From: Desulfobacterales bacterium
Lineage (GTDB): Bacteria > Desulfobacterota > Desulfobacteria > Desulfobacterales > UBA5852
Length of the DNA stretch: 64,000 bases
Assembly: GCA_963674755.2 (NCBI GenBank)
Contig: CAXXVS010000003.1
Location: 1,216,001 to 1,280,000 of the forward strand
Reading direction: 5' to 3'
Shown here: one piece after another, positions 1 to 64,000 of the stretch
How the letters are laid out: each line of letters begins with the position of its first letter
Position numbering within the stretch: position 1 is the first letter of the stretch
Notes under the pieces: model-generated
What the model saw: the letters and a program-made list of their open reading frames with translations, nothing else
Databases searched by the model: none
What the model was told of the DNA's origin: nothing
Program-made: the position numbers and the translations under genes

Positions 1-1
1 C

Positions 2-868
2 ATGGCCGCCTCGCGTGCGCCGGCCGCGGCCTGGCAGTCCCGGGCCCCGGCCGATGCCTTCGGCTGTCTCGTGGATCTGACCCGCTGCATCGGCTGCCGC
101 AAATGCGAACAGGCCTGCCAGACGGTCAACAGCCTGCCGGAGCCCGAACAGTCCTTCGACGACCTGACGGTCCTGGACCGCAAGCGCCGTCCGGACGACA
201 AGAGCTTTACGGTGGTCAACCGCTACTATTCCGGCAAGATCGACGAACGCGACCAGCTCGTCCCCACCTTCGTCAAAATCCAGTGCATGCACTGCCAGGA
301 TCCGGCCTGTGCCTCGGCCTGCATCGTGGGGGCCCTCACCAAAAAAGAAAACGGCGCCGTCCACTACGACGCCGGCAAATGCATCGGCTGTCGCTATTGC
401 ATGGTGGCCTGCCCCTTCGAGATCCCGGCCTACGAGTACCACAACCCCATCACGCCTCGGGTAATGAAGTGCACCTTCTGCTACGAGCGGGTCGCCGAGG
501 AAGGCAAGCTGCCCGGCTGCGCCCAGATCTGCCCGGTGGAGGCTATCACCTTCGGCAAGCGGGCCGACCTGCTCAAACTGGGCCGCCAGCGCATCAAAGA
601 CAATCCAGGGCGCTACATCGATCACATCTACGGCGAAAACGAGGTCGGCGGCACGAGCTGGATGTACATCTCCGACCGGCCTTTTAAGGAGCTCGGGTTT
701 ATCGATGTGCCGGAAAAGCCTTTGCCGCAGCTGGCGGAAACCATCCAGCACTCCCTGTTCAGTTATCTCTGGTCCCCCATCGTCCTGTTCGCCATGCTGG
801 GCGGCGTCATGTGGGGCTTCCGGGATAAAGGCGACCGTCATGACGAGAACCAAGGAGGGAACCCATGA
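2..868 (+). CDS. 4Fe-4S dicluster protein (HybA/NrfC/HmcB-like); 5' end probably outside the window
   Basis: [37 protein letters not shown] and [13 protein letters not shown] motifs; [17 protein letters not shown]-terminal TM helix. Confidence 0.9.
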
Positions 869-2070
869 GCCATTCCCCAAGCCCGATGCGGACCAAGTTC
901 TGGACGCCCGGGGTCGTTACCCTGGCCTTTCTGATGGCCGCCGGGGCCGCGGCCATCGTGGCCCGCTACACCGGTGGCATCGGTTATGTCACCAACCTGA
1001 CCAATGCCCGGCCCTGGGGCCTGTGGATCGGGGTCGACGTGGCTTCGGGGGTGGCCCTGGCCGCCGGCGGTTTCACCACGGCCTTCCTGGCCCACATCGT
1101 AAGCCGCCACTATTACGAACCGGTGGTGCGCCCGGCCCTGCTGACTGCCATGCTGGGCTACACCTTCGTCGTGCTGGGGCTGCTGGTGGACATCGGCCGC
1201 TCCTGGGCCATCTGGAAACCCCTGGTCTACTGGAATCCCAATTCGGTGCTCTTCGAGGTGGCCATGTGCGTCATGTTCTACCTCAACGTGCTCTACCTTG
1301 AATTCGTGCCCATCGTGGTGGCGCAGTACAAGGGACGGGTCAACCTGCCGGGGCCGCTGGCCGCCCTCAATGCGCCGCTGGAAGGCCTCCTCAAGGTGCT
1401 CGATGTGATCACCGGTAAGCTGATGTGGGCCTTCATTATCGCCGGAGTGGTGCTCTCCTGCATGCACCAGTCCAGCCTGGGCTCCCTCATGCTGATCGCC
1501 CCCACCAAGCTGCACCCCCTCTGGTATACGCCCATCCTGCCGCTGCTCTTTCTCACATCCGCCATTGCGGTGGGCTACCCCATGGTGGTCTTCGAAACCA
1601 CCCTGGTCACCTCATCCCTTAAGCTGGACCCGGAGATGCACATTCTCTCCCCCCTGATCCGCTTTACCGTCTTCCTGCTGGGGCTCTACCTGGCCCTGAA
1701 GATTGGCGACATGGGGGTGCGCGGCACCTACGTCTACCTGCTGGACGGCACGGCCCAGACCAACAGTTTCCTGGTGGAGCTCGTCTGCGGCGTGATCGTG
1801 CCCTGGGTCATGCTCCTGCTGCCCAAGGTGCGCCAGTCCCGCCGGGGCCTTTTCATCGCCTGCACCCTGATCGTGGGGGGTGTCCTCCTGAACCGCGTCA
1901 ATGTCTTCGTGGTGGGCTACCGTCCGCCCATCAGCGAGGCCAACTACGCCCCGGCTCTGCCGGAAATCATGATCACCGTCGGCCTCATCGCAGGCCTGAT
2001 GTTCCTCTATCGTTTTCTTGTGACCTATCTGCCGGTGTTGAACCGACCGGAACAGGAGGTGTCGGCATGA
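865..2070 (+). CDS. NrfD/PsrC-family quinol-interacting membrane subunit (HybB/HmcC-like)
   Basis: [37 protein letters not shown] and KLHPLW motifs; about 10 hydrophobic segments; ATGA overlap with the upstream gene. Confidence 0.9.
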
Positions 2071-4184
2071 TCAACAAGTCATCTATCATTTTAGGGGTAA
2101 TACTCCTGGCGGGAATCAGCGGCGGACTGGTCGCACTCCCCCCGGTAGGCCCGGGAAGCGATGCGGTCTATGCCGCCGCAGCCCCGGAAACCGCCGCCAA
2201 GGAGACCCCGGCTGCCAAATGGTCGGCGCCGGACCAGGTGGCCGCCCTGGAACGGGCCCGGGAGACCCTGCCCTTCGTGGAAGCCGTCAAGGATGAGTGC
2301 AAGCTCTGCCGCCAGATGCGGCTGCGGGAGATGGGGCTTGGCACCAAGGACATCACCCACAACTACGTCGTCCTCAACAGCCCCATCATCAACACGGAGG
2401 AAGATCATTACGGACCGGTGCGCTTCATGCACGGCAAACACGCCTCCCAGATCCAGGACTGCGCGGTCTGCCACCACTACCGACCCCTGGCGGAAGACGC
2501 CAGCGAAACCACCCGCTGCTCGGCCTGCCACCAGGAAGCGTTTCGCCAGGACCATCCGGAGCGCATCGGGTTGAAGGCCGCCTATCACCAGCAGTGCATG
2601 GAATGCCATCGGGAGATGAACCAGGGCCCGGTGGACTGTATTGGCTGCCACGACAAGAACGCCCCCGACCACAAGGACAAAATCCAGTTGACCGCCGACG
2701 CGACCCCTTTCCAGGTGACCGCTGAGTGTCTGCGCTGCCACAAGGAGGCCGGCCAGGACATGCTGCAAACCGCCCACTGGAAGCTCAAGGGGCCGTCGCC
2801 TTATACTCTGGGCCACAGAAAGGAGGTCGAAATCGGGAAAAGCACCATTGCCACGAACAACTTCTGAATGAGCATCGCCAGCAACGAGGCTCGTTGCACC
2901 AGTTGTCACGTCGGCTATGGATGGAAAGATGCTTCTTTTGACCTCACGGATATGAGCAAGATCGATTGCCTGGTGTGTCACGACACCACCGGCACCTATA
3001 AAAAAGTCCCCACCGGCGCCGGTATGCCCGATCCGGAAGTGGATCTGGTGGCGGTGGCCAAAGCGGTGGGACCCACTTCCCGCAAAACCTGCGGAACCTG
3101 CCACTTCAACGGCGGCGGCGGCGAAGCGGTCAAACATGCCGATCTCTCCCGCCAGTTGTTGACGCCGGACCGCAATTGCGATGTGCATATGGGCGGCTAT
3201 GATTTCCAATGCACCGAGTGCCATCGCACCCGCAACCATAAAATCGCCGGACGCAGTTCTTCGGTTGCGGTGGTTGAAAGCAGTTTTTCCTGCGAAAACT
3301 GCCATACGGCCAATCCCCACCGGGGGGACGGTCTGCTGGACCATCATTTGAACAAGCACAGCCAAACCATCGCCTGCAACACCTGTCATTCCCCGGTCTA
3401 CGCCAAATGCAAGCCCACCAAGGTGTTCTGGGACTGGTCCAAGGCCGGAGACGTGGACCGCAAGCCCCAGAAGGACAAATACGGCATGCCGGACTATAAC
3501 TGGAAAAAAGGGGAATTCCGCTGGCAGGAATCCGCCAAACCCGTCTATGCCTGGGACAGCGGCTTCACCCAGCGCGTGCTGATCGGTGACAAGACGGATT
3601 GGCGAAAAGGGCCGATCAACATCTCCGAACCGGTCGGATCCATCAAGGACCCCAACTCCAAGATCGCGCCTTTCAAGATCATGAAGGGCATCCAGGCCGT
3701 GGACGCCGAATACGACTACCTGCTCGTGCCCCATCTGTTCCCACGGAACAAGGAGGACAAGACCGCCTACTGGAAGAACCGTGACTGGCAGAAATCTTTC
3801 GCGGACGGGATGAAGGCCGCCGGCTTGAAGTACAGCGGCACGTACGAATGGGCCACCTCCCAGATGTATTGGCGGGTGGAGCACGAAGTCATGCCGGCCG
3901 ACATGGCCCTCTCCTGTGTTCAGTGCCATGCCAGTCTGCAGTCCGAGGAGCGCACCTGCGACCGCTGCCACCAGGACAACCGCGCGGTGAATTTCAAAAA
4001 AATCGCCCACAAGGGAACCGACTTCAGCTACATGGCCTCCAAGGGGCGCGATGTGAGCCACCTCATCGGCACCACGGACTATATTGACTTCAAGGCCCTG
4101 GGCTACAAGGGCGACCCCATCATCTATGGCGGCCGCTTCAAGAAGCTGCCCATGGGGTACAAGGCCGAAGCGGAAAGAGAGTAG
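2067..4184 (+). CDS. 13-heme c-type cytochrome (c3-like tetraheme domain fused to an octaheme tetrathionate reductase-like domain); probable selenoprotein, TGA 2865-2867 read as Sec, 705 aa
   Basis: ORFs 2067..2867 and 2868..4184 are in frame and read ..TNNF-TGA-MSIASNEARCTSCH.., matching the OTR-family NNFC..SNxxRCTSCH motif; 13 CxxCH; signal peptide only on the first part; hairpin after the TGA. Confidence 0.85.
2881..2897 (+). promoter_or_regulatory. Putative bacterial SECIS hairpin
   Basis: GCAACGA-GGC-TCGTTGC: 7-bp perfect stem, loop starts with G, 20 nt after the in-frame TGA. Confidence 0.75.
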
Positions 4185-4248
4185 CCGGTCTCCGGTTTGG
4201 ATTTTCACCACCATCAAAAAGCTGCCGGGGACCTATGTTATAGATTTA

Positions 4249-4446
4249 TTAGATTAGTGATATCTTGTTCCCAATTTGTCGGGTTTTTGGAGATGTATCC
4301 CTAATGGCATTTAATGACCGTTCGTTCCGAATGATATGATCGTGGAATGATCGTTGCCAAAGAGGTTTGTTGAAGGGCGGCCAGCCGTTGTTTTTCACAT
4401 TTCTGATGTAATCATTGGTAGACATTGTTTTAAACCATTGAATCAT
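4249..4446 (-). pseudogene. C-terminal fragment of a REP-associated tyrosine (Y1/IS200-like) transposase
   Basis: IQWFKTMSTN..WQRSFHDHIIRNE motif; N-terminal HUH part missing; AT-rich. Confidence 0.75.
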
Positions 4447-4456
4447 GCCAGATACT

Positions 4457-4482
4457 GTAGGGGCGGACCGATGTGTCCGCCC
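4457..4482 (+). repeat. GTAG-type REP element
   Basis: GTAG followed by GGGCGGAC-CGATGT-GTCCGCCC perfect hairpin, adjacent to the RAYT fragment. Confidence 0.8.
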
Positions 4483-4489
4483 ATTAAAA

Positions 4490-4780
4490 CTAAACCCTTA
4501 AGAGCGGGAAAGTCACATCCGACTTGATGCCAAACAGGCGGCAGGATTCCCGGTCGCGGACAGCCTCCGGCGGCAGCTCCTCCAGCGAAGAGAAGCAAAC
4601 GATCCGACCGGACTGCATTTTTTGTAGGCACCGGGGAAAATGCTCTTGGTTCATATCGGAAGGTTGCAGACCGCCCGGAGCACTGTAAATGTGGGGAGGC
4701 GTCAATAAACCCGTGACCTCATCCGAGAACTGCCAGAGCGCCGCCAGATCCAACCCGAGGTATTCATAGACGCGGCGCCG
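4490..4780 (-). pseudogene. GAF-domain gene fragment similar to the N-terminus of the activator at 11945-13504
   Basis: RRVYEYLGLDLAALWQ..ELPPEAVRDRESCRLFGIKSDVTFPL aligns by eye with RRVCERLHIDRSTLFQ..DLPAEADRDRQSFIHYGTQSMVGVPL. Confidence 0.65.
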
Positions 4781-4794
4781 GGCAGTGATGAAGC

Positions 4795-6441
4795 TTACCA
4801 GTCAGGCCATTGCCAATCCCGGCGATCCTTCTCGTCAGCAGGCGACTCCAGCCCCTGAGGATCCAGCAGGTCGCCCCAGTTGGTACGCTCGATCATTTGG
4901 TTGCGGTTTGCGGCCGAAAGCGGGTCTTCGCCCTCCCTGATTTGCCAGCCTCCCCCCAGGGCCTTGTAGGTGGCCACCAGATTTGTGCTCACCTGGCCGC
5001 TCACGTCGGTCAAAAGATCTTCCTGGGTGACCAGGAACCGCAGGGAGTCCAATACGCGCTGGTAGTCAGCGACCCCTTCGCGATATTGCACCAGCGATAA
5101 TTCCACCGATCGGCGGGCGGCCGCGACGCTGTCTTTCAGGAACCACTCTTCTTCCTTGGACCGCGTATACGCTACCAGTGCATCCTCGACTTCCCGTTGG
5201 GCGTTCAGCACCGTATTGCGGTAATTGACCACAAGCGCCTGAAGGCGCGCATCCTCGACCCGCACACGGTTGCGGATGCGCCCGTAATTCAGAATATCCC
5301 AGCTGAAACCGGGACCGGCGGTCCAGAACATACTGTTATGGTCGAACAAATCTCCCAGATCACGGTCGCCGGAGGCGGAACTGGCATCGGTCGAGCTCCA
5401 TCCAATGCTTCCGGCCAGGTAAAAATGCGGATACAGGTCGGCCTTGGCGATCCCGATCTGAGGGCTCTGGGCGGCGATGCGCAGCTCGTTGAGCCGAATG
5501 TCGGGTCGACGTCGGAGAAGATTGTTGGGGATGTCGATAACGACGGCCTCCGCGGCTACCGGAATCTTTGCCGGCCCATCCAACACGTCCTTCAGTTCCC
5601 CCGGCAGCACCCCCAGCAGGATGGCCATAGCGTTGCGGGCTTGGCGCAGGCCGATCTCCAAGCGGGGAATCGAGGCCTGGGTGTTGCGCAGCAACGTCCT
5701 GGCCTGGGTCACATCCAACTCCGAAACGGCGCCCTCCTTGAATCGGACTTTGGCAATCTGCAGTGATTGCTCCTGCGCCTTCACGTTCTGGCCGGCGATC
5801 ACCAGGCGTTTCTGCAAGGTGCGGATGACGATGTAGGTGCGCGCAACTTCCGCCGTCAGCGAGACGAGCAGGTCGTCATAGCTGGCGACCGTGGCCTCCA
5901 GGTTGGCGGTGCCGGATTGCACCGAACGGCGGAACTTGCCCCAGACGTCCAACTCCCAGGCCGCATCGAACCCCAGGCTAAGGGCATTGAAATGATCGTC
6001 GTAAATAGGGCTGTCGCCACCGGTGCTGAGTTTGTTGTTGGTGAGATCTCCGCCGGCCGACTGCTGCTGTGGGTACAGGGTGCCAATCGCAATCCCCAGC
6101 TGGGCGCGCGCTTCATAAATGCGGATGCCCGCGATCTGCAAGGAAAGATTCTGCCGATAGGCCTTTTCAATCAGGGTGTCGAGCACGGGATCGTCAAACA
6201 CCCGCCACCAGTCGCCATAGTCGGCCTTACCGACCCTCAGGCCGGGCGCCCGGGCCTCCGCCCAGTCTTTCAGCAGCGGCGCCTCCGGTTTGACAAAATC
6301 CGGTCCGACCATGGTGCAGCCGCTCATGATCAACACCATGGCAACTCCCGCCAGCCACAAAGACATCGTTGGTTGGGGCCGTCTCGCCAAGCGCCCTGTC
6401 CGGTCTTGATCGGTTAGCGCATCGCCTGTGCCTGTATCCAT
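4795..6441 (-). CDS. RND efflux outer membrane lipoprotein (OprM/NodT family)
   Basis: Lipobox MSGC followed by VGPDF; WWRVFDDPVL, WELDVWG, LLRRRPDI and YKALGGGW motifs; true start may be slightly downstream. Confidence 0.92.
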   Translation of the reverse strand: MDTGTGDALTDQDRTGRLARRPQPTMSLWLAGVAMVLIMSGCTMVGPDFVKPEAPLLKDWAEARAPGLRVGKADYGDWWRVFDDPVLDTLIEKAYRQNLSLQIAGIRIYEARAQLGIAIGTLYPQQQSAGGDLTNNKLSTGGDSPIYDDHFNALSLGFDAAWELDVWGKFRRSVQSGTANLEATVASYDDLLVSLTAEVARTYIVIRTLQKRLVIAGQNVKAQEQSLQIAKVRFKEGAVSELDVTQARTLLRNTQASIPRLEIGLRQARNAMAILLGVLPGELKDVLDGPAKIPVAAEAVVIDIPNNLLRRRPDIRLNELRIAAQSPQIGIAKADLYPHFYLAGSIGWSSTDASSASGDRDLGDLFDHNSMFWTAGPGFSWDILNYGRIRNRVRVEDARLQALVVNYRNTVLNAQREVEDALVAYTRSKEEEWFLKDSVAAARRSVELSLVQYREGVADYQRVLDSLRFLVTQEDLLTDVSGQVSTNLVATYKALGGGWQIREGEDPLSAANRNQMIERTNWGDLLDPQGLESPADEKDRRDWQWPDW

Positions 6442-6522
6442 AGTGCGTTCCCCTTTATAACCTGCCGATCCTGAATGGTGTCCGCATCTCGTGGCGTCCT
6501 TCTCGTGCGGTTGTGTCGGGGG

Positions 6523-9500
6523 TCAGCCAGAGACATGGTCGACCGGCGGCTTGACCCGGAAAAAGACACTGTAGAGAGCTGGAACAAAGTTGAGCGTAAA
6601 CATGCTGCCGATACCCAGGCCGAAGAACATGATGCACGCCATCCCATAGAAGAGGGGGTCGTGATTGATGATCAACGGCGTGAACCCCAGCATGGTGGTT
6701 GAAACCGAAAGCAGGATGGGCCTGAATCGGCTGACCGCCGAATTGACCACCGCATCGTAGGGCGTCTGCCCCTCGCGCCGGTTTTCCTCGATTTTATCGA
6801 TCATCACGATACCGTTGTTCACGATGGATCCGGCCAGGGCCAACAGCCCGAGGATGACCATAAACCCGAAATCGGCCTGCATCACCAACAGGCCCACTAC
6901 GGACCCCACGACGACCAGGGGCATGGTCAGGATGATGATGGCGGCCCTACGGATGGAGTTGAACTGCCATACCAGCAGGAAGATAATGCCGCCAAAGCAT
7001 GGCAGCAGCCATTTGGCGAGGTTCTTCTGGGCCTTGGCGGAGTCTTCCAATTCGCCGCCCACCTCCCACTTGTAATTTTTGGGGAACGTCATCCCGGCCA
7101 GGGTAGGTTGCAGGGCGGCAAAGATCTCGGAGGCCTTCAATACCTGGTTTTTGGCGCTGACGGTGATGGTGCGCTCCTGATTGTAGCGCACGATCCGGTT
7201 CAGCTCGCCTACGACATACACATTCGTCACCTGGCTGAGCGGCACGCTGCCTCCGTTTGACGAACGGATGCCGAGCGTGCGCAGGCTTTCGGGAGAATCC
7301 CTTTCCGCCTTGACGCCGCGCCCGACGATGGGGATTTGAACATTGCCTGTGTGGTACGTGGTCGCCGTCACGCCGTCCACAAAGAAATCCAGGGTATCGG
7401 CCACATCCTTCGATGTCACCCCGGCACGCAGGGCGCGGGTCTGATCGACATCCGCCTTGACCGCAATCACCCGGTTGTTCCAATCCTGCTTGATGTCCAT
7501 GGTGCCGGGGATGTTGCGCAGCCCGGCCATCAACTGCGCGGCCTGCTCCTCCAGCACGGCGGTATCGGGACCGCTCAGCCGGATTTCCATCAGGCCGGTT
7601 TCGCTGCCGCCCAGCCACATGGGTTTAACCCGGCCGCGGACGTTGGGGAAATGATCGTTCAGGTATTCGCTGGTGCGTTGGACGAGTTCGGGCACCTCTT
7701 TGTTGGTCTGGGTGTTGACGATCAAAAACCCGACGAAGGGATCCGGGTCCAACGGCGACAGGGAGAGGAAGAAGCGCGGCCCGCCGTTGCCCACATAGGC
7801 GATCGTACTGGTGATTTCGGGGTTGGCCTGCTTGTCCTGCAGCCAGGCGCTGACTTCTCTTACGGTCCGGTCGGTTTCCGCGATGGCCGTGCCGGCCGGC
7901 AGGTCGAGATAGATCAAATACTGGTTGCGGTCCCCGCTCGGGAAAAAGGCCTGGGGGATAAACGTGGCCGCATACAATGCGGCCGCAAACGCGCCCCCCG
8001 CAAGGGCCAGCACCAGCACCCGATTGCGCAGGGAAAAATGCAGGACCTTGCGGTAGATCCCATAGAATTTCCCTTGGTAGGGATCGCGCGCCTGTTTCTG
8101 ATCACCGCGGCCGGCCGGTTCGGTCTTTAAAAACCAGTAGCACATGCTGGTGGAGGAGAACATGGAGAGGAACCAGGACCCCATGAGCAGAATGATCATC
8201 ACCGACCCCAGCGAGGAGGTGTAATCCCCGGTGGAACCGATTTGCAGCAGAATCGGTCCGAAGGCGAACACCGTCGTCAGCGTGCTGGTGAGCAGCGGGA
8301 CGGAAAGGGAGCTGCCGGTCTTCAAAACGGCCTCCCTGCGCGCCAGACCCCTTTCCATATTGACTTTAATATCGTCGGAGACCACGATGGCGTTGTCCAC
8401 GAACATCCCCAGGGCAATGATCATCGTGGCCAGCGACATGCGCTCCAGATCGATGCCCAGCGCCTGCATCGCCACGAGACCGAAAAGCATGACCAGGGGG
8501 ATGAACGAGCCGACGATCAATCCGGTTCTAAGCCCCAGCAGCAGCATGACCACCACCAGGACGATGGCCACGCTTTCGATCACGTTGATCACCATGCCGT
8601 TGACGGCCTTGTTGATGAGTTCCGGCTGGTAGGTCGCGAATTCGAGCACATAGCCCCACGGCAGGGACTGCTCCAACGCATGCACTTCCTTCTGCAGCCG
8701 CTCGCCGAACGCCACGGCATCGACCCCCCGGAGGATAAAGACGCTCAGGACGATGGCCTGGTGCCCATTGTAGTAGGCCGGATTGTTGATGGGCTCCACG
8801 TAAGCTTTGCGGACGGTGGCGATATCCCTCAGCGGAATCGAGGCCCGGGTGCCGGAAATCGGGATCAGAACCTCTTCGATCTCCTCGATGGACGTGAACC
8901 GGCCTTCGGTTTCCACGATCAATTCCACATCGTCGATGTCGATCCGGCCGCCGGGCAAAAGGATGTTCTGGGCCCGCAAACTTTTCCCGATATCGGCGGG
9001 ATCGATTCCCAGCTGCGCCATCTTGGCGTTGGACACCTCGAGATAGATGCGCTCGTCCTGCACGCCGGTCAGATCGACCTTCTGGATGCCCTTCAGCAGG
9101 TTGAGGCGCTCTCTGATCTGCCGGGCGGTTTCTTGCATTTCCGCCATGCTGAAGCCATCGCTCCACAGGGCGATGGTGGCCACCGACGTATCGCCGAAGG
9201 TATCGTTGACCATCGGTCCGACAGTGCCTTCCGGCAGTTCGGGTTTGACATCGTTCATCCGGTTGCGCAGCAGTTTCCATGTCGCCGGGAGCTGTTCGGC
9301 GGGCACTTCATCCTTGATGGTCACATGGATCAGGCATTCGCCGACCTTGGAGGTGGAATTCCTGATCTTGTCCACTTCGCCCATGCTCCGGATCTGCTCT
9401 TCGATGGGCCGGGTGATCAGGCGTTCCACCTGTTCCACGGGCATGCCCGGATTTTTTGCAACCACCACTGCCTCGCGGATCGTAATGAAGGGGTCCTCCA

Positions 9501-9606
9501 GTTTCGGGAGGTTTATAAATGCATACACGCCTCCCACGACGAGCAGCACCATCGACATGATGACGGTTCGCGAGTTGTTCAGAGCAAATGCGGTGATTCC
9601 CTTCAT
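6523..9606 (-). CDS. RND transporter permease (AcrB/AcrD/AcrF family)
   Basis: 1027 aa; GMFVDNAIVV and SRFRPILL motifs; two TM clusters. Confidence 0.93.
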   Translation of the reverse strand: MKGITAFALNNSRTVIMSMVLLVVGGVYAFINLPKLEDPFITIREAVVVAKNPGMPVEQVERLITRPIEEQIRSMGEVDKIRNSTSKVGECLIHVTIKDEVPAEQLPATWKLLRNRMNDVKPELPEGTVGPMVNDTFGDTSVATIALWSDGFSMAEMQETARQIRERLNLLKGIQKVDLTGVQDERIYLEVSNAKMAQLGIDPADIGKSLRAQNILLPGGRIDIDDVELIVETEGRFTSIEEIEEVLIPISGTRASIPLRDIATVRKAYVEPINNPAYYNGHQAIVLSVFILRGVDAVAFGERLQKEVHALEQSLPWGYVLEFATYQPELINKAVNGMVINVIESVAIVLVVVMLLLGLRTGLIVGSFIPLVMLFGLVAMQALGIDLERMSLATMIIALGMFVDNAIVVSDDIKVNMERGLARREAVLKTGSSLSVPLLTSTLTTVFAFGPILLQIGSTGDYTSSLGSVMIILLMGSWFLSMFSSTSMCYWFLKTEPAGRGDQKQARDPYQGKFYGIYRKVLHFSLRNRVLVLALAGGAFAAALYAATFIPQAFFPSGDRNQYLIYLDLPAGTAIAETDRTVREVSAWLQDKQANPEITSTIAYVGNGGPRFFLSLSPLDPDPFVGFLIVNTQTNKEVPELVQRTSEYLNDHFPNVRGRVKPMWLGGSETGLMEIRLSGPDTAVLEEQAAQLMAGLRNIPGTMDIKQDWNNRVIAVKADVDQTRALRAGVTSKDVADTLDFFVDGVTATTYHTGNVQIPIVGRGVKAERDSPESLRTLGIRSSNGGSVPLSQVTNVYVVGELNRIVRYNQERTITVSAKNQVLKASEIFAALQPTLAGMTFPKNYKWEVGGELEDSAKAQKNLAKWLLPCFGGIIFLLVWQFNSIRRAAIIILTMPLVVVGSVVGLLVMQADFGFMVILGLLALAGSIVNNGIVMIDKIEENRREGQTPYDAVVNSAVSRFRPILLSVSTTMLGFTPLIINHDPLFYGMACIMFFGLGIGSMFTLNFVPALYSVFFRVKPPVDHVSG

Positions 9607-9750
9607 AATGGCTTCCTTCAGTTCCGCAGGGTAATGATGATCGGGCCGAGACCGCCGGAATACGTGGTGTCGGAATCGCCAACACCTTTGAATGTGGGCG
9701 GTTGGAGGGGGCCCAAGGGTGCCGACGGGCGGATGAATCCCAGCGACCCT

Positions 9751-10839
9751 TTACGGCTGCAGCAGTTTGACTTTCATTCCATCGGCCAGAAAACTCACAC
9801 CGGCCACGGCAATGATGTTTCCCGGTTCAAGACCTTCGGTTGCAACGGCATTTTTTCCCTGCAGGCTGCCGAAGCGGACCCTCGTCTTTTTGACCGTGGA
9901 TGTCTGGGGGTCATAAACGAAGGCGTACCCCTGGTTCGCTTCCGCGGCGGGCAAAATGGCCTGGAGGGGCAGCGTGTATCCGGGGGGCTGTTTTTTGCCG
10001 GCTATCGTCAGCGTTGCTTCAGCGGTCATGCCGGGCTTGATTTTGGCATTCGGCTCCAGCAGATCCACTTTGACCGGGAAGGCATTGGCCTGGACAGCAG
10101 CAGAACCGATGTAGGCGATACGTCCTTGGACGGACGTGTCCGGCAGTGTGGGGAAGGCGATCGTCGTCGCGTCATCGATGTTAATCTGGTCGATGGTGGT
10201 CTCCGGGACCGCCAACTGGACTTCCATCTTCCCCGAGGCATTGATTTCGAAGATCTTCTGCCCGGTCTGCACCTCCTCGTTCGGCTGCACCGAGCGCCAG
10301 GCGATGGTGCCGTCGTAAGGCGAGAGCAGTTTCGTTTTGCGCAGATTGCGCTCGGCCTGCGCCAGTCGGGCCACCTGATAATCGACCGCACTCTTGGCCG
10401 CTTTGTAATTGTATTCGGCGACATCCAAACGGCTTCTGACCCCCGCCCCCTGATCGAAAATCCGTTTTTCGCGTTCGTACTGGGACTTGGATTCATTGAC
10501 ATAGTCCCTGGCTTTTAGCAGCTCCGCCTGGATCGCACTGACATCGAGCTGATAGGGCTCCGGATCGAGCACGGCAAGGATTTGCCCTTTCGCCACGCGA
10601 TCGCCGATATCGACGGCCACCGACGCCACCTGCCCGCCGACCTGAAAACTGAGGTCGGCGGAATCGACGGCGGCGACAACCGCGGGGAATTTCCGCACCT
10701 GCGCGACCGCCTGCTCACTGACCGTCATGGTCTTGATCGCCCGGACGACATCCACAACCTCGGTTTTTTCTTTGCAGGCCGTCAGGGCGACCGACAGGCA
10801 AAGAAGCCAGACCATTCGCTTTAACGTCTTTTTGGACAT
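9751..10839 (-). CDS. RND periplasmic adaptor (membrane fusion protein), lipoprotein
   Basis: Likely start MSKKTLKR..LTAC; LSFQVGG, SPYDG and KPGMTA motifs. Confidence 0.9.
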   Translation of the reverse strand: MSKKTLKRMVWLLCLSVALTACKEKTEVVDVVRAIKTMTVSEQAVAQVRKFPAVVAAVDSADLSFQVGGQVASVAVDIGDRVAKGQILAVLDPEPYQLDVSAIQAELLKARDYVNESKSQYEREKRIFDQGAGVRSRLDVAEYNYKAAKSAVDYQVARLAQAERNLRKTKLLSPYDGTIAWRSVQPNEEVQTGQKIFEINASGKMEVQLAVPETTIDQINIDDATTIAFPTLPDTSVQGRIAYIGSAAVQANAFPVKVDLLEPNAKIKPGMTAEATLTIAGKKQPPGYTLPLQAILPAAEANQGYAFVYDPQTSTVKKTRVRFGSLQGKNAVATEGLEPGNIIAVAGVSFLADGMKVKLLQP

Positions 10840-11350
10840 CTTAACCCTCGTCTTTATAAAGCAATTGCTGTTATTGGATTCAGGGACGACCCGTCGCCGA
10901 ACAAGGCAAGTCCGGCCACCAAGCCGCCCGCGTCCGTTCACGACACGTAGCGCTTCAGCAAATTCTTCCATTGGGATGATTTCATAAAACCCGGCGGCCC
11001 GTTCATGACCCCCACCCGCAATGGCGGCGACAATGCGGGCGCATCTTGGGGAAACGCCTCTTCCAGGCAAGGCAAAGGAAGCCAGAACCCAGTGAGGCTG
11101 CATAGGATGAGGCGCGTTATCCTGGGTTGCGGTGGCATATGCGGAGTCTCCCAAAAGGGGGCTGTCCAGAAGACGTTACGGTGAAGGTTAATCCAATTAA
11201 TTCCATTGTATTTTACGCCGCGCGTCTGATCCAAATAGCGTTTGACCCGCTCGGCCCAATACTTGAAAGCGTCCCCCGCCGATCCCCACTTCGAGCACCG
11301 TTCGGTGAGGCGGCCGTTTTAGCGTCCTGGCTACCGCGATCCCCCGGCAA

Positions 11351-11704
11351 TCACAATCCACCTCTGGCCTTTTTAATCGTACTGATGCCGGTTGAATGGG
11401 CAATCGTGTCGAATCGAATTTCGGGCGCTTCGGCCGCCATTTCGATCACCAGGAGCACCGTATGGAATTTGTCGCTCTGCAGATGGCGGTGCAGCGCTTG
11501 TTCACTCGTCCAGATTTCTTCGAGCATGAAAACACCCTTGATCAGAACATCCTGATATAGTCGGCAGCTGATACACCCCTCCTCGAATTGGGTCTGTTCG
11601 ATGATCGAGCCGAGAATCAGGCGCGCTTCCCGACGCTTTTTAAGCCCTATGTTCACCCGGATGGAAGCGTGGATGGGGATTTCAACGTCTTGGCCTTTAT
11701 CCAT
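11351..11704 (-). CDS. Antibiotic biosynthesis monooxygenase (ABM)/quinol monooxygenase-like protein; start uncertain
   Basis: EEGCISCRLYQD..EEIWTSEQALHRHLQS pattern. Confidence 0.75.
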   Translation of the reverse strand: MDKGQDVEIPIHASIRVNIGLKKRREARLILGSIIEQTQFEEGCISCRLYQDVLIKGVFMLEEIWTSEQALHRHLQSDKFHTVLLVIEMAAEAPEIRFDTIAHSTGISTIKKARGGL

Positions 11705-11796
11705 CACGGTCGGCACCGACGGCTTTTCAGGCAAGGGACTCACCTCCGGAGAGTTCGTGTTGAGCGACACAGCGGCAAGGCATATGGGCCATAGGT

Positions 11797-11812
11797 TGCG
11801 AAAACCATTCCA
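11797..11812 (-). promoter_or_regulatory. Putative sigma54 -24/-12 promoter for the ABM-RND genes
   Basis: Minus strand TGGAATGGTTTTCGCA (GG-N10-GC). Confidence 0.6.
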
Positions 11813-11909
11813 GAAATGAAACCGAATGAAACGGCCGTCCCACTCATTGGAATCAAATGAGAATTGCGGAGGGAATCAACTTTTGAAGGGAAGATGATAA
11901 AAGGCCGGA

Positions 11910-11944
11910 TGCCGAAATATCGGCAAAATGCCGCTAATTCGGCT
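11910..11944. promoter_or_regulatory. Tandem palindromic enhancer sites, probably for the adjacent activator
   Basis: TGCCGA-AATA-TCGGCA and TGCCGCTAATTCGGCT, about 100-130 bp upstream of the sigma54 site. Confidence 0.6.
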
Positions 11945-13504
11945 TTATCCGGTGGGGCGTTTGATACCGAGTTTTTTCATTTTGGATTGGAGGGTCGTGC
12001 GTTTCAACCCCAGAATTTCGGCTGCGCCCTGGGCGCCCGTGACCCGCCAGCCGGTTTTCTCCAGGACGCTCCGGATATGCCGGCGTTCGACATCCTCCAG
12101 TGTGCGCGCCGGTGTCCCGCCATCGGCTTTATACGTGGGCGGTTGCGGATGCAGGGTGCTCCCGCTGCTGAGGATCATGGCGTGTTCGATAATGTTTCGC
12201 AGTTCCCTGGCATTCCCCGGACAGGCGTAACGTTGCAGGGCCTCCATGTTCCGACGGGGAATGTGGTCGATGCGTTTGTTCAATTTTTTCTCGTTTTGTT
12301 TGACGAACAGCCAAATCAGGGGAGGGATGTCCTCGACGCGCTCCCTGAGCGGCGGAATCGAAATGGGAAACACATTCAGCCGGTAGAAGAGGTCGCGGCG
12401 AAATTTTCCCGCGACGACCTCCTGGTCCAGGTTGCGATTGGTGGCGGCGATGAAGCGAACATCGACCTTCAGGGATTGGGTGGACCCTAGTCGCTCAAAG
12501 CGCCCCTCCTCGACGACGCGCAGCAGTTTCGCCTGCAGGTCAGGGGGCAGTTCGCCGATCTCGTCCAGAAAAAGGGTGGACTTGTCAGCCACCTCGAAGC
12601 GGCCGGCCATGCGGGTCAGAGCCCCGGTGTAGGCGCCTTTCTCACGGCCGAAAAGTTCGCTTTCGATCAGCGTAGGAGGCAGGACGGCGCAATTGATGGT
12701 GATAAGCGGTCGCTCCTTCCGAAGGCTTAGATTGTGAATGGTGTGGGCCAGGAGTTCCTTGCCGGTGCCCGTCTCCCCCGTGAGAAGGACGGTGGCATCG
12801 GTGCGGGCCACTTGTTCCACTTGGGCGAGCACCTGCTTCATGGCCGCGCTACGACAGACAATCTCCGCGTGCCCATACTGGGGCATGATTTCATCCCGCA
12901 GGTATGTGTTCTCCTCCTCCAACAGGAGTTTCAATCGCTGGATCTCTTCCAGCCGTTCGCGAAGGGCTTGCTCCGTCTGCTTGCGGACAAGCGCGTTGGC
13001 AAAAATCTGTGCGACCAGTTCAAACTGTTGCACGACCGCCGCCGGCCAGTTCCTTTCCTTCCCCAGAACCGCAAAAGTGAGCAAGCCGACCACTTCCCCC
13101 CCGCCGACCGACAACGGAACGCCCACCATGGATTGGGTGCCATAGTGGATGAAACTCTGCCGGTCGCGGTCCGCTTCCGCCGGAAGGTCGCTCATTCCCG
13201 AAATAACGAGCGTTTCTCCTTGCAGCACTTTTCGCAATGACCAGGGCCAAAAATCCTGTATGTCCATTTTCTCAGGAGGCGTCGCGCTTTCCGGCGGCTG
13301 ATGCAAATGGGTTAGCAGCAGCGTCCCGGGTTTTCTCCTGGAGACTTGAAAAAGTGTGGAACGATCGATATGGAGGCGCTCACAGACGCGGCGTTGGGCA
13401 GCTTCAATCTCGCTATCAACCTGATCGGCAGGGAGATTGATAAAAAGGGTCGATATTTCAGCCAGCAATCTCTCGAATTCCATTGCCCGACCCTGTTTGT
13501 GCAT
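11945..13504 (-). CDS. FhlA-like sigma54-dependent activator (GAF-AAA+-HTH)
   Basis: GETGTGKE, ESELFG..GAYTGA, LFLDEIGE, FRRDLFYRL; Fis-type HTH. Confidence 0.92.
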   Translation of the reverse strand: MHKQGRAMEFERLLAEISTLFINLPADQVDSEIEAAQRRVCERLHIDRSTLFQVSRRKPGTLLLTHLHQPPESATPPEKMDIQDFWPWSLRKVLQGETLVISGMSDLPAEADRDRQSFIHYGTQSMVGVPLSVGGGEVVGLLTFAVLGKERNWPAAVVQQFELVAQIFANALVRKQTEQALRERLEEIQRLKLLLEEENTYLRDEIMPQYGHAEIVCRSAAMKQVLAQVEQVARTDATVLLTGETGTGKELLAHTIHNLSLRKERPLITINCAVLPPTLIESELFGREKGAYTGALTRMAGRFEVADKSTLFLDEIGELPPDLQAKLLRVVEEGRFERLGSTQSLKVDVRFIAATNRNLDQEVVAGKFRRDLFYRLNVFPISIPPLRERVEDIPPLIWLFVKQNEKKLNKRIDHIPRRNMEALQRYACPGNARELRNIIEHAMILSSGSTLHPQPPTYKADGGTPARTLEDVERRHIRSVLEKTGWRVTGAQGAAEILGLKRTTLQSKMKKLGIKRPTG

Positions 13505-14039
13505 GTAAGATATCTTTCAAGGTCATTCAGCCCCTCCTAATTCTAAGAAGAGCGCTAACCTTAAGTTCCGCAGCTTAAACGAGCGCCTGAAAATAACACC
13601 ACCCCGGACCGACAGCACCATCTGCTAACAAGTTGCAGGCCTCCTGCAGTGCCGCTCCGTTTTTTAAGGCACAATTTACCTAAACCGTTGATCGATATGG
13701 CCACGCCGGAAGCAAGGTGCTTTTTATCGTTTGCAAAAGATGTTCGATCGCATGGTGTGATTTGCGTTTCGGCAGGCTATCTTGACATTCTTGATTAACA
13801 TGAATTGTGGCCCATTGCGACTATCTCAATGAAATCGTCGGTGTCAAAACCTGTGATTAGGTGCCACGAAACGTAACTGCGCCAGCTACTCGGGCAAATC
13901 AATATCCTGCGTTTCCGATGAATGTTCAAATGAGGGTGCTATCGTTCTGAAGGAGCACGGGGCGGAATCCAAACCACCAACAGGGCTTCTTGAATTTTCC
14001 CTATTAAGCACCCGCGCCTGATCCGCCAGCAACGACGAA

Positions 14040-14349
14040 TTGGAACGCAAGGCGGTTCACCGCAGCCAGGGCTATGATTTCGATTGGCTCGTCGGGCGGG
14101 TTGCCGAATTGCTGGCGATGGACGTCGGGGATGTCTTAAAATTAGGGCGGTACCCGCAAACCGTCAAGGCCCGCAGCATTCTCTGGTACTGGGTCCACCG
14201 CGAGTTCGGTATCCCCACCACGGAATTGGCCCGGCGAATGAGCCTATCGCAGCCGGCAGTCAGCCATTCGGTGGCACGGGGAGAAAAGCTTGTCCGCGAA
14301 AACGGATATACTTTGTCGGTCCATTCATAATTATAGATGAATGGACGTC
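14040..14349 (+). pseudogene. C-terminal HTH remnant of a Y1/RAYT-like transposase
   Basis: KARSILWYWVHREFG..ELARRMSLSQPAVSHSVARGE; no plausible N-terminus. Confidence 0.6.
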
Positions 14350-14739
14350 AAATTTCCCTGTTTGGTGTGTTTGAGATCAATTCCAGGATTTTTGCAATAT
14401 TCAATCGATTTTGGTAACGTGTGTTCGTTCCTCCTTTTTGAAGCCGGTCCCACCCCATAGCGCGCAATGCGACCCGATGGTTTTTTTTAATACATAGAAG
14501 ATGCAATCCTGCAGCCTGCGTGATTGCGCGATGTCAAAGGCTTAAAAGCGAAGAGACTTATCGCTTGGGGCGTCCTTAGAATGCTCGCAGGCTATTGTTG
14601 TCGAGCTCCGAACGGAGAATGCTCCAAATACTTTCCGTGAATTATACAGATTTTCCACATCAGCGTGTTAGTTGGCGGTTAAGGTGAGCGGTGCCTCAAA
14701 AAATAGAAACAAAAACCTAAGCATTGAGGAGATCGAACT

Positions 14740-15192
14740 ATGAAACGCTTTTTTGCTCTTTCAGTGATTCTGATGATCATCGCTGGCATTACCTCAGGCT
14801 GCGGGAAGCGATACGTTGGGACATCGGTCAATTACAGTTGGGACGGATGGTGCATGTACTATGGGGGGGAGAAACATTGCACGGTCAGCACTGGCGCTTT
14901 GATTTTCGATTTCGACATCATGGAGGGTCCAAATACCGGGGAATACATCATTGACGGCTACATAGACCCTACGCAGGGTGCAGTGAAAAGCTGGTCGAGA
15001 ATATCGGAAGGTTCAGGCACGCACTTTAGCTTGATCATTGCAAATGATGGTTTCGTCGTAGATAATCTCGGTTTTCGTCCTAAAACAGCTTATGGCAATC
15101 TTGTTGACCAGATTCCTTTCAGAATTGAATTTACGAGACCTGAAGGATTTGATGCGGTAGCATTTTCTTGGGAAATGAGGGTGCGAGGATAA
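14740..15192 (+). CDS. Hypothetical lipoprotein, low GC
   Basis: GAGGAG RBS; signal peptide ending TSGC. Confidence 0.75.
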   Translation: MKRFFALSVILMIIAGITSGCGKRYVGTSVNYSWDGWCMYYGGEKHCTVSTGALIFDFDIMEGPNTGEYIIDGYIDPTQGAVKSWSRISEGSGTHFSLIIANDGFVVDNLGFRPKTAYGNLVDQIPFRIEFTRPEGFDAVAFSWEMRVRG

Positions 15193-15379
15193 GCGCAATG
15201 TGATCTGATGAATCATTTCCGATACAAAAGGGATGCAACCCTGCAGTCTGCGGGGACAGAAATGGGGACTCTCGGAGGTATATTCTCCAACTATTTCAAT
15301 AGATAACGTTGTTGACAAAATGTGCAAAAAAATTTGGCGTTCGAGCCATTTCCATATTTTGGCATAACAGGAATCAACA

Positions 15380-15512
15380 ATGTCCAGAGGACCTCGGCTG
15401 GACGCACCCGGAACACTTCATAACGTGACTGTTCGTGGTATCGTGTCATTGCTTCGAGCATCTCCCAAATTCTCTGCCGGGAAAGTTAGTGCAGCTTGTC
15501 AACAACGTCCCC
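15380..15512 (+). pseudogene. Internally deleted Y1/RAYT-like transposase remnant
   Basis: Translates MSRGPRLDAPGTLHNVTVRGI, a typical RAYT N-terminus, then ends within about 130 bp at AACGTCCCC. Confidence 0.65.
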
Positions 15513-15775
15513 ACTAACCCCCAATTCTTCCTGCCCACCAGTCCCCACTTTTTAATATATCCTAAAGAAATCACGTGGTATGGCCGATCTTAGATGAACG
15601 GCAGATTGTTTGCCGATTAGACAGATCCTAGTCGATTTATATCGGTCACCGTTCAACTTCTATAGGGCCAAGGCCGCGTTCCATGTTTCTGAGTTTCGAT
15701 TTGGGTTCCAACTCACTCTGGCGATACCGCACACCAGAAAATGGCGAATTCTTTTTTAAGACAAGGAGGCGTCGC

Positions 15776-16288
15776 ATGACCCGATATCTTTTTGTTCTTA
15801 TTGCCGGGCTTTTCTTTTTGGGAATTTCAACGGCCGAGGCCGAAATGTACAAATGGGTGGATGAAAACGGCGTGGTCCACTTTTCCGATTCTCCGGTTCA
15901 AAACGCCGCAAAAGAAAAGGACATGGAGACTGTCGAGAGCGTTGGCAGCTCGGGCAGCCAGCCCTCCCTTTCCAATGAATGGATGGACAGGGACGCCATT
16001 TTCAACCAAGCCGGACTTGCAGCAGAAGCCTTTTTGCTGGAACATGAAAACTGGCCTGAAAAGCCGCTATTTTCTCAATTTCATACCGTGGAGGCTGGTC
16101 AGTTCATCTCGAATCTTATCCTGCAGGTTAAGCTGCCGGCCGTTATGCTGGAGGGCAAAGATTGCTACATGGCCTATCAGCGCGTAAGGGTGAAAACAGA
16201 AATAGACCCTAACGACAGGACTAAGGCCCGCATTACCGGCGTAGAGCTTGCCGGCCGCGTATTGGAGCCGCAGGACTGCCTGGAATGA
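15776..16288 (+). CDS. DUF4124-domain exported protein
   Basis: AGGAGG RBS; signal peptide then MYKWVDENGVVHFSDSP. Confidence 0.85.
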   Translation: MTRYLFVLIAGLFFLGISTAEAEMYKWVDENGVVHFSDSPVQNAAKEKDMETVESVGSSGSQPSLSNEWMDRDAIFNQAGLAAEAFLLEHENWPEKPLFSQFHTVEAGQFISNLILQVKLPAVMLEGKDCYMAYQRVRVKTEIDPNDRTKARITGVELAGRVLEPQDCLE

Positions 16289-16547
16289 AGCGTTTCCTTC
16301 TATTGTTTTTGATTTTTTGCCGGCCGGGGACCTTGCACCGCTGGCAACCTTCAGTTCAGCGCGCGACAGCGTCGCGCAACATCCGGACCTTATGACGGGC
16401 CCGAAAACACCCGCAGCCAAAGCACCTGCGATAGGTTTGAGACGTTAGAATGCCGCCCATTCAGGGCGGTTTAAGGGATATCGACATCCATATCTCTTTA
16501 TATGGGTCGGAATTTTATGGTAATGATATCCATACGTCATTGATTAG

Positions 16548-16706
16548 AAGGCACCTCAAAAGTGTCTTTTGGGGCCATCCGCCGGAGGCGGACAAGTAGT
16601 TGCGTTGGGCGATCGAATTGAATCCTCGAAATACCGGTGCATTCCTCCGGTGCAATAATCACGGCCGCCTTGCGCTGAAGCCCAAAGCTCACTTTTTCGA
16701 TACCTT
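16548..16706. mobile_element. MITE-like short element with imperfect terminal inverted repeats
   Basis: Left AAGGCACCTCAAAAGTGTCTTTTGGGGC versus reverse complement of right end AAGGTATCGAAAAAGTGAGCTTTGGGC; internal hairpins. Confidence 0.55.
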
Positions 16707-16769
16707 ATAGCATAGCCCAACTTACACCGGCTTATACACGGATACCTACTTCTATACCTGCTGCGGGGA

Positions 16770-19556
16770 ATGTACATGGTAGCTCTAGGTCAGCACTCGA
16801 ATTTTGGGAAAAGCCGATCGAAGATCGTATATTTCGTTTTGGGTGCCGTCGGGTGGTTTATCGGCAGTGTGATCTCTGAACTTTCGCTTTCCATTTATGG
16901 CCTGGCGCTAGGCCTCATGGCTGCGGAAATCGTCAACCTGCGGAAACAGCTGACGGCTTTGGAAGAGCAGCGACCGGCGATGCCGCCGTCTGCTGAGCCT
17001 TCTCGCGAAAAGGCCACAGCGCGCGTTGCGCCGGACCAGCCCGTTGCCGCCCCGGAGTTCCCCACCACGGAACCGCCGCCTGTGGCAATCGAAACCCTTG
17101 AAGATTCGGAGACGGCGGCCGCGGTTCCCACCGGCCCTACGGCGCCTGTTTCAGATTCCCGGCGTCAGGCGCCCCCCCAACAGCCCTTGCCGTACAAACC
17201 GGAACCCCAGGCAACGCTTTTTACCTACATCGAGTCCTACGTGAAGACCTTTTTTACCACCGGCAATGTGGTTACCAAAATCGGCGTTATCGTGCTCTTC
17301 TTCGGCGTGGCCTTTTTGCTCAAATACGCGGCCCAGCGCAACCTGGTGCCCATTGAGTTCCGTTTGATCGGCGTGTTTGCAGGCGGTCTGGCCCTGCTCG
17401 CCGCCGGCTGGCGTCTGAGGGAACGTCGGACGGTATACGGGCTGCTCCTCCAGGGAGGCGGGGTGGGCGTGCTTTATCTCACCGTCTATGCGGCCGCGCG
17501 GTTTTACCATCTGCTGCCCTACGGCTTGTCTTTTGTGGTCATGTTCGCCCTGGTGGTCTTTTCCAGCCTCCTGGCCGTATTCCAGGAGGCCAAATACCTT
17601 GCCGTATGCAGTATCGTGGGGGGATTTCTGGCCCCGGTATTGATGTCCACCGGCAGCGGCAGCCACGTGGTTCTTTTTTCCTATTACGCCCTGCTCAATT
17701 TGGGGATCGCCGGCATTGCCCGTTACCGCGCCTGGCGGGAACTCAACCTGATCGGGTTTTTGTTTACCTTCGGCATCGCTTCCCTATGGGGAAGCAATTA
17801 CTACCAGCCCCGTTATTTCCAGAGCAGCGAGCCGTTCCTGATCCTCTTTTTTCTTTTTTACGTCGCCATATCGGTTCTGTATGCCCTTCGCCAGCCGCTT
17901 CACCTCAAGGGCTATGTCGACGGCACGCTGGTTTTCGGCGTGCCGATCGTGGCCTTTGGCCTGCAGTATGGTCTTGTGCATGACTTCCCCTATGGACTCG
18001 CCATCAGTACCTTATGCCTCGGTCTTTTTTACTGCGGGCTGGCAACGATCCTGTGGCGCCGGACTAAAAACGACCTGCGCATGCTGACCGAGTCTTTCCT
18101 GGCGCTGGGAATCGTTTTCGGCAGCCTGGCGATGCCCCTGGCCCTGGACGGCCGTTGGACCTCCGCCGCCTGGGCGCTGGAAGGCGCCGCGATCCTCTGG
18201 GTCGGCATTCGCCAGAACCGCCTTCTGCCCCGTATCTTCGGTCTTCTTCTCCAGGTCGGGGCGGCCATTGCCTTTCTGATCGCCGCCTATCAGCCCTCCG
18301 GCCAGATACCCGTCCTCAACAGCATCTGGGTCGGTTGTGCCCTGATCAGCCTGACCAGCCTCTTTTCAAGCTGGTACCTTACCCGGCAAAGTGAAACCCT
18401 GCACCCATGGGAGCGGCAGGTCGCGCTGCCCCTCATGGTATGGGGACTCGTCTGGTGGTTCGGCGCGGCCGTATATGAGATTGACCGTTGCCTGGCCTGG
18501 GGGGACCGTGAAGCCGCCCTGCTGATCCATGCCGCCGCCAGTTTCATCGTGATCGATATGGCCAGCCGACGCCTGGGATGGAAACAATTGTCCTTTCCGG
18601 CCATCGTCCTGCTACCGCTAATGGCGATGGCCTGTCTTTGGCATTTAACCGCGGCCGGCCATCCGTATTTCTTTGCCCGCCTGGGATCCCTGGCCTGGAT
18701 CCTTGTGTTTGGGGCCCACTACCGCCTGCTCTTCAATTGTGAAAAAATCTGGCCCGAAAAGGTCGTGCCCCTCTGGCATCAAGGCGCCCTCTGGCTCCTG
18801 ATCCTGATTCTCACGTCGGAAAGCGCTTACGGCGTCGATCGGTTGGTTGCGGCGGGATCCGCTTGGTCCTATTGTGCCTGGGGGGTTGTGCCGGGCTCGA
18901 TGGTGCTCGCCCTGCTGGCGCGTGGCGATCGCCTTCGCTGGCCGGTGGAACGTTTCCATGACGCTTATTTCAGAATCGGTGCCGCCCTGCCGGTGGCTTA
19001 CCTGTTTATCTGGGCCGTCGCGGCCAACCTCTACCACGGCAACCCGTCCCCCTTGCCATTTGTGCCCCTTTTAAACCCCATCGCACTGACCCAGATTTAC
19101 CTGCTCCAGATTGCCCTGTTGTGGATCGGCAACCAGGCCGAGTGGCTTCACCGGCCGGAGCGCAACATCGACAGCAGCGTTTTTAAAATGATGGTCTGGG
19201 GGGCCGGATTCCTGCTGCTCAACGCTACGGTGGCCCGCACGATCCATCACTGGGGGCACGTTCCTTATACATTTGCCGGCCTGTATCGATCGGTTCTCTT
19301 CCAGGCGGCCATTTCGATTCTGTGGGGTGTGATCGCCCTGGCGGCGACCTTCGGCGCCACTAAAAAGCGCAGCCGCCGGGGCTGGATCGCCGGCGCCACG
19401 ATTCTGTCCCTGGTGGTGATCAAGCTTTTCTTTGTCGATCTGGCCGGTACCGGCACCGTGGCCCGGATCGTGTCGTTTATCGGCGTGGGCTCACTCATGC
19501 TGCTGATGGGCTATCTTTCACCTCTGCCACCCTCTCGCAGCGGGGAAACCGAATGA
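16770..19556 (+). CDS. DUF2339-family polytopic membrane protein
   Basis: GNVVTKIGVIVLFFGVAFLLKYA, WALEGA and C-terminal KLFFVDL..RIVSFIGVG..GYLSPLPP. Confidence 0.85.
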   Translation: MYMVALGQHSNFGKSRSKIVYFVLGAVGWFIGSVISELSLSIYGLALGLMAAEIVNLRKQLTALEEQRPAMPPSAEPSREKATARVAPDQPVAAPEFPTTEPPPVAIETLEDSETAAAVPTGPTAPVSDSRRQAPPQQPLPYKPEPQATLFTYIESYVKTFFTTGNVVTKIGVIVLFFGVAFLLKYAAQRNLVPIEFRLIGVFAGGLALLAAGWRLRERRTVYGLLLQGGGVGVLYLTVYAAARFYHLLPYGLSFVVMFALVVFSSLLAVFQEAKYLAVCSIVGGFLAPVLMSTGSGSHVVLFSYYALLNLGIAGIARYRAWRELNLIGFLFTFGIASLWGSNYYQPRYFQSSEPFLILFFLFYVAISVLYALRQPLHLKGYVDGTLVFGVPIVAFGLQYGLVHDFPYGLAISTLCLGLFYCGLATILWRRTKNDLRMLTESFLALGIVFGSLAMPLALDGRWTSAAWALEGAAILWVGIRQNRLLPRIFGLLLQVGAAIAFLIAAYQPSGQIPVLNSIWVGCALISLTSLFSSWYLTRQSETLHPWERQVALPLMVWGLVWWFGAAVYEIDRCLAWGDREAALLIHAAASFIVIDMASRRLGWKQLSFPAIVLLPLMAMACLWHLTAAGHPYFFARLGSLAWILVFGAHYRLLFNCEKIWPEKVVPLWHQGALWLLILILTSESAYGVDRLVAAGSAWSYCAWGVVPGSMVLALLARGDRLRWPVERFHDAYFRIGAALPVAYLFIWAVAANLYHGNPSPLPFVPLLNPIALTQIYLLQIALLWIGNQAEWLHRPERNIDSSVFKMMVWGAGFLLLNATVARTIHHWGHVPYTFAGLYRSVLFQAAISILWGVIALAATFGATKKRSRRGWIAGATILSLVVIKLFFVDLAGTGTVARIVSFIGVGSLMLLMGYLSPLPPSRSGETE

Positions 19557-20941
19557 GATATCTGCTCCTGCTTACCGCACTGCTTGTGTTGCCGCCAGTC
19601 ACAGCGGCGGCGGTCCAGCCCGATGATTTCGCCTACGGACGGCCCCTGTCCCTTGCGTCGAAAGGGGCGGTCTATCGCCTGAATGTCCCCCGGGATATTT
19701 ATGCCACCGTAACGCAGGGTGATCTGGGGGATATCCGGATTTTCAACAAGGCCGGGACGGTCGTGCCGCATGTCCTGCGGCGCCCTCAAAAACCACAAGA
19801 ACAACTGATGATTTCTATCATTCTGCCATTTTTTCCTCTCTATCGCCAGGATGCGCGGACAGGACAGGACGGGTTATCGGTGCGGGTCGAGAAAGGTGTG
19901 GACGGCGCCGTCATCGATGTGCAGTCCGAGGGCAAGCAGGGGGGCGATGAACAGGAACTGACCGGCTATATCATTGACGCCAGCAAGCACACATCCCGCA
20001 TCGACGAGCTCGATATCGCCTGGGAGGCGGAAAAGACGAACAACGTTGCAACAGTCTCCCTGGCCTACAGTCATGACCTGACTCACTGGACCCCTCTGGT
20101 TCCCCAGGCGACTCTGGCCCGGATGCAGTTCGGCGGCCATCATATCAGCAAAACAAAAATCCCTTTGCAGGTTCAGGGAGGCGGCTATCTCCGCTTGTCA
20201 TGGCCAACCCCTCAAAACCGGATCACGGTCCAAAAGATTACGGCCATAAGAAACCGTACGAAGCCCGGCCCGGCAAGATCATGGGCCCTGTTTCCGGGCG
20301 CACCCGGCCCCGACAATAAAAAATCGGGCGCGCAGGCATTTGAATACGACAGCGCCGCCCATTTGCCCGTGGACCGCCTGCGGCTCGGCTTCGATGATCA
20401 AAACATACTGGTTCAAGCCAGGGTCTATTCCCGATCACATCCCGATGCAAATTGGGTGATTCGTCAAAGCGGGCTTATTTACGACCTTCGTTTTGAAGCG
20501 GAGACGCGCATCCGGAATACGCTCTCCTTCGGGTGCACGCCGGACCGCTACTGGCGGGTGGAAATCGAGAAGGGAAGCGGCGGCGGTTGGGGCGATCCTC
20601 CCAGGGTCGAGCTGGGCTGGCGGCCCGATGAACTGCTCTTTGTCGCCCGTGGCGGTGGGCCGTTCATGCTGGCCTATGGTTCGGCCCGGCTGGAAGGGGA
20701 AGGGCGGGACAGCGGTTCGTCCGACCTGTTGACCCACGTTTTGGGGTCCGATGAAGAATTCCTGATCAAAGAAGCTGGGCTCATGCCGCAAATCGTACTC
20801 GGCGGCCCTGATCGGCTGACACCTATACCACCTCCGCTGCCCTGGCGGCAGTGGCTGCTGTGGGCCGTACTGGTTATCGGCGTTGGCCTTGTGGCCTGGA
20901 TGGCCATCGTCCTGGGGAAGGGGATGCGCAAGGAGACCTAA
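19553..20941 (+). CDS. DUF3999-family protein
   Basis: Signal peptide; DLGDIRIFN, LLFVARGGGPFMLAYG; C-terminal TM WLLWAVL; usual partner of DUF2339. Confidence 0.8.
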   Translation: MRYLLLLTALLVLPPVTAAAVQPDDFAYGRPLSLASKGAVYRLNVPRDIYATVTQGDLGDIRIFNKAGTVVPHVLRRPQKPQEQLMISIILPFFPLYRQDARTGQDGLSVRVEKGVDGAVIDVQSEGKQGGDEQELTGYIIDASKHTSRIDELDIAWEAEKTNNVATVSLAYSHDLTHWTPLVPQATLARMQFGGHHISKTKIPLQVQGGGYLRLSWPTPQNRITVQKITAIRNRTKPGPARSWALFPGAPGPDNKKSGAQAFEYDSAAHLPVDRLRLGFDDQNILVQARVYSRSHPDANWVIRQSGLIYDLRFEAETRIRNTLSFGCTPDRYWRVEIEKGSGGGWGDPPRVELGWRPDELLFVARGGGPFMLAYGSARLEGEGRDSGSSDLLTHVLGSDEEFLIKEAGLMPQIVLGGPDRLTPIPPPLPWRQWLLWAVLVIGVGLVAWMAIVLGKGMRKET

Positions 20942-20988
20942 TGGCCTGTCAACGGGTAAGGGTGAAAACCGAAATCGACCCTGACAAC
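20941..20988 (+). repeat. 48-bp imperfect direct repeat of 16169-16216 (part of the DUF4124 gene)
   Basis: 41/48 identical; MACQRVRVKTEIDPDN versus MAYQRVRVKTEIDPND. Confidence 0.85.
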
Positions 20989-20999
20989 TCCGTTGCGGC

Positions 21000-23285
21000 C
21001 TAGAACCGCCAGCTCAGGAACGCGGAAAACATGTGGCTCTGTTCCGAGCTGCTCATCTCACCGTCATATTCCAGATTGAAGGTGTAGTTGTCTTTGACAA
21101 AGGCGACACCGGCCTCACAGGTGAAGTGGGTGTCGTCGTTGTCCGTGGTCACCCGGGCCGAAGTGGTGGGAAGGTACTGGCGGACGGTAATATCGTTGGA
21201 GGACAGGCTCTGGCGCACGCCAACCCCGAGATAGGGGGAAATCTTCTTATTCTGCTGCTGATAGTGCCCGAAAGCCAGCAAAGAGGCAGTCCCTTCGCAA
21301 AAGACCTTGTCCAGGTCATTGTAGGACACGGCATTCACCGCGTTTTTTTCAGAAAAGGATTCGCGGTGCAGCCATGTGGCGGAAAGTCCGGCCCTGGGCG
21401 TAAGGTCCCAGTTGTCCGAAACATTCCATTCATAAGCGCCGGTGAGCTGGTTGCGCAAAAGGTTGCTCGCGTAGTCGGCATCGGCGGTTTCATTCAGGCC
21501 GGCGTTGCGCTCATAGGTATTGCTCACCCGCGAATAGGTAAGGCTGTCCGTCACACGCCACGGGCCGGTACGATATCCCACATAGGGTCCCACGGTAAAC
21601 ATGACCTGGCGTTCCCGATCATCTCTATAGAAGACATCCCCTGTGAAGTCCACGGTGGTGTGGCCCACCCCGGCCATTACACCCACCAACCAGTTCCTGC
21701 TGACGAGGGTGTCCATCCCGGCGATCATTTCAATGAAATCCGCATCGTACCCTTCGGAGCTCCCGGCGTCTCGCTGGGACCTGCCGGCCACGGGGCGCAA
21801 GAAAAAGTATTTACCGGGATCGTCCAGGCGGAGGAGTCCCGTGATGTCTTCGGTGCTGGCCAGCATCTGCCGCTTTTCCCGGGAGGGAACGCCCGTGTCG
21901 GCGAGGCGCGAGGTGGCGCGCTTCATAGCGGTCTGCGCGAACCTGCCCGTGGCGGCAAGGTTATTCATGGCACCCAAGGAGCTTGTGTCCGCCTGCGGGG
22001 TGAACGCCGTGGATACGGTGATGGCGCTGGTCGAGGACGTGGTGTCGGTGATAGTGAAGTTGGGGTTCTGGTCCGTGATCAAGGTGTATCCGTCGATGAC
22101 GCCGGAAGTGGATACCAGGGTGCTGGTGGTGGCGGCGCCCGCGGCCGTGCTGTACACGACGATGCTGCCGCTCAGGTTCGGGCTGTTGGCGCTGGTGACG
22201 CTGGCCGTGCCCTGTCCGGAGGCGTAAACGCCCAAGGTGGCCCCGGAGGCGAGGGCCAGATCACCGGTGGCGTAGCTGATGCCCCGGGCCACGCGAAACG
22301 TGCCCGCTTGAATATCCGTGCCGCCGACGACACCCGAGGCCACGTCCTTGGTGATGGTCCAGAGCCCGGAACCGGTCTTGTGCAGGGTTCCCCAGGCGCC
22401 GGTGATGGTAAAGTCCACCGTGCCTTCGTTGTCCAGGTAGAGGTTGTTGTTGATGGACGAACTATAAACCTCTCCGGACAGAATATGGGTTCCAGGCAGC
22501 AGGTGCACGTCGCTGTAGTTGTTTGCATAAATGGCGTATGCGGTGCCGCCGCCCAAGGCTGTGGCGGATATTGTGCCGGAGTTGCGAAATGTCACGCGTT
22601 CGGTGCCGTACCCGTTGGCGTAAACGGCCTGGGCGTCACTATTGGCACCGTGGGTGACGGCGGCGACCGTACCGGAGTTCGCGGTTGCAATGTTTACGCC
22701 GGACGCCATGAAGGCCCGGACCATGCTGCCGTCGCCATATGAGGTGACGGTGACCGTGCCGGAATTGGTCAGCATGAGGTTATCGTTAAGTCCATCAACA
22801 CCCTGGGTACGGGAATGATCGCCATACGAGGTGACGGTGACAGTTCCCTGGTTGATGATCGCCTTAGCCGATGCCTCCGAATGCATTCCTCTTGGACCGA
22901 GAAAATCGCCATAGGCGGTGACGTTGATATCGCCCCGGTTGATCAACACGCCCGTGGCGTCGACGTGCATGCCATATATGTATATGGTTGAGCTGTCGTT
23001 GTTGGTCGCGGTCAGAGAGATGGACCCCTGGTTGGTGACGGTGTTGGATCCGGTGACATTGATGCCGCCGAAAAAATTGCCTGCCGAAGAACCACTGGGC
23101 CGGACCCAGGTTCCGGTGAGGGTGTCGGTAAATACCAGGTCGTCTGAGGTGGACAGGGCGTAGCCGCCTTCGCCCGAATAGGTGATGTCCGCCGCATGGA
23201 TTCGGTGCGGGAGCAGAACCGTGAGTGAACAGAAAAGCAGGATCGGCAGCATGGCCCGTTGCCGAGCCCATGCCTCTGAGAACAT
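21000..23285 (-). CDS. Autotransporter (beta-helix passenger plus C-terminal beta-barrel)
   Basis: Repeated NxGTVTVT passenger motifs; LHKTGSGLWTI; alternating barrel ending in SWRF. Confidence 0.85.
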   Translation of the reverse strand: MFSEAWARQRAMLPILLFCSLTVLLPHRIHAADITYSGEGGYALSTSDDLVFTDTLTGTWVRPSGSSAGNFFGGINVTGSNTVTNQGSISLTATNNDSSTIYIYGMHVDATGVLINRGDINVTAYGDFLGPRGMHSEASAKAIINQGTVTVTSYGDHSRTQGVDGLNDNLMLTNSGTVTVTSYGDGSMVRAFMASGVNIATANSGTVAAVTHGANSDAQAVYANGYGTERVTFRNSGTISATALGGGTAYAIYANNYSDVHLLPGTHILSGEVYSSSINNNLYLDNEGTVDFTITGAWGTLHKTGSGLWTITKDVASGVVGGTDIQAGTFRVARGISYATGDLALASGATLGVYASGQGTASVTSANSPNLSGSIVVYSTAAGAATTSTLVSTSGVIDGYTLITDQNPNFTITDTTSSTSAITVSTAFTPQADTSSLGAMNNLAATGRFAQTAMKRATSRLADTGVPSREKRQMLASTEDITGLLRLDDPGKYFFLRPVAGRSQRDAGSSEGYDADFIEMIAGMDTLVSRNWLVGVMAGVGHTTVDFTGDVFYRDDRERQVMFTVGPYVGYRTGPWRVTDSLTYSRVSNTYERNAGLNETADADYASNLLRNQLTGAYEWNVSDNWDLTPRAGLSATWLHRESFSEKNAVNAVSYNDLDKVFCEGTASLLAFGHYQQQNKKISPYLGVGVRQSLSSNDITVRQYLPTTSARVTTDNDDTHFTCEAGVAFVKDNYTFNLEYDGEMSSSEQSHMFSAFLSWRF

Positions 23286-23979
23286 GAGAACCGGGATGCC
23301 CTTCAATAAAAGGGCATGATGAAGAGAAAGAGCGCTTGGCAGTCTGCTTTTTGCAAGGAGAGATATTTGAAAATACACGTTTACCCCCGGTTTTTATGAA
23401 TGCCGTCGATTTCGAACACCAAACGAAGCCAAACATTTATGATGGATTTTGCGCAAAGTCAATATATATAACAATATCAATATGATATATGCTATTGCGC
23501 TATCGTAGTGGGCATCGAAGAGAATGCAGGTGGGAGATTGGAGGGCGAGATCCGCGACCCATGATTCGAAGGCATCGGCAAACTTCGTATAGGTCGAGGC
23601 ACAACGGGCGGCAGCAATGATTAGAGGATTGGAGAAGCTGAAAGCAATGCTCATTCTCGGAGCATCCGGCCCTGAAACAAGTGCGCCGCGGATCTCGTTA
23701 ACTGGCCTTTTTGATATGATACATGACTCGTAATGTCAATATTTACTTTTAATATCAAATAGACGGGATGGTTGGCATTGGCTTTCTGGATAGGGGCGAC
23801 CCATTTGCAAAGATTTTTTCGATGCATCGCCGGGCGTTCCAAGGCCCTGAACGGATAACCTCCAATTGTTCGAGACGGTTTTGTGATTTCGCCTGGATCA
23901 GAGAAGAAGCAATGAGCGGCTTTTCTAAACCACACAATTGATGAATGTCGGCCAGACCACGCCAAAGATTGGTCCTGCG

Positions 23980-24222
23980 CTAGAGACCGCTCCAGGGATC
24001 ATCTCGGAGTAGACCTGCGAATCGTGGGGAACGATGACTCGCCGCGGGCCTGATGCGTTCTCCGGCGGCGATCAGGATGTCGGCCAGTCGCAGCCGGGCC
24101 GCTTGGAGCGCCCGCCGTCGGTTGCGGCGGGACAGGCGGCTAAGGCCGAGGCCGGCCGCCTCGCGGTCCAGATCCTTCAGTCGTTCAGCATTCAACCGCT
24201 GCATCGTGTAAGGATCGATCAT
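23980..24222 (-). CDS. Small hypothetical protein
   Basis: GGAGA RBS; MIDPYTMQRLNAERLKDL..RLADILIAAGERI; overlaps the end of the DUF2917 gene. Confidence 0.55.
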   Translation of the reverse strand: MIDPYTMQRLNAERLKDLDREAAGLGLSRLSRRNRRRALQAARLRLADILIAAGERIRPAASHRSPRFAGLLRDDPWSGL

Positions 24223-24487
24223 GCTGCTTCTCCTTTCCATGCACCGCCGGGGCCAAGGGGCGGATCCGGACCACGGATGGTGCGAAGGCCTGAACGCAGA
24301 TGCTGCCTTTGGAACGCAGCATGACCTGCTGGCCCTCCTGGACAATGCGATCGCCGCATACCCCATCGGTAATCCAAAGCAGGCCGCTCAGGCAGGTGAT
24401 TTCCAGTTGCCGGCCTTTCAGGGTCAGGACCTGGTTGTCGGTCATCGCAATGCGCTGTGGCCGGCAAAACATGGATAGGCTGGACAT
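24185..24487 (-). CDS. DUF2917-family protein
   Basis: ITCLSGLLWIT..DRIV motif; divergent from a MocR regulator. Confidence 0.75.
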   Translation of the reverse strand: MSSLSMFCRPQRIAMTDNQVLTLKGRQLEITCLSGLLWITDGVCGDRIVQEGQQVMLRSKGSICVQAFAPSVVRIRPLAPAVHGKEKQHDRSLHDAAVEC

Positions 24488-24715
24488 GACCGTCGTTCCT
24501 TTCGAAAAGGTTCTCCGTTATTAAGGACAAAATAGATCGGGAACGGCGGAACCGGTAGCAGCAGCCCGCGAAAAGCCGATGGGCACACTTCATTTTTTCA
24601 GGCAACTGTACCCGTCGATTTGACGGCCAACTGTGTATTTTATTAATTTTCGCGTTAGGATATGGATGCGATAAGGCACGGGTCTCCCGGAAACCGGGAT
24701 GGCATCAGCCGTTAT

Positions 24716-24889
24716 ATAATGCCCATCCAGAGATGGTAGATTTCGGTTCCGGCCAAGGCCGCAGTGATTTGGAAACGGACGGCGTAGCCGTATGAGCGAC
24801 AGCGTTGCGTAGCCCGGCTACGTCGAGGATTTCCAAAGAGCGAGAACGCAGGCCGGGGTCGAAAGATGCCTTCTATGGATGGACATTAT
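24716..24889. mobile_element. MITE-like element with about 39-bp imperfect terminal inverted repeats
   Basis: ATAATGCCCATCCAGAGATGGTAGATTTCGGTTCCGGCC versus reverse complement ATAATGTCCATCCATAGAAGGCATCTTTCGACCCCGGCC. Confidence 0.65.
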
Positions 24890-24903
24890 CCAGGGAGACG
24901 GAC

Positions 24904-26364
24904 ATGCATGCTAAAACCACCCTCTATAAACAGGTTTCCCAGCGTATCAGCCATTTGATCGAAAACGGCGTGCTCAAGGAAGGGGACCGCCTGCCCTCCT
25001 TGCGCCGGCTGAGCGAAGAGATGCAGGTCAGTATCAATACCGTCAAAGAGGCTTATTGGCGGCTGGAAAATCAGAATCGAATCACGGCCGTGCCGCAATC
25101 CGGCTATTATGTCCGCAAACAACCGCAGCTCAGCTCGGCCCATTGCCCAGTGGACCCCACAAAACTGGACCCCCAGGAGATCACCCTTTGCCAGATCTTC
25201 GGCGCTTTTCAGGACGTGGGGCAGTCCACCCCGGAAATCCGTCTGGCGGTGGCCCACATGGATCCGGCCTTTTGGCCGGCCAAGACCCTGGGCCGCTACT
25301 TCCAGGAAGCCGCCCGCCACCAGCCGGAGGAAGCCTTTACCTATCGCATCGCACCGGGCAGCCGGGCGCTGCGCGAGCAAATCGCCCACCAGAGTATCGC
25401 CTGCGGTCTGGATATCGCGCCCGATGATGTCGTCATCACCAATGGGTGTCAGGAGGCCCTCTTTCTGGCCCTGATGACGATTTGCGAGCCCGGCGACACG
25501 GTGGTCCTGGAAAGTCCGATCTATTTCAGCCTGATTGATCTGCTGCGGCAGCTCAAGCTGAAAATCATCGAGATTCCGACGACCGACGACGAAGGCATCT
25601 CCCTGGAGACGCTGCGCTTCGTCCTGGACAACCACCCGGTCAAAGCCATGTTTTCCATCCCCAATTTCAACAACCCCATGGGCTTCACCATGCCGTCCTG
25701 GAAGAAAAAGAAGCTGGTGCAGCTCCTGGCGCAGCGCCGCATTCCCTTGATCGAAGATGATATCTACGGTGATCTGTGTTTTGGATCGCGCCCCGAACCG
25801 TGCAAAGTCTACGATAAGCGAGGCGAGGTGATCATGTGCTCGTCTTTTTCCAAAACCATCACCCCGGGACTGCGGGTTGGCTGGATGCTGCCGGGAAAGT
25901 ATGCCGCCCAGGTCAACCGGCTCAAAACGCTCATCAACCTTTCCAATGCCCCCATCAACCAGATGGTCGTGGCGCGCTTTTTAAAGGAGGGCGGCTACCG
26001 ACAGCACATGCGCCGGGTGCGCCGGCAACTCCACGTTCAAGTGGAGGCGTTGCGCGCGGCGATATTGAAATATTTCCCTGCCGGAACGAACGTCACCCGT
26101 CCGGACGGCGGCCTTTTCGTCTGGATCGAACTGCCGGAGGCCTTCGACACCGATCTTCTCTACCGCCGGGCGGTCCGGTCCGGCATCATGTTCGCCCCCG
26201 GCACCCTCTTTTCCTTTCACAATCGCTACAACCACCACCTGCGCCTGAGTTCCGGGACATGGAACGACCGGGTGGAAAAAGCCATCGCCCATCTGGGGCA
26301 CCTGTGCGTCCGAATGCGGCCCGATCGAACCGATGACAAGGACCGTCAGTTCGCAGTCGGTTAG
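24904..26364 (+). CDS. MocR/GabR-family regulator (GntR HTH plus PLP aminotransferase domain)
   Basis: GDRLPSLR..SINTV; TNGCQEAL; EDDIYG; SFSKTITPGLRVGW. Confidence 0.92.
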   Translation: MHAKTTLYKQVSQRISHLIENGVLKEGDRLPSLRRLSEEMQVSINTVKEAYWRLENQNRITAVPQSGYYVRKQPQLSSAHCPVDPTKLDPQEITLCQIFGAFQDVGQSTPEIRLAVAHMDPAFWPAKTLGRYFQEAARHQPEEAFTYRIAPGSRALREQIAHQSIACGLDIAPDDVVITNGCQEALFLALMTICEPGDTVVLESPIYFSLIDLLRQLKLKIIEIPTTDDEGISLETLRFVLDNHPVKAMFSIPNFNNPMGFTMPSWKKKKLVQLLAQRRIPLIEDDIYGDLCFGSRPEPCKVYDKRGEVIMCSSFSKTITPGLRVGWMLPGKYAAQVNRLKTLINLSNAPINQMVVARFLKEGGYRQHMRRVRRQLHVQVEALRAAILKYFPAGTNVTRPDGGLFVWIELPEAFDTDLLYRRAVRSGIMFAPGTLFSFHNRYNHHLRLSSGTWNDRVEKAIAHLGHLCVRMRPDRTDDKDRQFAVG

Positions 26365-26478
26365 CCGTCGCAATACGCCCGTCCTCAGATAAGAAACACC
26401 GGGTGGTTTCGCTAAGCCATGCGACAGATGAATATCGTCGAAACGACCGAATGGTTTCGGCCGCGCTAGGGTGTCGCC

Positions 26479-27453
26479 TCACACTCGGGTAAACCCGTAT
26501 GTGGCTGTGCGCTTATCCCCGCTTTTTTTAAGGCGCCCCGTTTGAACGCCGAGCTGGAGATCGCGGCTGGCGGTGGCGGTGGAGATGGTTTTGAAAATGG
26601 AAAGATAGTCTTTGCGTGTGAAGGATTGACGGCTGAAAGTGCTTTGGGCCAGTTCAAGCCTGGCCGCGGCATCGAGGGAGACGGGTCCGGTTTGGCTGAT
26701 TAATTCGTCTAACGCTTCACTGATCAGCGCCAGCATCAGGGCCACAAAACCCGTGCAGTCGCCGGTATCGTCGCCAGCCGCCAGTTCACGGTAGTAGTCC
26801 TGCTGGTGGTTTTTAATGTAGGCTTCAACGGGTAGAAATTCGAAAATCGAGTGATAGCGCATCAGAATCAGGGTTTGCCAAAGCCGGCCCATACGCCCGT
26901 TGCCGTCCATAAAGGGATGAATGCATTCCAACTGGTAATGGAAGCGGCAGGATTGAACCAGCAGGTGGTCGTTTGTCGTTCCGAGGTAATCGAAAAGGGC
27001 TTGGGCCATGGGCGCCACCTCCGGCCACGGGGGCGCTTCATGAAACCGATCGCCCGGGCGGAGCACCCCGATCGGCCCTTTTCGAAATGCGCCGGCCGAC
27101 GGGATCAAGCCTTGCATCATGATCCGGTGGGCCCTTAAAAGCGAATCCAGGGAACCTGGATCGAATTTGTCCAACTGGTCATAAACGGCAATGGCATTCC
27201 GGACTTCGAGGATATCCTGGCTGGGACCGATGACGCGTTTGCGATCGATCAATGCGGTTACCTGATCGTGCGTAAGGGAATTGCCTTCGATGGACAGGGA
27301 GGCCTGGATGGTCTGGATGCGTTTTTCCCGGCGTAGTTTTGGCGTGGGCCGTTGAAGATTGATTCCCTCCAATTGGCCAATCCGTTTGGCGATATCCGTC
27401 AAGCGGTGAATCACATCGGCGGTTGCGCGGTAAGGGGCTAATGGTTGTTTCAT
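26479..27453 (-). CDS. Fic-domain protein with C-terminal winged helix
   Basis: HPFMDGNGRMGR Fic motif; SLSIEGN inhibitory motif. Confidence 0.9.
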   Translation of the reverse strand: MKQPLAPYRATADVIHRLTDIAKRIGQLEGINLQRPTPKLRREKRIQTIQASLSIEGNSLTHDQVTALIDRKRVIGPSQDILEVRNAIAVYDQLDKFDPGSLDSLLRAHRIMMQGLIPSAGAFRKGPIGVLRPGDRFHEAPPWPEVAPMAQALFDYLGTTNDHLLVQSCRFHYQLECIHPFMDGNGRMGRLWQTLILMRYHSIFEFLPVEAYIKNHQQDYYRELAAGDDTGDCTGFVALMLALISEALDELISQTGPVSLDAAARLELAQSTFSRQSFTRKDYLSIFKTISTATASRDLQLGVQTGRLKKSGDKRTATYGFTRV

Positions 27454-27459
27454 TTTAGA

Positions 27460-27481
27460 GATAGTATCATACGATACTATC
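27460..27481. promoter_or_regulatory. Perfect palindrome, possible operator of the Fic gene
   Basis: GATAGTATC-ATAC-GATACTATC immediately upstream of the start codon. Confidence 0.5.
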
Positions 27482-27676
27482 ATGGTCAATGGCCAGGCGA
27501 CCCGCAATCGATGCGCCGTTTCTTCAAGCGGGTGCAATGACGCTAATCGAGGCCCCAAGGCCAACCAGTGTACCTTCTACCGGGCTCCGCCGGCACGGCA
27601 ATGCGGCGTTGGGTTTCCGGTCGCGCCATCCGTTACACAAGCGCCGCCGAGGGAGAAAAAGGCCATCCGCTGGGGA

Positions 27677-28765
27677 TTATAAGGGCTGGGTTGCCGCCAA
27701 AACAGCGCGTTCCGCACTGGAAAGGGCGCCTTCAAGGTAACCGCGCAGATGGTCTGCGGTTTCTGTGCCGGCAAAATGCAAGGTGCCGTCCCAGATGCTT
27801 GTTTTACCGGAAGGCGGCTGGAACTCGGGATGGTTGTGGGCCGCCCGCTGGTCATATTCAGTGGCGGTAAATTCTTCCCTGGCCCAATCCTGATAATAGG
27901 TTCGGACGGGCCGTCCGGCCGCCGGTCCGTAAAGCAGAGGCAGCTGGCTGAGGATGGCCTGGATCATGCTCGCGCTATGTTTGCGCCGCAAGGCCGGGAT
28001 GCCGACAAATCCGGTCAGGCCATAGGGCCTGTTGGTTTCACTGGATCCGTCGTGAATCTCCCCCAGGGGGCCGCACAGGCTGAACCCCTGGCCGGAAAGG
28101 CCTATTTCCCGCCAGTCGGCTTCATCATACAGGGCAAAAAATTTCGCCTGGCCCGCCATCCAGGTGCTTGATTTCAGCATGGCCTGGATAAGACCGAAGG
28201 CCAGATCAGGTGTAAACAAAATGGAGCGCGCGGCAAGCCGGGGTGGCAAAGCGAGAATGATCCCGGAGGCCTTCAGCCGGCACCTGGGTTCCTGGTCCAG
28301 ACGCCCCACCGTAACCTGAACACCCTTCTCCCGCCGATCGATCTCGCATACCGGATGATTCAGCCGGATGACATTTGGGGGAATCCGGGCGCAAAGCCCC
28401 TCGACAAGCGAGATCATACCGCCACAAAGCCGATATCCGGGCGGCTCCATGGGATAGCCTTCAATGGTCTCCGTATGGCCATCCTTGGCCTGGAATCGGC
28501 ATAGGCCCGTTTCAAACTGGGGATAGCCTTTAAGGCCCAGGGTTTGTATCAGCGCGTTGACCTTGGGGTTGATCGCGGGCCAATACCAGGATGGCCCCAG
28601 GTCGGCAAAAAAGCCGCGATGCTCCGGACTTAAAATCCGGCCGCCCAGGCGGGATCGGGCTTCAAGCAAAACAAAAGAGGTTTTCCTGGCCGCCAGCAGA
28701 AAGGCCGCATAAATTCCGCTGAGGCCGCCCCCAATGATGATGGTATCCACTTCTTCCGTTTGCAT
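27677..28765 (-). CDS. Flavin monoamine oxidase-family FAD oxidoreductase
   Basis: IIGGGLSG..LEARSRLGGR; DLGPSW; FAGTET..GYLEGA. Confidence 0.88.
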   Translation of the reverse strand: MQTEEVDTIIIGGGLSGIYAAFLLAARKTSFVLLEARSRLGGRILSPEHRGFFADLGPSWYWPAINPKVNALIQTLGLKGYPQFETGLCRFQAKDGHTETIEGYPMEPPGYRLCGGMISLVEGLCARIPPNVIRLNHPVCEIDRREKGVQVTVGRLDQEPRCRLKASGIILALPPRLAARSILFTPDLAFGLIQAMLKSSTWMAGQAKFFALYDEADWREIGLSGQGFSLCGPLGEIHDGSSETNRPYGLTGFVGIPALRRKHSASMIQAILSQLPLLYGPAAGRPVRTYYQDWAREEFTATEYDQRAAHNHPEFQPPSGKTSIWDGTLHFAGTETADHLRGYLEGALSSAERAVLAATQPL

Positions 28766-29055
28766 ATCGACTTTGTGTCCTCGTTTCCCGGATCGCCATC
28801 AAACCGTCCGTCTTTGGCGCAAAACCGTTATGCGCATGCAACATCAAAGAATCAATGCTTTCTATCCGGAAAATAATTAAAAAAAACGTCCCATCTTTGA
28901 TTCCGCTACCAGGTTTTCATCGCCACAAGGCGGCCTGCGATAGCCCGGCAATTTGGGGGAACCCGGCTTGACAGGGTTCGCTTCGGTAGCCAGCTTATTT
29001 CTAATTTTAACCGGGACTAAGTGGTCCTTTTCGAAAAAACGGTGACGCGCTGAGG

Positions 29056-30648
29056 TTGCGAAGGAGCACCCCCGTCGCGCATGGCCTGGAGTTCGATCCA
29101 TGGAACAGCGCCCGGGGGGAATGCCGCGAAGCCGACGAGAACCTGATCGACGAAAGAAATGGGTTTCCGAAAACGAACGCAAGCAATCCAACCATCATCG
29201 TGATCTTCGGGGCCACGGGGGATTTGACCCGGCGCAAGCTGATGCCGGCCCTGTTCGATGCCTTTCGCAAGGGACGCCTGCCTGCGAAGCTCTACATCAT
29301 GGGGTTTGCGCGCACCACCTGGGACGATGACGCCTTTCGCGCGGCCATGCGGCAGGGCCTGGCGGAGTTCAACGGGGCGGTGGACCGGCAGGCCTGGGAA
29401 GCCTTTGCGCCCTGTCTGCACTTCCAGTCCGGCGACCTGACCGCGGATGCCGATGTGGCTGCTCTGGAGCGGGCCCTGGGGGCCCTGACGCCCGGCGAAA
29501 GCGAGCGCCTTTATTACATGGCCGTCTCCCCCCGTTTTTTCGTCCCGGCCGTCAAGCATCTGGGGGCCAACGGCATGGCCGAAGAATCCCGCGGCCGGCG
29601 GCGCATCGTGATCGAGAAACCCTTCGGGCAGGATCTCGACTCGGCCACGGCCCTGGACCGCTCGGTGCACGCGGTGTTCGACGAAAGCCAGGTCTTTCGC
29701 ATCGACCATTACCTGGGCAAGGAAACCGCCCAGAATATCCTCTATTTTCGCTTTGCCAACGCGGTCTACGAGCCCGTCTGGAACCGCAACTACATTTCCA
29801 ATGTTCAGATTACGGTGGCCGAGAGCGTGGATGTGGGGCATCGGGCGGCCTACTACGACCAGGCCGGGGTGCTACGCGACATGTTTCAGAATCATTTGCT
29901 GCAGCTGCTGACCCTGGTGGCCATGGAGCCGCCGGCGCCCTTTAACGCCACCACCCTCAGGGACGAGAAAGTCAAGGTGCTCAGCGCCATCCGCCCTATT
30001 GATCTGTCCCACACGGTGCGCGCGCAATATGCGGATTACAGCGAAACGCCCGGCGTGCCGGCCGATTCGCAAACCCCCACCTTTGCGGCCCTCAAGCTCT
30101 TCATCGACAATTGGCGCTGGCAGGGGGTGCCCTTTTATCTGCGCTCGGGCAAAGCCCTGGCACACAAGGCCTCGGAGATCAATATCGAATTCAAGCGCCC
30201 GCCCTATGCCATGTTCCAGGCCTTTCACTGCCCGACCCCCAACCGCCTTTCCTTTTGCGTGCAGCCGGACGAAGGGATCCATTTTCGGTTGGAGGCCAAG
30301 GTACCGGACGAGCCCCGCCAGATCAAATCCGTGGAGATGCAATTCCATTTCCGGGAGGCCTTCGCGCACAACCAATTGCCCGAGGCTTACGAGCGGCTGT
30401 TGCTGGATGCCATTCACGGCGACGCCTCTTTATTTGCCCGCAGCGATGAAATCCAGTGGGCCTGGCGGTTGGTGGACCCCGTGATCCGGGGCTGGGAGAC
30501 ACCCGCGGCACCGCCCCTGGTCACCTACCCGCGCGACTCCTGGGGCCCCCAGGCCGCCGATGATCTGCTGGCCCGCGAGGGGCATGCCTGGCAAATGGGC
30601 TGCATCGACCATCATGGGAACGATCAGTCGGATTGCGACCTGAAATGA
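29056..30648 (+). CDS. zwf: Glucose-6-phosphate 1-dehydrogenase; true start probably near 29150-29190
   Basis: [38 protein letters not shown]. Confidence 0.95.
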
Positions 30649-30920
30649 TGACGCGGAGCCTGTCGGTGGAGCTCGCCCCTTACGGCATTACCATCAATTC
30701 CATCGCCCCGGGCGCGATCGAAACGCCGATCAACACGACCCTGCTGAACAATCCGGCAAAGCTGAAGGCGCGGGAGGCGAACATTCCCCTCAGGCGCCTA
30801 GGCGCGCTCCGCGACGTGGCGGGCGCCGTGGTGTTTCGGGCGTCACGGGCCGCCGATTACATTACCGGTACGACGCTTTTGGTCGATGGAGGCCTGGTGT
30901 GGAATTATCAGGAACGATGA
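30645..30920 (+). pseudogene. C-terminal fragment of an SDR (glucose 1-dehydrogenase-like)
   Basis: ELAPYGITINSIAPGAIETP..YITGTTLLVDGG; lacks TGxxxGIG and YxxxK. Confidence 0.8.
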
Positions 30921-33592
30921 CAGCCGAGCAGGAACGTCTGGTCGCCGATGACCAACGCACGGCCAATTGGAAGCGCTGGGGGCCTTACCTGAGCGAGCGG
31001 CAATGGGCCACCGTGCGGGAGGATTACTCCGCCGAGGGTACCGTTTGGGACTACTTCCCCCACGACCATGCCCGCAGCCGCGCCTATCGCTGGGGCGAGG
31101 ACGGCCTTCTGGGCATCACCGACCGGGAGTGTCGGCTGTGCTTTGCTCTGGCGCTCTGGAACGGGAAGGATCCGATCCTGAAGGAGCGGCTCTTCGGCCT
31201 GACCGGTCCCGAGGGAAACCACGGGGAGGATGTCAAGGAAGAATACTTCTACCTGGCATCGACGCCCACCCATTCCTATCTCAAGGGGCTCTACAAATAC
31301 CCGCAAAGCGCCTTTCCCTACGAGGGGCTGGTTGACGAAAACCACCGGCGGACCAAACGCGAGCCTGAGTTCGAACTGGTGGATACCGGCGCCTTGGCCG
31401 ACAACCGCTATTTCGACGTGTTCGCGGAATATGCTAAAAGGGCACCGGATGATATCCTCATCCGCCTCACCCTGGCCAATCGCGGCCCCGAGGAAGCCCG
31501 CGTGCATCTGTTGCCCACCTTGTGGTTCCGTAACACCTGGTCGTGGCATTGCCTCCACGAATGCATCTGGCCCAAACCGCGCCTGCAGCGCGAACAAGAG
31601 GGGCGGATGATCGCGGTTCGCCATGAATCGCTGGGCCGTTTCCACCTGGCGCTCGGATCCCATCCCGACGGCTCCCGGCCGCCGCTGCTCTTCACGGAAA
31701 ACGAAAGCAACACCCAACGCCTCTGGGATTCCGGCGAAGAGGGGTTTTTCAAGGACGCCTTCCACGATTACATCATCGCGGGGCGCCGGGCGGCGGTCAA
31801 CCGGCGGGGCGTCGGCACCAAGGCGGCGGCCCATTACATCCTCGACATTCCGGCCGGCGAGGCGCGGACCGTAAAATTGCGGCTATTTTCCGAAGCCGAG
31901 GCGCCCGCGGCGGCCTTCGGAGCGGAATTCGACCGGATTTTCGCGACCCGTATCAGTGAGAACGATGCCTTTTATGACGCTGCTTCGCCGGCCACCCTCG
32001 ATGACGATCAGCGCAACGTCGTACGCCAGGGCTACGCGGGACTGCTCTGGAGCAAGCAGTTCTATCACCTTGTCGTCGCGGACTGGCTGGAGGGCGATCC
32101 GGCCATGCCGACCCCGCCGGCCGGCCGCCGGCAGGTCCGCAACAGCGAATGGCGGCATCTCTACAGCCGGGATGTGATCTCCATGCCGGACAAATGGGAG
32201 TATCCCTGGTTTGCCGGCTGGGATCTGGCCTTTCACATGATTCCCTTCGCCCAAATCGATCCGGACTTCGCCAAATCCCAGCTCATTTTGTTCCTGCGCG
32301 AATGGTATATGCATCCCAACGGGCAGCTGCCGGCCTACGAGTTCGCCTTCGGTGACGTCAATCCGCCGGTGCATGCCTGGGCGGCCTGGCGGGTTTACAA
32401 GATCGCGGCCGCGCGGGGCGACCGCGACCGCGATTTTCTGGAAAGCGCCTTTCAAAAACTCCTGCTGAACTTCACCTGGTGGGTGAACCGCAAGGACGTT
32501 CAGGGCAAGAACATCTTCTCCGGCGGTTTTCTGGGGCTGGACAACATCGGGGTGTTCGACCGCTCCAAACCCCTGCCCACCGGCGGCGTCCTGCAGCAGG
32601 CCGACGGAACCGCCTGGATGGGGTTTTACTGCGGCACCATGCTCAGTATGGCCATGGAGCTGGCGCACATGGACGGCCGGATCCACCAGGCCTATGAGGA
32701 CATGGCTTCGAAATTCCTCGAGCACTTCATCCAGATCGCCGATGCCATCAACAGCCTGTGCGGCGACGGCCTGTGGGATGAGCAGGACGGGTTTTACTAC
32801 GACCAGATCCGCTTCGACCATTCCAGTGTACCGCTCAAAATTCGTTCCATCGTGGGCCTGCTGCCGCTGATCACGGTGGAGGTCTACGACGAGGAAACCC
32901 TCAAACGTTTGCCCGGCTTTTACAAGCGCCTGGTGTGGTTCCGCAATTTCCGCCGGGATCTGCCCAATCATATCACCCATTACGAACATCACCGCGGACG
33001 TCGCATGATCGCGCTGCCATCCCGCGAGCGGCTGCAGCGCATCCTGCGCACCATGCTGGACGAAAACGAATTTCTCGCCCCCCACGGCATCCGTTCGGTT
33101 TCCAAGTTCCATGGCGCGCACCCCTTCGTGTTCGAGGCCAATGGCAGCACCCACCAGGTGGATTACGAACCGGGCGAATCGACCACCGAGCTGTTCGGCG
33201 GCAACTCGAACTGGCGGGGTCCGGTCTGGCTGCCCATCAACTATCTGCTCATCGAAGCCCTGGAACGCTACCACCACTTTTATGGCGACGACTTCACGGT
33301 GGAATGCCCGACCGGTTCGGGCCATGTGGTAACCCTGGACAAGGTCGCCCGGGAGTTGGCGCGCCGCGTGGCGACGCTTTTTCTGCGGGATGAGAACGGA
33401 CGCCGTCCCTGCTTCGGTGACGCCGCCCGTTGGAGCGACGACCCCTATTGGCGCGATCTGGTGCTGTTCAACGAATACTTCCATGGCGAAACCGGTCGGG
33501 GCCTAGGCGCCAGCCACCAGACCGGCTGGACGGCCCTGGCGATCCGGCACATCGAAGATTTGCATCGGTACCAGGAAGGTGCTCCTGATTAG
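30917..33592 (+). CDS. GH63/MGH1-like glycoside hydrolase
   Basis: WGPYLSERQW, MPDKWEYPWF, GGFLGLDNIG, GGNSNWRGP, GASHQTGWT. Confidence 0.88.
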   Translation: MTAEQERLVADDQRTANWKRWGPYLSERQWATVREDYSAEGTVWDYFPHDHARSRAYRWGEDGLLGITDRECRLCFALALWNGKDPILKERLFGLTGPEGNHGEDVKEEYFYLASTPTHSYLKGLYKYPQSAFPYEGLVDENHRRTKREPEFELVDTGALADNRYFDVFAEYAKRAPDDILIRLTLANRGPEEARVHLLPTLWFRNTWSWHCLHECIWPKPRLQREQEGRMIAVRHESLGRFHLALGSHPDGSRPPLLFTENESNTQRLWDSGEEGFFKDAFHDYIIAGRRAAVNRRGVGTKAAAHYILDIPAGEARTVKLRLFSEAEAPAAAFGAEFDRIFATRISENDAFYDAASPATLDDDQRNVVRQGYAGLLWSKQFYHLVVADWLEGDPAMPTPPAGRRQVRNSEWRHLYSRDVISMPDKWEYPWFAGWDLAFHMIPFAQIDPDFAKSQLILFLREWYMHPNGQLPAYEFAFGDVNPPVHAWAAWRVYKIAAARGDRDRDFLESAFQKLLLNFTWWVNRKDVQGKNIFSGGFLGLDNIGVFDRSKPLPTGGVLQQADGTAWMGFYCGTMLSMAMELAHMDGRIHQAYEDMASKFLEHFIQIADAINSLCGDGLWDEQDGFYYDQIRFDHSSVPLKIRSIVGLLPLITVEVYDEETLKRLPGFYKRLVWFRNFRRDLPNHITHYEHHRGRRMIALPSRERLQRILRTMLDENEFLAPHGIRSVSKFHGAHPFVFEANGSTHQVDYEPGESTTELFGGNSNWRGPVWLPINYLLIEALERYHHFYGDDFTVECPTGSGHVVTLDKVARELARRVATLFLRDENGRRPCFGDAARWSDDPYWRDLVLFNEYFHGETGRGLGASHQTGWTALAIRHIEDLHRYQEGAPD

Positions 33593-33656
33593 AGGAGAAA
33601 TTTTCAATAGGTCCGACCAGCGGGGAATAACTTCTTCGAGGGCATCAACCCAACGC

Positions 33657-33691
33657 AAAAAGGGGCCCGCTTCAGCCGAAGCGGGCCCCTT
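33657..33691 (-). terminator. Rho-independent terminator
   Basis: AAGGGGCCCGCTTC-AGCC-GAAGCGGGCCCCTT; U-tract on the minus strand; lies between convergent genes. Confidence 0.85.
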
Positions 33692-33723
33692 GCGGTAATC
33701 AACGATGATGGATTTGCGAATGC

Positions 33724-36700
33724 TTATTCGATGATCACGGTCGTTTCTGCTCCTGTCGCTGTTGCGGGGACATTGGCCGGAAACTCCGTAGGCATGAGGC
33801 GGCGGAACATGATGTCGCTGCCCTCCTCGCCCTCGTCCAGCCAGACGCCGTAGAAACGCTCGCCATTGGGCGTCATGCGGATCTGAACCTCCCCTTGCTC
33901 CTGGTCGCCCTTGGCCAGACGGTACCAGCCGCTGACGGTTTCGTCGGCATGATTGCCGTCGCTGTCCGGATTCACGACCCAGGTGTCCTCCACCAGGGTG
34001 TTGCCCCGATCCAGGGAGAAGCTCAGGAAAAGGTCCTCCGGAGCCTTCTCCACGTCGGGCAGGTTGGTGGAAGTGCCATAGGCCAGATAGAACACGTCCG
34101 GGTCCTGCTTGTCTTCGGCGATTCCTGTCCAAACACCGTTTACCTTGATCGTGCCGGGTACGGCCACGATCCGCGGCTCGATGACGCTGACCTTGTTGTT
34201 CTTGATCAGGGACACGTTGCGCGCGGGCTCGTAGACGCCGCCGCCTTGATACACGGTGTCGACCGTGTAGTGCTTGGTCGGCTCGGTGACATCGTTGCCC
34301 TCCGCGTCCAACTCCGCCCCGGAAACCCCTTCGGGATCGAAGAAGTAGTCGATGTGGGTGACATCGCCGTCATAATCTGGATCGGTGGTCCAGGTAGCAC
34401 CACCGTCGAAGGAACGCCGGATGTAGAAGTCATACTTGTCGTGGGCTTTGCGTGAGGCCGCCCAGTTGGGGCAGTAGGAGTAGCCCATGATGACGAAGTC
34501 GCCGCGAATCGCACCGCGATGGGCGCGCGCGTCTTCGTAGGGGTTTACGCCCGACTTCCAGGTCAGGCATTCTTCCGGCTGGATCCAGTCGCAGACTTTG
34601 ACGCCGTCACCCTTGGCGCTCTCGGAACGATCGGGATTGATCCAGGTCGTTCCGGGCATCACTGTGCTGACGTTCTGGGCGCCAGGTAGGAAGTTTGCAG
34701 GTGACCAAGGATTGCCCTTTTTGATGGTGCCGTCTTCATTTTTCACCACGCACCGGCGCATCATGATGTCGCTCGGCCGACCGGCACCTTCCTCGCCCTC
34801 TTTATAGAGGACGATCAGCACGGTGCCCGAGTTGTCCGGCTGTTTGAACGAGCCGTCCGTCTTGGTGCCACCGAAGGCGGACGCCTTGGACTGCAGGATG
34901 AACCGGGGACGGCGGGCGTTCTCGTAGGCCAGGATCGGATCACCTTTCCAATCGAGGATCTGTTGGCCGGCCAGGGGGTTGGGGATCGGTTCATAGCCGG
35001 TGATATTGCCTTCCGCATCGTAAATCGGATCTGACCCGAGATACTCCGGCTCCTGAGCATAGACGGGATTGCCGTATTCATCTGTCTCGGGCAGGTTGAG
35101 GATGGTCCCGGCGCTGACCAGGTCCGGCTGGGTGAAGTCGAAGCTGTGGTAGATGGCGTTTTTGCCGTTGTCCGGGACGGATTCATATGGGTCGTAGCCG
35201 CTGCCGTCCTGGGGCTGTTCTCCGGTTCCTGTTGTTTCCGAAGGCCCGGAACCCAAGCCTTTGGTCTCCTCATAGGCCATGATGGCCCAGGCGCTCTTGG
35301 TGCCGTCCTTCTTGGTGTAGGTCTGCAGGAAGAGGTTCGGACGCGTAGCCGAGGTGTTGCCATCCAGCAGCCGGCCGTCGGTGGCCACCGCCACGGTGCG
35401 CTCCGCGCCCTGGTAGTTGGTCTTGGTATAGAGGCCGATTCCGTCGGGTGAGATGCCATTCTCGTAGGACCAGAGATCCTGCTGCAACCACGGAAAGTTA
35501 TCCATGGTTACCTCGGTGATATAGCGGTGGGAGCCGTCTTTGGTATCGTCCGGATCGGGTTGGATGTAGGGATACGGGTCGTAGGGATAGTAAGCCTCGA
35601 TGATCTCGCCGCCTTCCTGGGTGCCGTCCTTCCAAATGCCACCCATGGCTTCGCATTCGGCGCATTTAACGGCTTCGTCCAGGCCGTAGGACACCGCGAT
35701 TACCCGGTCCCGGGGCACCACGTGATTGTAATGGCAACTCACACAGTCGCTGTTGGTAAATCCTCCCAGGTATTCGCCAGCCCCGTCATTGACCACCACC
35801 AGCGGTACCGGCGCCGCTTGGGTGGGGTTCTCACCATGGGGGTCGGTATCATAAGGCACATGGCAGTTGGTGCAATTCATGGTGGACGAGTGGTCACTCG
35901 GTACGGCCCGCAACACGGCGTAGTCAGCGCTCAGGGCATCGGGGTCGTCCGGTGTCACGATGGTGCCCCCGCCCTCGAATTTGACGCAGCGGGTCAGATT
36001 CGCGGTTTCGTAGGTAATGTCGCCCGCGCTGACCGCCGCGATGGGGTTGCCGTCGGCATCCAGCAACTCGGCGTTGTTCGTGTTGACGGCGTCGTTGTCC
36101 GAAATCCGTACCGGCAGCGACATGGGTACCAGAGCCTTGGGCCGGTTGGTCCACGCGATTTCATTGCCCTCATCGTCATATTGCACGGGATGCTCGGGAT
36201 CACCACCGGCCACGAAGTTTTCGTCGAGCTGCGCGTGATCGGCCCAGGTGATATAGCTGTACCAGATGTCGGTCTTGTGGTTGGCTGTGGCGCCACCCCA
36301 GCCAGGGCCGGGACCCTTGGCTTCACCCGGACGCAGCCCCTTGGGGTCTTCCTGCCAGGTGATGGCGAATCCGGCCCCGTCCGCGGCGCCCATGAATACC
36401 TGGTTGGCATCGCGCCGGCCGGAGGTCAGGCGTTCGGGCTTAAACCACACGATGTCGCCGACCTCCTTGTCGGCCCACCAGCCGCCCCTGTCGATTTCGG
36501 CCTGGGTGACGATGACGCCGCGGCAGGTCCAGACCGCACTGTAGGGCACCTCACCCTCTTCGGGGTAGCCCTGTTCGGTATAGTCCACTGAACGCTGAGG
36601 ACCCGAGACGCCCCAGAAATCGTCCGCTACATAAGGATCGTCGTAAGGATAGTCAGGGCCACATTTTTCATTTTCACCAGACCCTGCGCAGGTTTCGCAT

Positions 36701-38367
36701 TCATCGGGAACGCCATCGCCATCCTTATCCGGACAGGCCCGGATCGAATAGCGCGGCTTGCCGCCTTTGGCGAACTTGCTGGTCCAGGCGATCAGGATTT
36801 TATTGCCCTTGACCTGGAAGACCGGTTTCTTGCAGTAGCCATAGTAAGGCTCGCCATTGGCCAGGGTGAACGAACTGCGGTCGGCCATGCGCGAGATGTT
36901 CTTGCGTTTCCAGGTGTGGCCGTCGTCCCGGGACACAGCCGCCCAGACGTCGTGGGCGCCGGTTTCGGGGTCCGCATCGCAGAAGGTGGCGATGATCGGT
37001 TTGGCTTCGGTGGCCGTTCGGATCAAATTTCCATCTTCATCATAGTAAGGGATCGCGGGGGTCCCGGTCTCATCTGTATAATCCACTGGATCGCCGTTGG
37101 CCTTGAGAGCCGGGAACCAGACGCCCATGATGTTGAGCTTGGCCTTAGCGCTGGCCAGCTCTGGCGTGCGTGAGACGCGCTTGCGGAACATGGACGAGCT
37201 CGTGGATTTGCCCAAGTGGGCCTGGGCGTCTTCAGCTGAGACGGCCACCAGGCCAGTTTCGCTCATGGCACGGGCTTCGGTGATGGTCGCCTGGATGATG
37301 TCTTCCACCATTTCATCATCGCTGAAATTGATACTTTCCAGCCCAATGCCTGCCATGGCAGCGGTAAAGGCAGCGGCCACCGTATCGGTAATCAGGATGC
37401 CTTTTTGCGGGGTCGCATCCGCATCCAGGCTTTGGAGCAGGCGGGCCATGTTGATGACCCGCGGGTCGTCGAGGTCGCTGTTGGCGAACATGTCCAGCGG
37501 GGAGATTTTGTGGTCCACCAGGGTGCTGCCGATGGGGATGCCGCCGATGGAGAGCTCCACGGTCTCGCCCGGGAAATAGTCGAAAGCCCCGGATTCGTCA
37601 GTCAGCCCGTTGTGGGTCGGGGTCTGGAAGGTCATACCTTCCACCGGCGAGTCGATGAAGTGGGCCCGCCGCGGGTGGGCCATCTCGTAGGTGGCGAAGC
37701 CCCAATGGCTGAGGATTTTCTGTTTGAGGAAGCCGTTGACGTGGTTGTGGCGTTCGCGGTTGGCGTTGCCTTTGACAACGATGTGACGGACTTTGCCGAG
37801 ACCCGATACCAGGGCTTCGCTTTCTGGTCCCGTCGCCTCGAATTCCGGATCGACCATCCAGACATCGCGTTGGGAAAGAATTTTCCCCCTGATGCGGTCC
37901 ACAAAAACAAAAACCCCATGGACGCACAGGTTTTGCAGCCGCAGCGCCTCATAGGGCTGCCCCCAACGAAAATCCATGTCCTCTTCCAGATCGAGGACCA
38001 AGGCATACTGGCCGGCGGGCTCCTCGTATTGCACCCGGTAGGGGAAGACGTCTAGGTCGGGCGTACCGTTCGGTTTGAGGGGTACCGGATCGTTGCCCAC
38101 GTAGATGTCGAGCTTCTTGATTTTCCATTCGCCGCTGGCGTCCTGGCAGGTCAGATCTTCGGGCGTTACCCGGATTTGCAGCTTGACGCGGGTGTTCCAG
38201 ATCGCGACGCTACCGGTGGCGGGGTAGGTCAGCCAACCATCGTCGGTTAACTCGCATCGGTAGAGGTTGTTCTGCATGAGGCCGCCGGGACCTTGGTAAG
38301 CCCAACCCAAGGTCGGCAGGAGCGCGAGTAGGAGCCCTGTAATCAAACAACGATGGTGAAATTTCAT
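33724..38367 (-). CDS. Giant secreted protein, 1547 aa; Asp-box propeller-like scaffold (resembles choice-of-anchor O proteins) with two CxxCH
   Basis: Signal peptide MKFHHR..LGWA; Asp-boxes SRDDGHTW, SFDGGATW; RRDANQ, WQEDPKG, NHKTDIWYS, YENARR; CTNCH and CVSCH. Confidence 0.8.
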   Translation of the reverse strand: MKFHHRCLITGLLLALLPTLGWAYQGPGGLMQNNLYRCELTDDGWLTYPATGSVAIWNTRVKLQIRVTPEDLTCQDASGEWKIKKLDIYVGNDPVPLKPNGTPDLDVFPYRVQYEEPAGQYALVLDLEEDMDFRWGQPYEALRLQNLCVHGVFVFVDRIRGKILSQRDVWMVDPEFEATGPESEALVSGLGKVRHIVVKGNANRERHNHVNGFLKQKILSHWGFATYEMAHPRRAHFIDSPVEGMTFQTPTHNGLTDESGAFDYFPGETVELSIGGIPIGSTLVDHKISPLDMFANSDLDDPRVINMARLLQSLDADATPQKGILITDTVAAAFTAAMAGIGLESINFSDDEMVEDIIQATITEARAMSETGLVAVSAEDAQAHLGKSTSSSMFRKRVSRTPELASAKAKLNIMGVWFPALKANGDPVDYTDETGTPAIPYYDEDGNLIRTATEAKPIIATFCDADPETGAHDVWAAVSRDDGHTWKRKNISRMADRSSFTLANGEPYYGYCKKPVFQVKGNKILIAWTSKFAKGGKPRYSIRACPDKDGDGVPDECETCAGSGENEKCGPDYPYDDPYVADDFWGVSGPQRSVDYTEQGYPEEGEVPYSAVWTCRGVIVTQAEIDRGGWWADKEVGDIVWFKPERLTSGRRDANQVFMGAADGAGFAITWQEDPKGLRPGEAKGPGPGWGGATANHKTDIWYSYITWADHAQLDENFVAGGDPEHPVQYDDEGNEIAWTNRPKALVPMSLPVRISDNDAVNTNNAELLDADGNPIAAVSAGDITYETANLTRCVKFEGGGTIVTPDDPDALSADYAVLRAVPSDHSSTMNCTNCHVPYDTDPHGENPTQAAPVPLVVVNDGAGEYLGGFTNSDCVSCHYNHVVPRDRVIAVSYGLDEAVKCAECEAMGGIWKDGTQEGGEIIEAYYPYDPYPYIQPDPDDTKDGSHRYITEVTMDNFPWLQQDLWSYENGISPDGIGLYTKTNYQGAERTVAVATDGRLLDGNTSATRPNLFLQTYTKKDGTKSAWAIMAYEETKGLGSGPSETTGTGEQPQDGSGYDPYESVPDNGKNAIYHSFDFTQPDLVSAGTILNLPETDEYGNPVYAQEPEYLGSDPIYDAEGNITGYEPIPNPLAGQQILDWKGDPILAYENARRPRFILQSKASAFGGTKTDGSFKQPDNSGTVLIVLYKEGEEGAGRPSDIMMRRCVVKNEDGTIKKGNPWSPANFLPGAQNVSTVMPGTTWINPDRSESAKGDGVKVCDWIQPEECLTWKSGVNPYEDARAHRGAIRGDFVIMGYSYCPNWAASRKAHDKYDFYIRRSFDGGATWTTDPDYDGDVTHIDYFFDPEGVSGAELDAEGNDVTEPTKHYTVDTVYQGGGVYEPARNVSLIKNNKVSVIEPRIVAVPGTIKVNGVWTGIAEDKQDPDVFYLAYGTSTNLPDVEKAPEDLFLSFSLDRGNTLVEDTWVVNPDSDGNHADETVSGWYRLAKGDQEQGEVQIRMTPNGERFYGVWLDEGEEGSDIMFRRLMPTEFPANVPATATGAETTVIIE

Positions 38368-38509
38368 CCTGCCCCCTTCCTTTTGGTTTGTTTCCGTTCG
38401 CATGCGAAATGAGATGGGTTGACCTTTCCTTGCGGGCGATCAACAGAAGCGCCCATGTTGTCAAAATCGGCTAAGAACTTTTGTGGGATGAATCGTCAGG
38501 GGTAGGACT

Positions 38510-38525
38510 AGCAATTTGAGTGCCA
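38510..38525 (-). promoter_or_regulatory. sigma54 promoter of the giant gene 33724-38367
   Basis: Minus strand TGGCACTCAAATTGCT, consensus match. Confidence 0.85.
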
Positions 38526-38586
38526 TATAATAATAGGAATTATAACCATTTATTATCAGACAGATACGGATTAAGTAAATTTTAAA

Positions 38587-38646
38587 ATGAAATATATTTC
38601 ATAATATTGTTGCGAAAGTTTCGTTTGATTATGAAATATATTCCAC
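38587..38646. promoter_or_regulatory. Repeated AT-rich palindromes (candidate activator or repressor sites)
   Basis: ATGAAATATATTTCAT (perfect) and ATGAAATATATTCCAC 44 bp apart, with CGAAAGTTTCG between them. Confidence 0.55.
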
Positions 38647-38778
38647 AATCAAAAGATTTGATTAATTGCGGCAGGGAGGTAATGGCGGATCTTGATAGTT
38701 GTCTTATCATAGGGTATCGGGCAAATTTGAGGCTGCCAATGACCATTCACGTAGACTGAGAAGCGAGGGCACCTGACC

Positions 38779-39588
38779 ATGCCTTTGGATCATACGAACG
38801 ACAGGGCGCGGATCATATACTTCTCCCACGGCGGCGGGCCGCTGCCGATTCTTGGAGATGCGAGCCACCGGGCCATGATCGCCTTCATGCAGGTCCTGCC
38901 GGACCAGCTCGAAAGGCCGGAGGCGGTCGTGGTGATCAGCGCCCACTGGGAAGTGCGTGTCGCTACGGTATTGGGGCATCGCGCGCCCGGCATGTTCTAC
39001 GACTACTACGGGTTTCCGCCGGAAGCCTATCAAATCAACTACCCGGCTCCGGGAAACCCCGGCCTGGCGGAGAAAATTGCGGCGTTGCTGAGCAACAGCG
39101 GCATCTCCGCCCAAATCGATTTCGAGCGGGGCTTCGACCACGGCTTGTTTATTCCCATGGCAATGATGTACCCCCAGGCGGAGATTCCCATGCTCCAGCT
39201 ATCCCTTATCCGGGGGCTGAACCCGGCTAATCATATCGCCCTGGGCCGTGCTTTGCGTAACTTGCGAAGCGAGAACATCCTGGTGGTCGGTTCCGGATTT
39301 TCATTTCACAATATGCGGGCCTTCTCCTGGCAGGGGACGAAAGCTCCCGACCCCCGCAACGATGCCTTTCAAGATTGGCTTGTCGATGTTTGCACCGGCC
39401 CGCATTCCCAAGAGGAGCGCGAAGCCCTGTTGATCGAATGGGAACAAGCCCCCCATGCCCGCTACTGCCATCCGCGGGAAGAGCATCTTCTCCCCCTGCA
39501 TGTTTGCCTGGGGCTGGCCGACCGGCCCGCGGAAGTGATTTTCGATGATAACATTCTTGGCAAGCGGGCGGTGGCTTTCAAGTGGTAG
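38779..39588 (+). CDS. Class III extradiol dioxygenase (LigB/DODA/YgiD-like)
   Basis: SHGGGP, ISAHW, YDYYGFP, RGFDHG, GSGFSFHN, HPREEHLLPL. Confidence 0.9.
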   Translation: MPLDHTNDRARIIYFSHGGGPLPILGDASHRAMIAFMQVLPDQLERPEAVVVISAHWEVRVATVLGHRAPGMFYDYYGFPPEAYQINYPAPGNPGLAEKIAALLSNSGISAQIDFERGFDHGLFIPMAMMYPQAEIPMLQLSLIRGLNPANHIALGRALRNLRSENILVVGSGFSFHNMRAFSWQGTKAPDPRNDAFQDWLVDVCTGPHSQEEREALLIEWEQAPHARYCHPREEHLLPLHVCLGLADRPAEVIFDDNILGKRAVAFKW

Positions 39589-40025
39589 CTATCACCCATA
39601 TCCAAATGCTGACATCGCCGGCTAACGGGAAGAAAGTTAAAACGGCAATGGGCTTTTTGCAGGCGCCTGAAGCCTAGTGCAAGGCGTTAACGGCGACGCC
39701 TGAACAGCGGGCGGCCGTGCAGGGAACGGGCGTAATTTCTCAACGGCCAAAAAGCAGGCAGGTGTTTCCGTAAGCCGGCCTGGCCGAACCTCCTGGATAA
39801 TCTGCGGGTCGGATTGGTCTTGATAACCCTGCCTTCGACCAGCCCGGACAATACAAGACAGCCTGAAAAAGAAAACGAGAGATCTGGCGCCGACACGTCA
39901 GGTCGGCTTTGAGGTGATCATGGCGCAAGCGCTGTCGCTTCAGTGGGAGGTGCTGCCGGGCAGTTTCGGCATTTACCGCTGCTTCGAATCAATTCTGCCG
40001 CATCCGACGGGTGCCGCTTGCCTGG

Positions 40026-40379
40026 TCAATACTTCCCGTAACGCAGGCGGGTGCCATAGTCGAGGGATAGACGGATTTCCTGGGGCGACAATTCCGGCGG
40101 GAAATACACACCGGATATTTTCGCTCCGTGAATGCTGGCCCCCTCGAGACGGCAGGTGCTCAAGTCCAACCCCCGCAAGTCCGTCTGCCGGAAATAGCAG
40201 CCCGAAAAGTCAATGCCTTGCAGATTGAACTGCCGCAGGTCCTGGCTGCGGAAATCGAGATTGCGGAAGTCGCAGCAGTTTTCCTCGGTACATCGTGCAT
40301 TGAAGGCGTCGATGTCTTCATCCAGGATGAGCTGATAGAGCTTATTGCGGGTATCCCTGTGTGGCGGTTGATTTTCCAT
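40026..40379 (-). CDS. Pentapeptide-repeat protein
   Basis: FRNLD-FRSQD-LRQFN-LQGID-FSGCY-FRQTD-LRGLD repeats. Confidence 0.85.
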   Translation of the reverse strand: MENQPPHRDTRNKLYQLILDEDIDAFNARCTEENCCDFRNLDFRSQDLRQFNLQGIDFSGCYFRQTDLRGLDLSTCRLEGASIHGAKISGVYFPPELSPQEIRLSLDYGTRLRYGKY

Positions 40380-40585
40380 GTAACGCTCCCTTTTTCGGCA
40401 ATTGCCGTTTTGGTTCGCCGACGACCCTGCACGACTATGGCGCGGCCGTCCTATTTATTAACGGTAAAATGCCGGAAAACTTGAATTGGATAGGCCTCTT
40501 CCCGATGATCGGCCTCACGGTCCGTCGAGCATACGACGCGGTTGACCCGATGCCGAAATCGATCTTCTGTGGCCTCTCAAACGGC

Positions 40586-40758
40586 TGTAGCATGACACAA
40601 TTGCGGGAGACCCATAATTGTGTCGCCGCGGCCGGACACCTTTCTGCGAAAACTTCCCCGATTGCTTTCTGCTTCAATACGAATCAGCGTCATTCTTAGG
40701 AACGCAACGATCTGTCCCTCTTTCAATGATGAACGACTTCGGTGGCACAGGATTTGTA
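40586..40758 (+). promoter_or_regulatory. Bipartite enhancer plus sigma54 promoter of the cytochrome operon
   Basis: TGTAGCATGACACA (40586), AGACCCATAATTGTGTC (40608), TGGCACAGGATTTGTA (40743). Confidence 0.7.
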
Positions 40759-40929
40759 AAACCACCATGCCACAGGATCGGCAGACAAGGTCTCCCAAGT
40801 GCGGCAGGATAGTGCAAGACCCCCGGGTCCGTGACGCCCCGCAGCGTTTCCCCCTTTTGCTTTCAAACCGGAGCATTTTCGATAACGCCCAGACGGCGAA
40901 CGATCTTCATGAAAGGAGAACACACCAAA

Positions 40930-41820
40930 ATGGCCAAAAAAATTCATCGACGGGAATTCCTGGCCGGCGGCCTCGGGGCCGGCGCCATGGCGCTGGGGCT
41001 GGGAATCAGACCGGCCCCCTTGCAGGCGAAGGAGTCCGAACCGGAGTCCATTCCGTTTCCGCTGCCCCCACCCGTTGTCCCGCTGGACGTCGCTGCCGTG
41101 CGCCAGACGGCCTATGATCGCTATTTTCAAGGGGGCTGCATGTACGGCGCTGCGGCGGCGCTGGTGGAAGGGCTGCGGGAGGCCTGCCGACCCGCCGCCG
41201 ACGGGAGCGACTACACGGATTGGGATCTCATCCCCACCGGCATGTTCAAATACGGCAGCGGGGGCGTGGCCGGCTGGGGGACGATCTGCGGCATCTTAAA
41301 CGGCACGGCGGCGGTATTGGCCATGGCGGACTATGGTGGCCTTATCGATCAGGTGATGGGATGGTACACGATGCAATGCTTTCCTCTGGCGGACAGCGAC
41401 GATCTAGAGACGTCCGATCGCTCCTACCGGGCCCTGGCGGATAGCGAGGTGCCGGCTCACACGGTATCCGGTTCGCCCTTGTGCCATATCTCCATTGGCA
41501 AATTTTGTGCAGCCGCCGGCATTACGCTCAAGGACGCTTCGGCGGAAGGGATGAATTATAAACAGGACCGCTGTAGCAAAGTCTGTGCGGAGACAGCGGC
41601 TCTGGCGGCCTCGCTGATCAATGCCCAGTTGGCCGAAAGCGCGGAAACCCTTTACACCACACCGGAGTCCTATGCGTCCTGCCTGACCTGCCACGGGACC
41701 ATAAAAGATCAGGTGGGCAAGATGAACTGTCATGGATGCCATTCCACCTCCGAGGTTACGCTTGTCGGGAGCGGGCATGAGCGCAATGTGACAGCACCCA
41801 AGAATCGCAAAAAGCGTTAA
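40930..41820 (+). CDS. Tat-exported C-GCAxxG-C-C-family diheme protein (split-Soret cytochrome c-like)
   Basis: HRREFL Tat motif; GCMYG, GWGTICG, SPLCH, DRCSKV; C-terminal CLTCH and CHGCH. Confidence 0.8.
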   Translation: MAKKIHRREFLAGGLGAGAMALGLGIRPAPLQAKESEPESIPFPLPPPVVPLDVAAVRQTAYDRYFQGGCMYGAAAALVEGLREACRPAADGSDYTDWDLIPTGMFKYGSGGVAGWGTICGILNGTAAVLAMADYGGLIDQVMGWYTMQCFPLADSDDLETSDRSYRALADSEVPAHTVSGSPLCHISIGKFCAAAGITLKDASAEGMNYKQDRCSKVCAETAALAASLINAQLAESAETLYTTPESYASCLTCHGTIKDQVGKMNCHGCHSTSEVTLVGSGHERNVTAPKNRKKR

Positions 41821-41905
41821 TCCTGCATCTGGCGCTCCGGCGCCCCAAACCACTGTTTTCGCTAAACCAATCACCCGCCCAAACGGGCGGGCGGCGAAGA
41901 CCGCT

Positions 41906-44323
41906 ATGACACCAATAGCCGTATCAGATTATCACCAGAGACCGTCTGTGGTCGTCGGCACGGGGTTGATCCTGTTTACGATCCTGTTGGTCTGGTGCTT
42001 GCCGGCCATAGCCAAGATTCGCACCTGCGGACCGATTTACCTGCGGGATGCCGACGGGCGGGTCATCAACCCATTGACCGGGGAGAATGCGGATCAACCC
42101 TTCAGCACACGGCAGACCTGCGGCGCCTGCCATGATTACGAGCGCATTACGTCCGGCTACCATTTTCAACAGGGTTGGGATCGCATCCGGGATGATTTCT
42201 CCAAGGAAAAGCCCTGGGTGCTTTCCGACGGCATGATGGGCAAGCAGTGACCGCCCTCTTTTCGCCAGTTGGCGAAAAAGACAAACCAAGTCCCGGAAGC
42301 GATCGACCTCACCGTGTTCGAGTGGGTGACGGCCGGCAGCAATCCCCTCAAAGGCAAACCCGGCTGCGGCGGCTGCCACCCCGGCGGCGGCGGGATGGAA
42401 CGCGATCGCGACGGGCAACGCTACGACCGGCGGCTGGCAGAGCAGCCCGAACTGGCCCGAACATTGGACGGCGACTACCATCGCAGCCAATGGGACCGCA
42501 GCGGGGTGATCGAGGCGGATTGTTTTATCTGCCATCTCCCAGGGTATTACTTCAAGGAACGTATCCGTCAACTCGATCGGTTGAATTTCAAGTGGGCCAT
42601 CGTGGCCGCCACGGGCATCGGGCGGGTGACCGGTGCCGTAAAGGCCGGCGAAACGCCGGAGATTGTCTACAATCGTCGCTACTTCGACGATGACGGCCGC
42701 ATCGTCCTGGATTTGCTCTCGCCCCCGTCATCGGAGAATTGTGTGGCCTGCCATGGCATCGCCGATCTCATTAAACGCGGTTTCTCCTGGAACGAGCGCA
42801 TCAATCACGATGTCCATAATCTTCACGGTCTGGAGTGTGTCCAGTGCCACGCCGGCAACCCGGAGCATAATTTCGCCAAGGGCGATGAAAACATGTCAAC
42901 GGTGCGTGACGATCTCGACAACACCATGTTGACCTGCCGCCAATGCCACATGCAGGGGTTTATGGGGGCGCCCCGGCCGGAGCATACCGGCATCCGCCCC
43001 AACCATCTGGAAAAACTGGGCTGTGAAGTGTGCCACATCCCGGCGGTCTACCGCACGGCCGCCCGGGGGTTGTGCGTGTCCACGGGCAAAGTGGCCAATT
43101 ACCCCATGGCCGGCGCCCAGCACATCGGCGAACGGGTGCGCTGGCAGCCGGATTACCGGCGGGATGCTGACGAGGTACTGAAGCCGGTCAACGCCTTCCA
43201 GGCCAATCTCTATACCAACCGCGACGAAGACGGCCTTTATCATCCGTTGTTCGCCAGGGAGATCGCCGCTGCAGCCAAGATCATGGGCCCGCCGAAAGCC
43301 GCGCCGCAGTCCGATCAGCCCTTGATTCGGGAACCGGAGGACATCCGAGGCATGCTGTCGGCTCTGAAGACGACGCTTACCACGAATCGGCGCTTCGGCC
43401 GTGTTCGTCCGCGCTATCATTTACAGGGACGGATCTACGCCTTGGATGAAGCAGGCCGTCTCGTCGATACCCCGGACACCACCTGGGTGACGGAGGAGAA
43501 GGGGTTCAATATCAGCCACAATGTCGCCCCGACCCACGCGGCCCTGGGTGCCCAGGGGTGCGGCGACTGCCATTTGCGCAGCAGCCATGTCTTCGAGAGC
43601 TGGATTGCCCAGGAGCTGCAATCTCTGGAAACGCACGCCCCTCTGAAAATGAGCGGATTGAGCTGGCGTGGGCGTCCCCTGGCCGACTACCTCAAGGAGC
43701 TGCATGCGCACAATTGGCTGAAATACTACCTCGTTCCCGGATTGTTCACGCTGGTGTTTATCATCGTGGTCCATCGCCTTGTCGGCGGCGGCCTGCGGTC
43801 CGCATCGCTCCTGGGAACATGGACTGTCAACCTGCAGGTGGCCAGAGCTTTGCTGGTCACCTTTCAGGCGCTGGCGATCTCTTTTCTGGCGTTTTCAGGC
43901 CTGGTGTTCTTCTACAACAACATGTCGCTGTTGTTTATCTTCTTCAGCGACATGGAAACGGCCAGCCGTTTGCATGTCGCCATCGGGATCGCCTTCCTGA
44001 TATCAATAGGTCTGGTGAACGTGATTGACCGCCTTTGCGATTTTGCCCCCGGACGCCACCAATCCGGCCGCTACCTTTCCGGGCCCGTCCACCGGAAGTA
44101 TGGACGGGCGGCGGTTCCGGTTTGGCGCTCCTGGACGGACCACCTGGATACGCGCCTCATGTTCACCCTGGCGGTTTCCGGCGGCATCATGCTGTTTCGC
44201 CGTCATTTGGGATTGGAAATCAAATATCTCGTTTCCGCCTGTCACGCCGCCGCTGCGGTGGCTTTCGTGGCGGCCGTTCTGGCCAAGGTCTATTATCGAT
44301 TCACCCGACGGAACACGGGCTGA
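41906..44323 (+). CDS. Octaheme c-type cytochrome with C-terminal cytochrome b-like membrane domain; probable selenoprotein, TGA 42248-42250 read as Sec, 805 aa
   Basis: ORFs 41906..42250 and 42269..44323 are in frame (GMMGKQ-TGA-PPSFRQLAKK); 1+7 CxxCH; hairpin after the TGA; about 5 C-terminal TM helices, two with His. Confidence 0.82.
42257..42281 (+). promoter_or_regulatory. Putative bacterial SECIS hairpin
   Basis: TTTTCGCC-AGTT-GGCGAAAA: 8-bp stem, G at loop position 2, loop 16 nt after the TGA. Confidence 0.78.
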
Positions 44324-44438
44324 ACACCTTCTCTCTCCTGTAGTCCCCTTGGGGACGCCATATGCCTCACTCCTTTTTTCCATACCCCCCCCCTCCATAT
44401 ATACTGAACATCATTCAGGTAGTAAAAAGTTGCCCAAT

Positions 44439-44592
44439 TATGTCGCCTGAGGAATCATTTGACCCACAAATGCGGCATGGACGATTTTCCCCCTGACACA
44501 TGATCGCCCCTTTCCGGGATCAGCTTATAATCACGACAAAAACGTCCGTTAGAAACACCGCTGCCGATATGGTGCGATGGCCCGTTGGAAGC
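44439..44592 (+). promoter_or_regulatory. Possible degenerate enhancer plus sigma54 promoter upstream of the two-component operon
   Basis: Half-site TATGTCGC (44439), TGACCCACAAATGCGGC (44460), TGGCCCGTTGGAAGC (44578, GG-N10-GC). Confidence 0.45.
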
Positions 44593-45012
44593 GATCGGCG
44601 GAAAAATCGCAACGCCGGGTGGCGGGCCGGTTACCGCTAACGCCATCCCAAGATAGGGGGAGTCAACCACTTGCATGCACCATATATAGCGCATTCAGGG
44701 CTATTCCCGGTATCCGATATGAAATTATTTTCTTATTATTAAACGGTCTTTGAGAGCCGCGTATGTCATAATAGATTGATAATATTCAAAAAAAAATGAA
44801 TTTGTCGGGATTGCATGAAATTTGCTTTCACCACAGCTACGATCACTCTCAGACAGACTTCGATCCATTATCGTTCTTGATATCGAGGGTGTTGCCAACG
44901 GCATAGGCAAACCCTGCAAATAGTGTTGATCCATTTAATTCGGTTTAGAGCTTGGCGATGTTCTCCTTGTAGCGCGCCGCTTCCCTTGCGCGCAGACGAC
45001 AGGACGATCCTC

Positions 45013-47107
45013 ATGACCGGTTTGGGCAACCGTTTTCACGAACGATGGTGGGCGAATAACATCTTCTATGTCGGCCTGGCCCTCGGCATTCTCTACTGGG
45101 GGCTTGAATCCGCAATGCACGTCTATATTTTCGATGAAGGCACCCTGGCACAGCAGGTGATCAGCCCGGATGCCCACGAAATCTGGATGCGCCTGATGGT
45201 GGAAGGCCTTCTGGTGGGTTTCAGTTTCTACTGCCAAACCATCATCAACGCCCGGGAGCGGGTGGAAAGCGCCCTGATTCGCCGTGAAAAAGAGGCCAAC
45301 GATATCCTTGAAAACAATCCTGCCGCCATCATGCTCATCGATACAGAGACCCGGCGTATCAGTTGGGTGAACTCCAATGCCGTGCAATTGACCGGCAGTT
45401 CCAAGGAACAGCTCGTCGGTCGCGTCTGCCACGACCATCTCTGCCCTTCAAATCGCGGCAATTGCCCGGTGCTGGACTGGGGGCAGGTCCTGGACCGCTC
45501 CGAGCGGAAATTGATCGCGGCCGAAGGTACCGAGGTCCCCATTTTGAAAAGCGTGACCCGGGTCAACTACAAGGATCGTGAGCATTTGCTGGAGGCGTTT
45601 TTCGATATTACCAAGCAGAAGGAAATGCAGCGGGCCATCAAATCCGCCCATGCCGAACTCGCACAGATTTTTCAGACCGCCTCGGTGGGCATGCGCCTGA
45701 TCGACCGCGATTTCAATATTCTCAAGGTCAACGAAACCTTCGCGCGCCTGTCCGATTTCCCGGCGAATGAAGCCGTGGGCCGCAAATGCTTCGATGTCTT
45801 CTCGGGCGCCAAATGCCATTCGGCGGATTGCCCCCTGATCCAGATCCGCGACGGCCATGATCCTGCTGAATACGAAGTCACCAAGAAACGGACCGACGGT
45901 ACCCAGATTCCCTGCATTCTGCGATCGACCCCCTTCATCGGCCCGGATGGCGAAACCATCGGTATCGTAGAATCCTTTCAGGATATTACCGCCCTGAAGG
46001 CCATCCAGGAGGAGTTGCGGTCCGAGCGGGACAAGCTCCACCGCATCCTGTTCCAGCAATTGGAAGGCGTCGGCATCGTCAATGCCGAATGGCATATCGA
46101 ATACCGCAACGAGACGCTGGATACCATGCTGACCAACGTCGCCGGGCAAAAATGCTACGAGGTGTTCCGCCAGCGCGCAACGCCCTGCGCCCATTGTTAT
46201 ATGAAGGCCTCCATCGCCACGGGCACCATCCAGCGGTGCGAGTTCGATGCGGCCGACGGCAAAAGCTACGAACACACTTACACGCCCTTCGTGGACAGCG
46301 ACTTCCGGAAGAAAGCGGTCATCTCGGTGCGGGATATCACCGAGCGCAAGGCTTCGACCCTGGCGGCGGTACGCTCCGACCGGCTGGCCGCTTTGGGTGA
46401 ATTGGCAGCCGGGGTGGCCCATGAGATCAACAATCCGGTCAACGGGATCATCAACTACGCCCAGATTTTCGTCAACCGGTACCAGACGGACGGAATGATC
46501 AACGATATCAGCGGCCGCATCGTGAAAGAGGGCGACCGGATCGCCCGGATCGTCGAAAGTCTGCTGGCCTTTGCCCGCCAGGACGAAGATGAACGCGCTA
46601 TGACGGCGATCGAGGAGGTCCTGGCGGATTCGCTGACCTTGACGGCGGCCCAGCTGCGCAAAGACGGCATTGCGATCATGCTGGATATGCCGGCCGGTCT
46701 GCCGCCGGTGGAGGTTCACACCCAGAAGATTCAACAGGTCTTTGTGAACCTGATCAGCAATGCCCGTTACGCCCTCAATAAGAAGACGGACAAGGAGACG
46801 AACGGCGGCAAGCAGCTTCGCATCTCCGCCGAAACCGTTGATCAGGAGGGGGGGGGCCTGGCTGCGGATCATCTTCCATGACACCGGCATCGGTATTCCG
46901 GCAGAGGTCATCGACAAAATCATGAATCCCTTTTTTTCCACCAAACCCAAAGGGATGGGGACCGGTCTGGGGCTCAGCATCAGCCATGGCATCATCAACG
47001 ACCATCGCGGAACCCTGACGATTGAAAGCCGCGAAGGTGACTATACGCGTGTTACGATCGATCTGCCGGCAACCGTGCCGGCCGAGGAGGGCAGGTTAGC
47101 GTCATGA
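45013..47107 (+). pseudogene. Membrane PAS x3 sensor histidine kinase, frameshifted at a G9 tract (46848-46856); phase variant or sequencing error
   Basis: AHEINNP H-box and NLISNA N-box in one frame; DTGIG, NPFFSTK and GTGLGL boxes in another frame; G8 would join them. Confidence 0.85.
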
Positions 47108-48804
47108 ACGAGAAAATCCTGGTGGTGGATGACGAAGAGAGTATCCGTTATACGTTCCAGATGTTTCTGGAGGATGAAGGGTACCAGGTAACGACCGCGG
47201 ACAATTACGAGGTAGCCCTCGAGCACATCCAGGCCAGCGAATTCGATCTGGTGTTCATCGATATTATTTTGGAGGGGCGCTCCGGCATCGATTTGCTCCG
47301 CGCCCTGCGCGAACACCGCCCGGGGGTCCCGGTGATCATGATCACCGGGGCGCCGAGCGTCGAAACGGCTTCCGAAGCCCTACGGCTGGGGGCGCTGGAC
47401 TACATCGTCAAGCCGGTGCGCCAGGACAACCTGATGCGGGCCACCACCATGGCCGTTCGCCACAAACAGATGCTGGACGATAGGGAAAGCTGCCGGCAGA
47501 ACATGGAGGCCATTTTTCGCAGCGTCAAGGACGGCATCGTCACCGTGACGGCGGACATGACCGTGATGGAGGTCAATGCCGCGGCGGCGGTCATCTGCGG
47601 TATCCCCAAGGGCGATATTTCACAAAACCCGTTGGCCGCCATGCTGGGCGATTGCAGCGGCGAGTGCCTGAGGGCATTGCATGAGACGCTTAAAAGCCAG
47701 AAGGCCACCCATTTGCACCATATCGAATGCCGCGCCGGACGCCGGCCGGGACAGGTGGTCAGCGTCAGCGTTTCCCCTTTGTTGAGTCGACGCAACAAGT
47801 TTGCCGGGGGCGTTATGGTCCTGCGGGACGAAACACGTCTGCTCAACCTGGAAAGGAACTTGAAGGAACGCCAATTCTACGACCGCCTGATCGGCAATGC
47901 GCCCCGCATGCAGCGGGTCAAAGCGCTGATCAAAGACCTGGCCGGTGTGCCCACCACGGTTTTGTTGACCGGCGAGAGCGGCACCGGTAAGGAGCTGGTG
48001 GTGGACTCCCTGCATTTCCAGGGGGACCGGAGCGACAAGGCCCTGGTCAAAGTCAACTGCTCCGCACTTTCGGACAACCTTCTGGAGAGCGAACTCTTCG
48101 GCCACGTCAAGGGCGCCTTCACGGGGGCGGTCAAGGATCATGTGGGCCGCTTCCAGAAGGCTGATGGCGGGACGATTTTCCTGGACGAGATCGGCGACAT
48201 CTCCCCCAAGATGCAGCTGCGGCTGTTGCGGGCGATCGAGAACATGGAATTCGAGCGGGTCGGCGGCAACACCTCCATCAAGGTGGACGTGCGCATCGTG
48301 GCGGCGACGAACCAGGATCTGCGCCTCAGGGTGGCCCGGGGGCAGTTCCGGGAGGATTTGTTTTACCGGTTGCGCGTGATGGAAATCAATCTTCCGCCAC
48401 TGAGAGAGCGCCGGGAAGACATTCCCCTGCTGGTGAGCCATTTTATCCAGAAATTCAACCGCCGGCTCGGCAAACAGATCAAGACCGTGACGGAAGAAGC
48501 CCTGCGGTCCCTGACCTGTCATGACTGGCCCGGTAATGTGCGCGAGCTGGAAAACATGATCGAGCGGGCCTTTGTCCTCTGTCACCAGTCCACCATCACG
48601 ATGGACCACCTGCCCGAAGAACTGCTGTCCGGATCCCGCTCGCCGATGGGCGGTGCCTATCCGCTCACCGAAGACGAGGAAGTTTCCTCCATTCTGTCCG
48701 CCCTGGAGAAGACGGCCGGCAACAAGAGCCGGGCCGCCCGTCTTCTGGGGTTCAGCCGCAAGACGATCTATCGCAAGATCGAAAAGTATAATTTACACGT
48801 TTGA
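47104..48804 (+). CDS. NtrC-family sigma54 response regulator (REC-PAS-AAA+-HTH)
   Basis: ILVVDDE; GESGTGKE; GAFTGA; WPGNVREL; Fis HTH. Confidence 0.93.
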   Translation: MNEKILVVDDEESIRYTFQMFLEDEGYQVTTADNYEVALEHIQASEFDLVFIDIILEGRSGIDLLRALREHRPGVPVIMITGAPSVETASEALRLGALDYIVKPVRQDNLMRATTMAVRHKQMLDDRESCRQNMEAIFRSVKDGIVTVTADMTVMEVNAAAAVICGIPKGDISQNPLAAMLGDCSGECLRALHETLKSQKATHLHHIECRAGRRPGQVVSVSVSPLLSRRNKFAGGVMVLRDETRLLNLERNLKERQFYDRLIGNAPRMQRVKALIKDLAGVPTTVLLTGESGTGKELVVDSLHFQGDRSDKALVKVNCSALSDNLLESELFGHVKGAFTGAVKDHVGRFQKADGGTIFLDEIGDISPKMQLRLLRAIENMEFERVGGNTSIKVDVRIVAATNQDLRLRVARGQFREDLFYRLRVMEINLPPLRERREDIPLLVSHFIQKFNRRLGKQIKTVTEEALRSLTCHDWPGNVRELENMIERAFVLCHQSTITMDHLPEELLSGSRSPMGGAYPLTEDEEVSSILSALEKTAGNKSRAARLLGFSRKTIYRKIEKYNLHV

Positions 48805-48939
48805 AGTTGGGATCCCCTTGTCCTTCCCCGCGCCTGCCGGGCGAATCGCGCATGATCGCAGCTGGCGACGGCCTCCAGCGCTTTTCCTAGCAATGAAAGC
48901 CCTCCGCTGATACACCTTCCCCAGCCCAAGCTGCAAACA

Positions 48940-49115
48940 TGTGTCACGACACAATGGCCCTGATACACAAATGTGACATGGCGCATGTCTTGGGCGGAAC
49001 AATTTCCGGATGCGACCCGAATTCCTTTCTTCTAAAGCCATAACGCTCTGTAAATACATCGAAAAATAAGTTTCAAGAATAGGCCGTCGACGCCCGGTTT
49101 GGCATGGAACTTGGA
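48940..49115 (+). promoter_or_regulatory. Bipartite enhancer plus sigma54 promoter of the giant gene 49260-53702
   Basis: TGTGTCACGACACA palindrome (48940), TGATACACAAATGTGAC (48961), TGGCATGGAACTTGGA (49100). Confidence 0.72.
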
Positions 49116-49259
49116 GTAGACACCGCGCAGGCGGCAACAACGGCCGGCATGAACGGAAGCGCGGGTTTTAAAACCCCGGTAGAGGTGAAATTTTCCATAA
49201 GAAGACCAATTGAGTTCGCTGAAGCATACAAGCGATCCAGAAGAGAAAGGAGACGAGCA

Positions 49260-52200
49260 ATGCGTCGAAAACAATCGTTTTGGGTGGCCTTGGTGGCTAT
49301 TTGCCTTCTGGGGACGATTTCGCCGGCGATGGCCGACTGGGGCGATGTCACCAACAAATTCAGCATATCGACCTCGGCACCTGTCGCCAATACGAACGTC
49401 GATGGCACGTTCACCACAATCGACGTGACCGTCACATTTTCGGCGGATCTCGATGACGCCATCATGGGGGATCTGCGCCTGCTGGTCGTACCGCTGGATG
49501 GAACGCCCGCCCCTCGCAATCCGGACGGCGAGATGGGGTTGGATGGGTCGAATCCAATAATTTATTACATACTCCCCACAGGCGAAGACGGCGAATTGGT
49601 CCCTAACGAGTCTGTGACCATTACAATGGAAATGGAAGGGAACGTGTCGTCACCGGATTTCAACTTCAGTATCGAAGTCAACGACGAATCCATCGATACC
49701 ACCATCTTTCGCAAAAAAATCTCAAAGACACCGGAGTATTACAGCGGTGAAGGGGGCATCGAGGTGATGCCCCTCTATGTCGAGGCCCGGAGCACCCAGG
49801 GGTATGCCTACACAAGGGATACCCTTAGCGGAGACCTGATTCCCTGTTGCCCGGATGAATGCCCGAATGGCGAGGAGGGGGCCGACGACGTCTGCGGCAT
49901 CTGCGACCCATCCTGCGCCGCATCGGGATACGCCACCGTCAAGCCCCTCGTCGTCACCTATGTCCAGGAGGAGGAGGAGGCCCCTTTCAACAGTGTACCG
50001 AGTTACGATCCCAATGAAGACGGGGTGGCGGATGAAGGTGATCGCTATGCCCACGACATTTATGCGGCGGTATCCTACGATGAAGGATTGACCTGGAAGC
50101 GGCGCAACATTTCGCGCACCTCACTGAAGTCCTCCTTCACCCTGCCCAATGGCGTGTCCTATCCGGGGGATTCCGAGGACGCCGACCTCACTGTCGTAGG
50201 GCCATACGCCTTCGTCACCTGGGTCGACAAATACTGCCGCAGCGGGGATCCCTGGGATATGGAAGCTCAGGACATCGATGATATCTACCAGGTGACCGGT
50301 TCCCAGAAGTCGGTGGACTATCTGGATGTCACCGGCGATGAGGACCCGCGGCCCGACCTGGGGGTGCGGCCCTTTTCCTGCCTGTGGGGCGCCCGGGGCG
50401 TGTTAGACATGGAACCGGAAACCGCCGACGGTGAGGCCAACCCCAATTACGGCACCATCGTCTGGTACAAGGCCGAGCAGCTTTCCACCGGCCGGCGGGA
50501 TGCCAAACGCAACTTCAACGCCGGCATCGAACCTGTGCACGATCCTAATTTGAATGAAAACAACCTGGTCGAGGGTACCGGTGGCTTCGCCGTCTCCTGG
50601 CAGGAGGATCCGAAAGGGCTCAAGACCGGCAAGGGGCGCGGTCCCGGGGCCGGCATGTCCGGCGCCTGCGTCAACCACAAGACCGATATCTGGTACAGCT
50701 ACATCGGCTGGAGCGACTTTGCCACCGTCGACGAGGATTTCGTCTCCAACAGCGACGGCGATGCCGTGCAGGATGGCGACGGGGAATCCATGTCCAATTA
50801 CTTCTGCACCGCCTGCCCCTATGTCTACGATCCGGAGCTCGGCGACGTGGAACATGACATCCTGGCGGGAACGTCCTTCGACAGCTTGCCCGAAGACTGG
50901 GTCTGCCCGCTGTGCGGCGCCGCCAAGGCGGATTTCGAAAAGGACGCCAAGCCCCATGCCCTGGTGCACTTCCATCCGCCGGTGCGGGTAACCGACAACG
51001 CGGTGTGTCGCGAGCGCAACCCCACCGAGATCATGGGGCACGTCCACACCGCCGACCATATCGCCGTCACCGACTGCGACTACTACTACGAGGGCGGCAC
51101 CACCAACCAGCCGCTGGCCTGGGACGATCTGCCCGACGATTGGGCCTGCCCCAAGTGCGGCGGAACGAAAGACACCTTCGAAGCTGAGGCTATCTTCATA
51201 AAATATCGCAACGAGGGTGCGCCCTACTGCGAGTGGTTCGCCAACAACCCACGGGTAGACGGCGACGGCAACGAGGTCTCGTCGACAGAGGATGCTTACG
51301 CGGTGGCCTACTACACCACTGATGAGGGCGAGCCGCTGGACGGTAACACCGGGGCCTCCCGGGCCAACCTCTCCCTGGTGAACTGGCAGGGTGAGACCCT
51401 GGCCCTGATGGCCTACGAGGAGACCAAGGGCGTCGGCGCCGGCAGCGACAAGGAGGCGGCCGCCATGGAGCAGGCAGCGCCCCTTCCGCTGGTGAAAATG
51501 GATGACGGCACCTGGGAGGCCGGCTTTACCAACAGCGACTGCCGAAGCTGCCATTATAAGAATGTGGTGCCCCGGGATCGCGTGATTCCGGTCAGCGACC
51601 AAACAATCTGTGAAGAGGTGAAGGGTGGGGTCTGGAAGGAGGAACTCGAAGCGTACTTCCCTTACACCGGCTATCCCTACATCACCGATCAGTCGGTGGA
51701 CGTCGGTCAGCTGGCCGCCGACGGAGTATCCTATGACACCAGCAACGCGGTCAAATGCGTCAAGTTTCAGGGCGGCTGGGGCATGTACCCCCGGGACTAC
51801 GCCCAGATCTACGAAGGCGACAATTACTACAACCTGCCCGACCACATGCCCGGGTGGCATCAGGAGGCGCTGGACTGCACCGGCTGCCACCTGCCATACA
51901 ACACCAAGGATTCGGACGGCGACACGATCAACGATCGTGCCGACATGTGTCCCGGCACGCCCGCCGGCGCCGATGATATCGATATGAATCCTGAAAGCGT
52001 CAACTACGGTTGTTCGGCATCCGAGAGTCCCGACGACCAGGACAACAACAAGGACGAGCCGGATCGCTTCCGGCACGGCAAGAACCTCTACTACCACCAC
52101 TTCGTCTTCAATGATCCGGACTTGGCGGCCATCGGCCACGGCGACCAGATCAACGGCTTCAGCCGGGACGTGCTCGGCCAGGATGATGAGGGCAACGACA

Positions 52201-53702
52201 TTCTCTGGTCGGCCCCGGACACCTACGACCCCTATGAAAACGCTCGCCGGGTGCGGGTGGTACCCAATGACGAACTTGATGAGGAGAGTACCAACGGGAT
52301 CACCTTAGGCCTTCTTTACAAGGAAGGCAAGGACGGCCAGGGTGCGCCGGCCGACGCCATTTTGCGACTATTCCGCGGCGGGTTCGATGTCGCGGATATG
52401 GATCCGGAGCCGCTGAACTTGAGCTCTTCGACGCCCTACCTGTTCCAGAATCCGGATGATGCCGGCAGTGAAGACGGAAGCGGCGACAACCCGGCCGGCG
52501 ACGGCACCGGCGACATGCTGCCCAATCGCAACACACCCAAGATCGATCACTTCTACTGGACCGACGCCAACCTGCACGATCCCACCGGCTATTGGTACAA
52601 GTCAGAGGCCGGCGACAACCTATTCGACGAAGACGGCTACACGCCGGATATCAGTGGCAATCCCTTCGAGAACGTCTTCTCCACCCGCCTGGCCATCCAC
52701 GGCGACCTTGTCCTGGCCGGTTACGCCTACTGCGTCAACTGGTCGGCGGGCAAAAAGGCCAAGGACCACTACGACTTCTATATCCGGGTCTCCGAGGATG
52801 CCGGCGCGAAATGGACCCTGCCGGTCAATGTCTCCCAGCTCAAGAACCACGAGGAGTCGGTGGCCGACTGCCGGGTGATCCTCACGCCGCCGACGCTGGA
52901 TGATTGGGCAATTTACGATTCGCCATATGGTCAACGGATTCCTTTCTCCATGACCGGTGCCCCGGCGATTGAATCCCCGGGAGACTTCAACGAACCCAAC
53001 ACCTTTTTCGTGGGCGTGGGCACCAAGGAGAACATCCCCCAGCCTAGTCCCAACGTAACCGAATTGGAGGAGAGCGAGGTTTTTCTGGACACGTTCTACT
53101 CCCAGGCCAAAATTACGAACGGGGTGATTGAGTTCGAGACCTACCAGAAGGACAATCCCAAGTATATAGAGGGATCCAAACCCTACTTGGACGTCGACGG
53201 TAACCCGACCGATGACGCATGCGCGGAAATCCTCGACGATGACACCGGCACCTGCGTGCCCAACGAGCCCAACCCGGCCTTTCCCGAGCTGGTCGACGAG
53301 TTCAACTGGCTGGCCAAAGGCGACGCCAATCAAGGGGACATTCAGATGACCTGCAACCCCTTCGGCAGCCGCCTGTACACCATCTGGGAACAGGAATTGC
53401 CCATCACTGACGAGGACGGCCAGAAACACTTCCAGGGCTCCGACGTTTGGTTCCGCAAGATCATCTACGAAGAACCGGAGGCCTCCGAAAGCGGGGATGT
53501 GAACGGGGACGGCGACCTGACATGGGACGACGGTCGTGCCATTCTGGACGCCGTCGGCACGACGGCCTATGATGCGGATTTTCTGTGGGCCGGCGACTAT
53601 GACGGTGACTACCGCATTTCCGGCCGGGACTATAGCCGCTGGAAGCGCCTATACACCAAAGACAGCCTTGGCAATAAGAGAAAGAAATGGCGTTCAAAGT
53701 AG
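49260..53702 (+). CDS. Giant secreted protein, 1480 aa, paralog of 33724-38367; two CxxCH, rubredoxin-like inserts, dockerin-like C-terminus
   Basis: AAGGAG RBS; signal peptide ending PAMA; SYDEGLTW, WQEDPKG, NHKTDIWYS, YENARR; CRSCH, CTGCH; CTACPYVYDP..WVCPLC; GDVNGDG..GDYDGD. Confidence 0.82.
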   Translation: MRRKQSFWVALVAICLLGTISPAMADWGDVTNKFSISTSAPVANTNVDGTFTTIDVTVTFSADLDDAIMGDLRLLVVPLDGTPAPRNPDGEMGLDGSNPIIYYILPTGEDGELVPNESVTITMEMEGNVSSPDFNFSIEVNDESIDTTIFRKKISKTPEYYSGEGGIEVMPLYVEARSTQGYAYTRDTLSGDLIPCCPDECPNGEEGADDVCGICDPSCAASGYATVKPLVVTYVQEEEEAPFNSVPSYDPNEDGVADEGDRYAHDIYAAVSYDEGLTWKRRNISRTSLKSSFTLPNGVSYPGDSEDADLTVVGPYAFVTWVDKYCRSGDPWDMEAQDIDDIYQVTGSQKSVDYLDVTGDEDPRPDLGVRPFSCLWGARGVLDMEPETADGEANPNYGTIVWYKAEQLSTGRRDAKRNFNAGIEPVHDPNLNENNLVEGTGGFAVSWQEDPKGLKTGKGRGPGAGMSGACVNHKTDIWYSYIGWSDFATVDEDFVSNSDGDAVQDGDGESMSNYFCTACPYVYDPELGDVEHDILAGTSFDSLPEDWVCPLCGAAKADFEKDAKPHALVHFHPPVRVTDNAVCRERNPTEIMGHVHTADHIAVTDCDYYYEGGTTNQPLAWDDLPDDWACPKCGGTKDTFEAEAIFIKYRNEGAPYCEWFANNPRVDGDGNEVSSTEDAYAVAYYTTDEGEPLDGNTGASRANLSLVNWQGETLALMAYEETKGVGAGSDKEAAAMEQAAPLPLVKMDDGTWEAGFTNSDCRSCHYKNVVPRDRVIPVSDQTICEEVKGGVWKEELEAYFPYTGYPYITDQSVDVGQLAADGVSYDTSNAVKCVKFQGGWGMYPRDYAQIYEGDNYYNLPDHMPGWHQEALDCTGCHLPYNTKDSDGDTINDRADMCPGTPAGADDIDMNPESVNYGCSASESPDDQDNNKDEPDRFRHGKNLYYHHFVFNDPDLAAIGHGDQINGFSRDVLGQDDEGNDILWSAPDTYDPYENARRVRVVPNDELDEESTNGITLGLLYKEGKDGQGAPADAILRLFRGGFDVADMDPEPLNLSSSTPYLFQNPDDAGSEDGSGDNPAGDGTGDMLPNRNTPKIDHFYWTDANLHDPTGYWYKSEAGDNLFDEDGYTPDISGNPFENVFSTRLAIHGDLVLAGYAYCVNWSAGKKAKDHYDFYIRVSEDAGAKWTLPVNVSQLKNHEESVADCRVILTPPTLDDWAIYDSPYGQRIPFSMTGAPAIESPGDFNEPNTFFVGVGTKENIPQPSPNVTELEESEVFLDTFYSQAKITNGVIEFETYQKDNPKYIEGSKPYLDVDGNPTDDACAEILDDDTGTCVPNEPNPAFPELVDEFNWLAKGDANQGDIQMTCNPFGSRLYTIWEQELPITDEDGQKHFQGSDVWFRKIIYEEPEASESGDVNGDGDLTWDDGRAILDAVGTTAYDADFLWAGDYDGDYRISGRDYSRWKRLYTKDSLGNKRKKWRSK

Positions 53703-53893
53703 CAGATCGGCAAGGAAGCATTGAATCATCTTGTGAACGGTGGACTGCACTGATGGTGATTGAGCAGTCCGCCGTCACAGCCCCGTTTCCCTTATAGTGG
53801 GTGCTGATTCCCGCTGTTCCGGAATCCGGTCGGATCGAAGTCCTGACCCGTCAAGGAAACCATCGGAGCCTCTGTCCAAGGAAGGGTGCCGCG

Positions 53894-54097
53894 ATGAAGA
53901 TTGACGAGGCTGCCTTGATGCAAGCCCCTGTGAAAGAGAGAAAAGACTTCGCTGCGATTGGCCCGGAACAGCGGGATCGGCGCTCAGGTATCGACCGGCG
54001 TCAGTTTTCCTACGCCGTTCATTTGCCGGAGAGACGGCGCGGTCGGGAGCGGCGTCGGATGTGGTCGGCCTTGCCAACGGGTGCCGCCGGGCGATAG
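53894..54097 (+). CDS. Small Arg-rich protein with RRSGxDRR/RRxGxERR motifs
   Basis: DRRSGIDRRQFSYAVHLPERRRGRERR; GGAAGG upstream. Confidence 0.6.
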   Translation: MKIDEAALMQAPVKERKDFAAIGPEQRDRRSGIDRRQFSYAVHLPERRRGRERRRMWSALPTGAAGR

Positions 54098-54388
54098 GGC
54101 CTTGCCGGTCTGAGCGTATGAAACCCGCTGATCTTGTGTACAGGCGGTCCTTATTGCCTGCCATCATCAGTGCCAATCGGAGGTTGCGCTTCAACCGCTG
54201 GGGTCATGCGTATTGGAAAAACGGATCTCGATTAAGAGGTAAATAAATTCCCAGTCTAATTGCACGTACTGCTTTTGGCAGACGCCTTCCATAACCGTCA
54301 ACATCACCCGTCGCTGCCGCATTAATTGGCCTTCAGCCTGCAATCGAGACAACGCTATAAATCCAGACTCCCGTGGAAGGGTTGCGCC

Positions 54389-54661
54389 ATGATGGAAAAA
54401 CGTCAGTTTTGCCGCACCGATCTGACGATGCCGGTCAAAGTCCGGCACGGCGCCCGGGTGGCGTGGCAATCCGTGGAAAATATCAGCCGCGGCGGAGCGT
54501 ATATCAGGGGCAAAGCAATGGCCCGGCGGGGCGAGCGCCTGGAACTGGTTTTCAGCTTCCCCGGCCTGGCCGCGCCGATTCCGCTGCCTTGTCGGGTCGT
54601 ACGGCGGGATGCTGCCGGCATCGGTGTCCACTTCATTCCCTATCCGGTGGGCGAATCCTGA
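54389..54661 (+). CDS. Stand-alone PilZ-domain protein
   Basis: RQFCR (RxxxR) and NISRGG (D/NxSxxG) motifs. Confidence 0.8.
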   Translation: MMEKRQFCRTDLTMPVKVRHGARVAWQSVENISRGGAYIRGKAMARRGERLELVFSFPGLAAPIPLPCRVVRRDAAGIGVHFIPYPVGES

Positions 54662-54758
54662 CACGGTCGAATTTCAACGGCGGCCGGACCGATCCAAATA
54701 CGATGGTAACATTCCGGCGGTATCGCCTGGGGCTTGCCATAAAACGTGTGGGGGTGGT

Positions 54759-54774
54759 TGGCACGATAGATGCT
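54759..54774 (+). promoter_or_regulatory. sigma54 promoter upstream of gspE
   Basis: TGGCACGATAGATGCT. Confidence 0.75.
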
Positions 54775-55005
54775 ATAGACTTCCTCACGGACGCCGGTGC
54801 GTGGGGACCGGCTGTTTACAGGCGCGACGATCTGGTGCTAATGTGATTGTGGTGGCGCCGCAGCAGGGTACGATACGGTTTCCAGCGAATGGCCGCCGAA
54901 ACGCCCGGGGGCATTTCGCCCATATCTCGTGCCGGACATTGCCCACCGCCCTTGCCGCGGTTGGTCTTCACGGCTTCGATCATCTGACACAGGCGGTATT
55001 CCGAC

Positions 55006-56541
55006 ATGCGCGAATCCCAAGCGAACGACCGTATTCCACGCTCCCGTTATCCCCTTGAGCCGGTAGCCCTCGATAACCTGTCGGTCAAGTTTATGAAGCA
55101 GGCCTGTTTCGTGCCGCTGCGCCTGGCGGGTCAGGAGCTGGAGATCGCCATGGCCGACCCCCAGGCGGTGGACACCCTGGAAGCGCTGGAAGCGGCGTTC
55201 GGCCTGTCGGTCGTGCCTGTGATCGGCCATCGTGAAGATATCCAGGAAGTCATCGAACTATTGTACGGCACCGGGCGCCAGTCCATGGAGACCATTATCG
55301 AACAGGCCGGACAGGATGTCTTCGAAACCATTGGCGATGGCGAGGAGGATGCCGATCACTTGCGCGATATGGCCTCCGAAGCGCCGATTATCCGCCTGGT
55401 CAACCGCTTGATCCTCAATGCCATCGAATTACGGGCCAGCGATATTCACTTCGAACCCTTCGAGAGCGAATTCAAGGTCCGCTACCGCATCGACGGCGTG
55501 TTAAACGATGTGGAGGCGCCTCCCAAGCGGCTGCAATCGGCCATCATTTCGCGGGTCAAGATCATGGCCAAGCTGGATATTTCCGAGCGCCGCCTGCCCC
55601 AGGACGGCCGCACCAAGCTGAAGATCGGCGGCAAGGAGATCGATTTCCGTATTTCGACGATCCCCACCCTCTTCGGGGAGAGCGTGGTGATGCGCATCCT
55701 GGACAGGGATACCCTGGTGCTCGATCTGCGGCAATTGGGCTTTCCGGACCACCTGCTGGACCGCTACCTGAAACTGGTCACCCAGCCCCACGGCATGATC
55801 CTGGTCACCGGACCCACCGGAAGCGGCAAGACCTCCACCCTCTACGCCACCCTGGCCCGGATCAATTCGCCCGAGAATAAAATCATCACCCTGGAAGATC
55901 CGGTGGAATACCAGTTGAAGGGCATCAACCAGATTCAGGTCGCCCCCAAGATCGGGCTGACCTTTGCCGGCGGGCTGCGTTCCATCGTTCGCCAGGATCC
56001 AGACATCATCCTGGTGGGAGAGATCCGGGACCGGGAAACCGCCGAGACGGCCGTGCAATCGGCCCTGACGGGCCACTTGCTGTTCAGTACGCTGCACACC
56101 AACGATGCGGCGGGGGCGGTGACCCGCATGCTGGATATGGGGGTCGAAAGCTTTCTTCTCAGCTCGACCCTGTTGGGGGTTCTGGCCCAGCGCCTGGTGC
56201 GTCTGCTTTGCCCCGTGTGCAAGACGCGCCACGAGCCGGATCCGGACGAATTGGCCACCATGGGCATCCCCCCGGACGAGGCGGCCGGCCTGACCCTCTA
56301 TGAACCCCAGGGCTGTGAGGCCTGCCGGGGAACCGGTTATAAAGGGCGCACCGCCATTTTCGAATACCTGAGGGTCGACGACGACCTCCGCCGGGAAATC
56401 AACGCCCATGCCGACACCGAACGTATCAAGCAGGTGGCGGTGGAAAAGGGCATGGTGCCGCTGCGCCGCGACGGGTGGCAGAAGGCCGCCCAGGGCGTGA
56501 CCACTCTGGCTGAAGTATTCAAGGTAACCCTCGAGGACTAG
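55006..56541 (+). CDS. gspE: Type II secretion ATPase
   Basis: ASDIHFEP, RLPQDGR, GPTGSGKT, EDPVEY, RQDPD, STLHTND; tetracysteine motif. Confidence 0.92.
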   Translation: MRESQANDRIPRSRYPLEPVALDNLSVKFMKQACFVPLRLAGQELEIAMADPQAVDTLEALEAAFGLSVVPVIGHREDIQEVIELLYGTGRQSMETIIEQAGQDVFETIGDGEEDADHLRDMASEAPIIRLVNRLILNAIELRASDIHFEPFESEFKVRYRIDGVLNDVEAPPKRLQSAIISRVKIMAKLDISERRLPQDGRTKLKIGGKEIDFRISTIPTLFGESVVMRILDRDTLVLDLRQLGFPDHLLDRYLKLVTQPHGMILVTGPTGSGKTSTLYATLARINSPENKIITLEDPVEYQLKGINQIQVAPKIGLTFAGGLRSIVRQDPDIILVGEIRDRETAETAVQSALTGHLLFSTLHTNDAAGAVTRMLDMGVESFLLSSTLLGVLAQRLVRLLCPVCKTRHEPDPDELATMGIPPDEAAGLTLYEPQGCEACRGTGYKGRTAIFEYLRVDDDLRREINAHADTERIKQVAVEKGMVPLRRDGWQKAAQGVTTLAEVFKVTLED

Positions 56542-56542
56542 T

Positions 56543-57769
56543 ATGGCCGCCTATACCTACAAAGCCGCCGACCCCCAGGGGAAGATCATTCGCGGCAGCA
56601 TGGAGGCCGCCGACGAGGCCGCGGTCGTGGCCGGGTTGCAGACCAAGGGATGCCTCCCCATCCGCATTCAGATCGCCGAGGCCTCGCCCTCGGGCCGCGC
56701 TTGGGGGCGTCTGTTGACCGCCACTTGGGGCGGTGCCGTGACAGGGCGGGATCTGACCGGGTTTACGCGGGATCTGGCCACCCTCTTCGGGGCCGGTCTG
56801 CCCATCGACCGGGCGCTGCACATCCTGATCGATGCCACCGAAAATCAGCGTTTCAAGCCCATTATTCAATCTATGCTGGAGGACGTTCAGGGGGGCAGCT
56901 ATCTCTCGGATGCGATGATGAAGCATCCGCGAATATTTTCCAAATACTATACCAATATGGTCCGGGCCGGGGAGGTGGGCGGCGTGCTCGAGGCCGTTCT
57001 GGGCCGTCTGGGCGTTTTTCTGGAAGAAAGCCAGGACCTGCGCGAGTACGTGCGCTCGGCCATGATTTATCCGATCTTCCTGGTGGTCGTGGGAGGCGTT
57101 TCCGTTCTCATCCTGCTGACCTTTGTCATTCCGAAATTTGCGATCATTTTTGCGGATATGGGCCATGCGCTGCCCCTTTCGACGCGTTTTCTGCTGGGTT
57201 TCAGCACCTTTCTGCGGGACTATGCCTGGATCATCCTCCTGACCCTGGCGGCAGCGGGAATTGCCGTGTCACGCTGGCTGCGCACACCCATCGGCCGCTA
57301 TCGGATCGATGGCCTCAAGCTCCGGCTGCCGGTCTGGCGGGATATTGTACAGGCCATGGAAACGGCCCGCTTTACGCGCACCCTGGGGACCCTTATCCAA
57401 AGCGGCGTTCCCATTCTCAAAGCACTCATGCTGGTGCGGGACGTGATCGCCAACCGGGTCGTGGCCGATGCCATCGAGGTCATTCAGGACCGTGTCAAAG
57501 AGGGGGAGTCCATGGCACGGCCCATGGCGAGCGCCGGCTACTTCCCCCCGCTGGCCGTGCAGATGGTGACCGTGGGCGAAGAGACGGGAACACTGGATCT
57601 CATGTTGCTGAAGATTGCCGACAGTTACGACAAACACCTGCGCAGCCTGATCAAGCGTCTGATCAACCTGCTGGAGCCCGTCATGATTCTCGTGATGGGC
57701 CTGGTGGTGGGATTTGTCGTAATTTCCATGTTGATGGCCATTTTCAGCATCAACGAATTGCCTTTTTAA
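56543..57769 (+). CDS. gspF: Type II secretion inner membrane platform protein
   Basis: YTYKA; AGEVGG; AMIYP; GEETG; LLEP. Confidence 0.92.
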   Translation: MAAYTYKAADPQGKIIRGSMEAADEAAVVAGLQTKGCLPIRIQIAEASPSGRAWGRLLTATWGGAVTGRDLTGFTRDLATLFGAGLPIDRALHILIDATENQRFKPIIQSMLEDVQGGSYLSDAMMKHPRIFSKYYTNMVRAGEVGGVLEAVLGRLGVFLEESQDLREYVRSAMIYPIFLVVVGGVSVLILLTFVIPKFAIIFADMGHALPLSTRFLLGFSTFLRDYAWIILLTLAAAGIAVSRWLRTPIGRYRIDGLKLRLPVWRDIVQAMETARFTRTLGTLIQSGVPILKALMLVRDVIANRVVADAIEVIQDRVKEGESMARPMASAGYFPPLAVQMVTVGEETGTLDLMLLKIADSYDKHLRSLIKRLINLLEPVMILVMGLVVGFVVISMLMAIFSINELPF

Positions 57770-57784
57770 AGTTGGGAGCGTTTT

Positions 57785-58219
57785 ATGCGTGTATCCGAAA
57801 ACCGCCGCCAAGGTTTTACACTGATCGAATTGCTGCTGGTGATGGTGATCCTCGGGCTGCTGGCCGCCCTGGTGGGACCGCGTTTCTTCGGCCAGGAGAA
57901 AAAGGCCAAACAACGGGCCGCCAAGGGGCAGATCGCGCTTTTCGAGGCGGCGCTGGATAATTACCGTCTCGATGTCGGGCGCTATCCGACCACCGCGCAG
58001 GGATTGCAGGCCCTGCGGGAAAGGCCCGACGGGGTGACCAAATGGGACGGCCCCTACCTCAAAAAAGCCGTTCCGAACGACCCCTGGGGCAACGCTTTTG
58101 CCTACGAATCGCCCAGCGAGCACGGGGATTATGCCATCATCTCCTATGGAGCGGACGGACGTCCGGGGGGTGAGGATGTGGACACGGACATTGTCAGCTG
58201 GCAGGACATCGCCCGATAG
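57785..58219 (+). CDS. gspG: Major pseudopilin
   Basis: GFTLIE; YRLDVGRYPTT; WDGPYL; DPWG. Confidence 0.95.
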   Translation: MRVSENRRQGFTLIELLLVMVILGLLAALVGPRFFGQEKKAKQRAAKGQIALFEAALDNYRLDVGRYPTTAQGLQALRERPDGVTKWDGPYLKKAVPNDPWGNAFAYESPSEHGDYAIISYGADGRPGGEDVDTDIVSWQDIAR

Positions 58220-58220
58220 G

Positions 58221-58757
58221 ATGACGCCCTTCCTAAAGCAACGTCATGTGCAGAGGGGCTTCACCCTTCTGGAATTGCTGGTGGTCCTGCTTCTGGTGGG
58301 GGTGTTGGCGGCCTTCGTCCTGCCCCGGGTGGGGGGATCGCTGCCCGGTCTGCAATTGCGCACGGCCGCCCGCAAAATGGCCGCCACCTTCCGCTACGCC
58401 ACCCAGCGGGCCATGACGGAACAGGTGACGTATCGTGTCCGTCTGAACGATGATGCCGGTATGGTAACCCTGGCTCCCGTACCGGCTTCCGGCGTACTTC
58501 CGGCCGATCCGTTTGCCGCGGCGCATACGCCTTCCCCGTCCTTGGATCGCTGGCAGCTGCCCGAAGAGATCCAGCTTCTCTTCCCCCTGGATCGGGACGA
58601 TCAGACGGCCGGCGATGACTATGTGATCTTTTTTTATCCGGATGGCAGCGGCAGCGGGGGGGCGGTCAGGCTGGCCGCCACCAATGGGCGGCAGATGGAA
58701 GTTCAAACGGATTTCATCACCGGCGAAACCACCATCCGGGATGTTGAACAGGGGTGA
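58221..58757 (+). CDS. gspH: Minor pseudopilin
   Basis: GFTLLE prepilin site; FYPDGSGSGG. Confidence 0.85.
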   Translation: MTPFLKQRHVQRGFTLLELLVVLLLVGVLAAFVLPRVGGSLPGLQLRTAARKMAATFRYATQRAMTEQVTYRVRLNDDAGMVTLAPVPASGVLPADPFAAAHTPSPSLDRWQLPEEIQLLFPLDRDDQTAGDDYVIFFYPDGSGSGGAVRLAATNGRQMEVQTDFITGETTIRDVEQG

Positions 58758-59206
58758 GGCGTGCCAAGATGACCGGTCCAACCTTCACACAGATTGTCAT
58801 GCGGCCCGTTATGGGCGCCCGCAGGGGATTCACCCTGCTGGAAGTGTTGGTGGCCACCATGGTGCTGGGTATTGCGGTGGTGATCGTCATGCAGCTATTT
58901 TCAGGCGGGCTCGACCAGGCCAAACGGGCCGGGGATTATACCCGGGCCGTCTTTCACGCCCGGGCCAAAATGGAAGAAGTCCTGCTCGATCCCCCGTCCG
59001 GACCGGTTGCGGAGCAGGGCGAGTTCGACGACGGATACCGCTGGGCGTTGGAGACCGTGACGGATGCGGATTTGACGGCCGAGGGGTTGGGGGTGCAGCC
59101 GGTCGTGGTGCGGGTAACCGTCGGCTGGGGCTTCGATCAGCACCCCAAAACCTTTTCCCTCCAGACCATGACCCTGGCCCCGGCGCCGGAGGAACCGCCG
59201 TCCTGA
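58754..59206 (+). CDS. gspI: Minor pseudopilin
   Basis: GFTLLEVLVA; gene order. Confidence 0.8.
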   Translation: MRRAKMTGPTFTQIVMRPVMGARRGFTLLEVLVATMVLGIAVVIVMQLFSGGLDQAKRAGDYTRAVFHARAKMEEVLLDPPSGPVAEQGEFDDGYRWALETVTDADLTAEGLGVQPVVVRVTVGWGFDQHPKTFSLQTMTLAPAPEEPPS

Positions 59207-59268
59207 CCGCGGATGATCGGCAACGGCCTTGTCCCGGCGGAGAATCGAATAGGGGAAAGCGGACTGCC

Positions 59269-59895
59269 ATGCCCACCCATAGAGGATTTACCCTGCTGGA
59301 ACTCATCCTGGCATTGGCCATCATGGGGATGGTCGTTCTGGTGGCCCTGGGGGCTTTCCGCATCGGACAGCGCGCCTGGGAGCGCGGGGATGCCGTTGCG
59401 GCCCAGAACCAGCGGCTGCGTATCGGCGCCGAGCGCCTGCGTCAGCAGTTGGCGGCGGCCACCATCTATCTCATGCCGGGGGAAGACGAGGCCGTTATCG
59501 GGTTTACGGGCAGTGCCAGCGAAATTCGTTTCGTATCACGCCTGTCGCTGGTTCCCGGCCATGAGCAGGGGCTCGTGTATGTTCACTACCGCCTACTGGA
59601 AACCGCGGATCAGGGACAGGTGCTGGCCTTTTACGAACAGCCCGTGATGCTGCTGGAGGGCCTTCCCCAGGACGAACCGGCGCCGGAAGCGTTCCATCGC
59701 CTGATCGTGGGGCTGAGTGAGGCGGCTTGGCAGTACCGTGGTGGTGGGGACAGCGCCGAGGGCTCATGGCAGGCGGTCTGGGAGGCGGGCGAGGCGCTGA
59801 ACCTGCCGGAGGCGGTTCGGCTGCAGCTGGGCTACGGCAATGATCCGCCCCTGTCGGTCATCATTCGCGTGGTCAACCCCGAGGAGGGATCGTGA
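59269..59895 (+). CDS. gspJ: Minor pseudopilin
   Basis: MPTHRGFTLLE; C-terminal W..LPEAVRL. Confidence 0.82.
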   Translation: MPTHRGFTLLELILALAIMGMVVLVALGAFRIGQRAWERGDAVAAQNQRLRIGAERLRQQLAAATIYLMPGEDEAVIGFTGSASEIRFVSRLSLVPGHEQGLVYVHYRLLETADQGQVLAFYEQPVMLLEGLPQDEPAPEAFHRLIVGLSEAAWQYRGGGDSAEGSWQAVWEAGEALNLPEAVRLQLGYGNDPPLSVIIRVVNPEEGS

Positions 59896-60971
59896 CGGTG
59901 TGGCGGGCCGCCCTCTATCGATCCGGCGTGTTGCCGCGGGACTTCGGAGGCTGCCGGCATCAGGGACTGTCCGGTCAATCCGGGGTGGCGCTTGTCATGG
60001 TGATCTGGATTCTGGCCCTGCTGATGGTGATTGTGGGCGAGTTTGGCTACAGCATGCGTACCGAGGTCAACGCCACCCGGCAGTTCAAGGAAGCGGCCGA
60101 AGCCTACTACATTGCCGAAGCCGGCCTCAGCCGAGCCATTGTGGAGATCTTGCAGCAAAGCACGGCCAGCGATGAAGCGGACGATGGGGCCGCGCCATTA
60201 TCCGCGGAAGGTCCCGAGGCCCCCTGGCGCGTCAATGTCCCCCTGCCGGCGGTACCTTTCGGCGAGGGGCAATACCGTGTCTACATCGACAATGAGAGCG
60301 GTCGCGTGAACATCAATACGGCGGAACGCGGCCTGCTGCAGATGCTGGTGGATCACTTCGACTTGAGCGAGACTGAAAAGGATACCATCGTGGACGCCAT
60401 TCTGGACTGGCGCGACAGCGACGAACTGCACCGCCTCAACGGCGCGGAGAGCGACTACTACCAGTCCCTGCCCCGGCCCTATCACAGCAAGAACGGCCCC
60501 TTCGATTCGGTTTCGGAACTGCTTCTGGTGCGGGGCGTCACACCGGAGATTTACTACGGCGGTTTGCAGGACATGGTCACTGTGGCGCTGGACGACGGGT
60601 CCTGGGCCGGCCAGGGACTCACCCGCGCCAAGGCTTTGCGCCGCGCCGCCGGTGGCGCCGTCAATATCAATGCGGCGCGGCCTGCGATGCTGGCGGCGCT
60701 GCCGGACATGACCGCCGATGCGATTCAGGATGTGCTCGCCTTTCGCGAACACGACGATTTTCGCTCCCTGGACGAGGTGGCCACTGTGGTGGGTGGGGAA
60801 ATATTCGAAGCCATTGCGCCGTTTATTACCCTTCAAATGTCACCCTATTACATCATTCACACGGAAGGCCGTTTGACGGACAGCCCCGTTCGGCAGCTTG
60901 CTTCCACCCGTGTGCGCATCGATCCTGGGGGAGAAACGACATTTGTCGTACTCGAGCGCCGCATGAATTAA
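59892..60971 (+). CDS. gspK: Minor pseudopilin
   Basis: GVALVMVIW; ESGRVNIN; DAILDWRD; ELLLVRGVT. Confidence 0.9.
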   Translation: MTVWRAALYRSGVLPRDFGGCRHQGLSGQSGVALVMVIWILALLMVIVGEFGYSMRTEVNATRQFKEAAEAYYIAEAGLSRAIVEILQQSTASDEADDGAAPLSAEGPEAPWRVNVPLPAVPFGEGQYRVYIDNESGRVNINTAERGLLQMLVDHFDLSETEKDTIVDAILDWRDSDELHRLNGAESDYYQSLPRPYHSKNGPFDSVSELLLVRGVTPEIYYGGLQDMVTVALDDGSWAGQGLTRAKALRRAAGGAVNINAARPAMLAALPDMTADAIQDVLAFREHDDFRSLDEVATVVGGEIFEAIAPFITLQMSPYYIIHTEGRLTDSPVRQLASTRVRIDPGGETTFVVLERRMN

Positions 60972-60986
60972 ACGCTCTCATCGGTG

Positions 60987-61140
60987 TGTGGCGTGATACA
61001 CTCCTGGTGACCCACAAGTGGGACTTTGTCCCTCCAAGGGTCACACTCCCCGGCCTAGGGGATGGAAACGGTTTGATTTTTTTGATAAAACATCCGCAGT
61101 TGCTGGGTCACAACGCGATGGATTTGGCACGGGTTTTGGA
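60987..61140 (+). promoter_or_regulatory. Bipartite enhancer plus sigma54 promoter of the gspLMC genes
   Basis: TGTGGCGTGATACA (60987), TGACCCACAAGTGGGAC (61008), TGGCACGGGTTTTGGA (61125). Confidence 0.72.
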
Positions 61141-61214
61141 TTGAAAGAACGCGGCGGCACCGATTCGATGGGCACCGTCGAGCGGATAGGGTCAAATCGA
61201 CAGAAAGGGGCAGC

Positions 61215-62615
61215 GTGCTGCAACCTTCGAGCATAGGAATCTCCATCAGTTCATCAAGGGTGGCCGTCATCGGCATGCGACAGGCGTTAGGAAAGGTCGC
61301 CATCCTGTCCCGGGAGACCTTCGCCCTTGATAGCGCTAAGCCGGTTTCGGATCAGATCGAGGTCATCAAGCAACGCCTGGTGGCCTTTATCGGCCAGCAT
61401 CGTCTGGAAACGGCCAGCCGTTTTCTGGCTGTGCCCTCGCCCTCGGTGATGTGGCGCCGGATCGTATTACCGGCGGTTGCCCGGGAAAATCTGAGTGATG
61501 CTCTGCGCTATGAAGCGGAGAAATATCTGCCGATCCCGCTGGAGGAGTTGTATTGGGATTACCAGCTGATCGAAGACAATCGCAGCACCGCTGAGTTGTC
61601 GCTTCTGCTGGCGGTGATCAAGCGCAGCGACTTGGCGCCCTTCGCCGAACTGGCGGAACAGCTACCGGGCGGTCTTTCAGGGGCGGAACCGGCGGCCAGC
61701 GCCATCGCCAACGTATTTCATCGGCATGCCGATGTCCTGCCGGGGGGCAATTGCGCCCTTCTGGTGCTGACCGCCGACCAGATGCATCTCATCCACATGC
61801 AAGACGGCACCCTGCAGGGGGGGCGGACCTATCCCCGGCCATCCGACGAGGCGGCGACGATCGCCGGTCTGCGGAAAGGACTCGAAGCCCTGCGGTTGGT
61901 GGGGGGCGAGGCAACAGAAACGGATTTGTTACCGGTGATGGTTTGCGCGGATGATGCCGAGGAGGCCCTTGTGACGCGGTTCCCCGAGGCGCTTCCCCAG
62001 TTTGCCTGGCACAGGATGGACTGGCGCGAAAACGCTCTGCCCGAACCCGACATGCTGCCGGCCTACGGCCTCGCCCTGAAAGGGCTGCAGAAGCCGCTTG
62101 TGGCCATCAATCTGCTGCCTTTGAGGCTGCGCAAGCGACCCTCCCGTCTGGGACAATATCTGATGGTGGCCCTGGTGGTCCTGACGATGATCAGCGGTTT
62201 GACCTGGGGCGGCAGTGCCCTGCTCCAGAAGCGCTTCCAGCATGCCCGTCTGGATCGCGAAATCAACCGCTTGGCCGATGAGGTGGCGGATATCGACCGC
62301 CTCCAGGCCGGCACCCAGGTCCTGCGCACCAAACTGGAATTCCTCCAGGAGCAGAAAGGCGGGCCTTACAATGTGTTGGATATTCTCAAGACGCTGACCG
62401 AAATCATACCGGATTCCGCCTGGGTGCGTGAAATTGCCATCGAACCGGGCGGCATCCGGGTGGACGGGTATGCCGATGCGGCCGCCGAACTGATCCCCCT
62501 GATCGACGCCTCCCCGCTCTTTACGGATGTGGCGTTCCTCTCGGCCATTACCAAGGGACGCGACGGGAAGGAGAAATTCCGGATCGGGTTCAAGCTGGCC
62601 GCAAGACGGCCTTAA
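61215..62615 (+). CDS. gspL: GspL-like (PilM/PilN-type) T2SS protein
   Basis: Actin-like N-domain, AYGLAL..INLLP, TM helix, periplasmic ferredoxin-like tail; gene order. Confidence 0.75.
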   Translation: MLQPSSIGISISSSRVAVIGMRQALGKVAILSRETFALDSAKPVSDQIEVIKQRLVAFIGQHRLETASRFLAVPSPSVMWRRIVLPAVARENLSDALRYEAEKYLPIPLEELYWDYQLIEDNRSTAELSLLLAVIKRSDLAPFAELAEQLPGGLSGAEPAASAIANVFHRHADVLPGGNCALLVLTADQMHLIHMQDGTLQGGRTYPRPSDEAATIAGLRKGLEALRLVGGEATETDLLPVMVCADDAEEALVTRFPEALPQFAWHRMDWRENALPEPDMLPAYGLALKGLQKPLVAINLLPLRLRKRPSRLGQYLMVALVVLTMISGLTWGGSALLQKRFQHARLDREINRLADEVADIDRLQAGTQVLRTKLEFLQEQKGGPYNVLDILKTLTEIIPDSAWVREIAIEPGGIRVDGYADAAAELIPLIDASPLFTDVAFLSAITKGRDGKEKFRIGFKLAARRP

Positions 62616-62661
62616 TCCTTAGCAGCCCTGACCGCTGTCAGGGGAGTAGGAAAAGCGCAAC

Positions 62662-63225
62662 ATGGCGTTTACGTTAACCAGAGAGCGGAAGATCATTCTG
62701 ATCGGCGGGGCGATTCTTTTGCTGCTGGGCTTGATCTACAACCTGGCGCCCACCGTCCAGGGGATGTTTGCCGAAGATGAAGCCCTGGCCCTCAAGGAAC
62801 AGAAGCTGGCGAAGTACCTGGCCAAGGTCAACGAAAAGACCGCCTACGCCCGGCAGGCCAAAGCCCTTGAAAACCGGTTGCGGCGTATCGAGACCGGCCT
62901 GCTGACGCCCAAGACGCCGGCCCTGGCTGCGGTGGATATTCAGACCATGATCCGCGACATCGCTGTACGCTACGGTGCCGAGGTCAAGACGATGCGGATT
63001 CTTTCTGCGGAATCCTCGGACGACAATGCCTATGTGGCCATTCCCGTGGAAGTGACGTTGTCCTCCGACATTCGCCAACTCGTGGAAGTCCTCTACGGGA
63101 TCGAAACTTCCAGCCGCCTGCTGCATGTGGTTGACCTGACGGCCCGTGCGGCCGGACGGCGCAGCGGCAGCACAATCCTGGCAACGATGACGGTGGAAGG
63201 CTTCATGAAGAAGCAGGACGTTTGA
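62662..63225 (+). CDS. gspM: GspM-like T2SS protein
   Basis: LTRERKII, TM helix, coiled coil; gene order. Confidence 0.75.
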   Translation: MAFTLTRERKIILIGGAILLLLGLIYNLAPTVQGMFAEDEALALKEQKLAKYLAKVNEKTAYARQAKALENRLRRIETGLLTPKTPALAAVDIQTMIRDIAVRYGAEVKTMRILSAESSDDNAYVAIPVEVTLSSDIRQLVEVLYGIETSSRLLHVVDLTARAAGRRSGSTILATMTVEGFMKKQDV

Positions 63226-63250
63226 CCGTTCTAAACAACCGGACGTGACA

Positions 63251-63898
63251 ATGACGGGTAATCGATGGCTCATCATACTTTTGCTGGCGGCACTGACGGT
63301 GGTCTTTACCGTTCAGGCGGTCCGGACCTGGTTGCGGCCCTTCCAGAGCTATGCGGTTGCCGAAACCGACGAGGAAACGGGCAAAACACGTTTGCCGCCC
63401 GTGGTGAAAAAACGCCAACCGCCCATGAGTGCCTACGACGTTATTGCCACCCGGAGCCTCTTCGATCAGAACCGCACCGAAGGCGAGATCGGGGTGCAGG
63501 TCGGCAACCTTAAGGACGCGGATACCAGCCGCTATGCCAAACGCATTGGATTGTTCGGTGTGATCATCAGCGACGGGGAGAAGATGGCCCTGGTCACTAA
63601 GGATATGGGCCGCCGCGGCCGCGACGATTACCTGTGGGTGCGGGTAGGGGACGAGATCGACCGACTCAAGGTGGTGGGGATCGAACGGGACCGCATTTAT
63701 CTCCAGGAGAACGGCAGCCGGTATGAAGTTCTGCTGAGCGATCAGCGGCATCCCGACAAGCGCACCAAAGAGGAGAAGCGTCAGGGGCCGACGGTGATTT
63801 CCACCACCGTCAAGACGGAGAAGGCACCGGACGCCAAACCGCAGATCCCCAAGATCCGGGTCAAGGCGCAAAAGAAGGAACCACCAGCCAGCGACTGA
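63251..63898 (+). CDS. GspC-like T2SS protein
   Basis: TM helix; RSLFDQNR; LFGVII..VRVGDEI..IERDRIYL HR-domain-like pattern. Confidence 0.65.
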   Translation: MTGNRWLIILLLAALTVVFTVQAVRTWLRPFQSYAVAETDEETGKTRLPPVVKKRQPPMSAYDVIATRSLFDQNRTEGEIGVQVGNLKDADTSRYAKRIGLFGVIISDGEKMALVTKDMGRRGRDDYLWVRVGDEIDRLKVVGIERDRIYLQENGSRYEVLLSDQRHPDKRTKEEKRQGPTVISTTVKTEKAPDAKPQIPKIRVKAQKKEPPASD

Positions 63899-63960
63899 AT
63901 ATATACGGTTAGAGCGGCAGCTTCAGGCGCAATCGATAAAACGGAGGGGGGCGGCAACTC

Positions 63961-64000
63961 ATGAAACCCATATCAGGCGGCAATTCGATAAGGCTATCCG
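63961..64000 (+). CDS. Start of a truncated ORF, possibly the next T2SS gene
   Basis: GGAGG RBS then ATG, open to the window end. Confidence 0.35.
   Translation, partial: MKPISGGNSIRLS

Follow-up and report, generated by a model that had tools for sequence, protein, structure and literature searches.

The window analysed here, 64,000 nucleotides of DNA from a Desulfobacterales bacterium, contains a gene that is interrupted by one stop codon in its middle, which raises the question of whether this TGA encodes selenocysteine (Sec) and, if so, what the resulting protein does. The reading frame at 2067..4184 of the forward strand, on which all features given below lie unless otherwise stated, encodes a 705-aa cytochrome c with 13 CxxCH heme motifs that is recognised by the TIGR04315 profile. 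A sequence-only reading had pointed to a single in-frame TGA, and the codon at 2865-2867 is indeed the sole internal stop of the frame. It is codon 267, stands in the context NNF-U-MSIASNEARCTSCH, and is preceded by five heme motifs and followed by eight. An AGGAGG sequence is found at 2054-2059, ahead of the ATG at 2067. The same reading had considered the downstream part with its eight CxxCH motifs not to be self-sufficient, and this agrees with the sequence, since the 438-aa ORF that begins at ATG 2868 has neither an SD-like sequence ahead of it nor a visible export signal. The two halves of the cytochrome are stored as separate proteins in databases, as had been anticipated for an annotation that splits the gene. 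As for the possibility that reads might show TGC or TGT, the site is covered by contigs from four public runs, one of which may be the window's own source, and all of them read TGA with no other letter listed there. The TGA is therefore no sequencing error.

The anatomy of the protein was found to be that proposed from the letters, namely a c3-like domain, an OTR core and one extra heme. A probable Sec-pathway signal peptide (about aa 1-36, 2067..2174), recognised by eye and not with a predictor, is followed by a class III (c3-like) tetraheme domain with four CxxCH motifs (2403..2651; PF02085, E 6e-13, aa 113-195), which resembles TmcA, HmcA and nonaheme cytochromes. The OTR-family octaheme core comes next (aa 201-623, 2667..3935; E 1.4e-112 with 1sp3). 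Its TIGR04315 score is 493.7 bits against a cut-off of 375, and its eight heme motifs follow one another as in OTR. Among them is the catalytic second motif, CTSCH, which sequence and alignment place at 2895..2909. Lys258 (2838..2840; aligned residues counted by hand) lies opposite OTR Lys56 and is the likely ligand of heme 2; in bioRxiv 10.1101/2023.04.20.537704, OTR heme 2 is described as Lys-ligated and a Cys is named among the features of the catalytic site. The additional 13th motif, CDRCH (3957..3971), is invariant in 16/16 full-length 13-heme rows, and a terminator-like hairpin lies at the gene end (4183..4197; three found by the pattern scan in the region versus 0.7 expected). An AF2 model of aa 200-705, built from an 82-row alignment without hemes, reached a pLDDT of 88.8 and showed the OTR fold when compared by Foldseek with 1sp3 (E ~3e-47, TM 0.89 on target, rmsd 2.6), a structure that AF2 training may have included. 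A model of the entire protein made by AF2 from the single sequence (pLDDT 32.8) was rejected, as was CKLCR at aa 78-82 as a heme site, which is not conserved.

Alternation of Cys and TGA among homologues, which had been suggested as a check, was observed at the codon column, which is either TGA or Cys in every one of the 172 distinct loci kept. In the 108 genome loci that were not selected for the codon, 61 had TGA and 47 had Cys, with no other residue in the kept rows; the other 64 were metagenome loci chosen by their TGA pattern and were excluded from the Sec/Cys ratio. Loci L109-L111 (23-24% identity, TCC misalignments), L112 (22%), exact duplicates and 51 of 118 metagenome pattern matches that gave no tblastn hit were dropped before counting. 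In a phylum sample, 29 of the 69 TIGR04315 matches above the cut-off had one TGA, its position being checked solely for fetched loci, and none had TAA or TAG (0/69). Both Lys258 and Cys/Sec267 are invariant in 82/82 rows, and in these rows residue 267 is the sole invariant Cys outside CxxCH motifs. The column aligns with Cys64 of the Shewanella OTR, in line with the sequence-only reading, in which OTR-family proteins have Cys at this place. Its closeness to heme 2 is taken from homology and one literature passage. We conclude that the mid-gene TGA is almost certainly read as Sec (Sec267), replacing a conserved Cys. In the quick or FastTree trees, from which short or frameshifted rows had been removed, Cys forms are nested among Sec forms, and therefore selenium is dispensable for retention of the gene. 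Sec and Cys have switched repeatedly, apparently with reversions. Among cultured organisms, Desulfosarcina variabilis has a TGA form and Desulfobacter curvatus, D. vibrioformis and Desulfospira joergensenii have Cys forms.

Downstream of the TGA, a type A bSECIS hairpin was identified by pattern and conservation at 2881..2897 (GCAACGA-GGC-TCGTTGC). It has the 7-bp stem and the G-first loop (GGC), beginning 20 nt past the TGA, that had been read from the letters, and these values fall within the bacterial bSECIS model stated in PMC13188914 (stem of 4-16 bp, loop of 3-9 nt with G among its first two bases, distance of 16-37 nt from the UGA). The pattern is present in a single copy genome-wide. 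The 3' arm takes in the codon for the first Cys of the heme-2 motif, and the hairpin contains both GCT and CGT, whose atypical use had also been remarked upon and which account for only 4/65 Ala and 2/34 Arg codons of the gene. A generic bSECIS test (7-bp stem, loop of 3-9 nt with G as its first or second base, downstream by 16-37 nt) was passed by 123/125 TGA loci versus 1/47 Cys loci; within the cytochrome gene it was passed by 31 of 676 codons, the neighbours of the real hairpin counted. Two hairpin designs, defined post hoc unlike the generic test, could be distinguished: type A in 95 loci, with the loop at +20, and type B in 30 loci, with the loop at +24. Both overwrite a conserved Pro codon. 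In the 3' arm of the 95 type-A loci, where the codons played no part in selecting the set, CGT was found in 95/95 and TGC in 94/95, while the adjacent His and Tyr codons were split about evenly. When the 61 nt from the TGA were folded alone, their stability was that of shuffles (z 0.36), and in the MFE structure the 3' arm pairs with the bases right after the TGA, competing with the hairpin. The case for the hairpin therefore comes from conservation and not from folding energy. With very high confidence, SelB is predicted to bind the hairpin and would thereby direct Sec into codon 267.

The genome was also searched for the Sec machinery, whose absence would have spoken against this assignment, and selA, selB, selC and two selD genes were found; selA is present in 12/12 TGA-bearing genomes of the relatives set. 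On the reverse strand, at G000:C1:787861-791366, there is in addition a tRNA(UCA) gene followed by a second SelB-like gene and then by a second CysRS gene. The tRNA has a UCA anticodon and, as read by eye, A1:U72, U73 and an 8-bp acceptor stem, so that the arrangement matches that of selC*-selB*-cysS* (tRNA(UCA) with A1:U72 and U73, then a second selB and cysS), a system reported for Desulfobacterales in PMC5389517 and PMC11415595. The UGA might accordingly be read partly or mostly as Cys by the selC*-type tRNA(UCA), SelB* and CysRS*, the product being a Cys/Sec mix set by the selenium supply. Yet in the relatives set a close match to the tRNA(UCA) occurs in just three of the 12 genomes with a TGA-OTR (G000, G010 and G015), against selA in all 12, and Cys recoding therefore cannot explain the family pattern. 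The second CysRS has 491 aa with a weak CysS_C match (E 6.6e-6), whereas the published CysRS* is described as having no anticodon-binding domain (PMC5389517). We consider recoding as Cys quite improbable for this gene. That the TGA is a true stop, with a split gene, a pseudogene or a restart of the 438-aa ORF at ATG 2868, is hardly credible. An ATG does lie directly 3' of the TGA here, and the separate entries of the halves in databases would suit such an interpretation, but ATG directly follows the TGA in no more than 18/95 type-A loci, so that no restart is conserved. Every break is a TGA and every one falls in the same Cys column, the hairpin tracks the TGA in 123/125 loci, and a downstream half starting without SD or export signal would have the Lys ligand parted from its heme motif.

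The cytochrome gene is the last of a conserved operon with FeS and NrfD-like subunits. The HybA/HmcB-like 4Fe-4S subunit (1..868), with a twin-arginine-like N-terminus, is encoded by a gene that begins 53 nt ahead of the window (L113:11948; 306 aa) and matches the profiles NF045715 HmcB (E 2e-106) and HybA (E 4.7e-75), both below the cut-offs. The NrfD/HybB/HmcC-like integral membrane subunit (865..2070; Pfam NrfD, E 1e-20), with a predicted quinol site, matches HybB (E 2e-95) and HmcC (E 2e-79), again below the cut-offs. Both genes lie upstream of the cytochrome in 36/37 loci with at least 5 kb of upstream sequence, and in the Cys-type relatives L114 (by Pfam) and L115 the cytochrome and NrfD form one fused protein. 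A TusA-fold gene heads the operon (E 8e-4 here, below the cut-off; 1.6e-7 in L075). Since it was found in just 26/39 loci and no CPxP Cys motif occurs in 27 aligned rows of the ORF, it argues weakly for a link to sulfur. Downstream of the cytochrome, the fused forms L114 and L115 have molybdopterin oxidoreductase genes and L060 has a gene with a rhodanese domain, neighbours that are not conserved. L072 has, downstream, a gene of the NapC/NirT family as well as another cytochrome, with eight CxxCH motifs. A strict regex for sigma-54 promoters matched upstream of only 2/15 loci, too few to establish such a promoter, and in one RNA run only 5% of words were present, its contigs belonging to diverged relatives. 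Within a respiratory module linked to the membrane, the cytochrome is likely the terminal enzyme.

As a whole, we propose, with a probability of roughly 0.6, that the gene encodes a periplasmic 13-heme OTR-family selenoenzyme that is supplied with electrons of the quinol pool via its FeS/NrfD partners and reduces an S-S compound. Electrons would pass from menaquinol through the NrfD-like subunit, the 4Fe-4S subunit, the c3 domain and the OTR hemes to the Lys-ligated heme 2, a route that family knowledge renders probable and whose direction is not fixed by sequence. The Sec267 selenolate would then attack the S-S bond of tetrathionate, polysulfide or thiosulfate to give a Se-S adduct that would be reduced from heme 2, following the proposal made for MccSep. 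For the function as such, quinol-driven S-S reduction is our best guess by analogy, and it may hold or fail with about equal chance. The Geobacter MccSep uses Sec and heme for polysulfide reduction (PMC13510729), and in a sediment Acidobacteriota MAG otr was up 36-fold on tetrathionate (PMC8528874).

Alternatively, the Sec-OTR could perform heme-iron chemistry, such as nitrite/hydroxylamine detoxification or sulfite reduction, with Sec donating a proton or lining the pocket and not serving as a nucleophile on S-S bonds. In PMC12949373, the Shewanella OTR is described as acting in vitro mainly on nitrite and hydroxylamine with very low tetrathionate activity, an otr deletion has no tetrathionate phenotype, sulfite reduction is suggested from mutants, and the physiological substrate of the family is still open. 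The Lys-ligated heme 2 is kept here, and the neighbours at L072 would also fit. However, a residue at which Cys and Sec replace each other repeatedly is typically a thiol-redox nucleophile, and this recurrence at residue 267 speaks against the alternative, as do, at single loci, the molybdopterin oxidoreductase (L114, L115) and rhodanese (L060) neighbours, which are not conserved. We regard heme-iron chemistry as unlikely. The natural exchange at one non-heme Cys marks this residue as the likely chemical centre. Returning to S-S reduction, a wider reading is put forward tentatively: a widespread NrfD/FeS/c3-OTR complex in relatives of sulfate reducers may cleave S-S bonds by Sec beside a Lys-ligated heme, the native chemistry of OTR may proceed via Cys64, which would have been swapped for Sec several times with two hairpins over one Pro codon, and cells with selC* may toggle the codon between Sec and Cys by selenium supply.

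In common with the Shewanella oneidensis OTR (1sp3), the protein has the fold, the eight heme motifs, the Lys56/Cys64 positions and a core above the TIGR04315 cut-off. It differs in having Sec for Cys64, an N-terminal c3-like domain, a 13th motif, two further invariant Cys (371 and 448) and FeS and NrfD-type subunits of its own, whereas feeding by CymA is proposed for Shewanella (PMC12949373). The operon layout of FeS, NrfD-type and c3-type multiheme subunits is shared with the quinone-interacting Hmc (HmcABC)/Hyb modules known from sulfate reducers and the nonaheme cytochrome, but the subunits fall below the HmcA, HmcB, HmcC, HybA and HybB cut-offs and the cytochrome here has a catalytic OTR core in addition to its electron-carrier domain. 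Against the equivalog cut-offs of HmcA, TmcA and the nonaheme cytochrome, it scored 67/400, 63/114 and 51/640 bits, the c3 domain alone being common. MccSep (ExtKL, GSU2937-2936) of Geobacter sulfurreducens is likewise a periplasmic multiheme protein with one Sec, which it requires to reduce S-S bonds, a functional analogy; in PMC13510729 it is a pentaheme with a His/Cys-ligated active heme, and it belongs to family NF040886. The NCBIfam scan gave no match to NF040886, the motifs here number 13 and not five, and sequence and fold searches gave no match to MccSep in libraries that may not include its structure. If the wider reading given above is true, this would be a second, independent Sec-plus-heme catalyst alongside MccSep.

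A table in a 2026 review lists TIGR04315 as a GenBank-annotated selenoprotein family, for example WP_331457571.1 (PMC13188914), and the Sec-OTR is therefore less new than first thought. The GenBank proteins are of the same family and have one Sec, which in WP_331457571.1, known from one table row without a motif or primary paper, is very likely at the same site as Sec267. No mention of a fusion with 13 hemes, of two SECIS designs or of switching between Sec and Cys was found in the passages of the review that were consulted, tetrathionate/octaheme gave 0 matches in the main text and one possibly truncated supplement of the BSepDB paper (~4.0 million characters), and no bench study of selenium forms of OTR was found in the literature. 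What is new here are the two SECIS designs, the repeated change between Sec and Cys, including apparent reversions, and the rival possibility of Cys recoding. The two designs provide a natural example of a coding-region SECIS that forces an amino-acid change beside a heme motif. Of the family members sampled across the phylum, about four in ten have the TGA and are represented in protein collections as two pieces, so that surveys of sulfur-cycling genomes undercount or mislabel OTR members.

The cytochrome gene at 2067-4184 of the window (+ strand) forms one frame whose sole internal stop, as the sequence-only reading had noticed, is a TGA at 2865-2867 (codon 267). Read through, it codes for a product of 705 aa with 13 CxxCH motifs, five ahead of the TGA and eight beyond it. 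Annotation splits the gene, as had been predicted: standard gene calling gives two ORFs of 266 aa and 438 aa, and public protein collections hold both halves as separate entries, while the joined 705-aa sequence (with C in place of U) is absent from them. Contigs of four public runs, one of them possibly the source sample, span the codon and give TGA, with neither TGC, TGT nor any other alternative letter there. The 7-bp hairpin reported downstream was also recovered, at 2881-2897, with a GGC loop that starts 20 nt past the TGA, and it conforms to the bacterial SECIS model as outlined in PMC13188914. It contains GCT and CGT, both scarce in the gene (4 of 65 Ala codons and 2 of 34 Arg codons, respectively). 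Counting against the hairpin, the isolated 61-mer was no more stable than its shuffles (z 0.36) and favoured a different pairing.

Homologous loci were collected from 61 related genomes, a genome-collection scan, a 401-genome phylum sample and a metagenome pattern scan; once four misaligned distant matches, the duplicates and 51 non-homologs among the 118 pattern matches had been removed, 172 distinct loci remained. The expected Cys/TGA alternation was observed at column 267, with 125 TGA and 47 Cys in the whole set and 61 TGA versus 47 Cys among the 108 loci not chosen by codon, counts which include kin, are not independent and overstate the statistical weight. In the phylum sample, 29 of the 69 matches above the cut-off hold one TGA and none holds TAA or TAG. 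The generic 7-bp bSECIS test was passed by 123 of 125 TGA loci and by one of the 47 Cys loci; within this gene, 31 of the 676 codons pass it. The window's own genome (G000) carries selA, selB, tRNA-Sec and two selD genes, each of these with an in-frame TGA (G000:C1:776949 and G000:C3:2083622), so the Sec machinery is present. Four 13-heme Sec homologs (L089, L093, L094 and L105) have a frame ending early past the TGA, by frameshift or assembly error. The 13-heme cytochrome is an OTR-family member and, by every sequence criterion, a selenoprotein; the proposal of a hidden selenocysteine is supported by the Cys/TGA column, the hairpin and the Sec genes, and we consider the observation real and its interpretation correct.

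Two hairpin designs, defined post hoc from the data, were distinguished. In type A (95 loci including the window gene), the loop lies at +20 and the encoded residues are N-E-A/S/G-R-C; in type B (30 loci), it lies at +24 and they are mostly N-W-C-R/S-C. Of the 47 Cys forms, 33 have Pro at residue +8, where every type-A locus has Ala, Ser or Gly and every type-B locus has Cys; therefore, either hairpin overwrites the same codon, directly ahead of the heme-2 motif. The sole Cys locus passing the hairpin test (L255) retains the type-B stem, is placed among type-B Sec forms and looks like a Sec-to-Cys reversion. A FastTree tree of 142 rows, built with position 267 and the ten residues after it masked, required at least nine Sec/Cys changes. 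AU tests on 28 rows, with groups picked when earlier trees were already known, rejected monophyly of the Sec forms at p 0.0007 and, at p 2e-42, trees that keep the Cys-type Desulfobacter/Desulfospira rows outside the 13-heme Sec clade. These nested Cys genes have Pro back at +8 and a broken stem. On such unrooted trees, the scattered pattern may have arisen by several gains, several losses or local recombination. Both designs occur together in one genome (G053), whose 13-heme gene has type A and whose second OTR copy, a divergent octaheme gene, has type B (TGA at L116:7628-7630, - strand, context NDY-U).

Translation of the 438-aa downstream ORF by restart at an ATG after the TGA is disfavoured because the next codon is ATG in only 18 of the 95 type-A loci. 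A selC*-type system, placing Cys at the OTR UGA, may modulate the product in this organism. G000:C1:787861-791366 (- strand; L269, L003 and L017) holds a second tRNA(UCA), with A1:U72 and U73 when read by eye, and behind it, in one operon, second copies of a SelB-like gene and of CysRS. Such a selC*-selB*-cysS* arrangement has been described from Desulfobacterales (PMC5389517) and is reported as able to place Cys at UGA (PMC11415595). Of the 12 TGA-OTR genomes in the relatives set, however, just three have a close match to this tRNA (found in 11 of the 61 genomes searched) while all 12 have selA, and Cys recoding leaves the family-wide TGA pattern unexplained. The CysRS of this operon seems to retain part of its C-terminal domain, and a third cysS-like gene (G000:C3:2619062) lies inside a 764-aa frame. 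Selenocysteine insertion at 267, with SelB recognizing the hairpin, is the reading we prefer, at a probability of roughly 0.95.

The suggested fusion of a c3-like tetraheme domain to an OTR core agrees with a class III cytochrome c domain at aa 113-195 in the domain search and a TIGR04315 match at aa 201-623 (493.7 bits, cut-off 375), which also matches the Shewanella OTR structure 1sp3 (E 1.4e-112). Counting residues along the 1sp3 alignment, K258 corresponds to Lys56, U267 to Cys64 and H281 to His78; we infer that the catalytic-site cysteine of the OTR literature (bioRxiv 10.1101/2023.04.20.537704) is Cys64. Across the alignment of 82 homologs, K258 never varies, and neither does position 267, the one fully conserved Cys that is not part of a CxxCH. 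An AF2 model of aa 200-705 from these homologs reached a pLDDT of 88.8, with 1sp3 as the sole significant Foldseek match. Cys371 (3177-3179) and Cys448 (3408-3410) are invariant in 16 full-length 13-heme rows and could possibly form a disulfide, whereas Shewanella OTR has no counterparts of them.

The cytochrome gene is the last of an operon that begins just upstream of the window with a small TusA-fold ORF (11703-11951, + strand, of the own-genome stretch L113), followed by a HybA/HmcB-like FeS subunit and an NrfD/HybB-like membrane subunit. The TusA-fold ORF, seen in 26 of 39 related loci, is devoid of the sulfur-carrying CPxP cysteine; ahead of it lie a sigma54-like site (GG-N10-GC, about L113:11663-11678) and a divergent PAS-sigma54 activator gene (L113:10095-11483, - strand). 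For 37 loci, the upstream sequence reached 5 kb or more; 36 of them have the FeS and NrfD genes, and 35 have the activator. Cys-type relatives carry NrfD and a 12-heme c3-OTR as one fused chain of about 1,090 aa with 12 CxxCH (L114:4925-8203, L115:4761-8036, and also L037-L042), which supports a physical module; in L114 and L115, a molybdopterin oxidoreductase gene follows. A second OTR of the same genome (G000:C1:346601-347884, L119) is Cys-type and has a cytochrome b partner, beside nifU/nifS-like genes. Downstream of the cytochrome gene, an RND-type efflux cluster (window 4795-11154, - strand), with outer-membrane factor, permease and membrane-fusion protein read from translations, looks unrelated.

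The Sec-OTR kind is already listed in annotation: a 2026 review (PMC13188914) includes TIGR04315 among the selenoprotein families annotated in GenBank. It was the sole paper in the literature search to combine 'selenoprotein' with 'TIGR04315', and in searches of the literature outside subscription journals no bench work on a Sec-OTR or on the 13-heme complex was seen. Judging from the signal-like N-terminus, the protein would be exported and matured with 13 hemes. From what is known of these families, quinol would likely feed electrons via the NrfD and FeS subunits into the fused c3 domain, from which they would travel along the OTR chain to the Lys-ligated heme 2. For the chemistry, the reading we favour, at roughly even odds, is that Sec267 acts as a nucleophile on an S-S substrate. 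The odds are no better because Shewanella OTR is described as reducing mainly nitrite and hydroxylamine in vitro, its deletion as giving no tetrathionate phenotype, and sulfite as a possible substrate (PMC12949373); the step is proposed because tetrathionate induced otr in one sediment study (PMC8528874) and MccSep offers an analogue for Sec acting on an S-S substrate (PMC13510729).

Follow-up and report, generated by a model that had tools for sequence, protein, structure and literature searches.

Giant propeller proteins with heme motifs, a predicted selenocysteine octaheme cytochrome and sigma-54-type promoters in an accessory gene block of a Desulfosarcina-like bacterium

Propeller enzymes that carry a c-type heme domain include cytochrome cd1 nitrite reductase, the quinohemoprotein alcohol dehydrogenases and hydrazine synthase. 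In Shewanella, outer-surface cytochromes are exported by a type II secretion system (T2SS). Large exported proteins of the BNR/sialidase-like propeller family NF040591 ('choice-of-anchor O') are widespread, and a literature search for 'choice-of-anchor O' found no paper naming the family. Split-Soret cytochrome c is known from Desulfovibrio desulfuricans (PDB 1H21). Two described multiheme proteins are also close to the locus reported here. CbcL of Geobacter sulfurreducens joins a multiheme c domain to a HydC/FdnI-type cytochrome b (PMC11492766). MccSep, or ExtKL (GSU2937-2936), is a pentaheme selenoprotein polysulfide reductase with five conserved hemes and selenocysteine (Sec) in a C-terminal Ig-like domain (PMC13510729).

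The window analysed here is a stretch of 64,000 nucleotides from a Desulfobacterales bacterium. It contains a real and largely undescribed locus for redox-equipped surface proteins. The genes form an accessory block of this Desulfosarcina-like bacterium, with three propeller paralogs flanking a type II secretion operon. Every gene listed by the initial annotation of this DNA is present in the window. The cluster extends beyond it, with gspD and a third, heme-free propeller paralog past its end; the three paralogs fall inside a 37-kb stretch and are the only members of the family in the genome. The whole block is common to one relative, G010; a search of the 39 other relatives did not detect the propeller family. 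All genes of the block are intact other than a kinase gene and the TGA-bearing cytochrome gene.

Giant 1 (33724..38367, minus strand) lies in an open reading frame of 1559 amino acids (33724-38403). Its likely start is ATG 38367, which opens a Sec-type signal peptide (MKFHH..), followed by an N-terminal beta-sandwich and helical region and then by the propeller with a diheme insert. Giant 2 (49261..53702, plus strand) lies in an open reading frame of 1532 amino acids (49104-53702); its likely start, ATG 49261, stands behind AAAGGAG and begins the signal peptide MRRKQSFWVALVAICLLGTISPAMA, and its C-terminus is weakly dockerin-like. Both signal peptides were judged by eye. Each protein has two CxxCH motifs, in agreement with the earlier description of two signal-peptide proteins of about 1500 amino acids. 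They are no unknown family: they belong to NF040591, whose members occur in many phyla and mostly lack a heme motif. Giant 1 scores 534.3 bits in two stretches, giant 2 scores 419.2 bits and the third paralog, about 4 kb past the window end, 692.6 bits, all above the curated cut-off of 125 bits.

At least 496 homologs were scored, from Desulfobacterota, Chloroflexota, Clostridia, Verrucomicrobiota, Krumholzibacteriia, Gemmatimonadota and others. The giants resemble the family at large in being large exported proteins, and its C-terminal ends vary, with cell-wall anchors (SLH) and Big and InlB repeats in Clostridial members and dockerin or a metal-binding motif (PF11617) in others. Judged by the members that end in SLH anchors, the family is predicted to be extracellular in monoderms. 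Giants 1 and 2 have no recognisable anchor or sorting signal.

In a fold model of giant 1 (pTM 0.70) sialidases rank first among the structural matches (Z 12.1, with 216 residues aligned at rmsd 5.0). The fold matches are all generic propellers and include, besides the sialidases, WD40 (Z about 11) and hydrazine synthase chain 5c2v_B (Z 10.4); Foldseek with the propeller model likewise returned only generic propellers at low TM, and with the N-terminal model gave no match at E<=0.001. A second structure search placed the N-terminal region with common beta-sandwiches, with CBM-like matches only (best Z 7.1, CBM56). Pfam BNR reaches 17.4 bits, below its cut-off of 27, and a PDB sequence search with the propeller family profile found no match. 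Some Arg, His and Asp residues are invariant. The giants share with cytochrome cd1, the quinohemoproteins and hydrazine synthase a beta-propeller in an exported protein, with c-type heme sites that are putative in the giants. There is no sequence relationship to these enzymes: the propeller is of the BNR/sialidase-like kind, it has the redox module inside it, and one form has a rubredoxin in addition.

Giants 1 and 2 contain an insert that interrupts their match to the NF040591 model, leaving two separate stretches. In giant 1 it comprises about 220 amino acids (roughly residues 780-997) with the motifs CTNCH and CVSCH, and is modelled at low confidence. The insert of giant 2 carries two CxxCH motifs together with one complete and one variant rubredoxin domain; Pfam Rubredoxin (PF00301) matches it in two stretches with 84.4 bits (cut-off 23). 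The first domain has the arrangement CxxC...CxxC, and the second is regarded as a variant site because it has three invariant cysteines plus an invariant C635 and H648. The initial annotation had assigned heme and rubredoxin sites to both giants; the heme motifs are present in both, the rubredoxin in giant 2 only. Eleven giant-2-type sequences, about 50% identical, retain both CxxCH motifs and the rubredoxin cysteines without exception. By their conserved CxxCH motifs giants 1 and 2 are candidate c-type cytochromes.

The two-CxxCH module is optional within the propeller family. Of the 120 homologs listed, 50 contain two or three CxxCH motifs and the remaining 70 lack them, so that the conserved core function of the family need not be redox. 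The diheme module itself has 15 matching clusters among 1.84 billion representatives. Five of these are shorter than 310 amino acids, and nine of the ten with at least 1000 amino acids carry the family motif HKTDxW. The ESM Atlas gave no usable match for the diheme insert.

Between the two giants lies an operon of two cytochrome genes. Its second gene (41906..44323, plus strand) encodes an octaheme cytochrome c with eight CxxCH motifs, fused to an FdnI-like four-helix membrane domain. As the initial annotation had it, the frame contains a TGA (42248-42250); the protein ends in membrane helices. The predicted Sec is residue 115, after the first heme motif. Eight nucleotides past the UGA the transcript may fold into a SECIS-like hairpin, UUUUCGCC-AGUU-GGCGAAAA (42259..42278, plus strand). 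The nucleotide sequence of this hairpin is kept in octaheme orthologs whose proteins are only 49-75% identical, and the TGA and the frame downstream of it are likewise conserved in those orthologs. In 30 full-length homologs the Sec column holds cysteine in 11, tyrosine in 18 and threonine in one. The genome has selA, selB and tRNA-Sec. With its UGA codon, hairpin, cysteine homologs and decoding machinery the gene has the marks of a bacterial selenoprotein gene, and Sec insertion is predicted. Gene callers split the cytochrome gene in 90 of 120 homologs, and the databases annotate the family as two broken genes, to which the locus gives a genomic context. No Rfam family matched the window at gathering thresholds, and around the TGA only chance-level rows were returned.

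The membrane domain is divergent. A profile of the octaheme family matches FdnI (1KQF_C) with E 7.7e-27, and the protein itself has no PF01292 match at E<=0.01; it keeps three of the four conserved histidine columns, with lysine at the fourth, and its C-terminus is shortened. A PDB sequence search with the protein alone found no match, and with its profile only FdnI and, weakly, NrfA. Octaheme tetrathionate reductase (TIGR04315) was considered and set aside, at 32 bits against a required 375. The layout, a periplasmic multiheme part joined to a membrane domain of four helices that is putatively of the FdnI type here, is similar to that of CbcL; CbcL has nine hemes, whereas the protein here has eight, a Sec codon and the divergent membrane domain. 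MccSep is similar in that it, too, is a multiheme cytochrome c and has a single Sec with Pro as the next residue, with Sec and Cys variants in the family, a SECIS-like hairpin after the UGA and a gene cut in two in databases. It differs from the protein here, which has eight CxxCH motifs, the Sec after the first of them and a fused membrane domain. Eight motifs instead of five, and Sec at residue 115 instead of in the C-terminal domain, place the octaheme protein outside the MccSep family as defined in PMC13510729.

The first gene of the operon (40909..41820, plus strand) encodes the diheme cytochrome with a Tat signal (RREFLAGG motif) that the initial annotation had placed here. It matches split-Soret cytochrome c (1H21) with E 2.4e-18; the alignment covers 215 of 247 residues and includes both CxxCH motifs and five cysteines. 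The equivalog model NF047622 gives 101.9 bits against a cut-off of 400. We therefore regard the protein as a distant split-Soret homolog and not an equivalog, since the model threshold is not reached but the 1H21 match includes both motifs. It differs from the Desulfovibrio protein in this score, in its Tat signal and in sharing an operon with the octaheme gene.

Downstream of this operon are the two regulatory genes that had been described as a histidine kinase and NtrC pair. Both are present, although the kinase gene is not intact: a +1 frameshift at a G9 tract (46848-46856) breaks the reading frame of this membrane PAS-PAS histidine kinase (44923..47107, plus strand), and contigs of runs X1 and X2, which have no gap there, back the frameshift. 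The response regulator (47104..48804, plus strand) has domain matches to receiver, PAS, sigma-54 AAA+ and HTH_8. By these domains and the promoter-like motifs described next, it is a predicted NtrC-type sigma-54 activator with cognate promoter-like motifs. Its orthologs, 53-85% identical, lie beside family genes in eight loci, and orthologous PAS kinase/NtrC pairs were found at L001, L002, L003, L025, L067, L069, L074 and L127. Taking sigma-54 activators of any kind (tblastn), 27 of 75 loci have one beside a family gene, eight of them full orthologs.

A canonical sigma-54 promoter, TGGCACTCAAATTGCT (38510..38525, minus strand), lies upstream of giant 1 and agrees with all 11 of 11 consensus positions; its counterpart in G010 is TGGCATTTATATTGCT. 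The cytochrome operon is preceded by the sigma-54-type promoter TGGCACAGGATTTGTA (40743..40758, plus strand; TTGT at -12; TGGCACAGCAATTGTA in G010), and giant 2 by TGGCATGGAACTTGGA (49100..49115, plus strand), with the same type in G010 (TGGCATGGCTTTTGGA) and at locus L067 (TGGCATAGATCTTGGA). A fourth such motif, TGGCACGGGTTTTG (61125..61138, plus strand), stands between gspK and gspL, which are 244 nt apart. It is conserved in G010 and was not found in relatives G014 and G015, in which only about 80 nt separate the two genes. The sigma-54-like motif TGGCACGATAGATGCT upstream of gspE (54759..54774, plus strand) agrees at 10 of 11 positions and is considered weak because it was not found in G010, G014 or G015.

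The -12 elements of this group are non-canonical (TTGT, TTGG), and the relaxed -12 pattern was adopted in place of the strict consensus after inspecting orthologous loci. In this form, TGGCAY-N5-TTG occurs four times in the 64-kb window against 1.45 expected. All four occurrences are inside the island, upstream of and pointing at giant 1, the cytochrome operon, giant 2 and gspL. G010, the sole relative sharing the island, has every one of them as well. Across the family the pattern lies upstream of 7 of 57 genes (0.013 expected per gene), and the strict sigma-54 consensus upstream of 9 of 60 (about 0.075 expected per gene). With one such promoter per unit, confined to the island and repeated in G010, the units look co-regulated, as the initial annotation had proposed.

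The single enhancer motif that it saw in several units has fared less well. The cytochrome operon is preceded by one candidate activator site, the inverted repeat GACACAATT-N13-AATTGTGTC (40594..40624, plus strand), with a half-site in common with the region upstream of giant 2, where the candidate sites are the palindrome TGTGTCACGACACA and a weaker second copy (48940..48985, plus strand). These two units share the half-site GACACAAT, all three copies of which lie upstream of one or the other; it is not significant by count, because 3 copies in 64 kb compare with 1.68 expected. Giant 1 does not share it and has another palindrome, TGAAATATATTTCA, present twice, 44 bp apart (38588..38645, no strand assigned), upstream of this gene only and with no other close matches in the window; its function as an activator site is putative. 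The loose palindrome TGTGTCNNGACACA was dropped as a statistic, with 17 matches against 18.3 expected.

The secretion genes follow giant 2 on the plus strand. Matches to Pfam or NCBIfam models identify gspE (55006-56541), gspF (56543-57769), gspG (57785-58219), gspH (open reading frame 58098-58757), gspI (58754-59206), gspJ (about 59268-59895, its start placed by a repeat) and gspK (59892-60971), which are followed by gspL (61215-62615), gspM (62662-63225) and gspC (63245-63898). The run that had been read as gspE to gspM plus gspC is complete, and gspD begins at 63961, is cut at the window end (64000) and scores 405.5 bits with TIGR02517 (cut-off 351.35). GspC, D, E, F, G, H, I, J, K, L and M are therefore all present at one locus. 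As in Shewanella, a complete gspC-M and gspD operon adjoins genes for exported proteins with heme motifs. In contrast to Shewanella, the T2SS here is the ordinary, common system of its clade, and the role of the giants as its cargo is putative. GspG occurs in 31 of 41 relatives and the propeller family in 2 of 41; G014 and G015 have the orthologous gsp operon without any giant or other block gene. The synteny check did not bear out T2SS as a specific partner: gsp genes adjoin the family in 7 of 123 loci, from several phyla (L008, L014, L025, L028, L073, L099, L120). In Desulfosarcina alkanivorans gspG is about 940 kb from the family gene, in Desulfoprunum the two are likewise far apart, and Malonomonas rubra, with two propeller paralogs, gave no GspG match.

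The same check upheld the association of redox genes with the giants. Octaheme genes, split-Soret genes or both lie beside the rubredoxin-type giant in independent lineages, namely in G010, in Desulfoprunum (L069) and on a metagenome contig (L086), and in M. rubra two heme-free paralogs in tandem have a Tat split-Soret homolog between them. With 196 matches the octaheme family has a wide distribution, and it adjoins the propeller family in only four places. A metagenome scan with the giant 2 sequence alone found no match; a second scan used an alignment as query.

From these features we suggest, with a probability of about 45%, that the three propellers, the Sec-octaheme membrane cytochrome and the Tat split-Soret-type cytochrome form one sigma-54-controlled electron-transfer system with a substrate outside the cytoplasm. 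The NtrC-type regulator would act on the sigma-54 promoters of the cytochrome operon and giant 2, and perhaps on those of giant 1 and gspL. The octaheme/membrane-domain protein would exchange electrons with the quinone pool, and the split-Soret cytochrome would shuttle electrons on to the propeller's inserted heme and rubredoxin sites; the propeller itself would bind the substrate or convert it. Export of the giants through the outer membrane, already folded and loaded with cofactors, may be the task of the neighbouring T2SS. That the substrate is a sulfur or selenium compound is a guess, whose sole basis is the analogy with MccSep of a Sec next to a heme. If the redox reading is true, the locus would represent an unrecognised electron route to the cell surface in sediment anaerobes. 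For a large propeller family without known function, the optional, invariant heme/rubredoxin insert is a first testable handle on its role, and the recurring cytochrome partners and the dedicated sigma-54 two-component system are further ones. A wider version of the proposal is doubtful, namely that the choice-of-anchor O family represents redox enzymes of a new, extracellular class, in which a sialidase-like propeller, wired to the quinone pool via the Sec octaheme/cytochrome b by an inserted diheme/rubredoxin chain or a separate split-Soret cytochrome, would be exported folded by T2SS and allow anaerobes to reduce or oxidise an insoluble or polymeric substrate outside the cell.

The giants could instead be surface adhesins, or polymer-binding or hydrolytic sialidase-like proteins without redox catalysis, with the insert a lineage-specific accessory (sensor or stabiliser) and the cytochromes and T2SS mere neighbours. 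The many homologs without CxxCH, the sialidases as best structural matches, the CBM-like N-terminal beta-sandwich, the SLH, Big and InlB repeats of monoderm members, which are typical for surface proteins, and the CBM48-domain genes downstream of the family gene at three loci (L003, L069, L074) all agree with such a role. We nevertheless find it rather unlikely, given that the redox sites are invariant in giant-2-type sequences, that the cytochrome partners recur in four independent places and that the Pfam BNR match is under its cut-off.

Another alternative would keep the octaheme protein, the split-Soret cytochrome and the heme-bearing giants in the periplasm as a respiratory module, with the T2SS general and without a specific role. 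The wide occurrence of the T2SS among relatives without the family, the distance of family genes from gspG in the genomes named above, the missing GspG match in M. rubra and the lack of a recognisable anchor in giants 1 and 2 would fit. This arrangement is unlikely in view of the cell-wall anchors of monoderm family members, the seven loci in different phyla where T2SS genes adjoin the family, and the gspK-gspL motif, which is confined to the two giant-bearing genomes. Finally, the TGA might be a true stop and the kinase frameshift a true lesion, leaving the cluster non-functional in this strain. The contigs that back the frameshift and the frequent splitting of the cytochrome gene by gene callers point that way, yet decay is highly improbable: the TGA, hairpin and downstream frame are conserved among divergent orthologs, 29 of the 30 full-length homologs have Cys or Tyr at the Sec column, the Sec machinery is present and the other block genes are intact.

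In metatranscriptome X17, short contigs are identical to parts of the octaheme gene and to the 3' end of giant 2; these were not counted as expression because they are contigs only and DNA carry-over is possible. A gene for a LigB-type dioxygenase (38779-39588) was considered as a block member and is placed outside the block, since it has no match in the G010 stretch compared. The small Arg-rich open reading frame at 53801..54097 (plus strand) gave no family match and has a counterpart in G010 with 88% identity over 57 amino acids. Behind it, the PilZ-domain protein of the initial annotation is encoded at 54326..54661 on the plus strand, is absent from the minus-strand open reading frames and matches PF07238 with E 5.5e-14.

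We derived the gene order of the island from an ORF listing and from Pfam and NCBIfam scans of the window. Each of the components named in the initial annotation (the giants, the Tat diheme protein, the octaheme gene with an in-frame TGA, the kinase and regulator, PilZ and gspE-M/C) was located in this way. Giant 1 (33724–38403) lies on the reverse strand. On the forward strand follow a LigB-type dioxygenase (38779–39588), the Tat-signal diheme protein (40909–41820), the octaheme gene with its in-frame TGA (41906–44323), a PAS histidine kinase (44923–47107), a receiver-PAS-sigma54-HTH (NtrC-type) regulator (47104–48804), giant 2 (49104–53702), a small Arg-rich ORF taken from the ORF listing (53801–54097), a PilZ protein (54326–54661) and gspE, F, G, H, I, J, K, L, M and C (55006–63898). 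The cluster extends beyond the window: gspD starts at 63961 and continues past the end, followed by a Y1-transposase-like gene, a third paralog of the giants, a VKOR-DsbA fusion and a penicillin-amidase-family gene. The third paralog (1149 aa, without CxxCH) and the adjoining fusion lie just outside the window (locus L076 4530–9822, G000:C3:1283530–1288822). In the source genome (G000; 6.7 Mb, 3 contigs; the window is C3:1216001–1280000) the three paralogs, the split-Soret gene and the octaheme gene each occur at a single locus.

These genes are best read as an accessory locus under sigma-54 control for propeller proteins of the surface type, which would bear, or be partnered with, electron-transfer sites. 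The likely electron partners are the membrane Sec-octaheme protein and the split-Soret cytochrome. Export of the giants by the adjacent type II secretion system (T2SS) is plausible, and is the weakest link.

The giants had been described as heme/rubredoxin propeller proteins of an undescribed island. The propeller and CxxCH motifs are present in both, the rubredoxin lies in an insert of giant 2, and the family already bears a name, NF040591 'choice-of-anchor O' (534 bits for giant 1 and 419 for giant 2; cut-off 125). In either giant the match is broken in two by the insert, and the two share approximately 29% identity. At least 496 homologs were scored, the best from a Desulfobacteraceae MAG (83%) and from Desulfosarcina alkanivorans and D. 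cetonica (71–72%). The family is large and taxonomically broad, with 75 genome loci in taxa including Chloroflexota, Clostridia, Actinomycetota, Verrucomicrobiota, Krumholzibacteriia and Gemmatimonadales. In Clostridia the proteins terminate in SLH, Big or InlB repeats, and the family is therefore predicted to be extracellular where an outer membrane is absent. A literature search by name found no papers naming the family; the 'choice-of-anchor' papers among the matches listed all concern other families.

Heme motifs are optional in the family. Two or three CxxCH occur in 50 of 120 listed homologs (forms of about 1500 aa) and none in the other 70 (about 1300 aa); among family genes of the genome loci, counted as ORFs of 700 aa or longer that contain the family's HKTDxW motif, 17 of 66 carry them. 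The diheme module gave 15 cluster matches among 1.84 billion representatives, with no detectable free-standing relative: nine of the ten clusters of at least 1000 aa carry HKTDxW, and the other five are shorter than 310 aa. Giant 2 belongs to a subfamily with rubredoxin added to the insert, in which the rubredoxin cysteines and both CxxCH are invariant (n=11, ~50% identity). The core is modelled as a beta-propeller (pTM 0.70), with the insert at low confidence. Sialidases rank first among its structural matches (Z 12.1, rmsd 5.0, 216 aligned residues), and unrelated WD40 propellers score barely lower; the modelled fold thus identifies a BNR-type propeller and nothing beyond. The N-terminal 440 residues are modelled as beta-sandwiches and a helical bundle (pLDDT 83), matching common folds only.

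For the Tat protein we found homology to the split-Soret cytochrome c of structure 1H21 (E 2.4e-18, both heme motifs aligned), with a score under the NCBIfam split-Soret equivalog cut-off. Reading through the TGA at 42248 gives the octaheme gene an unbroken 805-residue frame with eight CxxCH. We predict that this TGA is a selenocysteine codon, from its conservation, a hairpin, the Sec machinery and the homolog column. The 8-bp hairpin begins 8 nt 3' of the TGA, and both are conserved in nucleotide sequence in orthologs from the Desulfobacteraceae MAG and Desulfoprunum benzoelyticum, whose proteins are only 49–75% identical. The source genome encodes selA, two selB-like genes and two predicted tRNA-Sec. 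The aligned column in 30 full-length homologs holds Cys (11), Tyr (18) or Thr (1), and 90 of 120 homologs are annotated as starting just past the site. The C-terminal domain of the octaheme family matches FdnI cytochrome b (E 7.7e-27); the window's copy is divergent there, with three of four His columns kept and a shortened end. MccSep, as described in PMC13510729, is a Sec multiheme enzyme of a separate five-heme family, in contrast to the eight CxxCH here. Only by analogy with MccSep might the substrate be a sulfur or selenium compound.

The 64 kb contain four copies of the sigma-54-type motif TGGCAY-N5-TTG (1.45 expected), all inside the island. Giant 1, giant 2, the cytochrome operon and gspL each have one copy 90–160 nt upstream, oriented toward the gene. 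All four sites recur in the related genome G010. Two other relatives, G014 and G015, have an orthologous gsp operon without giants, with a short gspK-gspL gap and no gspL-proximal motif; a sigma-54-like motif near gspE is not conserved in the relatives compared. Across the family, such motifs precede 7 of the 57 genes that have at least 300 nt of sequence upstream, against 0.013 expected per gene. One enhancer motif had been proposed for several units. As a candidate site this applies to giant 2 and the cytochrome operon, the only units with the half-site GACACAAT, which forms an inverted repeat at the operon; both sites lie 120–160 nt upstream of the promoter. It does not apply to giant 1, which is preceded by a different palindrome.

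An orthologous PAS kinase/NtrC pair adjoins family genes at eight loci (L001, L002, L003, L025, L067, L069, L074 and L127). The window's kinase frame is shifted by a G9 run (46848–46856), leaving the ATP-binding G-boxes in the next frame (46760–47107). Contigs from sequencing runs X1 and X2 read as the window does. In X4, a related population from marine sediment, the G tract is one base shorter, and G010 has an intact ortholog; either phase variation or a strain-specific lesion is possible.

The proposed linkage of giants, cytochromes and T2SS recurs in its cytochrome part, while T2SS co-location is rare. Giant-2-type genes are adjoined by octaheme and/or split-Soret genes in G010, Desulfoprunum (L069) and metagenome contig L086, and in Malonomonas rubra (L017 7685–17785) a Tat split-Soret-like diheme gene (11742–12668) lies between two tandem heme-free paralogs. 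Of the 75 genome loci of the family, only 5 have T2SS genes alongside, as do only 2 of its 48 metagenome loci. Among 41 related genomes the family is found in two (G000 and G010, which share the entire block) and GspG in 31. The distance between gspG and the family gene in D. alkanivorans is ~940 kb, and a search of M. rubra for GspG found no match. The promoters, the half-site, the recurring kinase/NtrC pair, the cytochrome neighbours, the single-locus genes and the block common to G010 speak for a single unit; the rare T2SS adjacency, widespread GspG, giant 1 palindrome, unconserved gspE motif and kinase frameshift count against it.

GspE (55006–56541) contains an MshEN domain (E 2.6e-16); the PilZ gene lies just upstream. 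MshEN and PilZ are c-di-GMP-binding domains, which hints that this T2SS may be under c-di-GMP control. In G014 and G015 a VKOR-DsbA-like gene directly precedes gspE, which suggests for this clade a link between disulfide formation and the T2SS.

Short contigs from a rhizosphere metatranscriptome (X17) are identical to 41996–42174, 43493–43688 and 53532–53702; they record presence in an RNA library only, and are no proof of transcription. In several Desulfobacterota the family gene is followed by a second recurring neighbour set, absent from the window, of an ECF sigma factor, a CBM48/AMPK1_CBM-domain protein and a DUF2202 protein (L003 14958–16018; L074 15841–19106; L069 20810–24222). The window starts with a separate NrfD / cytochrome c3 / Cytochrome_cB set (865–4184), followed by an RND efflux operon (4795–11154) and a GAF-sigma54 activator (11945–13504). 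A pair of genes for DUF2339 (928 aa) and DUF3999 (462 aa) proteins (16770–20941) and a reverse-strand autotransporter (21000–23378) are unrelated to the island.

Follow-up and report, generated by a model that had tools for sequence, protein, structure and literature searches.

A small sigma54-dependent regulon was identified in a 64,000-nucleotide stretch of a Desulfobacterales genome (the window; the genome is called G000 below). Judged from comparison of sequences, four sites are likely enhancers of the activator encoded at 47104-48804, which would co-induce a cytochrome operon, two choice-of-anchor O genes and gspLMCD, and we give this reading a probability of about 0.85. In our assessment the regulon is real, new, small and of a known kind, and its mechanism is an ordinary, textbook one.

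Sites, promoters and target genes

All sites are confined to 31 kb. Three of them lie on the forward strand of the window and the fourth just beyond it, 5' of a third choice-of-anchor O gene; each of the four precedes a sigma54-type promoter by some 150 bases. The initial annotation had described a bipartite enhancer with box 1 starting at 40586, 48940 and 60987 and box 2 at 40608, 48961 and 61008, i.e. with offsets of 22, 21 and 21 bp, and we recovered these positions exactly. The tandem sites are thus real, but the repeated unit is probably a 14-bp dyad, TGTGNC-AT-GNCACA, which recurs at a distance of 32-33 bp with a half-site in the middle. Box 2 is therefore likely the junction of two half-sites, and two dyads fit better than two boxes. 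Enhancer 1 (40586-40632) comprises dyad A (40586-40599), the middle half-site (40609-40614) and, 33 bp past dyad A, the left half only of dyad C (40619-40624). Enhancer 2 (48940-48985) carries dyad A at 48940-48953, the middle half-site at 48962-48967 and a near-complete dyad C at 48972-48985, 32 bp past dyad A. Enhancer 3 (60987-61032), which starts immediately 3' of the gspK stop, again combines dyad A (60987-61000) and the middle half-site (61009-61014) with only the left half of dyad C (61019-61024).

A -24/-12 element of the GG-N10-GC type lies upstream of each of the three operons, on the forward strand at 40743-40758, 49100-49115 and 61125-61140. As annotated before, TGGCAY-N5-TTG begins here 135, 139 and 117 bp past box 2 (continuing as TTGTA, TTGGA and TTGGA); the -24 half and the spacing are perfect and the -13 G is present, while the -12 C is replaced by T, G and G, respectively. 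Transcription is predicted, from canonical sigma54 spacing, to start at 40769, 49126 and 61151. The centre of dyad A is 157-180 bp upstream of these positions, so the tandem palindromes fall within the expected range of about 80-200 bp. The spacers between enhancer and promoter have a GC content of 44-51% compared with 58% for the genome, and the best matches to the IHF consensus in the four spacers have 2, 2, 1 and 2 mismatches.

The description of these promoters as atypical turned out to be overstated, since the -12 C is likewise missing from 39 of the 89 oriented TGGCAY-N5-TTG sites in intergenic DNA of this genome (gene calls made here), which makes the promoter a frequent variant and not a rarity. 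By itself, a non-C base in 3/3 promoters has a chance of 0.085. Upstream of choice-of-anchor O genes in other genera, a non-C base (G, A or T) is found in 6/6 promoters; as a general feature of the activator family it was rejected (12/19 family promoters vs 39/89 in the background, p=0.14). According to PMC4551910, 96% of the sigma54 promoters in a compilation keep the -12 C, and loss of this base goes along with weak transcription that bypasses the activator; the data stem from work with E. coli and a mutant in Region I, a different system from the one studied here. Among the promoters listed in PMC4641369 we counted 9/87 without it.

The first target operon encodes a split-Soret-like diheme cytochrome c (40930-41820, forward) with a twin-arginine-type leader and two CxxCH motifs, which matches PDB entry 1h21 (E 2e-18) and scores below the cut-off of NF047622. 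It further contains a predicted selenocysteine octaheme cytochrome (41906-44323, forward) with eight CxxCH motifs and a hydrophobic C-terminal region, which appears to be a single gene read through an in-frame TGA at 42248-42250. Several features point to a selenoprotein: one TGA is carried by 21 of its 38 matches, Cys occupies this position in one homologue, a SECIS-like hairpin at 42259-42278 is kept in 10/10 close loci, and selA, selB and tRNA-Sec are present in the genome. The loop of the hairpin, 16 nt past the TGA and with G as its second base, fits the model given in the relevant part of PMC13188914; its folding energy by itself is not significant (z -0.96).

Giant protein 2 (49260-53702, forward) belongs to the choice-of-anchor O proteins; it has two rubredoxin domains (Pfam), two CxxCH motifs and, at its N-terminus, a hydrophobic leader. 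Giant proteins 1, 2 and 3 score 534, 419 and 693 bits against NF040591 (choice-of-anchor O), all above its curated cut-off of 125 bits. A search of the protein atlas with giant protein 2 gave no usable match, and the choice-of-anchor O profile found none among PDB sequences; a fold search with giant protein 3 returned sialidase-type propellers with low TM-scores (0.1-0.2 by query), which indicate the fold class only. The third target comprises gspL-like (PilM/PilN), gspM and gspC genes (61215-63898, forward), with gspD next, just past the window. Thus, the cytochrome operon, giant protein 2 and gspLMC, named as targets initially, were retained, but this set was incomplete, as a fourth member lies outside the window and the gsp operon runs to gspD. 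Two neighbours were rejected as members: gspE-F-G-H-I-J-K (55006-60971, forward), which has a separate canonical sigma54-like site (54759) but lacks an enhancer array of this type, and the gene for giant protein 1, with a canonical -12 element and a different palindrome. The neighbourhood suggests that the giant proteins may be exported by the type II secretion system (T2SS). No riboswitch or other RNA was found in the leaders of the window or in 8 related loci.

Rarity and conservation of the motif

We scanned the 6.7-Mb genome on both strands with an idealised 24-base motif in four gap sizes. Only nine rows had at most 6 mismatches, and the four rows with at most 5 represent the three window sites alone (2, 3 and 5 mismatches, site 2 being listed twice); a perfect sigma54 site was absent from all five rows with 6 mismatches. 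The motif is hence not frequent at random positions (frequent occurrence would have spoken against the annotated regulon), although the test is partly circular because the idealised consensus was built from the same three sites. Under an iid model, 1.8 matches with at most 5 mismatches are expected genome-wide and 0.018 in the window, and 0.009 with at most 3 mismatches genome-wide. An independent matrix was trained only on DNA located 3' of non-congeneric activator relatives, with the caveat that its seed shape, TGT-N8-ACA, came from this window. Among 139 intergenic sigma54-like sites it puts the window sites at ranks 1, 3 and 5 and the fourth site at rank 2 (chance about 2e-5). Using a matrix for which the four sites are themselves the training set, they score 38-48 bits, and no further regulon members were found elsewhere in the genome, the next score being 21.5, without a sigma54 site. 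With a rigid three-dyad model derived from distant relatives, site 3 did not appear within the top 25.

In a congeneric genome (G010), the 46-bp enhancers are identical at 34/46, 34/46 and 40/46 positions, compared with 8-15 of 40 in their ungapped flanks. All four sites and their -12 bases are conserved there as footprints; inspection of the orthologous intergenic regions, a check proposed for the three window sites, showed that these and their non-C -12 bases are kept.

A blind pattern scan over 401 genomes matched 9/401 as compared to 7/401 for the reversed-pattern control, a count so close to the control that the matches tell something only by where they lie. Outside G000 and G010, 5/7 matches lie directly 3' of the stop of a related PAS-AAA-HTH gene, whose products are 46-53% identical to the activator and share the helix R[RK]T[IL]YRK. 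One of the other two is intergenic, in a genome with a 56% orthologue on another contig, and one falls inside a coding sequence. At least 3 half-sites within 400 bp past the stop were found in 10/24 family loci (two of them identical copies) vs 1/210 other activators; with the statistic fixed, 20 held-out family loci gave at least 3 half-sites in 1 and at least 2 in 2. Among the six held-out loci sharing the helix, two have no adjacent array and three have variant arrays (2 judged by eye). The motif recurs next to activator relatives in other families and phyla. No array was seen in the loci retrieved from three genomes having choice-of-anchor O genes and no activator match at E<=1e-100 (one locus without upstream DNA). 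Only in G000 and G010 are T2SS and cytochrome operons both under the motif; the cytochrome also adjoins the activator at locus L023. A table of co-occurrence by genome was discarded as unusable, because the underlying protein search of 400 genomes was limited to 3 scored candidates in each and overlooked relatives that turned up later.

The activator and alternative explanations

The gene at 47104-48804 (forward) encodes a sigma54 activator of REC-PAS-AAA+-HTH architecture with a GAFTGA loop in the AAA+ domain and the recognition helix SRKTIYRK in the C-terminal HTH, and it is the predicted binder; rpoN is present in the genome. G000 has 67 activator-like genes, and none of the others belongs to its family (1160 bits, next best 319). 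In a quick tree it falls into a supported clade of 11 activators; homology searches place a choice-of-anchor O gene next to 8 of them, and a ninth has such a neighbour by N-terminal likeness. That this single local activator would be the common regulator, as proposed initially, is the best reading, with comparative support from the way in which the motif follows the subfamily across genomes.

The regulon might be real and yet inactive or phase-variable in this organism, which is compatible with the preferred reading and has an appreciable probability, though clearly below one half. The sensor histidine kinase (PAS, HisKA, HATPase; 45013-47107, forward) is split at a run of nine G (46848-46856) by a +1 frameshift, through which its ATPase domain would be lost by slippage; the frame is intact in G010, and G000 has one extra G. 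Widespread homopolymer error in the assembly is not indicated, since 122/142 in-gene G/C runs of at least 8 are over 150 nt from a stop. However, errors in long-read assemblies most commonly take the form of a single homopolymer slip, and neither the activator nor any of the four sites is damaged. The circuit may accordingly be off or subject to phase variation in this organism; alternatively, the assembly may be wrong at this position.

Somewhat less probable is binding by the same regulator in another register, with a dimer on box 2 (GACACA-N4-TGTGTC) and box 1 as a separate accessory site. CACA-N4-TGTG is indeed among the top de novo palindromes 3' of relatives (8/24 vs 3/147), TGT-N8-ACA ranks outside the top 15, sites 1 and 3 no longer carry the right half of dyad C, and the box-2 junction is mainly what three relatives keep (L021, L022, L099). 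Against this stand full 14-bp dyads 32-34 bp apart with a poor middle at L005, L007, L197-L200 and L218, as well as three dyads in a row at L024 and L102. Moreover, relatives with other helices (L222, L225) keep TGT-NN-CATG-NN-ACA without the N4 junction, and TGT...ACA is the motif form given for this HTH class in the relevant part of PMC4641369.

Binding of these sigma54 enhancers by another of the 67 activators is improbable. The second activator C3:578832 has a similar helix (GRKTLYRK), and according to the D. vulgaris results in part of PMC4641369, similar motifs do not always go with similar HTH domains, and of two co-localised activators one failed to bind. However, no array is found near C3:578832, which the tree does not group with the family but sets on a long branch of uncertain position, and the motif accompanies the REC-PAS family in other genomes regardless of the target gene. 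Origin from a duplicated promoter segment or small repeat element, without selection for binding, is largely refuted and very unlikely: the sites do lie within one short region and promoters 2 and 3 of G010 are followed by near-identical riboswitch copies, but each site resembles its G010 orthologue while the flanking DNA does not, the motif occurs beside relatives in other families and phyla, and the genome holds no more copies.

Related systems and possible function

Returning to the reading with 47104-48804 as regulator, we compared it with described systems. As far as the relevant parts of PMC4641369 cover them, small local enhancer-binding-protein regulons of Deltaproteobacteria likewise comprise 1-4 operons per activator, with the activator gene beside a target promoter and TGT...ACA half-sites; for DVU2956, three half-sites were shown by EMSA. 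Spacings of 9, 11 or 12 bp are given there for TGT/ACA groups, as opposed to TGT-N8-ACA here, and the latter dyad is absent among the supplement matches listed for six half-site words. The DVU0744 regulon of D. vulgaris, whose sites come nearest among those published, also has a sigma54 response-regulator activator and tandem TGTNACA heptamers, arranged as two 14-bp pairs 34 bp apart in strain G20 and about 33 bp in Miyazaki, and a response regulator noted for its additional PAS domain appears in print as 'DVU0774' but is probably DVU0744 (same parts of PMC4641369). Family member L225 (helix RQT) shows DVU0744-like heptamer pairs. However, the inner bases are GT/GC/GA/GG here and AA/TA/GA in the DVU0744 sites, and the target given there is one regulatory gene, DVU0682, with no cytochromes, choice-of-anchor O proteins or T2SS. 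An orthologous regulon is therefore not supported, as binding sequence (TGTAACA/TGTTACA/TGTGACA pairs) and target differ, while the site geometry is alike. The octaheme cytochrome resembles the multiheme selenoenzyme MccSep/ExtKL (PMC13510729, in part) and the selenoprotein cytochromes listed in PMC13188914 in being a selenocysteine multiheme c-type protein from a related phylum-level setting. Identity with ExtKL/MccSep was rejected (no NF040886 match; 8 CxxCH motifs vs five hemes): the target has a membrane tail and no PDB sequence match, and it scores far below the cut-offs of TIGR04314/TIGR04315.

In the proposed mechanism, the upstream PAS kinase would phosphorylate the receiver domain of the activator, whose dimers would occupy the two 14-bp dyads, separated by three turns of the helix, and the middle half-site. 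The AAA+ hexamer would then loop over the AT-richer spacer to the sigma54 holoenzyme at -24/-12, about 160-180 bp from dyad A, and open the promoter. The likely purpose would be an exported redox and surface module of periplasm-facing heme proteins and large beta-propeller proteins with rubredoxin and heme sites, together with the type II secretion parts for their export. A more far-reaching combination, which we consider doubtful, is that the clade serves specifically to switch on a cell-surface redox module not described so far, with promoters selected against the -12 C and a simple helix code. Here, the selenocysteine octaheme membrane cytochrome and its split-Soret-like partner would feed electrons to the giant rubredoxin/heme beta-propellers, exported by the module's own type II system, an insoluble or sulfur/selenium acceptor would be respired, and two recognition-helix residues would set the two variable bases of TGT-NN-CATG-NN-ACA.

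Our literature search returned no paper naming choice-of-anchor O or NF040591, none carrying the exact dyad words, and nothing related for sigma54 combined with type II secretion and Deltaproteobacteria. The regulon is the first regulatory handle found on choice-of-anchor O proteins and links them to a secretion system and to a predicted new selenocysteine cytochrome. In addition, it yields a motif with which DNA binding by a widespread subfamily of REC-PAS activators can be tested, and cultured hosts exist (Desulfosarcina and Desulfopila records among L019, L021 and L022).

Four sigma54 promoters with a shared enhancer

The initial annotation had proposed a two-part enhancer (box 1 and box 2) followed by a sigma54 promoter upstream of a cytochrome operon, of giant protein 2 (giant 2) and of gspLMC (sites 1, 2 and 3). 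All boxes and promoters were found exactly where they had been placed, with a perfect TGGCAY-N5-TTG 116–138 bp 3' of box 2 at each site. Using an idealised motif (TGTGTC-N2-GACACA-N7..10-GACACA-N4-TGTGTC), we scanned both strands of the 6.71-Mb source genome and obtained nine rows with up to six mismatches; the four rows with up to five correspond to sites 1–3 alone. As the motif was derived from these very sites and an iid model predicts about 1.8 such matches genome-wide, independent tests were needed. A matrix trained solely on the 450 bp downstream of 24 non-congeneric activator relatives, its seed shape taken from the window, gave the four sites, site 4 being second, ranks 1, 2, 3 and 5 among 139 intergenic sigma54-like sites. 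Site 4 (G000:C3:1287293, minus strand; G000 is the source genome) lies upstream of a third choice-of-anchor O gene, and its promoter ends in TCGAT. No fifth full site was found in this genome.

The candidate activator (47104–48804) has an orthologue in one of 16 same-family genomes, that of the congeneric G010 (85% identity), where the whole gene cluster is also present. Enhancers and promoters 1–3 are all retained there with unchanged −12 bases, and site 4 is likewise conserved. Enhancer identity amounts to 34/46, 34/46 and 40/46, compared with 8–15/40 in ungapped flanks. The distance from the first 14-bp palindrome to the promoter is 157, 160 and 138 bp at sites 1–3 and 160, 161 and 160 bp in G010. 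The four-promoter sigma54 regulon, a prediction from sequence, is judged to be real.

Enhancer architecture and the −12 position

In relatives, the arrays often consist of two complete 14-bp dyads (TGTGNC-AT-GNCACA) separated by 32–34 bp, between which lies an incomplete copy, and two related loci carry three full dyads. At sites 1, 2 and 3 the offset from the first dyad to the second is 33, 32 and 32 bp, and only site 2 has a near-complete second dyad. Based on these arrays and this spacing, box 2 is read as probably the junction of two half-sites. A possible alternative register, favoured by de novo counting, takes the box 2 palindrome CACA-N4-TGTG as the unit.

The promoters had also been called atypical. 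The −12 C is indeed missing at sites 1–3, but it is also absent from 39 of the 89 oriented intergenic TGGCAY-N5-TTG sites of the genome (16 A, 18 T, 5 G; wrong-spacer controls totalled 5 and 14), from 9/87 entries, counted by eye, in a D. vulgaris promoter list (PMC4641369), and, among 24 arrays of other genera, from 12 of the 19 that have a sigma54-like site. A non-C −12 is therefore a common variant rather than a defining oddity. The 12/19 compares with the genomic background at p=0.14, and all six promoters upstream of choice-of-anchor O genes in other genera are among the 12; a target-specific bias is possible. Non-consensus −12 bases have been linked to weaker repression of basal transcription (PMC4551910).

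The adjacent activator and its relatives

The product of 47104–48804 is a REC-PAS-AAA+-HTH protein with an intact GAFTGA; the genome has 67 activator-like genes, and no other belongs to this subfamily. At least three half-sites occur 3' of the stop codon at 10/24 family loci (two identical), compared with 1/210 other activators. A blind pattern scan matched 9/401 genomes, a raw count that says little since the reversed-pattern control reached 7/401. Of the seven matches outside the two congeneric genomes, five lie directly 3' of a related activator gene, one is intergenic, its genome carrying an activator orthologue elsewhere, and one falls within coding sequence.

A held-out set (20 fetched out of 30 previously unexamined family matches) was weaker than the 24-locus set, with three half-sites at one locus and two at two. 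Here, array presence tracks the recognition helix: none of 14 loci with a helix other than R[RK]T[IL]YRK has an array, and the six with it comprise one full array, three variant arrays accompanied by a sigma54 site (two of them assessed by eye) and two with none adjacent, although such family counts are small and kin are not independent. The dyad bases also differ (L018, L026, L098, L027, L222, L225): position 5 is preferentially G in DRKT members, TGTTGC-AT-GCAACA occurs in two of three RVT members, and the single RQT member has TGTAAC-type dyads. These few loci are suggestive of dyad bases varying with the helix. The TGTAAC-type dyads match the heptamer pairs that the supplement of PMC4641369 gives for DVU0744 of D. 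vulgaris.

Judged from sequence, the four-promoter regulon very probably belongs to the adjacent activator, which would drive it in standard sigma54 fashion. Looping by a hexamer is the general mechanism of such activators. The literature searched, mostly papers free of subscription, contained no description of the dyad motif or of how the target genes are regulated.

Upstream of the sensor kinase gene that precedes the activator, degenerate half-sites (44439–44500), weakly retained in G010, form a possible autoregulatory site. Compared with the intact G010 gene, the kinase gene is frameshifted by a G9 run (46848–46856) that is one G longer, possibly an assembly error or phase variation; G runs of this kind show no excess close to gene ends in the assembly.

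Target genes

Operon 1 encodes a split-Soret-like diheme cytochrome and a second gene (41906–44323) broken in the ORF list at a TGA. This TGA is in frame and retained in G010, in a related locus (L023) and in 21/38 phylum matches, with Cys in its place in one homologue examined; a conserved hairpin follows it, and selA, selB and tRNA-Sec are present. The gene is predicted to encode an octaheme cytochrome that contains selenocysteine and ends in a membrane tail; its family may be a selenoprotein family that has not been listed before. No family model matched above cut-off, a profile search gave no ExtKL match, and the family occurs in 37/301 phylum genomes. A TIGR04315 octaheme cytochrome (2067–4184) likewise spans two ORFs connected by an in-frame TGA (2865–2867), for which folding found no clear hairpin; TIGR04315 is listed as a selenoprotein in PMC13188914.

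In G010, near-identical c-di-GMP-I-GGC riboswitches lie 3' of promoters 2 and 3 (L002 3093–3168 and 16991–17066); none was detected in the window or eight related loci. A small PilZ protein gene (54392–54661), with two homologues in G010, precedes the gsp cluster, which fits a c-di-GMP link.

Operons 2 and 4 encode choice-of-anchor O proteins. Giant 2 (49260–53702) additionally has two rubredoxin domains, two CxxCH motifs and two short C-terminal Asp/Gly-rich repeats, which resemble calcium-binding or dockerin-type loops and have no Pfam match. The model of giant 3, the operon 4 protein, is mostly beta (pLDDT 79.9, pTM 0.84); sialidase-type propellers match it best, though with low TM-scores, and this does not imply enzyme activity. 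The long leader of giant 3 is strongly conserved between both genomes (L096 ~6800–7130, minus strand; L003), and no Rfam family matches it at gathering score. The sigma54 site of giant 1 is canonical and its palindrome is another one, TGAAAT-AT-ATTTCA (38525–38650, minus strand), with two copies there and three in G010; one further copy lies 30 bp upstream of an activator gene (G000:C2:2226392) whose product is a candidate regulator of giant 1.

Operon 3 is gspL-M-C-D, part of a type II secretion system. According to the predicted sites, the secretion and cytochrome arms are co-regulated in the two congeneric genomes only. A choice-of-anchor O gene adjoins 8–9 of the 11 activators of one supported clade and is thus the conserved core.

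Follow-up and report, generated by a model that had tools for sequence, protein, structure and literature searches.

This study investigated whether positions 41906-44323 of a Desulfobacterales DNA window (64,000 nucleotides, the whole stretch analyzed) hold two broken genes or one gene with a recoded stop codon, and what the product of such a gene might do. A preliminary description of the locus had proposed a single-chain, quinol-linked selenoenzyme paired with an upstream split-Soret-like protein.

An in-frame TGA at a conserved site

Translation of 41906-44323 (plus strand, as are all features below unless stated otherwise) yielded 805 residues with a single internal stop, the TGA that had been noticed at 42248-42250, which is codon 115 (GMMGKQ-U-PPSFRQLAKK). 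The chain comprises a predicted signal peptide, an OTR-fold octaheme cytochrome c domain, an anchor helix, and an FdnI-like cytochrome b domain, and its terminal stop is also TGA. Contigs from two other studies (X4, 41931-42278; X5, 42151-42334) carry the internal TGA unaltered, and it is therefore not an assembly error. A single RNA run contained two short contigs of the gene, neither spanning the TGA, from which transcription is not demonstrable.

Codon 115 was TGA in 41 of 80 GTDB loci. In the pooled set, it was TGA in 61 of 110 loci and a sense codon in 49; TAA, TAG, and Trp did not occur. This set represents 110 of 120 loci, the window's own included, after the exclusion of seven duplicates, L056 (TGA), L076 (Gln), and L122, in which the site is absent. 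Reading frames were open on both sides of the codon across the TGA loci. Cys occupied the site in 16 of the 110 loci, and 33 had neither selenocysteine (Sec) nor Cys; Sec, Cys, and Tyr together accounted for 83. Among full-length database homologs, Tyr predominated (23/34), and Ser, Gln, Leu, Thr, and Cys also occurred. The TAG stops reported within L118 and L119 lie away from site 115, which is Cys in both. The preliminary description had held that Trp or another non-Cys residue in homologs would speak against recoding. Trp was never found, but because homologs carry Tyr, Ser, Gln, Leu, and Thr, this objection applies in part.

The downstream hairpin and the false start codon

The TGA is followed by a bacterial SECIS-type hairpin at 42259-42278 (TTTTCGCC-AGTT-GGCGAAAA), as had been described, with an 8-bp stem and an AGUU loop placed 16 nt past the UGA. 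Its 38-nt stretch folded with an energy of -11.0 kcal/mol (z -2.57), a value equaled or bettered by 4 of 200 shuffles; the signal fell to z -1.67 over 63 nt, where 11 of 200 shuffles did as well. These values fall within the constraints on bacterial SECIS elements, namely a loop of 3-9 nt, a stem of 4-16 bp, a G within the first two loop positions, a distance of 16-37 nt from the UGA, and an MFE of -7.5 or lower (PMC13188914). When FRQLAK was recoded synonymously according to host codon usage, stems of at least 7 pairs carried 3.3% of the weight.

The results revealed a hairpin of at least 7 pairs downstream of the site in 51 of 61 TGA loci, compared with 0 of 49 others. The exact codons CGC CAG TTG GCG were found in 39 of 40 TGA loci, whereas none of 11 non-TGA loci encoding the identical RQLAK had them. 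The covariation that had been suggested as a check was less informative: two-sided change affected 2 of the 8 stem pairs (3 cells), slid controls gave equal or higher numbers, and compensatory covariation is weak, since there is little variation in the stem. Loss of the hairpin in non-TGA relatives is stronger evidence than covariation. When a covariance model was built on the hairpin region, the window scored 58.7 bits, by construction because the model derives from it. The equivalent site of non-TGA relatives did not exceed 29 bits, and the Ser forms came out highest among them. The model matched no other gene in 36 sources, and Rfam returned no matches over 40300-45000 at E 1.

The TTG that gene callers use to start the second half (42269-42271) does lie inside the hairpin, in the loop and 3' stem. 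A Shine-Dalgarno word precedes this start in 0 of 41 TGA loci, and the downstream open reading frame has seven CxxCH motifs without an export signal. Databases cut the family in two, under the names 'formate dehydrogenase subunit gamma' or 'hypothetical': 86 of 120 homologs are truncated after the TGA, 73 of 120 start at the L/M-A-K-K of the false TTG position, and the split entries include RefSeq records of cultured strains (WP_124327750.1 and WP_236889995.1). Cultured carriers represented in databases include Desulfoluna limicola, Fundidesulfovibrio agrisoli, Desulfonema ishimotonii, and Ammonifex thiophilus.

Selenium machinery and evolution of the site

The window's genome encodes SelA, two SelB, two SelD, and two tRNA-Sec. 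This machinery, together with the conservation of the TGA and the loss of the hairpin in non-TGA relatives, strongly supports the single-chain selenoprotein proposed earlier. The TGA at 42248 is almost certainly read as selenocysteine, and the two "broken" genes therefore form one chain. We infer with near certainty that SelB and tRNA-Sec read through UGA115 under the direction of the hairpin and insert Sec there.

The selA gene was present in 38 of 41 TGA genomes, compared with 21 of 39 non-TGA genomes; because these 21 retain selA, their Sec losses were not forced. Changes between Sec and non-Sec forms numbered five by parsimony, or one gain and seven losses, on trees with weak deep nodes from which the short L044 and L058 were excluded. 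Sec and a frozen SECIS were held across at least three clades. A well-supported clade of 17 loci lost Sec (Cys/Tyr/Ser/Arg) and has His at residue 41 wherever that residue is covered, and Hydrogenedentes forms keep Cys41 with Leu, Gln, or Asp at 115. Of 401 genomes sampled from the phylum, 58 encode a homolog, and no relative turned up in viral contigs. The family is absent from NCBIfam 20 and from the accessible part of the 2026 selenoprotein catalogue. Judged from sequence, it is a widespread, uncatalogued selenoprotein family.

The octaheme domain and the position of Sec115

The joined frame contains the eight CxxCH motifs previously counted, at residues 72, 154, 206, 279, 311, 344, 373, and 552. 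It begins with a predicted Sec-pathway signal peptide (residues 1-36, 41906-42013), whose signal role and cleavage site we infer from a hydrophobic helix at 14-35. Hydropathy peaked at 2.43 over residues 14-32, the structure model has a helix at 13-35, the hydrophobic stretch ends in AIA, and homologs start at the same place. Heme 1 (CGACH, 42119-42133) is the sole heme motif upstream of the TGA. Heme 2 (CGGCH, 42365-42379) is equivalent to the OTR catalytic heme by profile alignments, and motifs 3-8 (42521-43573) are accompanied by invariant distal His304, 321, 360, 367, and 538. Heptaheme relatives without heme 2 also exist.

The structure model of the gene product (pLDDT 84.9) matched the folds of 1sp3 and 1kqf_C. 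In a structure search of 48,161 chains, OTR was the sole match, with Z 12.2 and rmsd 5.0 over 275 residues; the runner-up reached Z 3.8. The fold match to OTR (1SP3) gave Z 13.3 and rmsd 4.5 over 334 aligned residues. A PDB sequence search with the single protein gave no matches.

Around heme 2, D287-x-x-K290 (42764-42775) aligns with OTR D150/K153; K290 was present in 102 of 110 loci and D287 in 83. Lys125 (42278-42280), a candidate heme 2 ligand or pocket residue, was near-invariant (106/110). Where the heme 2 motif is present, 62 of 69 proteins have this Lys, and where it is missing, 13 of 65 do; K290 likewise co-occurred with heme 2. Alignments disagree on whether K125 corresponds to OTR Lys56, one of them placing Ser107 there. 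K113 was rejected for that role because it varies in relatives (R, G, N, T, S). Residue 41 (42026-42028), near the mature N-terminus, was Cys or His in 107 of 110 loci, with Cys in 53 of the 61 TGA loci, His in seven, and Ala in one; all Tyr115 forms had His41 (6/6 loci, 25/25 proteins). This Cys/His alternation resembles that of an axial ligand, and Cys41 is a candidate heme ligand.

Profile alignment with short-loop OTR relatives placed U115 exactly on the Cys of their NxFC motif, and three residues off in another group; the first residues of a truncated model put 119 on OTR 64. This Cys (OTR Cys64) was present in 48 of 49 OTR-like sequences, and its position was TGA in 14 of the best 30 OTR loci. 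Canonical OTR profiles set Lys56 on K124/K125 and Cys64 on residue 139 rather than on U115, with low column confidence. We moderately favor a position of Sec115 at the invariant Cys64 of OTR, beside catalytic heme 2 and Asp287/Lys290.

The membrane domain

A linker transmembrane helix (43715-43786) joins the periplasmic domain to an eroded FdnI-like cytochrome b domain (43826-44314; family profile against 1kqf_C, E 1.1e-29). The window's domain retains His690 and His780, has Val651 and Lys794 in place of the other two FdnI His, and lacks the NAGQK motif and the C-terminal tail. We take His690 and His780 to serve the periplasm-side heme b, positions 651 and 794 the cytoplasm-side heme b, and NAGQK to be the quinone motif. 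The four His were present in 90 of 120 homologs, as was N[AS]GQK in 90 of 120, and the erosion is common to 22 sequences of one group. The transmembrane helices thus contain His as described, but His fills no more than two of the four positions that supply ligands in FdnI. The term "quinol-linked" fits the typical family member but is doubtful for the window gene, because two of the four His and the quinone motif are missing.

Gene neighborhood

The upstream split-Soret-like/C-GCAxxG-C-C protein (40930-41820) is TAT-exported, with a TAT motif, two CxxCH motifs, and no TGA, and scored 102 bits against NF047622 (cut-off 400). Its pairing with the selenoprotein gene holds for the window's sub-clade (the window, L001, L180, and L181) but did not recur in any other family locus examined. 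A complex prediction of residues 119-568, a construct without heme 1 and Sec, with the split-Soret-like protein yielded an ipSAE of 0.00 in both runs, below the 0.32 mark, which speaks neither for nor against a complex. A putative sigma-54-like -24/-12 element (40743-40758) precedes the two-gene unit and recurs upstream in L001, against a background of 0.003 per 400 nt. No plus-strand terminator was found between the two genes. An intergenic hairpin at 41872-41893 scores on the minus strand only.

Among the TGA loci, we found no conserved operon apart from sigma-54 regulators of a generic kind and synteny that kin share by chance, and no conserved sulfur-metabolism neighbors. Forms without Sec lie in clusters of multiheme and porin genes, and the 17-locus clade that lost Sec adjoins CbcL-like genes. 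The description of this gene as the second Sec cytochrome implied a first, and that one is real (window 2067-4184).

Proposed function and alternative explanations

Our best guess is a periplasmic sulfur-compound oxidoreductase. The chain would be exported by the Sec pathway, gain eight c hemes in an OTR-type fold, and remain anchored by five transmembrane helices. Like the Sec of MccSep, Sec115 would use its selenol for nucleophilic attack on a sulfur compound, namely polysulfide, thiosulfate, tetrathionate, or sulfite; the chance that the site takes a sulfur substrate is slightly short of even. The remaining hemes would link the Sec115 site to heme b, one of them probably ligated by His/Cys41 and of low potential. 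FdnI-type b domains keep periplasmic chemistry apart from cytoplasmic quinone chemistry (10.1101/2022.08.31.506072). In typical members, electrons would traverse the membrane through two b hemes and reach menaquinone at a site on the cytoplasmic side, and the enzyme would accordingly build proton-motive force by periplasmic oxidation, like FdnGHI, or spend it reducing a low-potential sulfur acceptor, like Phs. The window copy belongs to a derived group that would keep the periplasm-side heme b alone and probably exchange electrons without membrane crossing, perhaps with the co-encoded split-Soret-like protein.

The label "selenoenzyme" is plausible; the tolerance of Tyr, Ser, Gln, Leu, and Thr at 115 is unusual for an essential nucleophile and counts against a catalytic Sec. 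We give even chances to the whole reading, that is, read-through, an exported OTR-fold octaheme, Sec115 at heme 2, and a sulfur oxidoreductase wired to heme b. A broader proposal is doubtful: a one-chain respiratory sulfur oxidoreductase without Mo, FeS, or flavin in many Desulfobacterota, with Sec at or ligating a heme c and eight c and two b hemes leading to menaquinone, in which proton-motive force would drive polysulfide/thiosulfate reduction or come from sulfide oxidation.

Sec115 might instead be the axial selenolate ligand to the iron of one heme c, likeliest at the sixth site of heme 2, with very low potential and with thiolate or phenolate in the Cys and Tyr forms. The three residues that fill most loci are all anionic iron ligands, Tyr is frequent in full-length proteins, and if the OTR Lys56 position is Ser107, heme 2 is left with His158 of its own motif and an open distal position. 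We consider this explanation unlikely: seven non-motif ligands (41, 86, 304, 321, 360, 367, and 538) are already available to seven hemes, the Ser, Gln, and Leu forms retain all hemes, and the Sec of MccSep adjoins the iron rather than binding it. If Sec does bind iron, the family would provide a rare example of selenolate ligation of heme c in nature.

An MccSep-like site reached by convergence, in which Cys41 ligates a heme and Sec115 and Cys41 cleave S-S bonds there rather than at heme 2, appears slightly less likely still. It is consistent with the prevalence of Cys41 in TGA loci, with the His41 and multiheme/porin clusters of the 17-locus clade, as if turned to electron transfer, and with the pairing of C239 and U325 in MccSep (PMC13510729). 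The TGA loci with His41 or Ala41 argue against it, as do the Hydrogenedentes forms that combine Cys41 with Leu, Gln, or Asp; the 41/115 correlation is not independent because kin share states.

A CbcL-like conduit from the quinone pool to periplasmic carriers, with Sec as a non-catalytic redox-protective or regulatory residue, would explain the two-domain plan, the many residues tolerated at 115, the heptaheme relatives, and the multiheme and porin neighbors of non-Sec forms. This explanation is improbable given the retained OTR-type heme 2 with K125, D287, and K290 and a Sec and SECIS that would be costly for a passive residue. It is very improbable that the TGA acts as a genuine stop, whether in a pseudogene, between two proteins, or with leaky read-through, or that it encodes Trp or Cys: the two annotated frames, the eroded b domain as possible decay, and a hairpin that is modest when taken alone are outweighed by a stop that is always TGA at the same codon between open frames, sense-codon relatives that are single chains, a downstream part without export, a terminal stop that is itself TGA, and an erosion common to a whole group.

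Comparison with known systems

FdnI (formate dehydrogenase-N gamma subunit, 1KQF chain C) shares the four-helix b domain. Typical family members reach 126-154 bits against TIGR01583 (cut-off 115.85), hence their database name, whereas the window copy reaches 15 bits, lacks two of the four His and NAGQK, and has no FdnG/FdnH neighbors. CbcL of Geobacter (nine-heme c and diheme cytochrome b) is likewise a single chain of periplasmic multiheme c and FdnI-type b domains without a Mo, FeS, or flavin subunit; it is an electron conduit with no Sec reported, whereas the window family has an OTR-type catalytic heme. A CbcL-like neighbor (L029), compared in place of true CbcL, matched the family in the b domain alone. 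MmcA of Methanosarcina (TIGR04314, the best weak NCBIfam match at 38 bits against 250) is also an OTR-related, membrane-associated multiheme c protein, but it is without heme 2 and the Lys (PMC11024163), whereas the window family keeps heme 2 and has Sec.

OTR (PDB 1SP3; TIGR04315) shares the fold, the order of the eight hemes and distal His, and the D-x-x-K pocket motif. A GenBank-annotated Sec form exists, and Sec-OTRs such as window 2067-4184 use the Cys64 position. The window protein differs in scoring 32 bits against a cut-off of 375 (six homologs, 31-47 bits), in an identity of about 17-20%, in long insertions around heme 2, in an unclear Lys56 equivalent, in Arg at the OTR His154 position, in a candidate Cys/His ligand at 41, and in its fusion to five transmembrane helices, OTR being soluble. 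The OTR substrate is unsettled, since the protein is dispensable for tetrathionate respiration and nitrite/hydroxylamine activities dominate in vitro, and the role of the fold in the cell has yet to be settled (PMC12949373). A relative that is wired to the membrane, bears Sec, and has natural Sec/Cys/Tyr/Ser and Cys/His variants opens this function to testing and directs attention to sulfur chemistry at Cys64. The natural Sec, Cys, Tyr, and Ser variants, together with the probable one-heme-b form and its split-Soret partner, would make up a series for comparison.

MccSep/ExtKL (GSU2937-2936, NF040886) is, to our knowledge, the sole characterized Sec multiheme enzyme. It is a Sec polysulfide reductase of Geobacter sulfurreducens whose Sec acts as a nucleophile at a Cys-ligated heme c, beside the iron (PMC13510729). 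The window protein gave no NF040886 match at E 0.1, and none was found in the genome. MccSep/ExtKL is a soluble tetramer with five hemes, an Ig-like domain, and a C-terminal Sec, whereas the window protein is membrane-anchored, with eight hemes in an OTR fold and Sec after heme 1. Both are periplasmic multiheme c selenoproteins of Desulfobacterota that annotators split at the UGA, with a SECIS-like hairpin, Sec/Cys homologs, and possibly a Cys-ligated heme together with Sec.

Selenocysteine is almost certainly encoded at TGA 42248

The target gene at 41906-44323(+) encodes 805 residues, and its sole internal stop is the TGA at 42248 (codon 115; U115 or Sec115), which, with its sequence context, was confirmed as given in the preliminary description. 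Of the eight CxxCH motifs, one lies upstream of the TGA and seven lie downstream. A hairpin at 42259-42278 carries an 8-bp stem and an AGUU loop 16 nt past the TGA codon, with G at the second loop position, and satisfies all constraints of the bacterial SECIS model (PMC13188914, section 5). Its energy was -11.0 kcal/mol, and 4 of 200 shuffles were equally good; over a longer 63-nt stretch, the hairpin was weaker (11/200 shuffles as good). The TGA was unchanged in contigs covering it from two other studies, which excludes an assembly error.

Of the 707 homologs in the databases, the best 120 were compared; the site was absent from 86, and 73 of these began at L/M-A-K-K, the start point that corresponds to the TTG inside the hairpin and is used in many database homologs. 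This is the signature of a mis-called family. We kept 80 of 96 confirmed GTDB loci; TGA occupied the site in 41 of the 80, and TAA or TAG in none. Order- and phylum-wide searches contributed 40 more loci, and after removal of duplicates the set comprised 110 loci, including the window's own and leaving out two further loci (one TGA, one Gln). The site residues were Sec (61), Cys (16), Gln (7), Leu (7), Tyr (6), Ser (6), Thr (2), and others (5), and Trp was found in none of the 110.

The key control was synonymous codon choice at loci encoding RQLAK after the site: the exact codons CGC CAG TTG GCG were used in 39/40 TGA loci but in 0/11 non-TGA loci. A stem of at least 7 pairs with G opening the loop was detected in 51/61 TGA loci compared with 0/49 others, and in a divergent clade the hairpin was shifted to 22 nt from the TGA codon. 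Covariation, which had been proposed as a check of the hairpin, was weak (2/8 pairs) and no better than in slid controls. The selA gene was present in 38/41 TGA-form genomes and 21/39 sense-codon genomes; most of these genomes are MAGs, and related genomes do not count as independent. These results indicate that Sec is almost certainly inserted at TGA 42248.

The target's genome encodes SelA, two SelB, two SelD (one TGA each), and two tRNA-Sec. In this doubled Sec machinery (C1:776949-791365; C2:1226048; C2:1902839; C3:2083622), SelA is single copy and both tRNA-Sec score above the Rfam cut-off. The weaker, GC-rich tRNA sits immediately ahead of the second selB; the ORF on the other side of that selB resembles, by eye, cysteinyl-tRNA synthetase.

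The cytochrome domain has the OTR fold

No curated family fitted the target: the best NCBIfam scores were 38 bits for MmcA (cut-off 250) and 32 bits for octaheme tetrathionate reductase (OTR; cut-off 375), and there was no NCBIfam match to MccSep/ExtKL (NF040886). In an AlphaFold2 model built from 104 sequences (pLDDT 84.9), residues 38-598 matched OTR 1SP3 with Z 13.3 and rmsd 4.5 over 334 aligned residues, and the C-terminus matched cytochrome b of hydrogenase-1 (Z 10.9) and FdnI, the formate dehydrogenase-N gamma subunit (Z 10.2). When residues 119-600 were modeled alone (pLDDT 90.4), 1SP3 was the sole match in a set of 48,161 chains, with Z 12.2 against 3.8 for the runner-up. A profile alignment of the family with OTRs (E 7.5e-21) kept hemes and distal His residues in the same order, and D287-x-x-K290 aligned with OTR D150/K153, which we take to be distal-pocket residues. 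K125 was found in 62/69 proteins with the heme 2 motif versus 13/65 without it, and K290 in 50/69 versus 8/65. Heme 2 is the catalytic, Lys-ligated heme of OTR, as described in PMC11024163.

A large unnamed heptaheme group (P0187-P0268; motif TQ[IL]P[LV]S.R.W.G) lacks heme 2, K125, and K290. Many of its members are fused to cytochrome b, and the group is a bacterial parallel to MmcA.

The evidence on the placement of Sec115 was split. With canonical OTR profiles, OTR Lys56 fell, at low column confidence, on K124/K125, a placement under which U115 would be a new position rather than OTR Cys64. In the truncated model, however, the chain start (residue 119) coincided with OTR residue 64; residues 111-122 of the target are predicted to form a small hairpin. 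The Cys of NxFC (Cys64), present in 48/49 OTR-like sequences, aligned exactly with U115 in four short-loop OTR relatives and lay three residues off in a second group of seven. The Cys64 position was TGA in 14 of the 30 top-scoring OTR loci, including the window's other Sec cytochrome. On balance, we somewhat favor placing U115 at the Cys64 site, next to heme 2.

That other cytochrome, a Sec-type OTR at 2067-4184(+) (TGA 2865-2867; TIGR04315 494 bits, above cut-off), has a cytochrome c3-type tetraheme N-terminal domain and Sec at the NNF-U (Cys64) site, and is preceded by HmcB-like and HmcC/NrfD-like genes. The Sec form of OTR has been catalogued before, as GenBank-annotated (2026 review, Table 1).

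Residue 41 and the non-Sec forms

Residue 41, which the preliminary description had overlooked, was Cys or His in 107/110 loci, Cys in 53/61 Sec forms, and His in all Tyr forms. Together with His86, 304, 321, 360, 367, and 538, it provides seven candidate distal ligands for the seven non-catalytic hemes; Sec forms thus probably contain a His/Cys-ligated heme.

One clade, well supported and comprising 17 loci, has apparently lost Sec (Cys, Tyr, Ser, or Arg at the site), carries His41, and adjoins genes of multiheme, porin-like, and CbcL-like types. Ser in this clade is encoded by TCG or TCA, with a remnant hairpin still in place, which suggests that Ser forms descend from TGA forms. In Zixibacteria and Ignavibacteria, the genes next to Cys/Tyr/Ser forms (L022, L025-L027, L029, L031-L036, L047) encode a CbcL-like multiheme-cytochrome b protein, a large exported protein without a name, and several small multiheme cytochromes, an arrangement similar to that of extracellular electron transfer clusters. 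In the Hydrogenedentes forms (L060-L077), which are 1070-1220 residues long, Cys41 and the four-His b domain are retained and the Sec site is occupied by Leu, Gln, Asp, or Asn; their genes lie downstream of a TAT Gfo/Idh/MocA oxidoreductase and ApbE. In six Sec forms (L140, L141, L143, L144, L120, L121; frames of ~630-760 codons), no cytochrome b domain was detected; the selenocytochrome thus also occurs stand-alone or differently anchored.

The membrane domain and the upstream neighbor

The family profile matched FdnI (E 1.1e-29). Among the best 120 of 707 homologs, all four heme b His were kept in 90, the N[AS]GQK motif was present in 90, and 18 shared the two-His state of the target. In the target, the periplasm-side pair, His690 and His780, is all that remains of the heme b His. 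Val651 and Lys794 stand in place of the cytoplasm-side pair, and neither the quinone motif nor the C-terminal tail is retained. The residue roles are those we presume from FdnI, and the numbering fits the family-FdnI alignment. The proposed quinol link through a transmembrane b pair therefore describes the family but not the target. The 18 homologs and four loci fall within one 23-leaf group whose node is weak (support 0.20; 0.82 with its sister).

The upstream gene product is TAT-exported and split-Soret-like, with two CxxCH and no TGA. The pairing claimed for it was found in the window, L001, L180, and L181 (48% identity in L181), but is not family-wide: a scan of 120 family loci with its profile gave no further case, the family profile found no other such pair among 100 split-Soret-like loci, and no split-Soret-like gene lies near L037 or L039 of the one-heme-b group. 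Four pairs of database proteins, all within the window's sub-clade, come from contigs of identical length and thus appear to share contigs. As a gene neighborhood, the pairing is therefore real but local, and it coincides with quinone-site loss in part of the one-heme-b group.

A sigma-54-like element at 40743-40758(+) precedes the gene pair, as in L001, and a PAS kinase and sigma-54 activator (44923-48804(+)) follow it; in 4/39 TGA loci, a similar element lies no more than 400 nt from the family gene (background 0.003 per 400 nt). A GC-rich 9-bp hairpin at 41872-41893, between the two genes, is terminator-like on the minus strand only. A LigB-type dioxygenase (38779-39588(+)) and a pentapeptide-repeat protein (40026-40379(-)) upstream are conserved next to the family only as far as the nearest relative. 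Two giant choice-of-anchor O proteins (NF040591) carry CxxCH motifs: one, exported, at 33724-38403(-) and one, apparently exported and with rubredoxin domains, at 49104-53702(+).

Proposed mechanism and relation to known systems

Sec115 most likely acts as a selenol nucleophile in the heme 2 pocket on a sulfur compound; we infer this substrate and the direction. The heme chain would connect the pocket to heme b. In MccSep, polysulfide is cleaved by a Sec that neighbors a Cys-ligated heme c (PMC13510729). The substrate of OTR itself is unsettled (PMC12949373). FdnI-type b domains, among them those of Fdn, Hyd-1, and Phs, have their quinone chemistry on the cytoplasmic side (10.1101/2022.08.31.506072); members with four His could therefore either build up or consume proton-motive force. 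In two-His proteins such as the target, electron exchange would be confined to the periplasmic side.

Among the alternatives, we regard direct Se-Fe ligation by Sec115 as unlikely and a joint Cys41-Sec115 site as slightly less likely still. A plain CbcL-like conduit is improbable, and a true stop at TGA 42248 is barely credible.

The 2026 review (Table 1; 119 prokaryotic selenoprotein families) includes ExtKL, a CXXCH beta-barrel protein, and the GenBank-annotated Sec-OTR, and has no multiheme-cytochrome b fusion; none occurs in the portions covered of deep-Sep (PMC12013277), a 2022 review (PMC9312934), and a cytochrome survey (PMC11492766). Nor was such a selenoprotein fusion found among the papers listed from a largely open-access literature; PMC10153276, 10.1101/2022.02.24.481543, PMC5701242, PMC4215793, and 10.1101/2021.04.15.440034 were covered in part. 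The ingredients are known singly, namely a Sec multiheme enzyme, Sec on an OTR fold, and a CbcL-type fusion, whereas the combination of Sec, OTR-type fold, and cytochrome b fusion appears undescribed. The present analysis contributes a probable mapping of the Sec site onto OTR, a candidate ligand switch between Cys41 and His41, and a one-heme-b sub-clade with a split-Soret neighbor.
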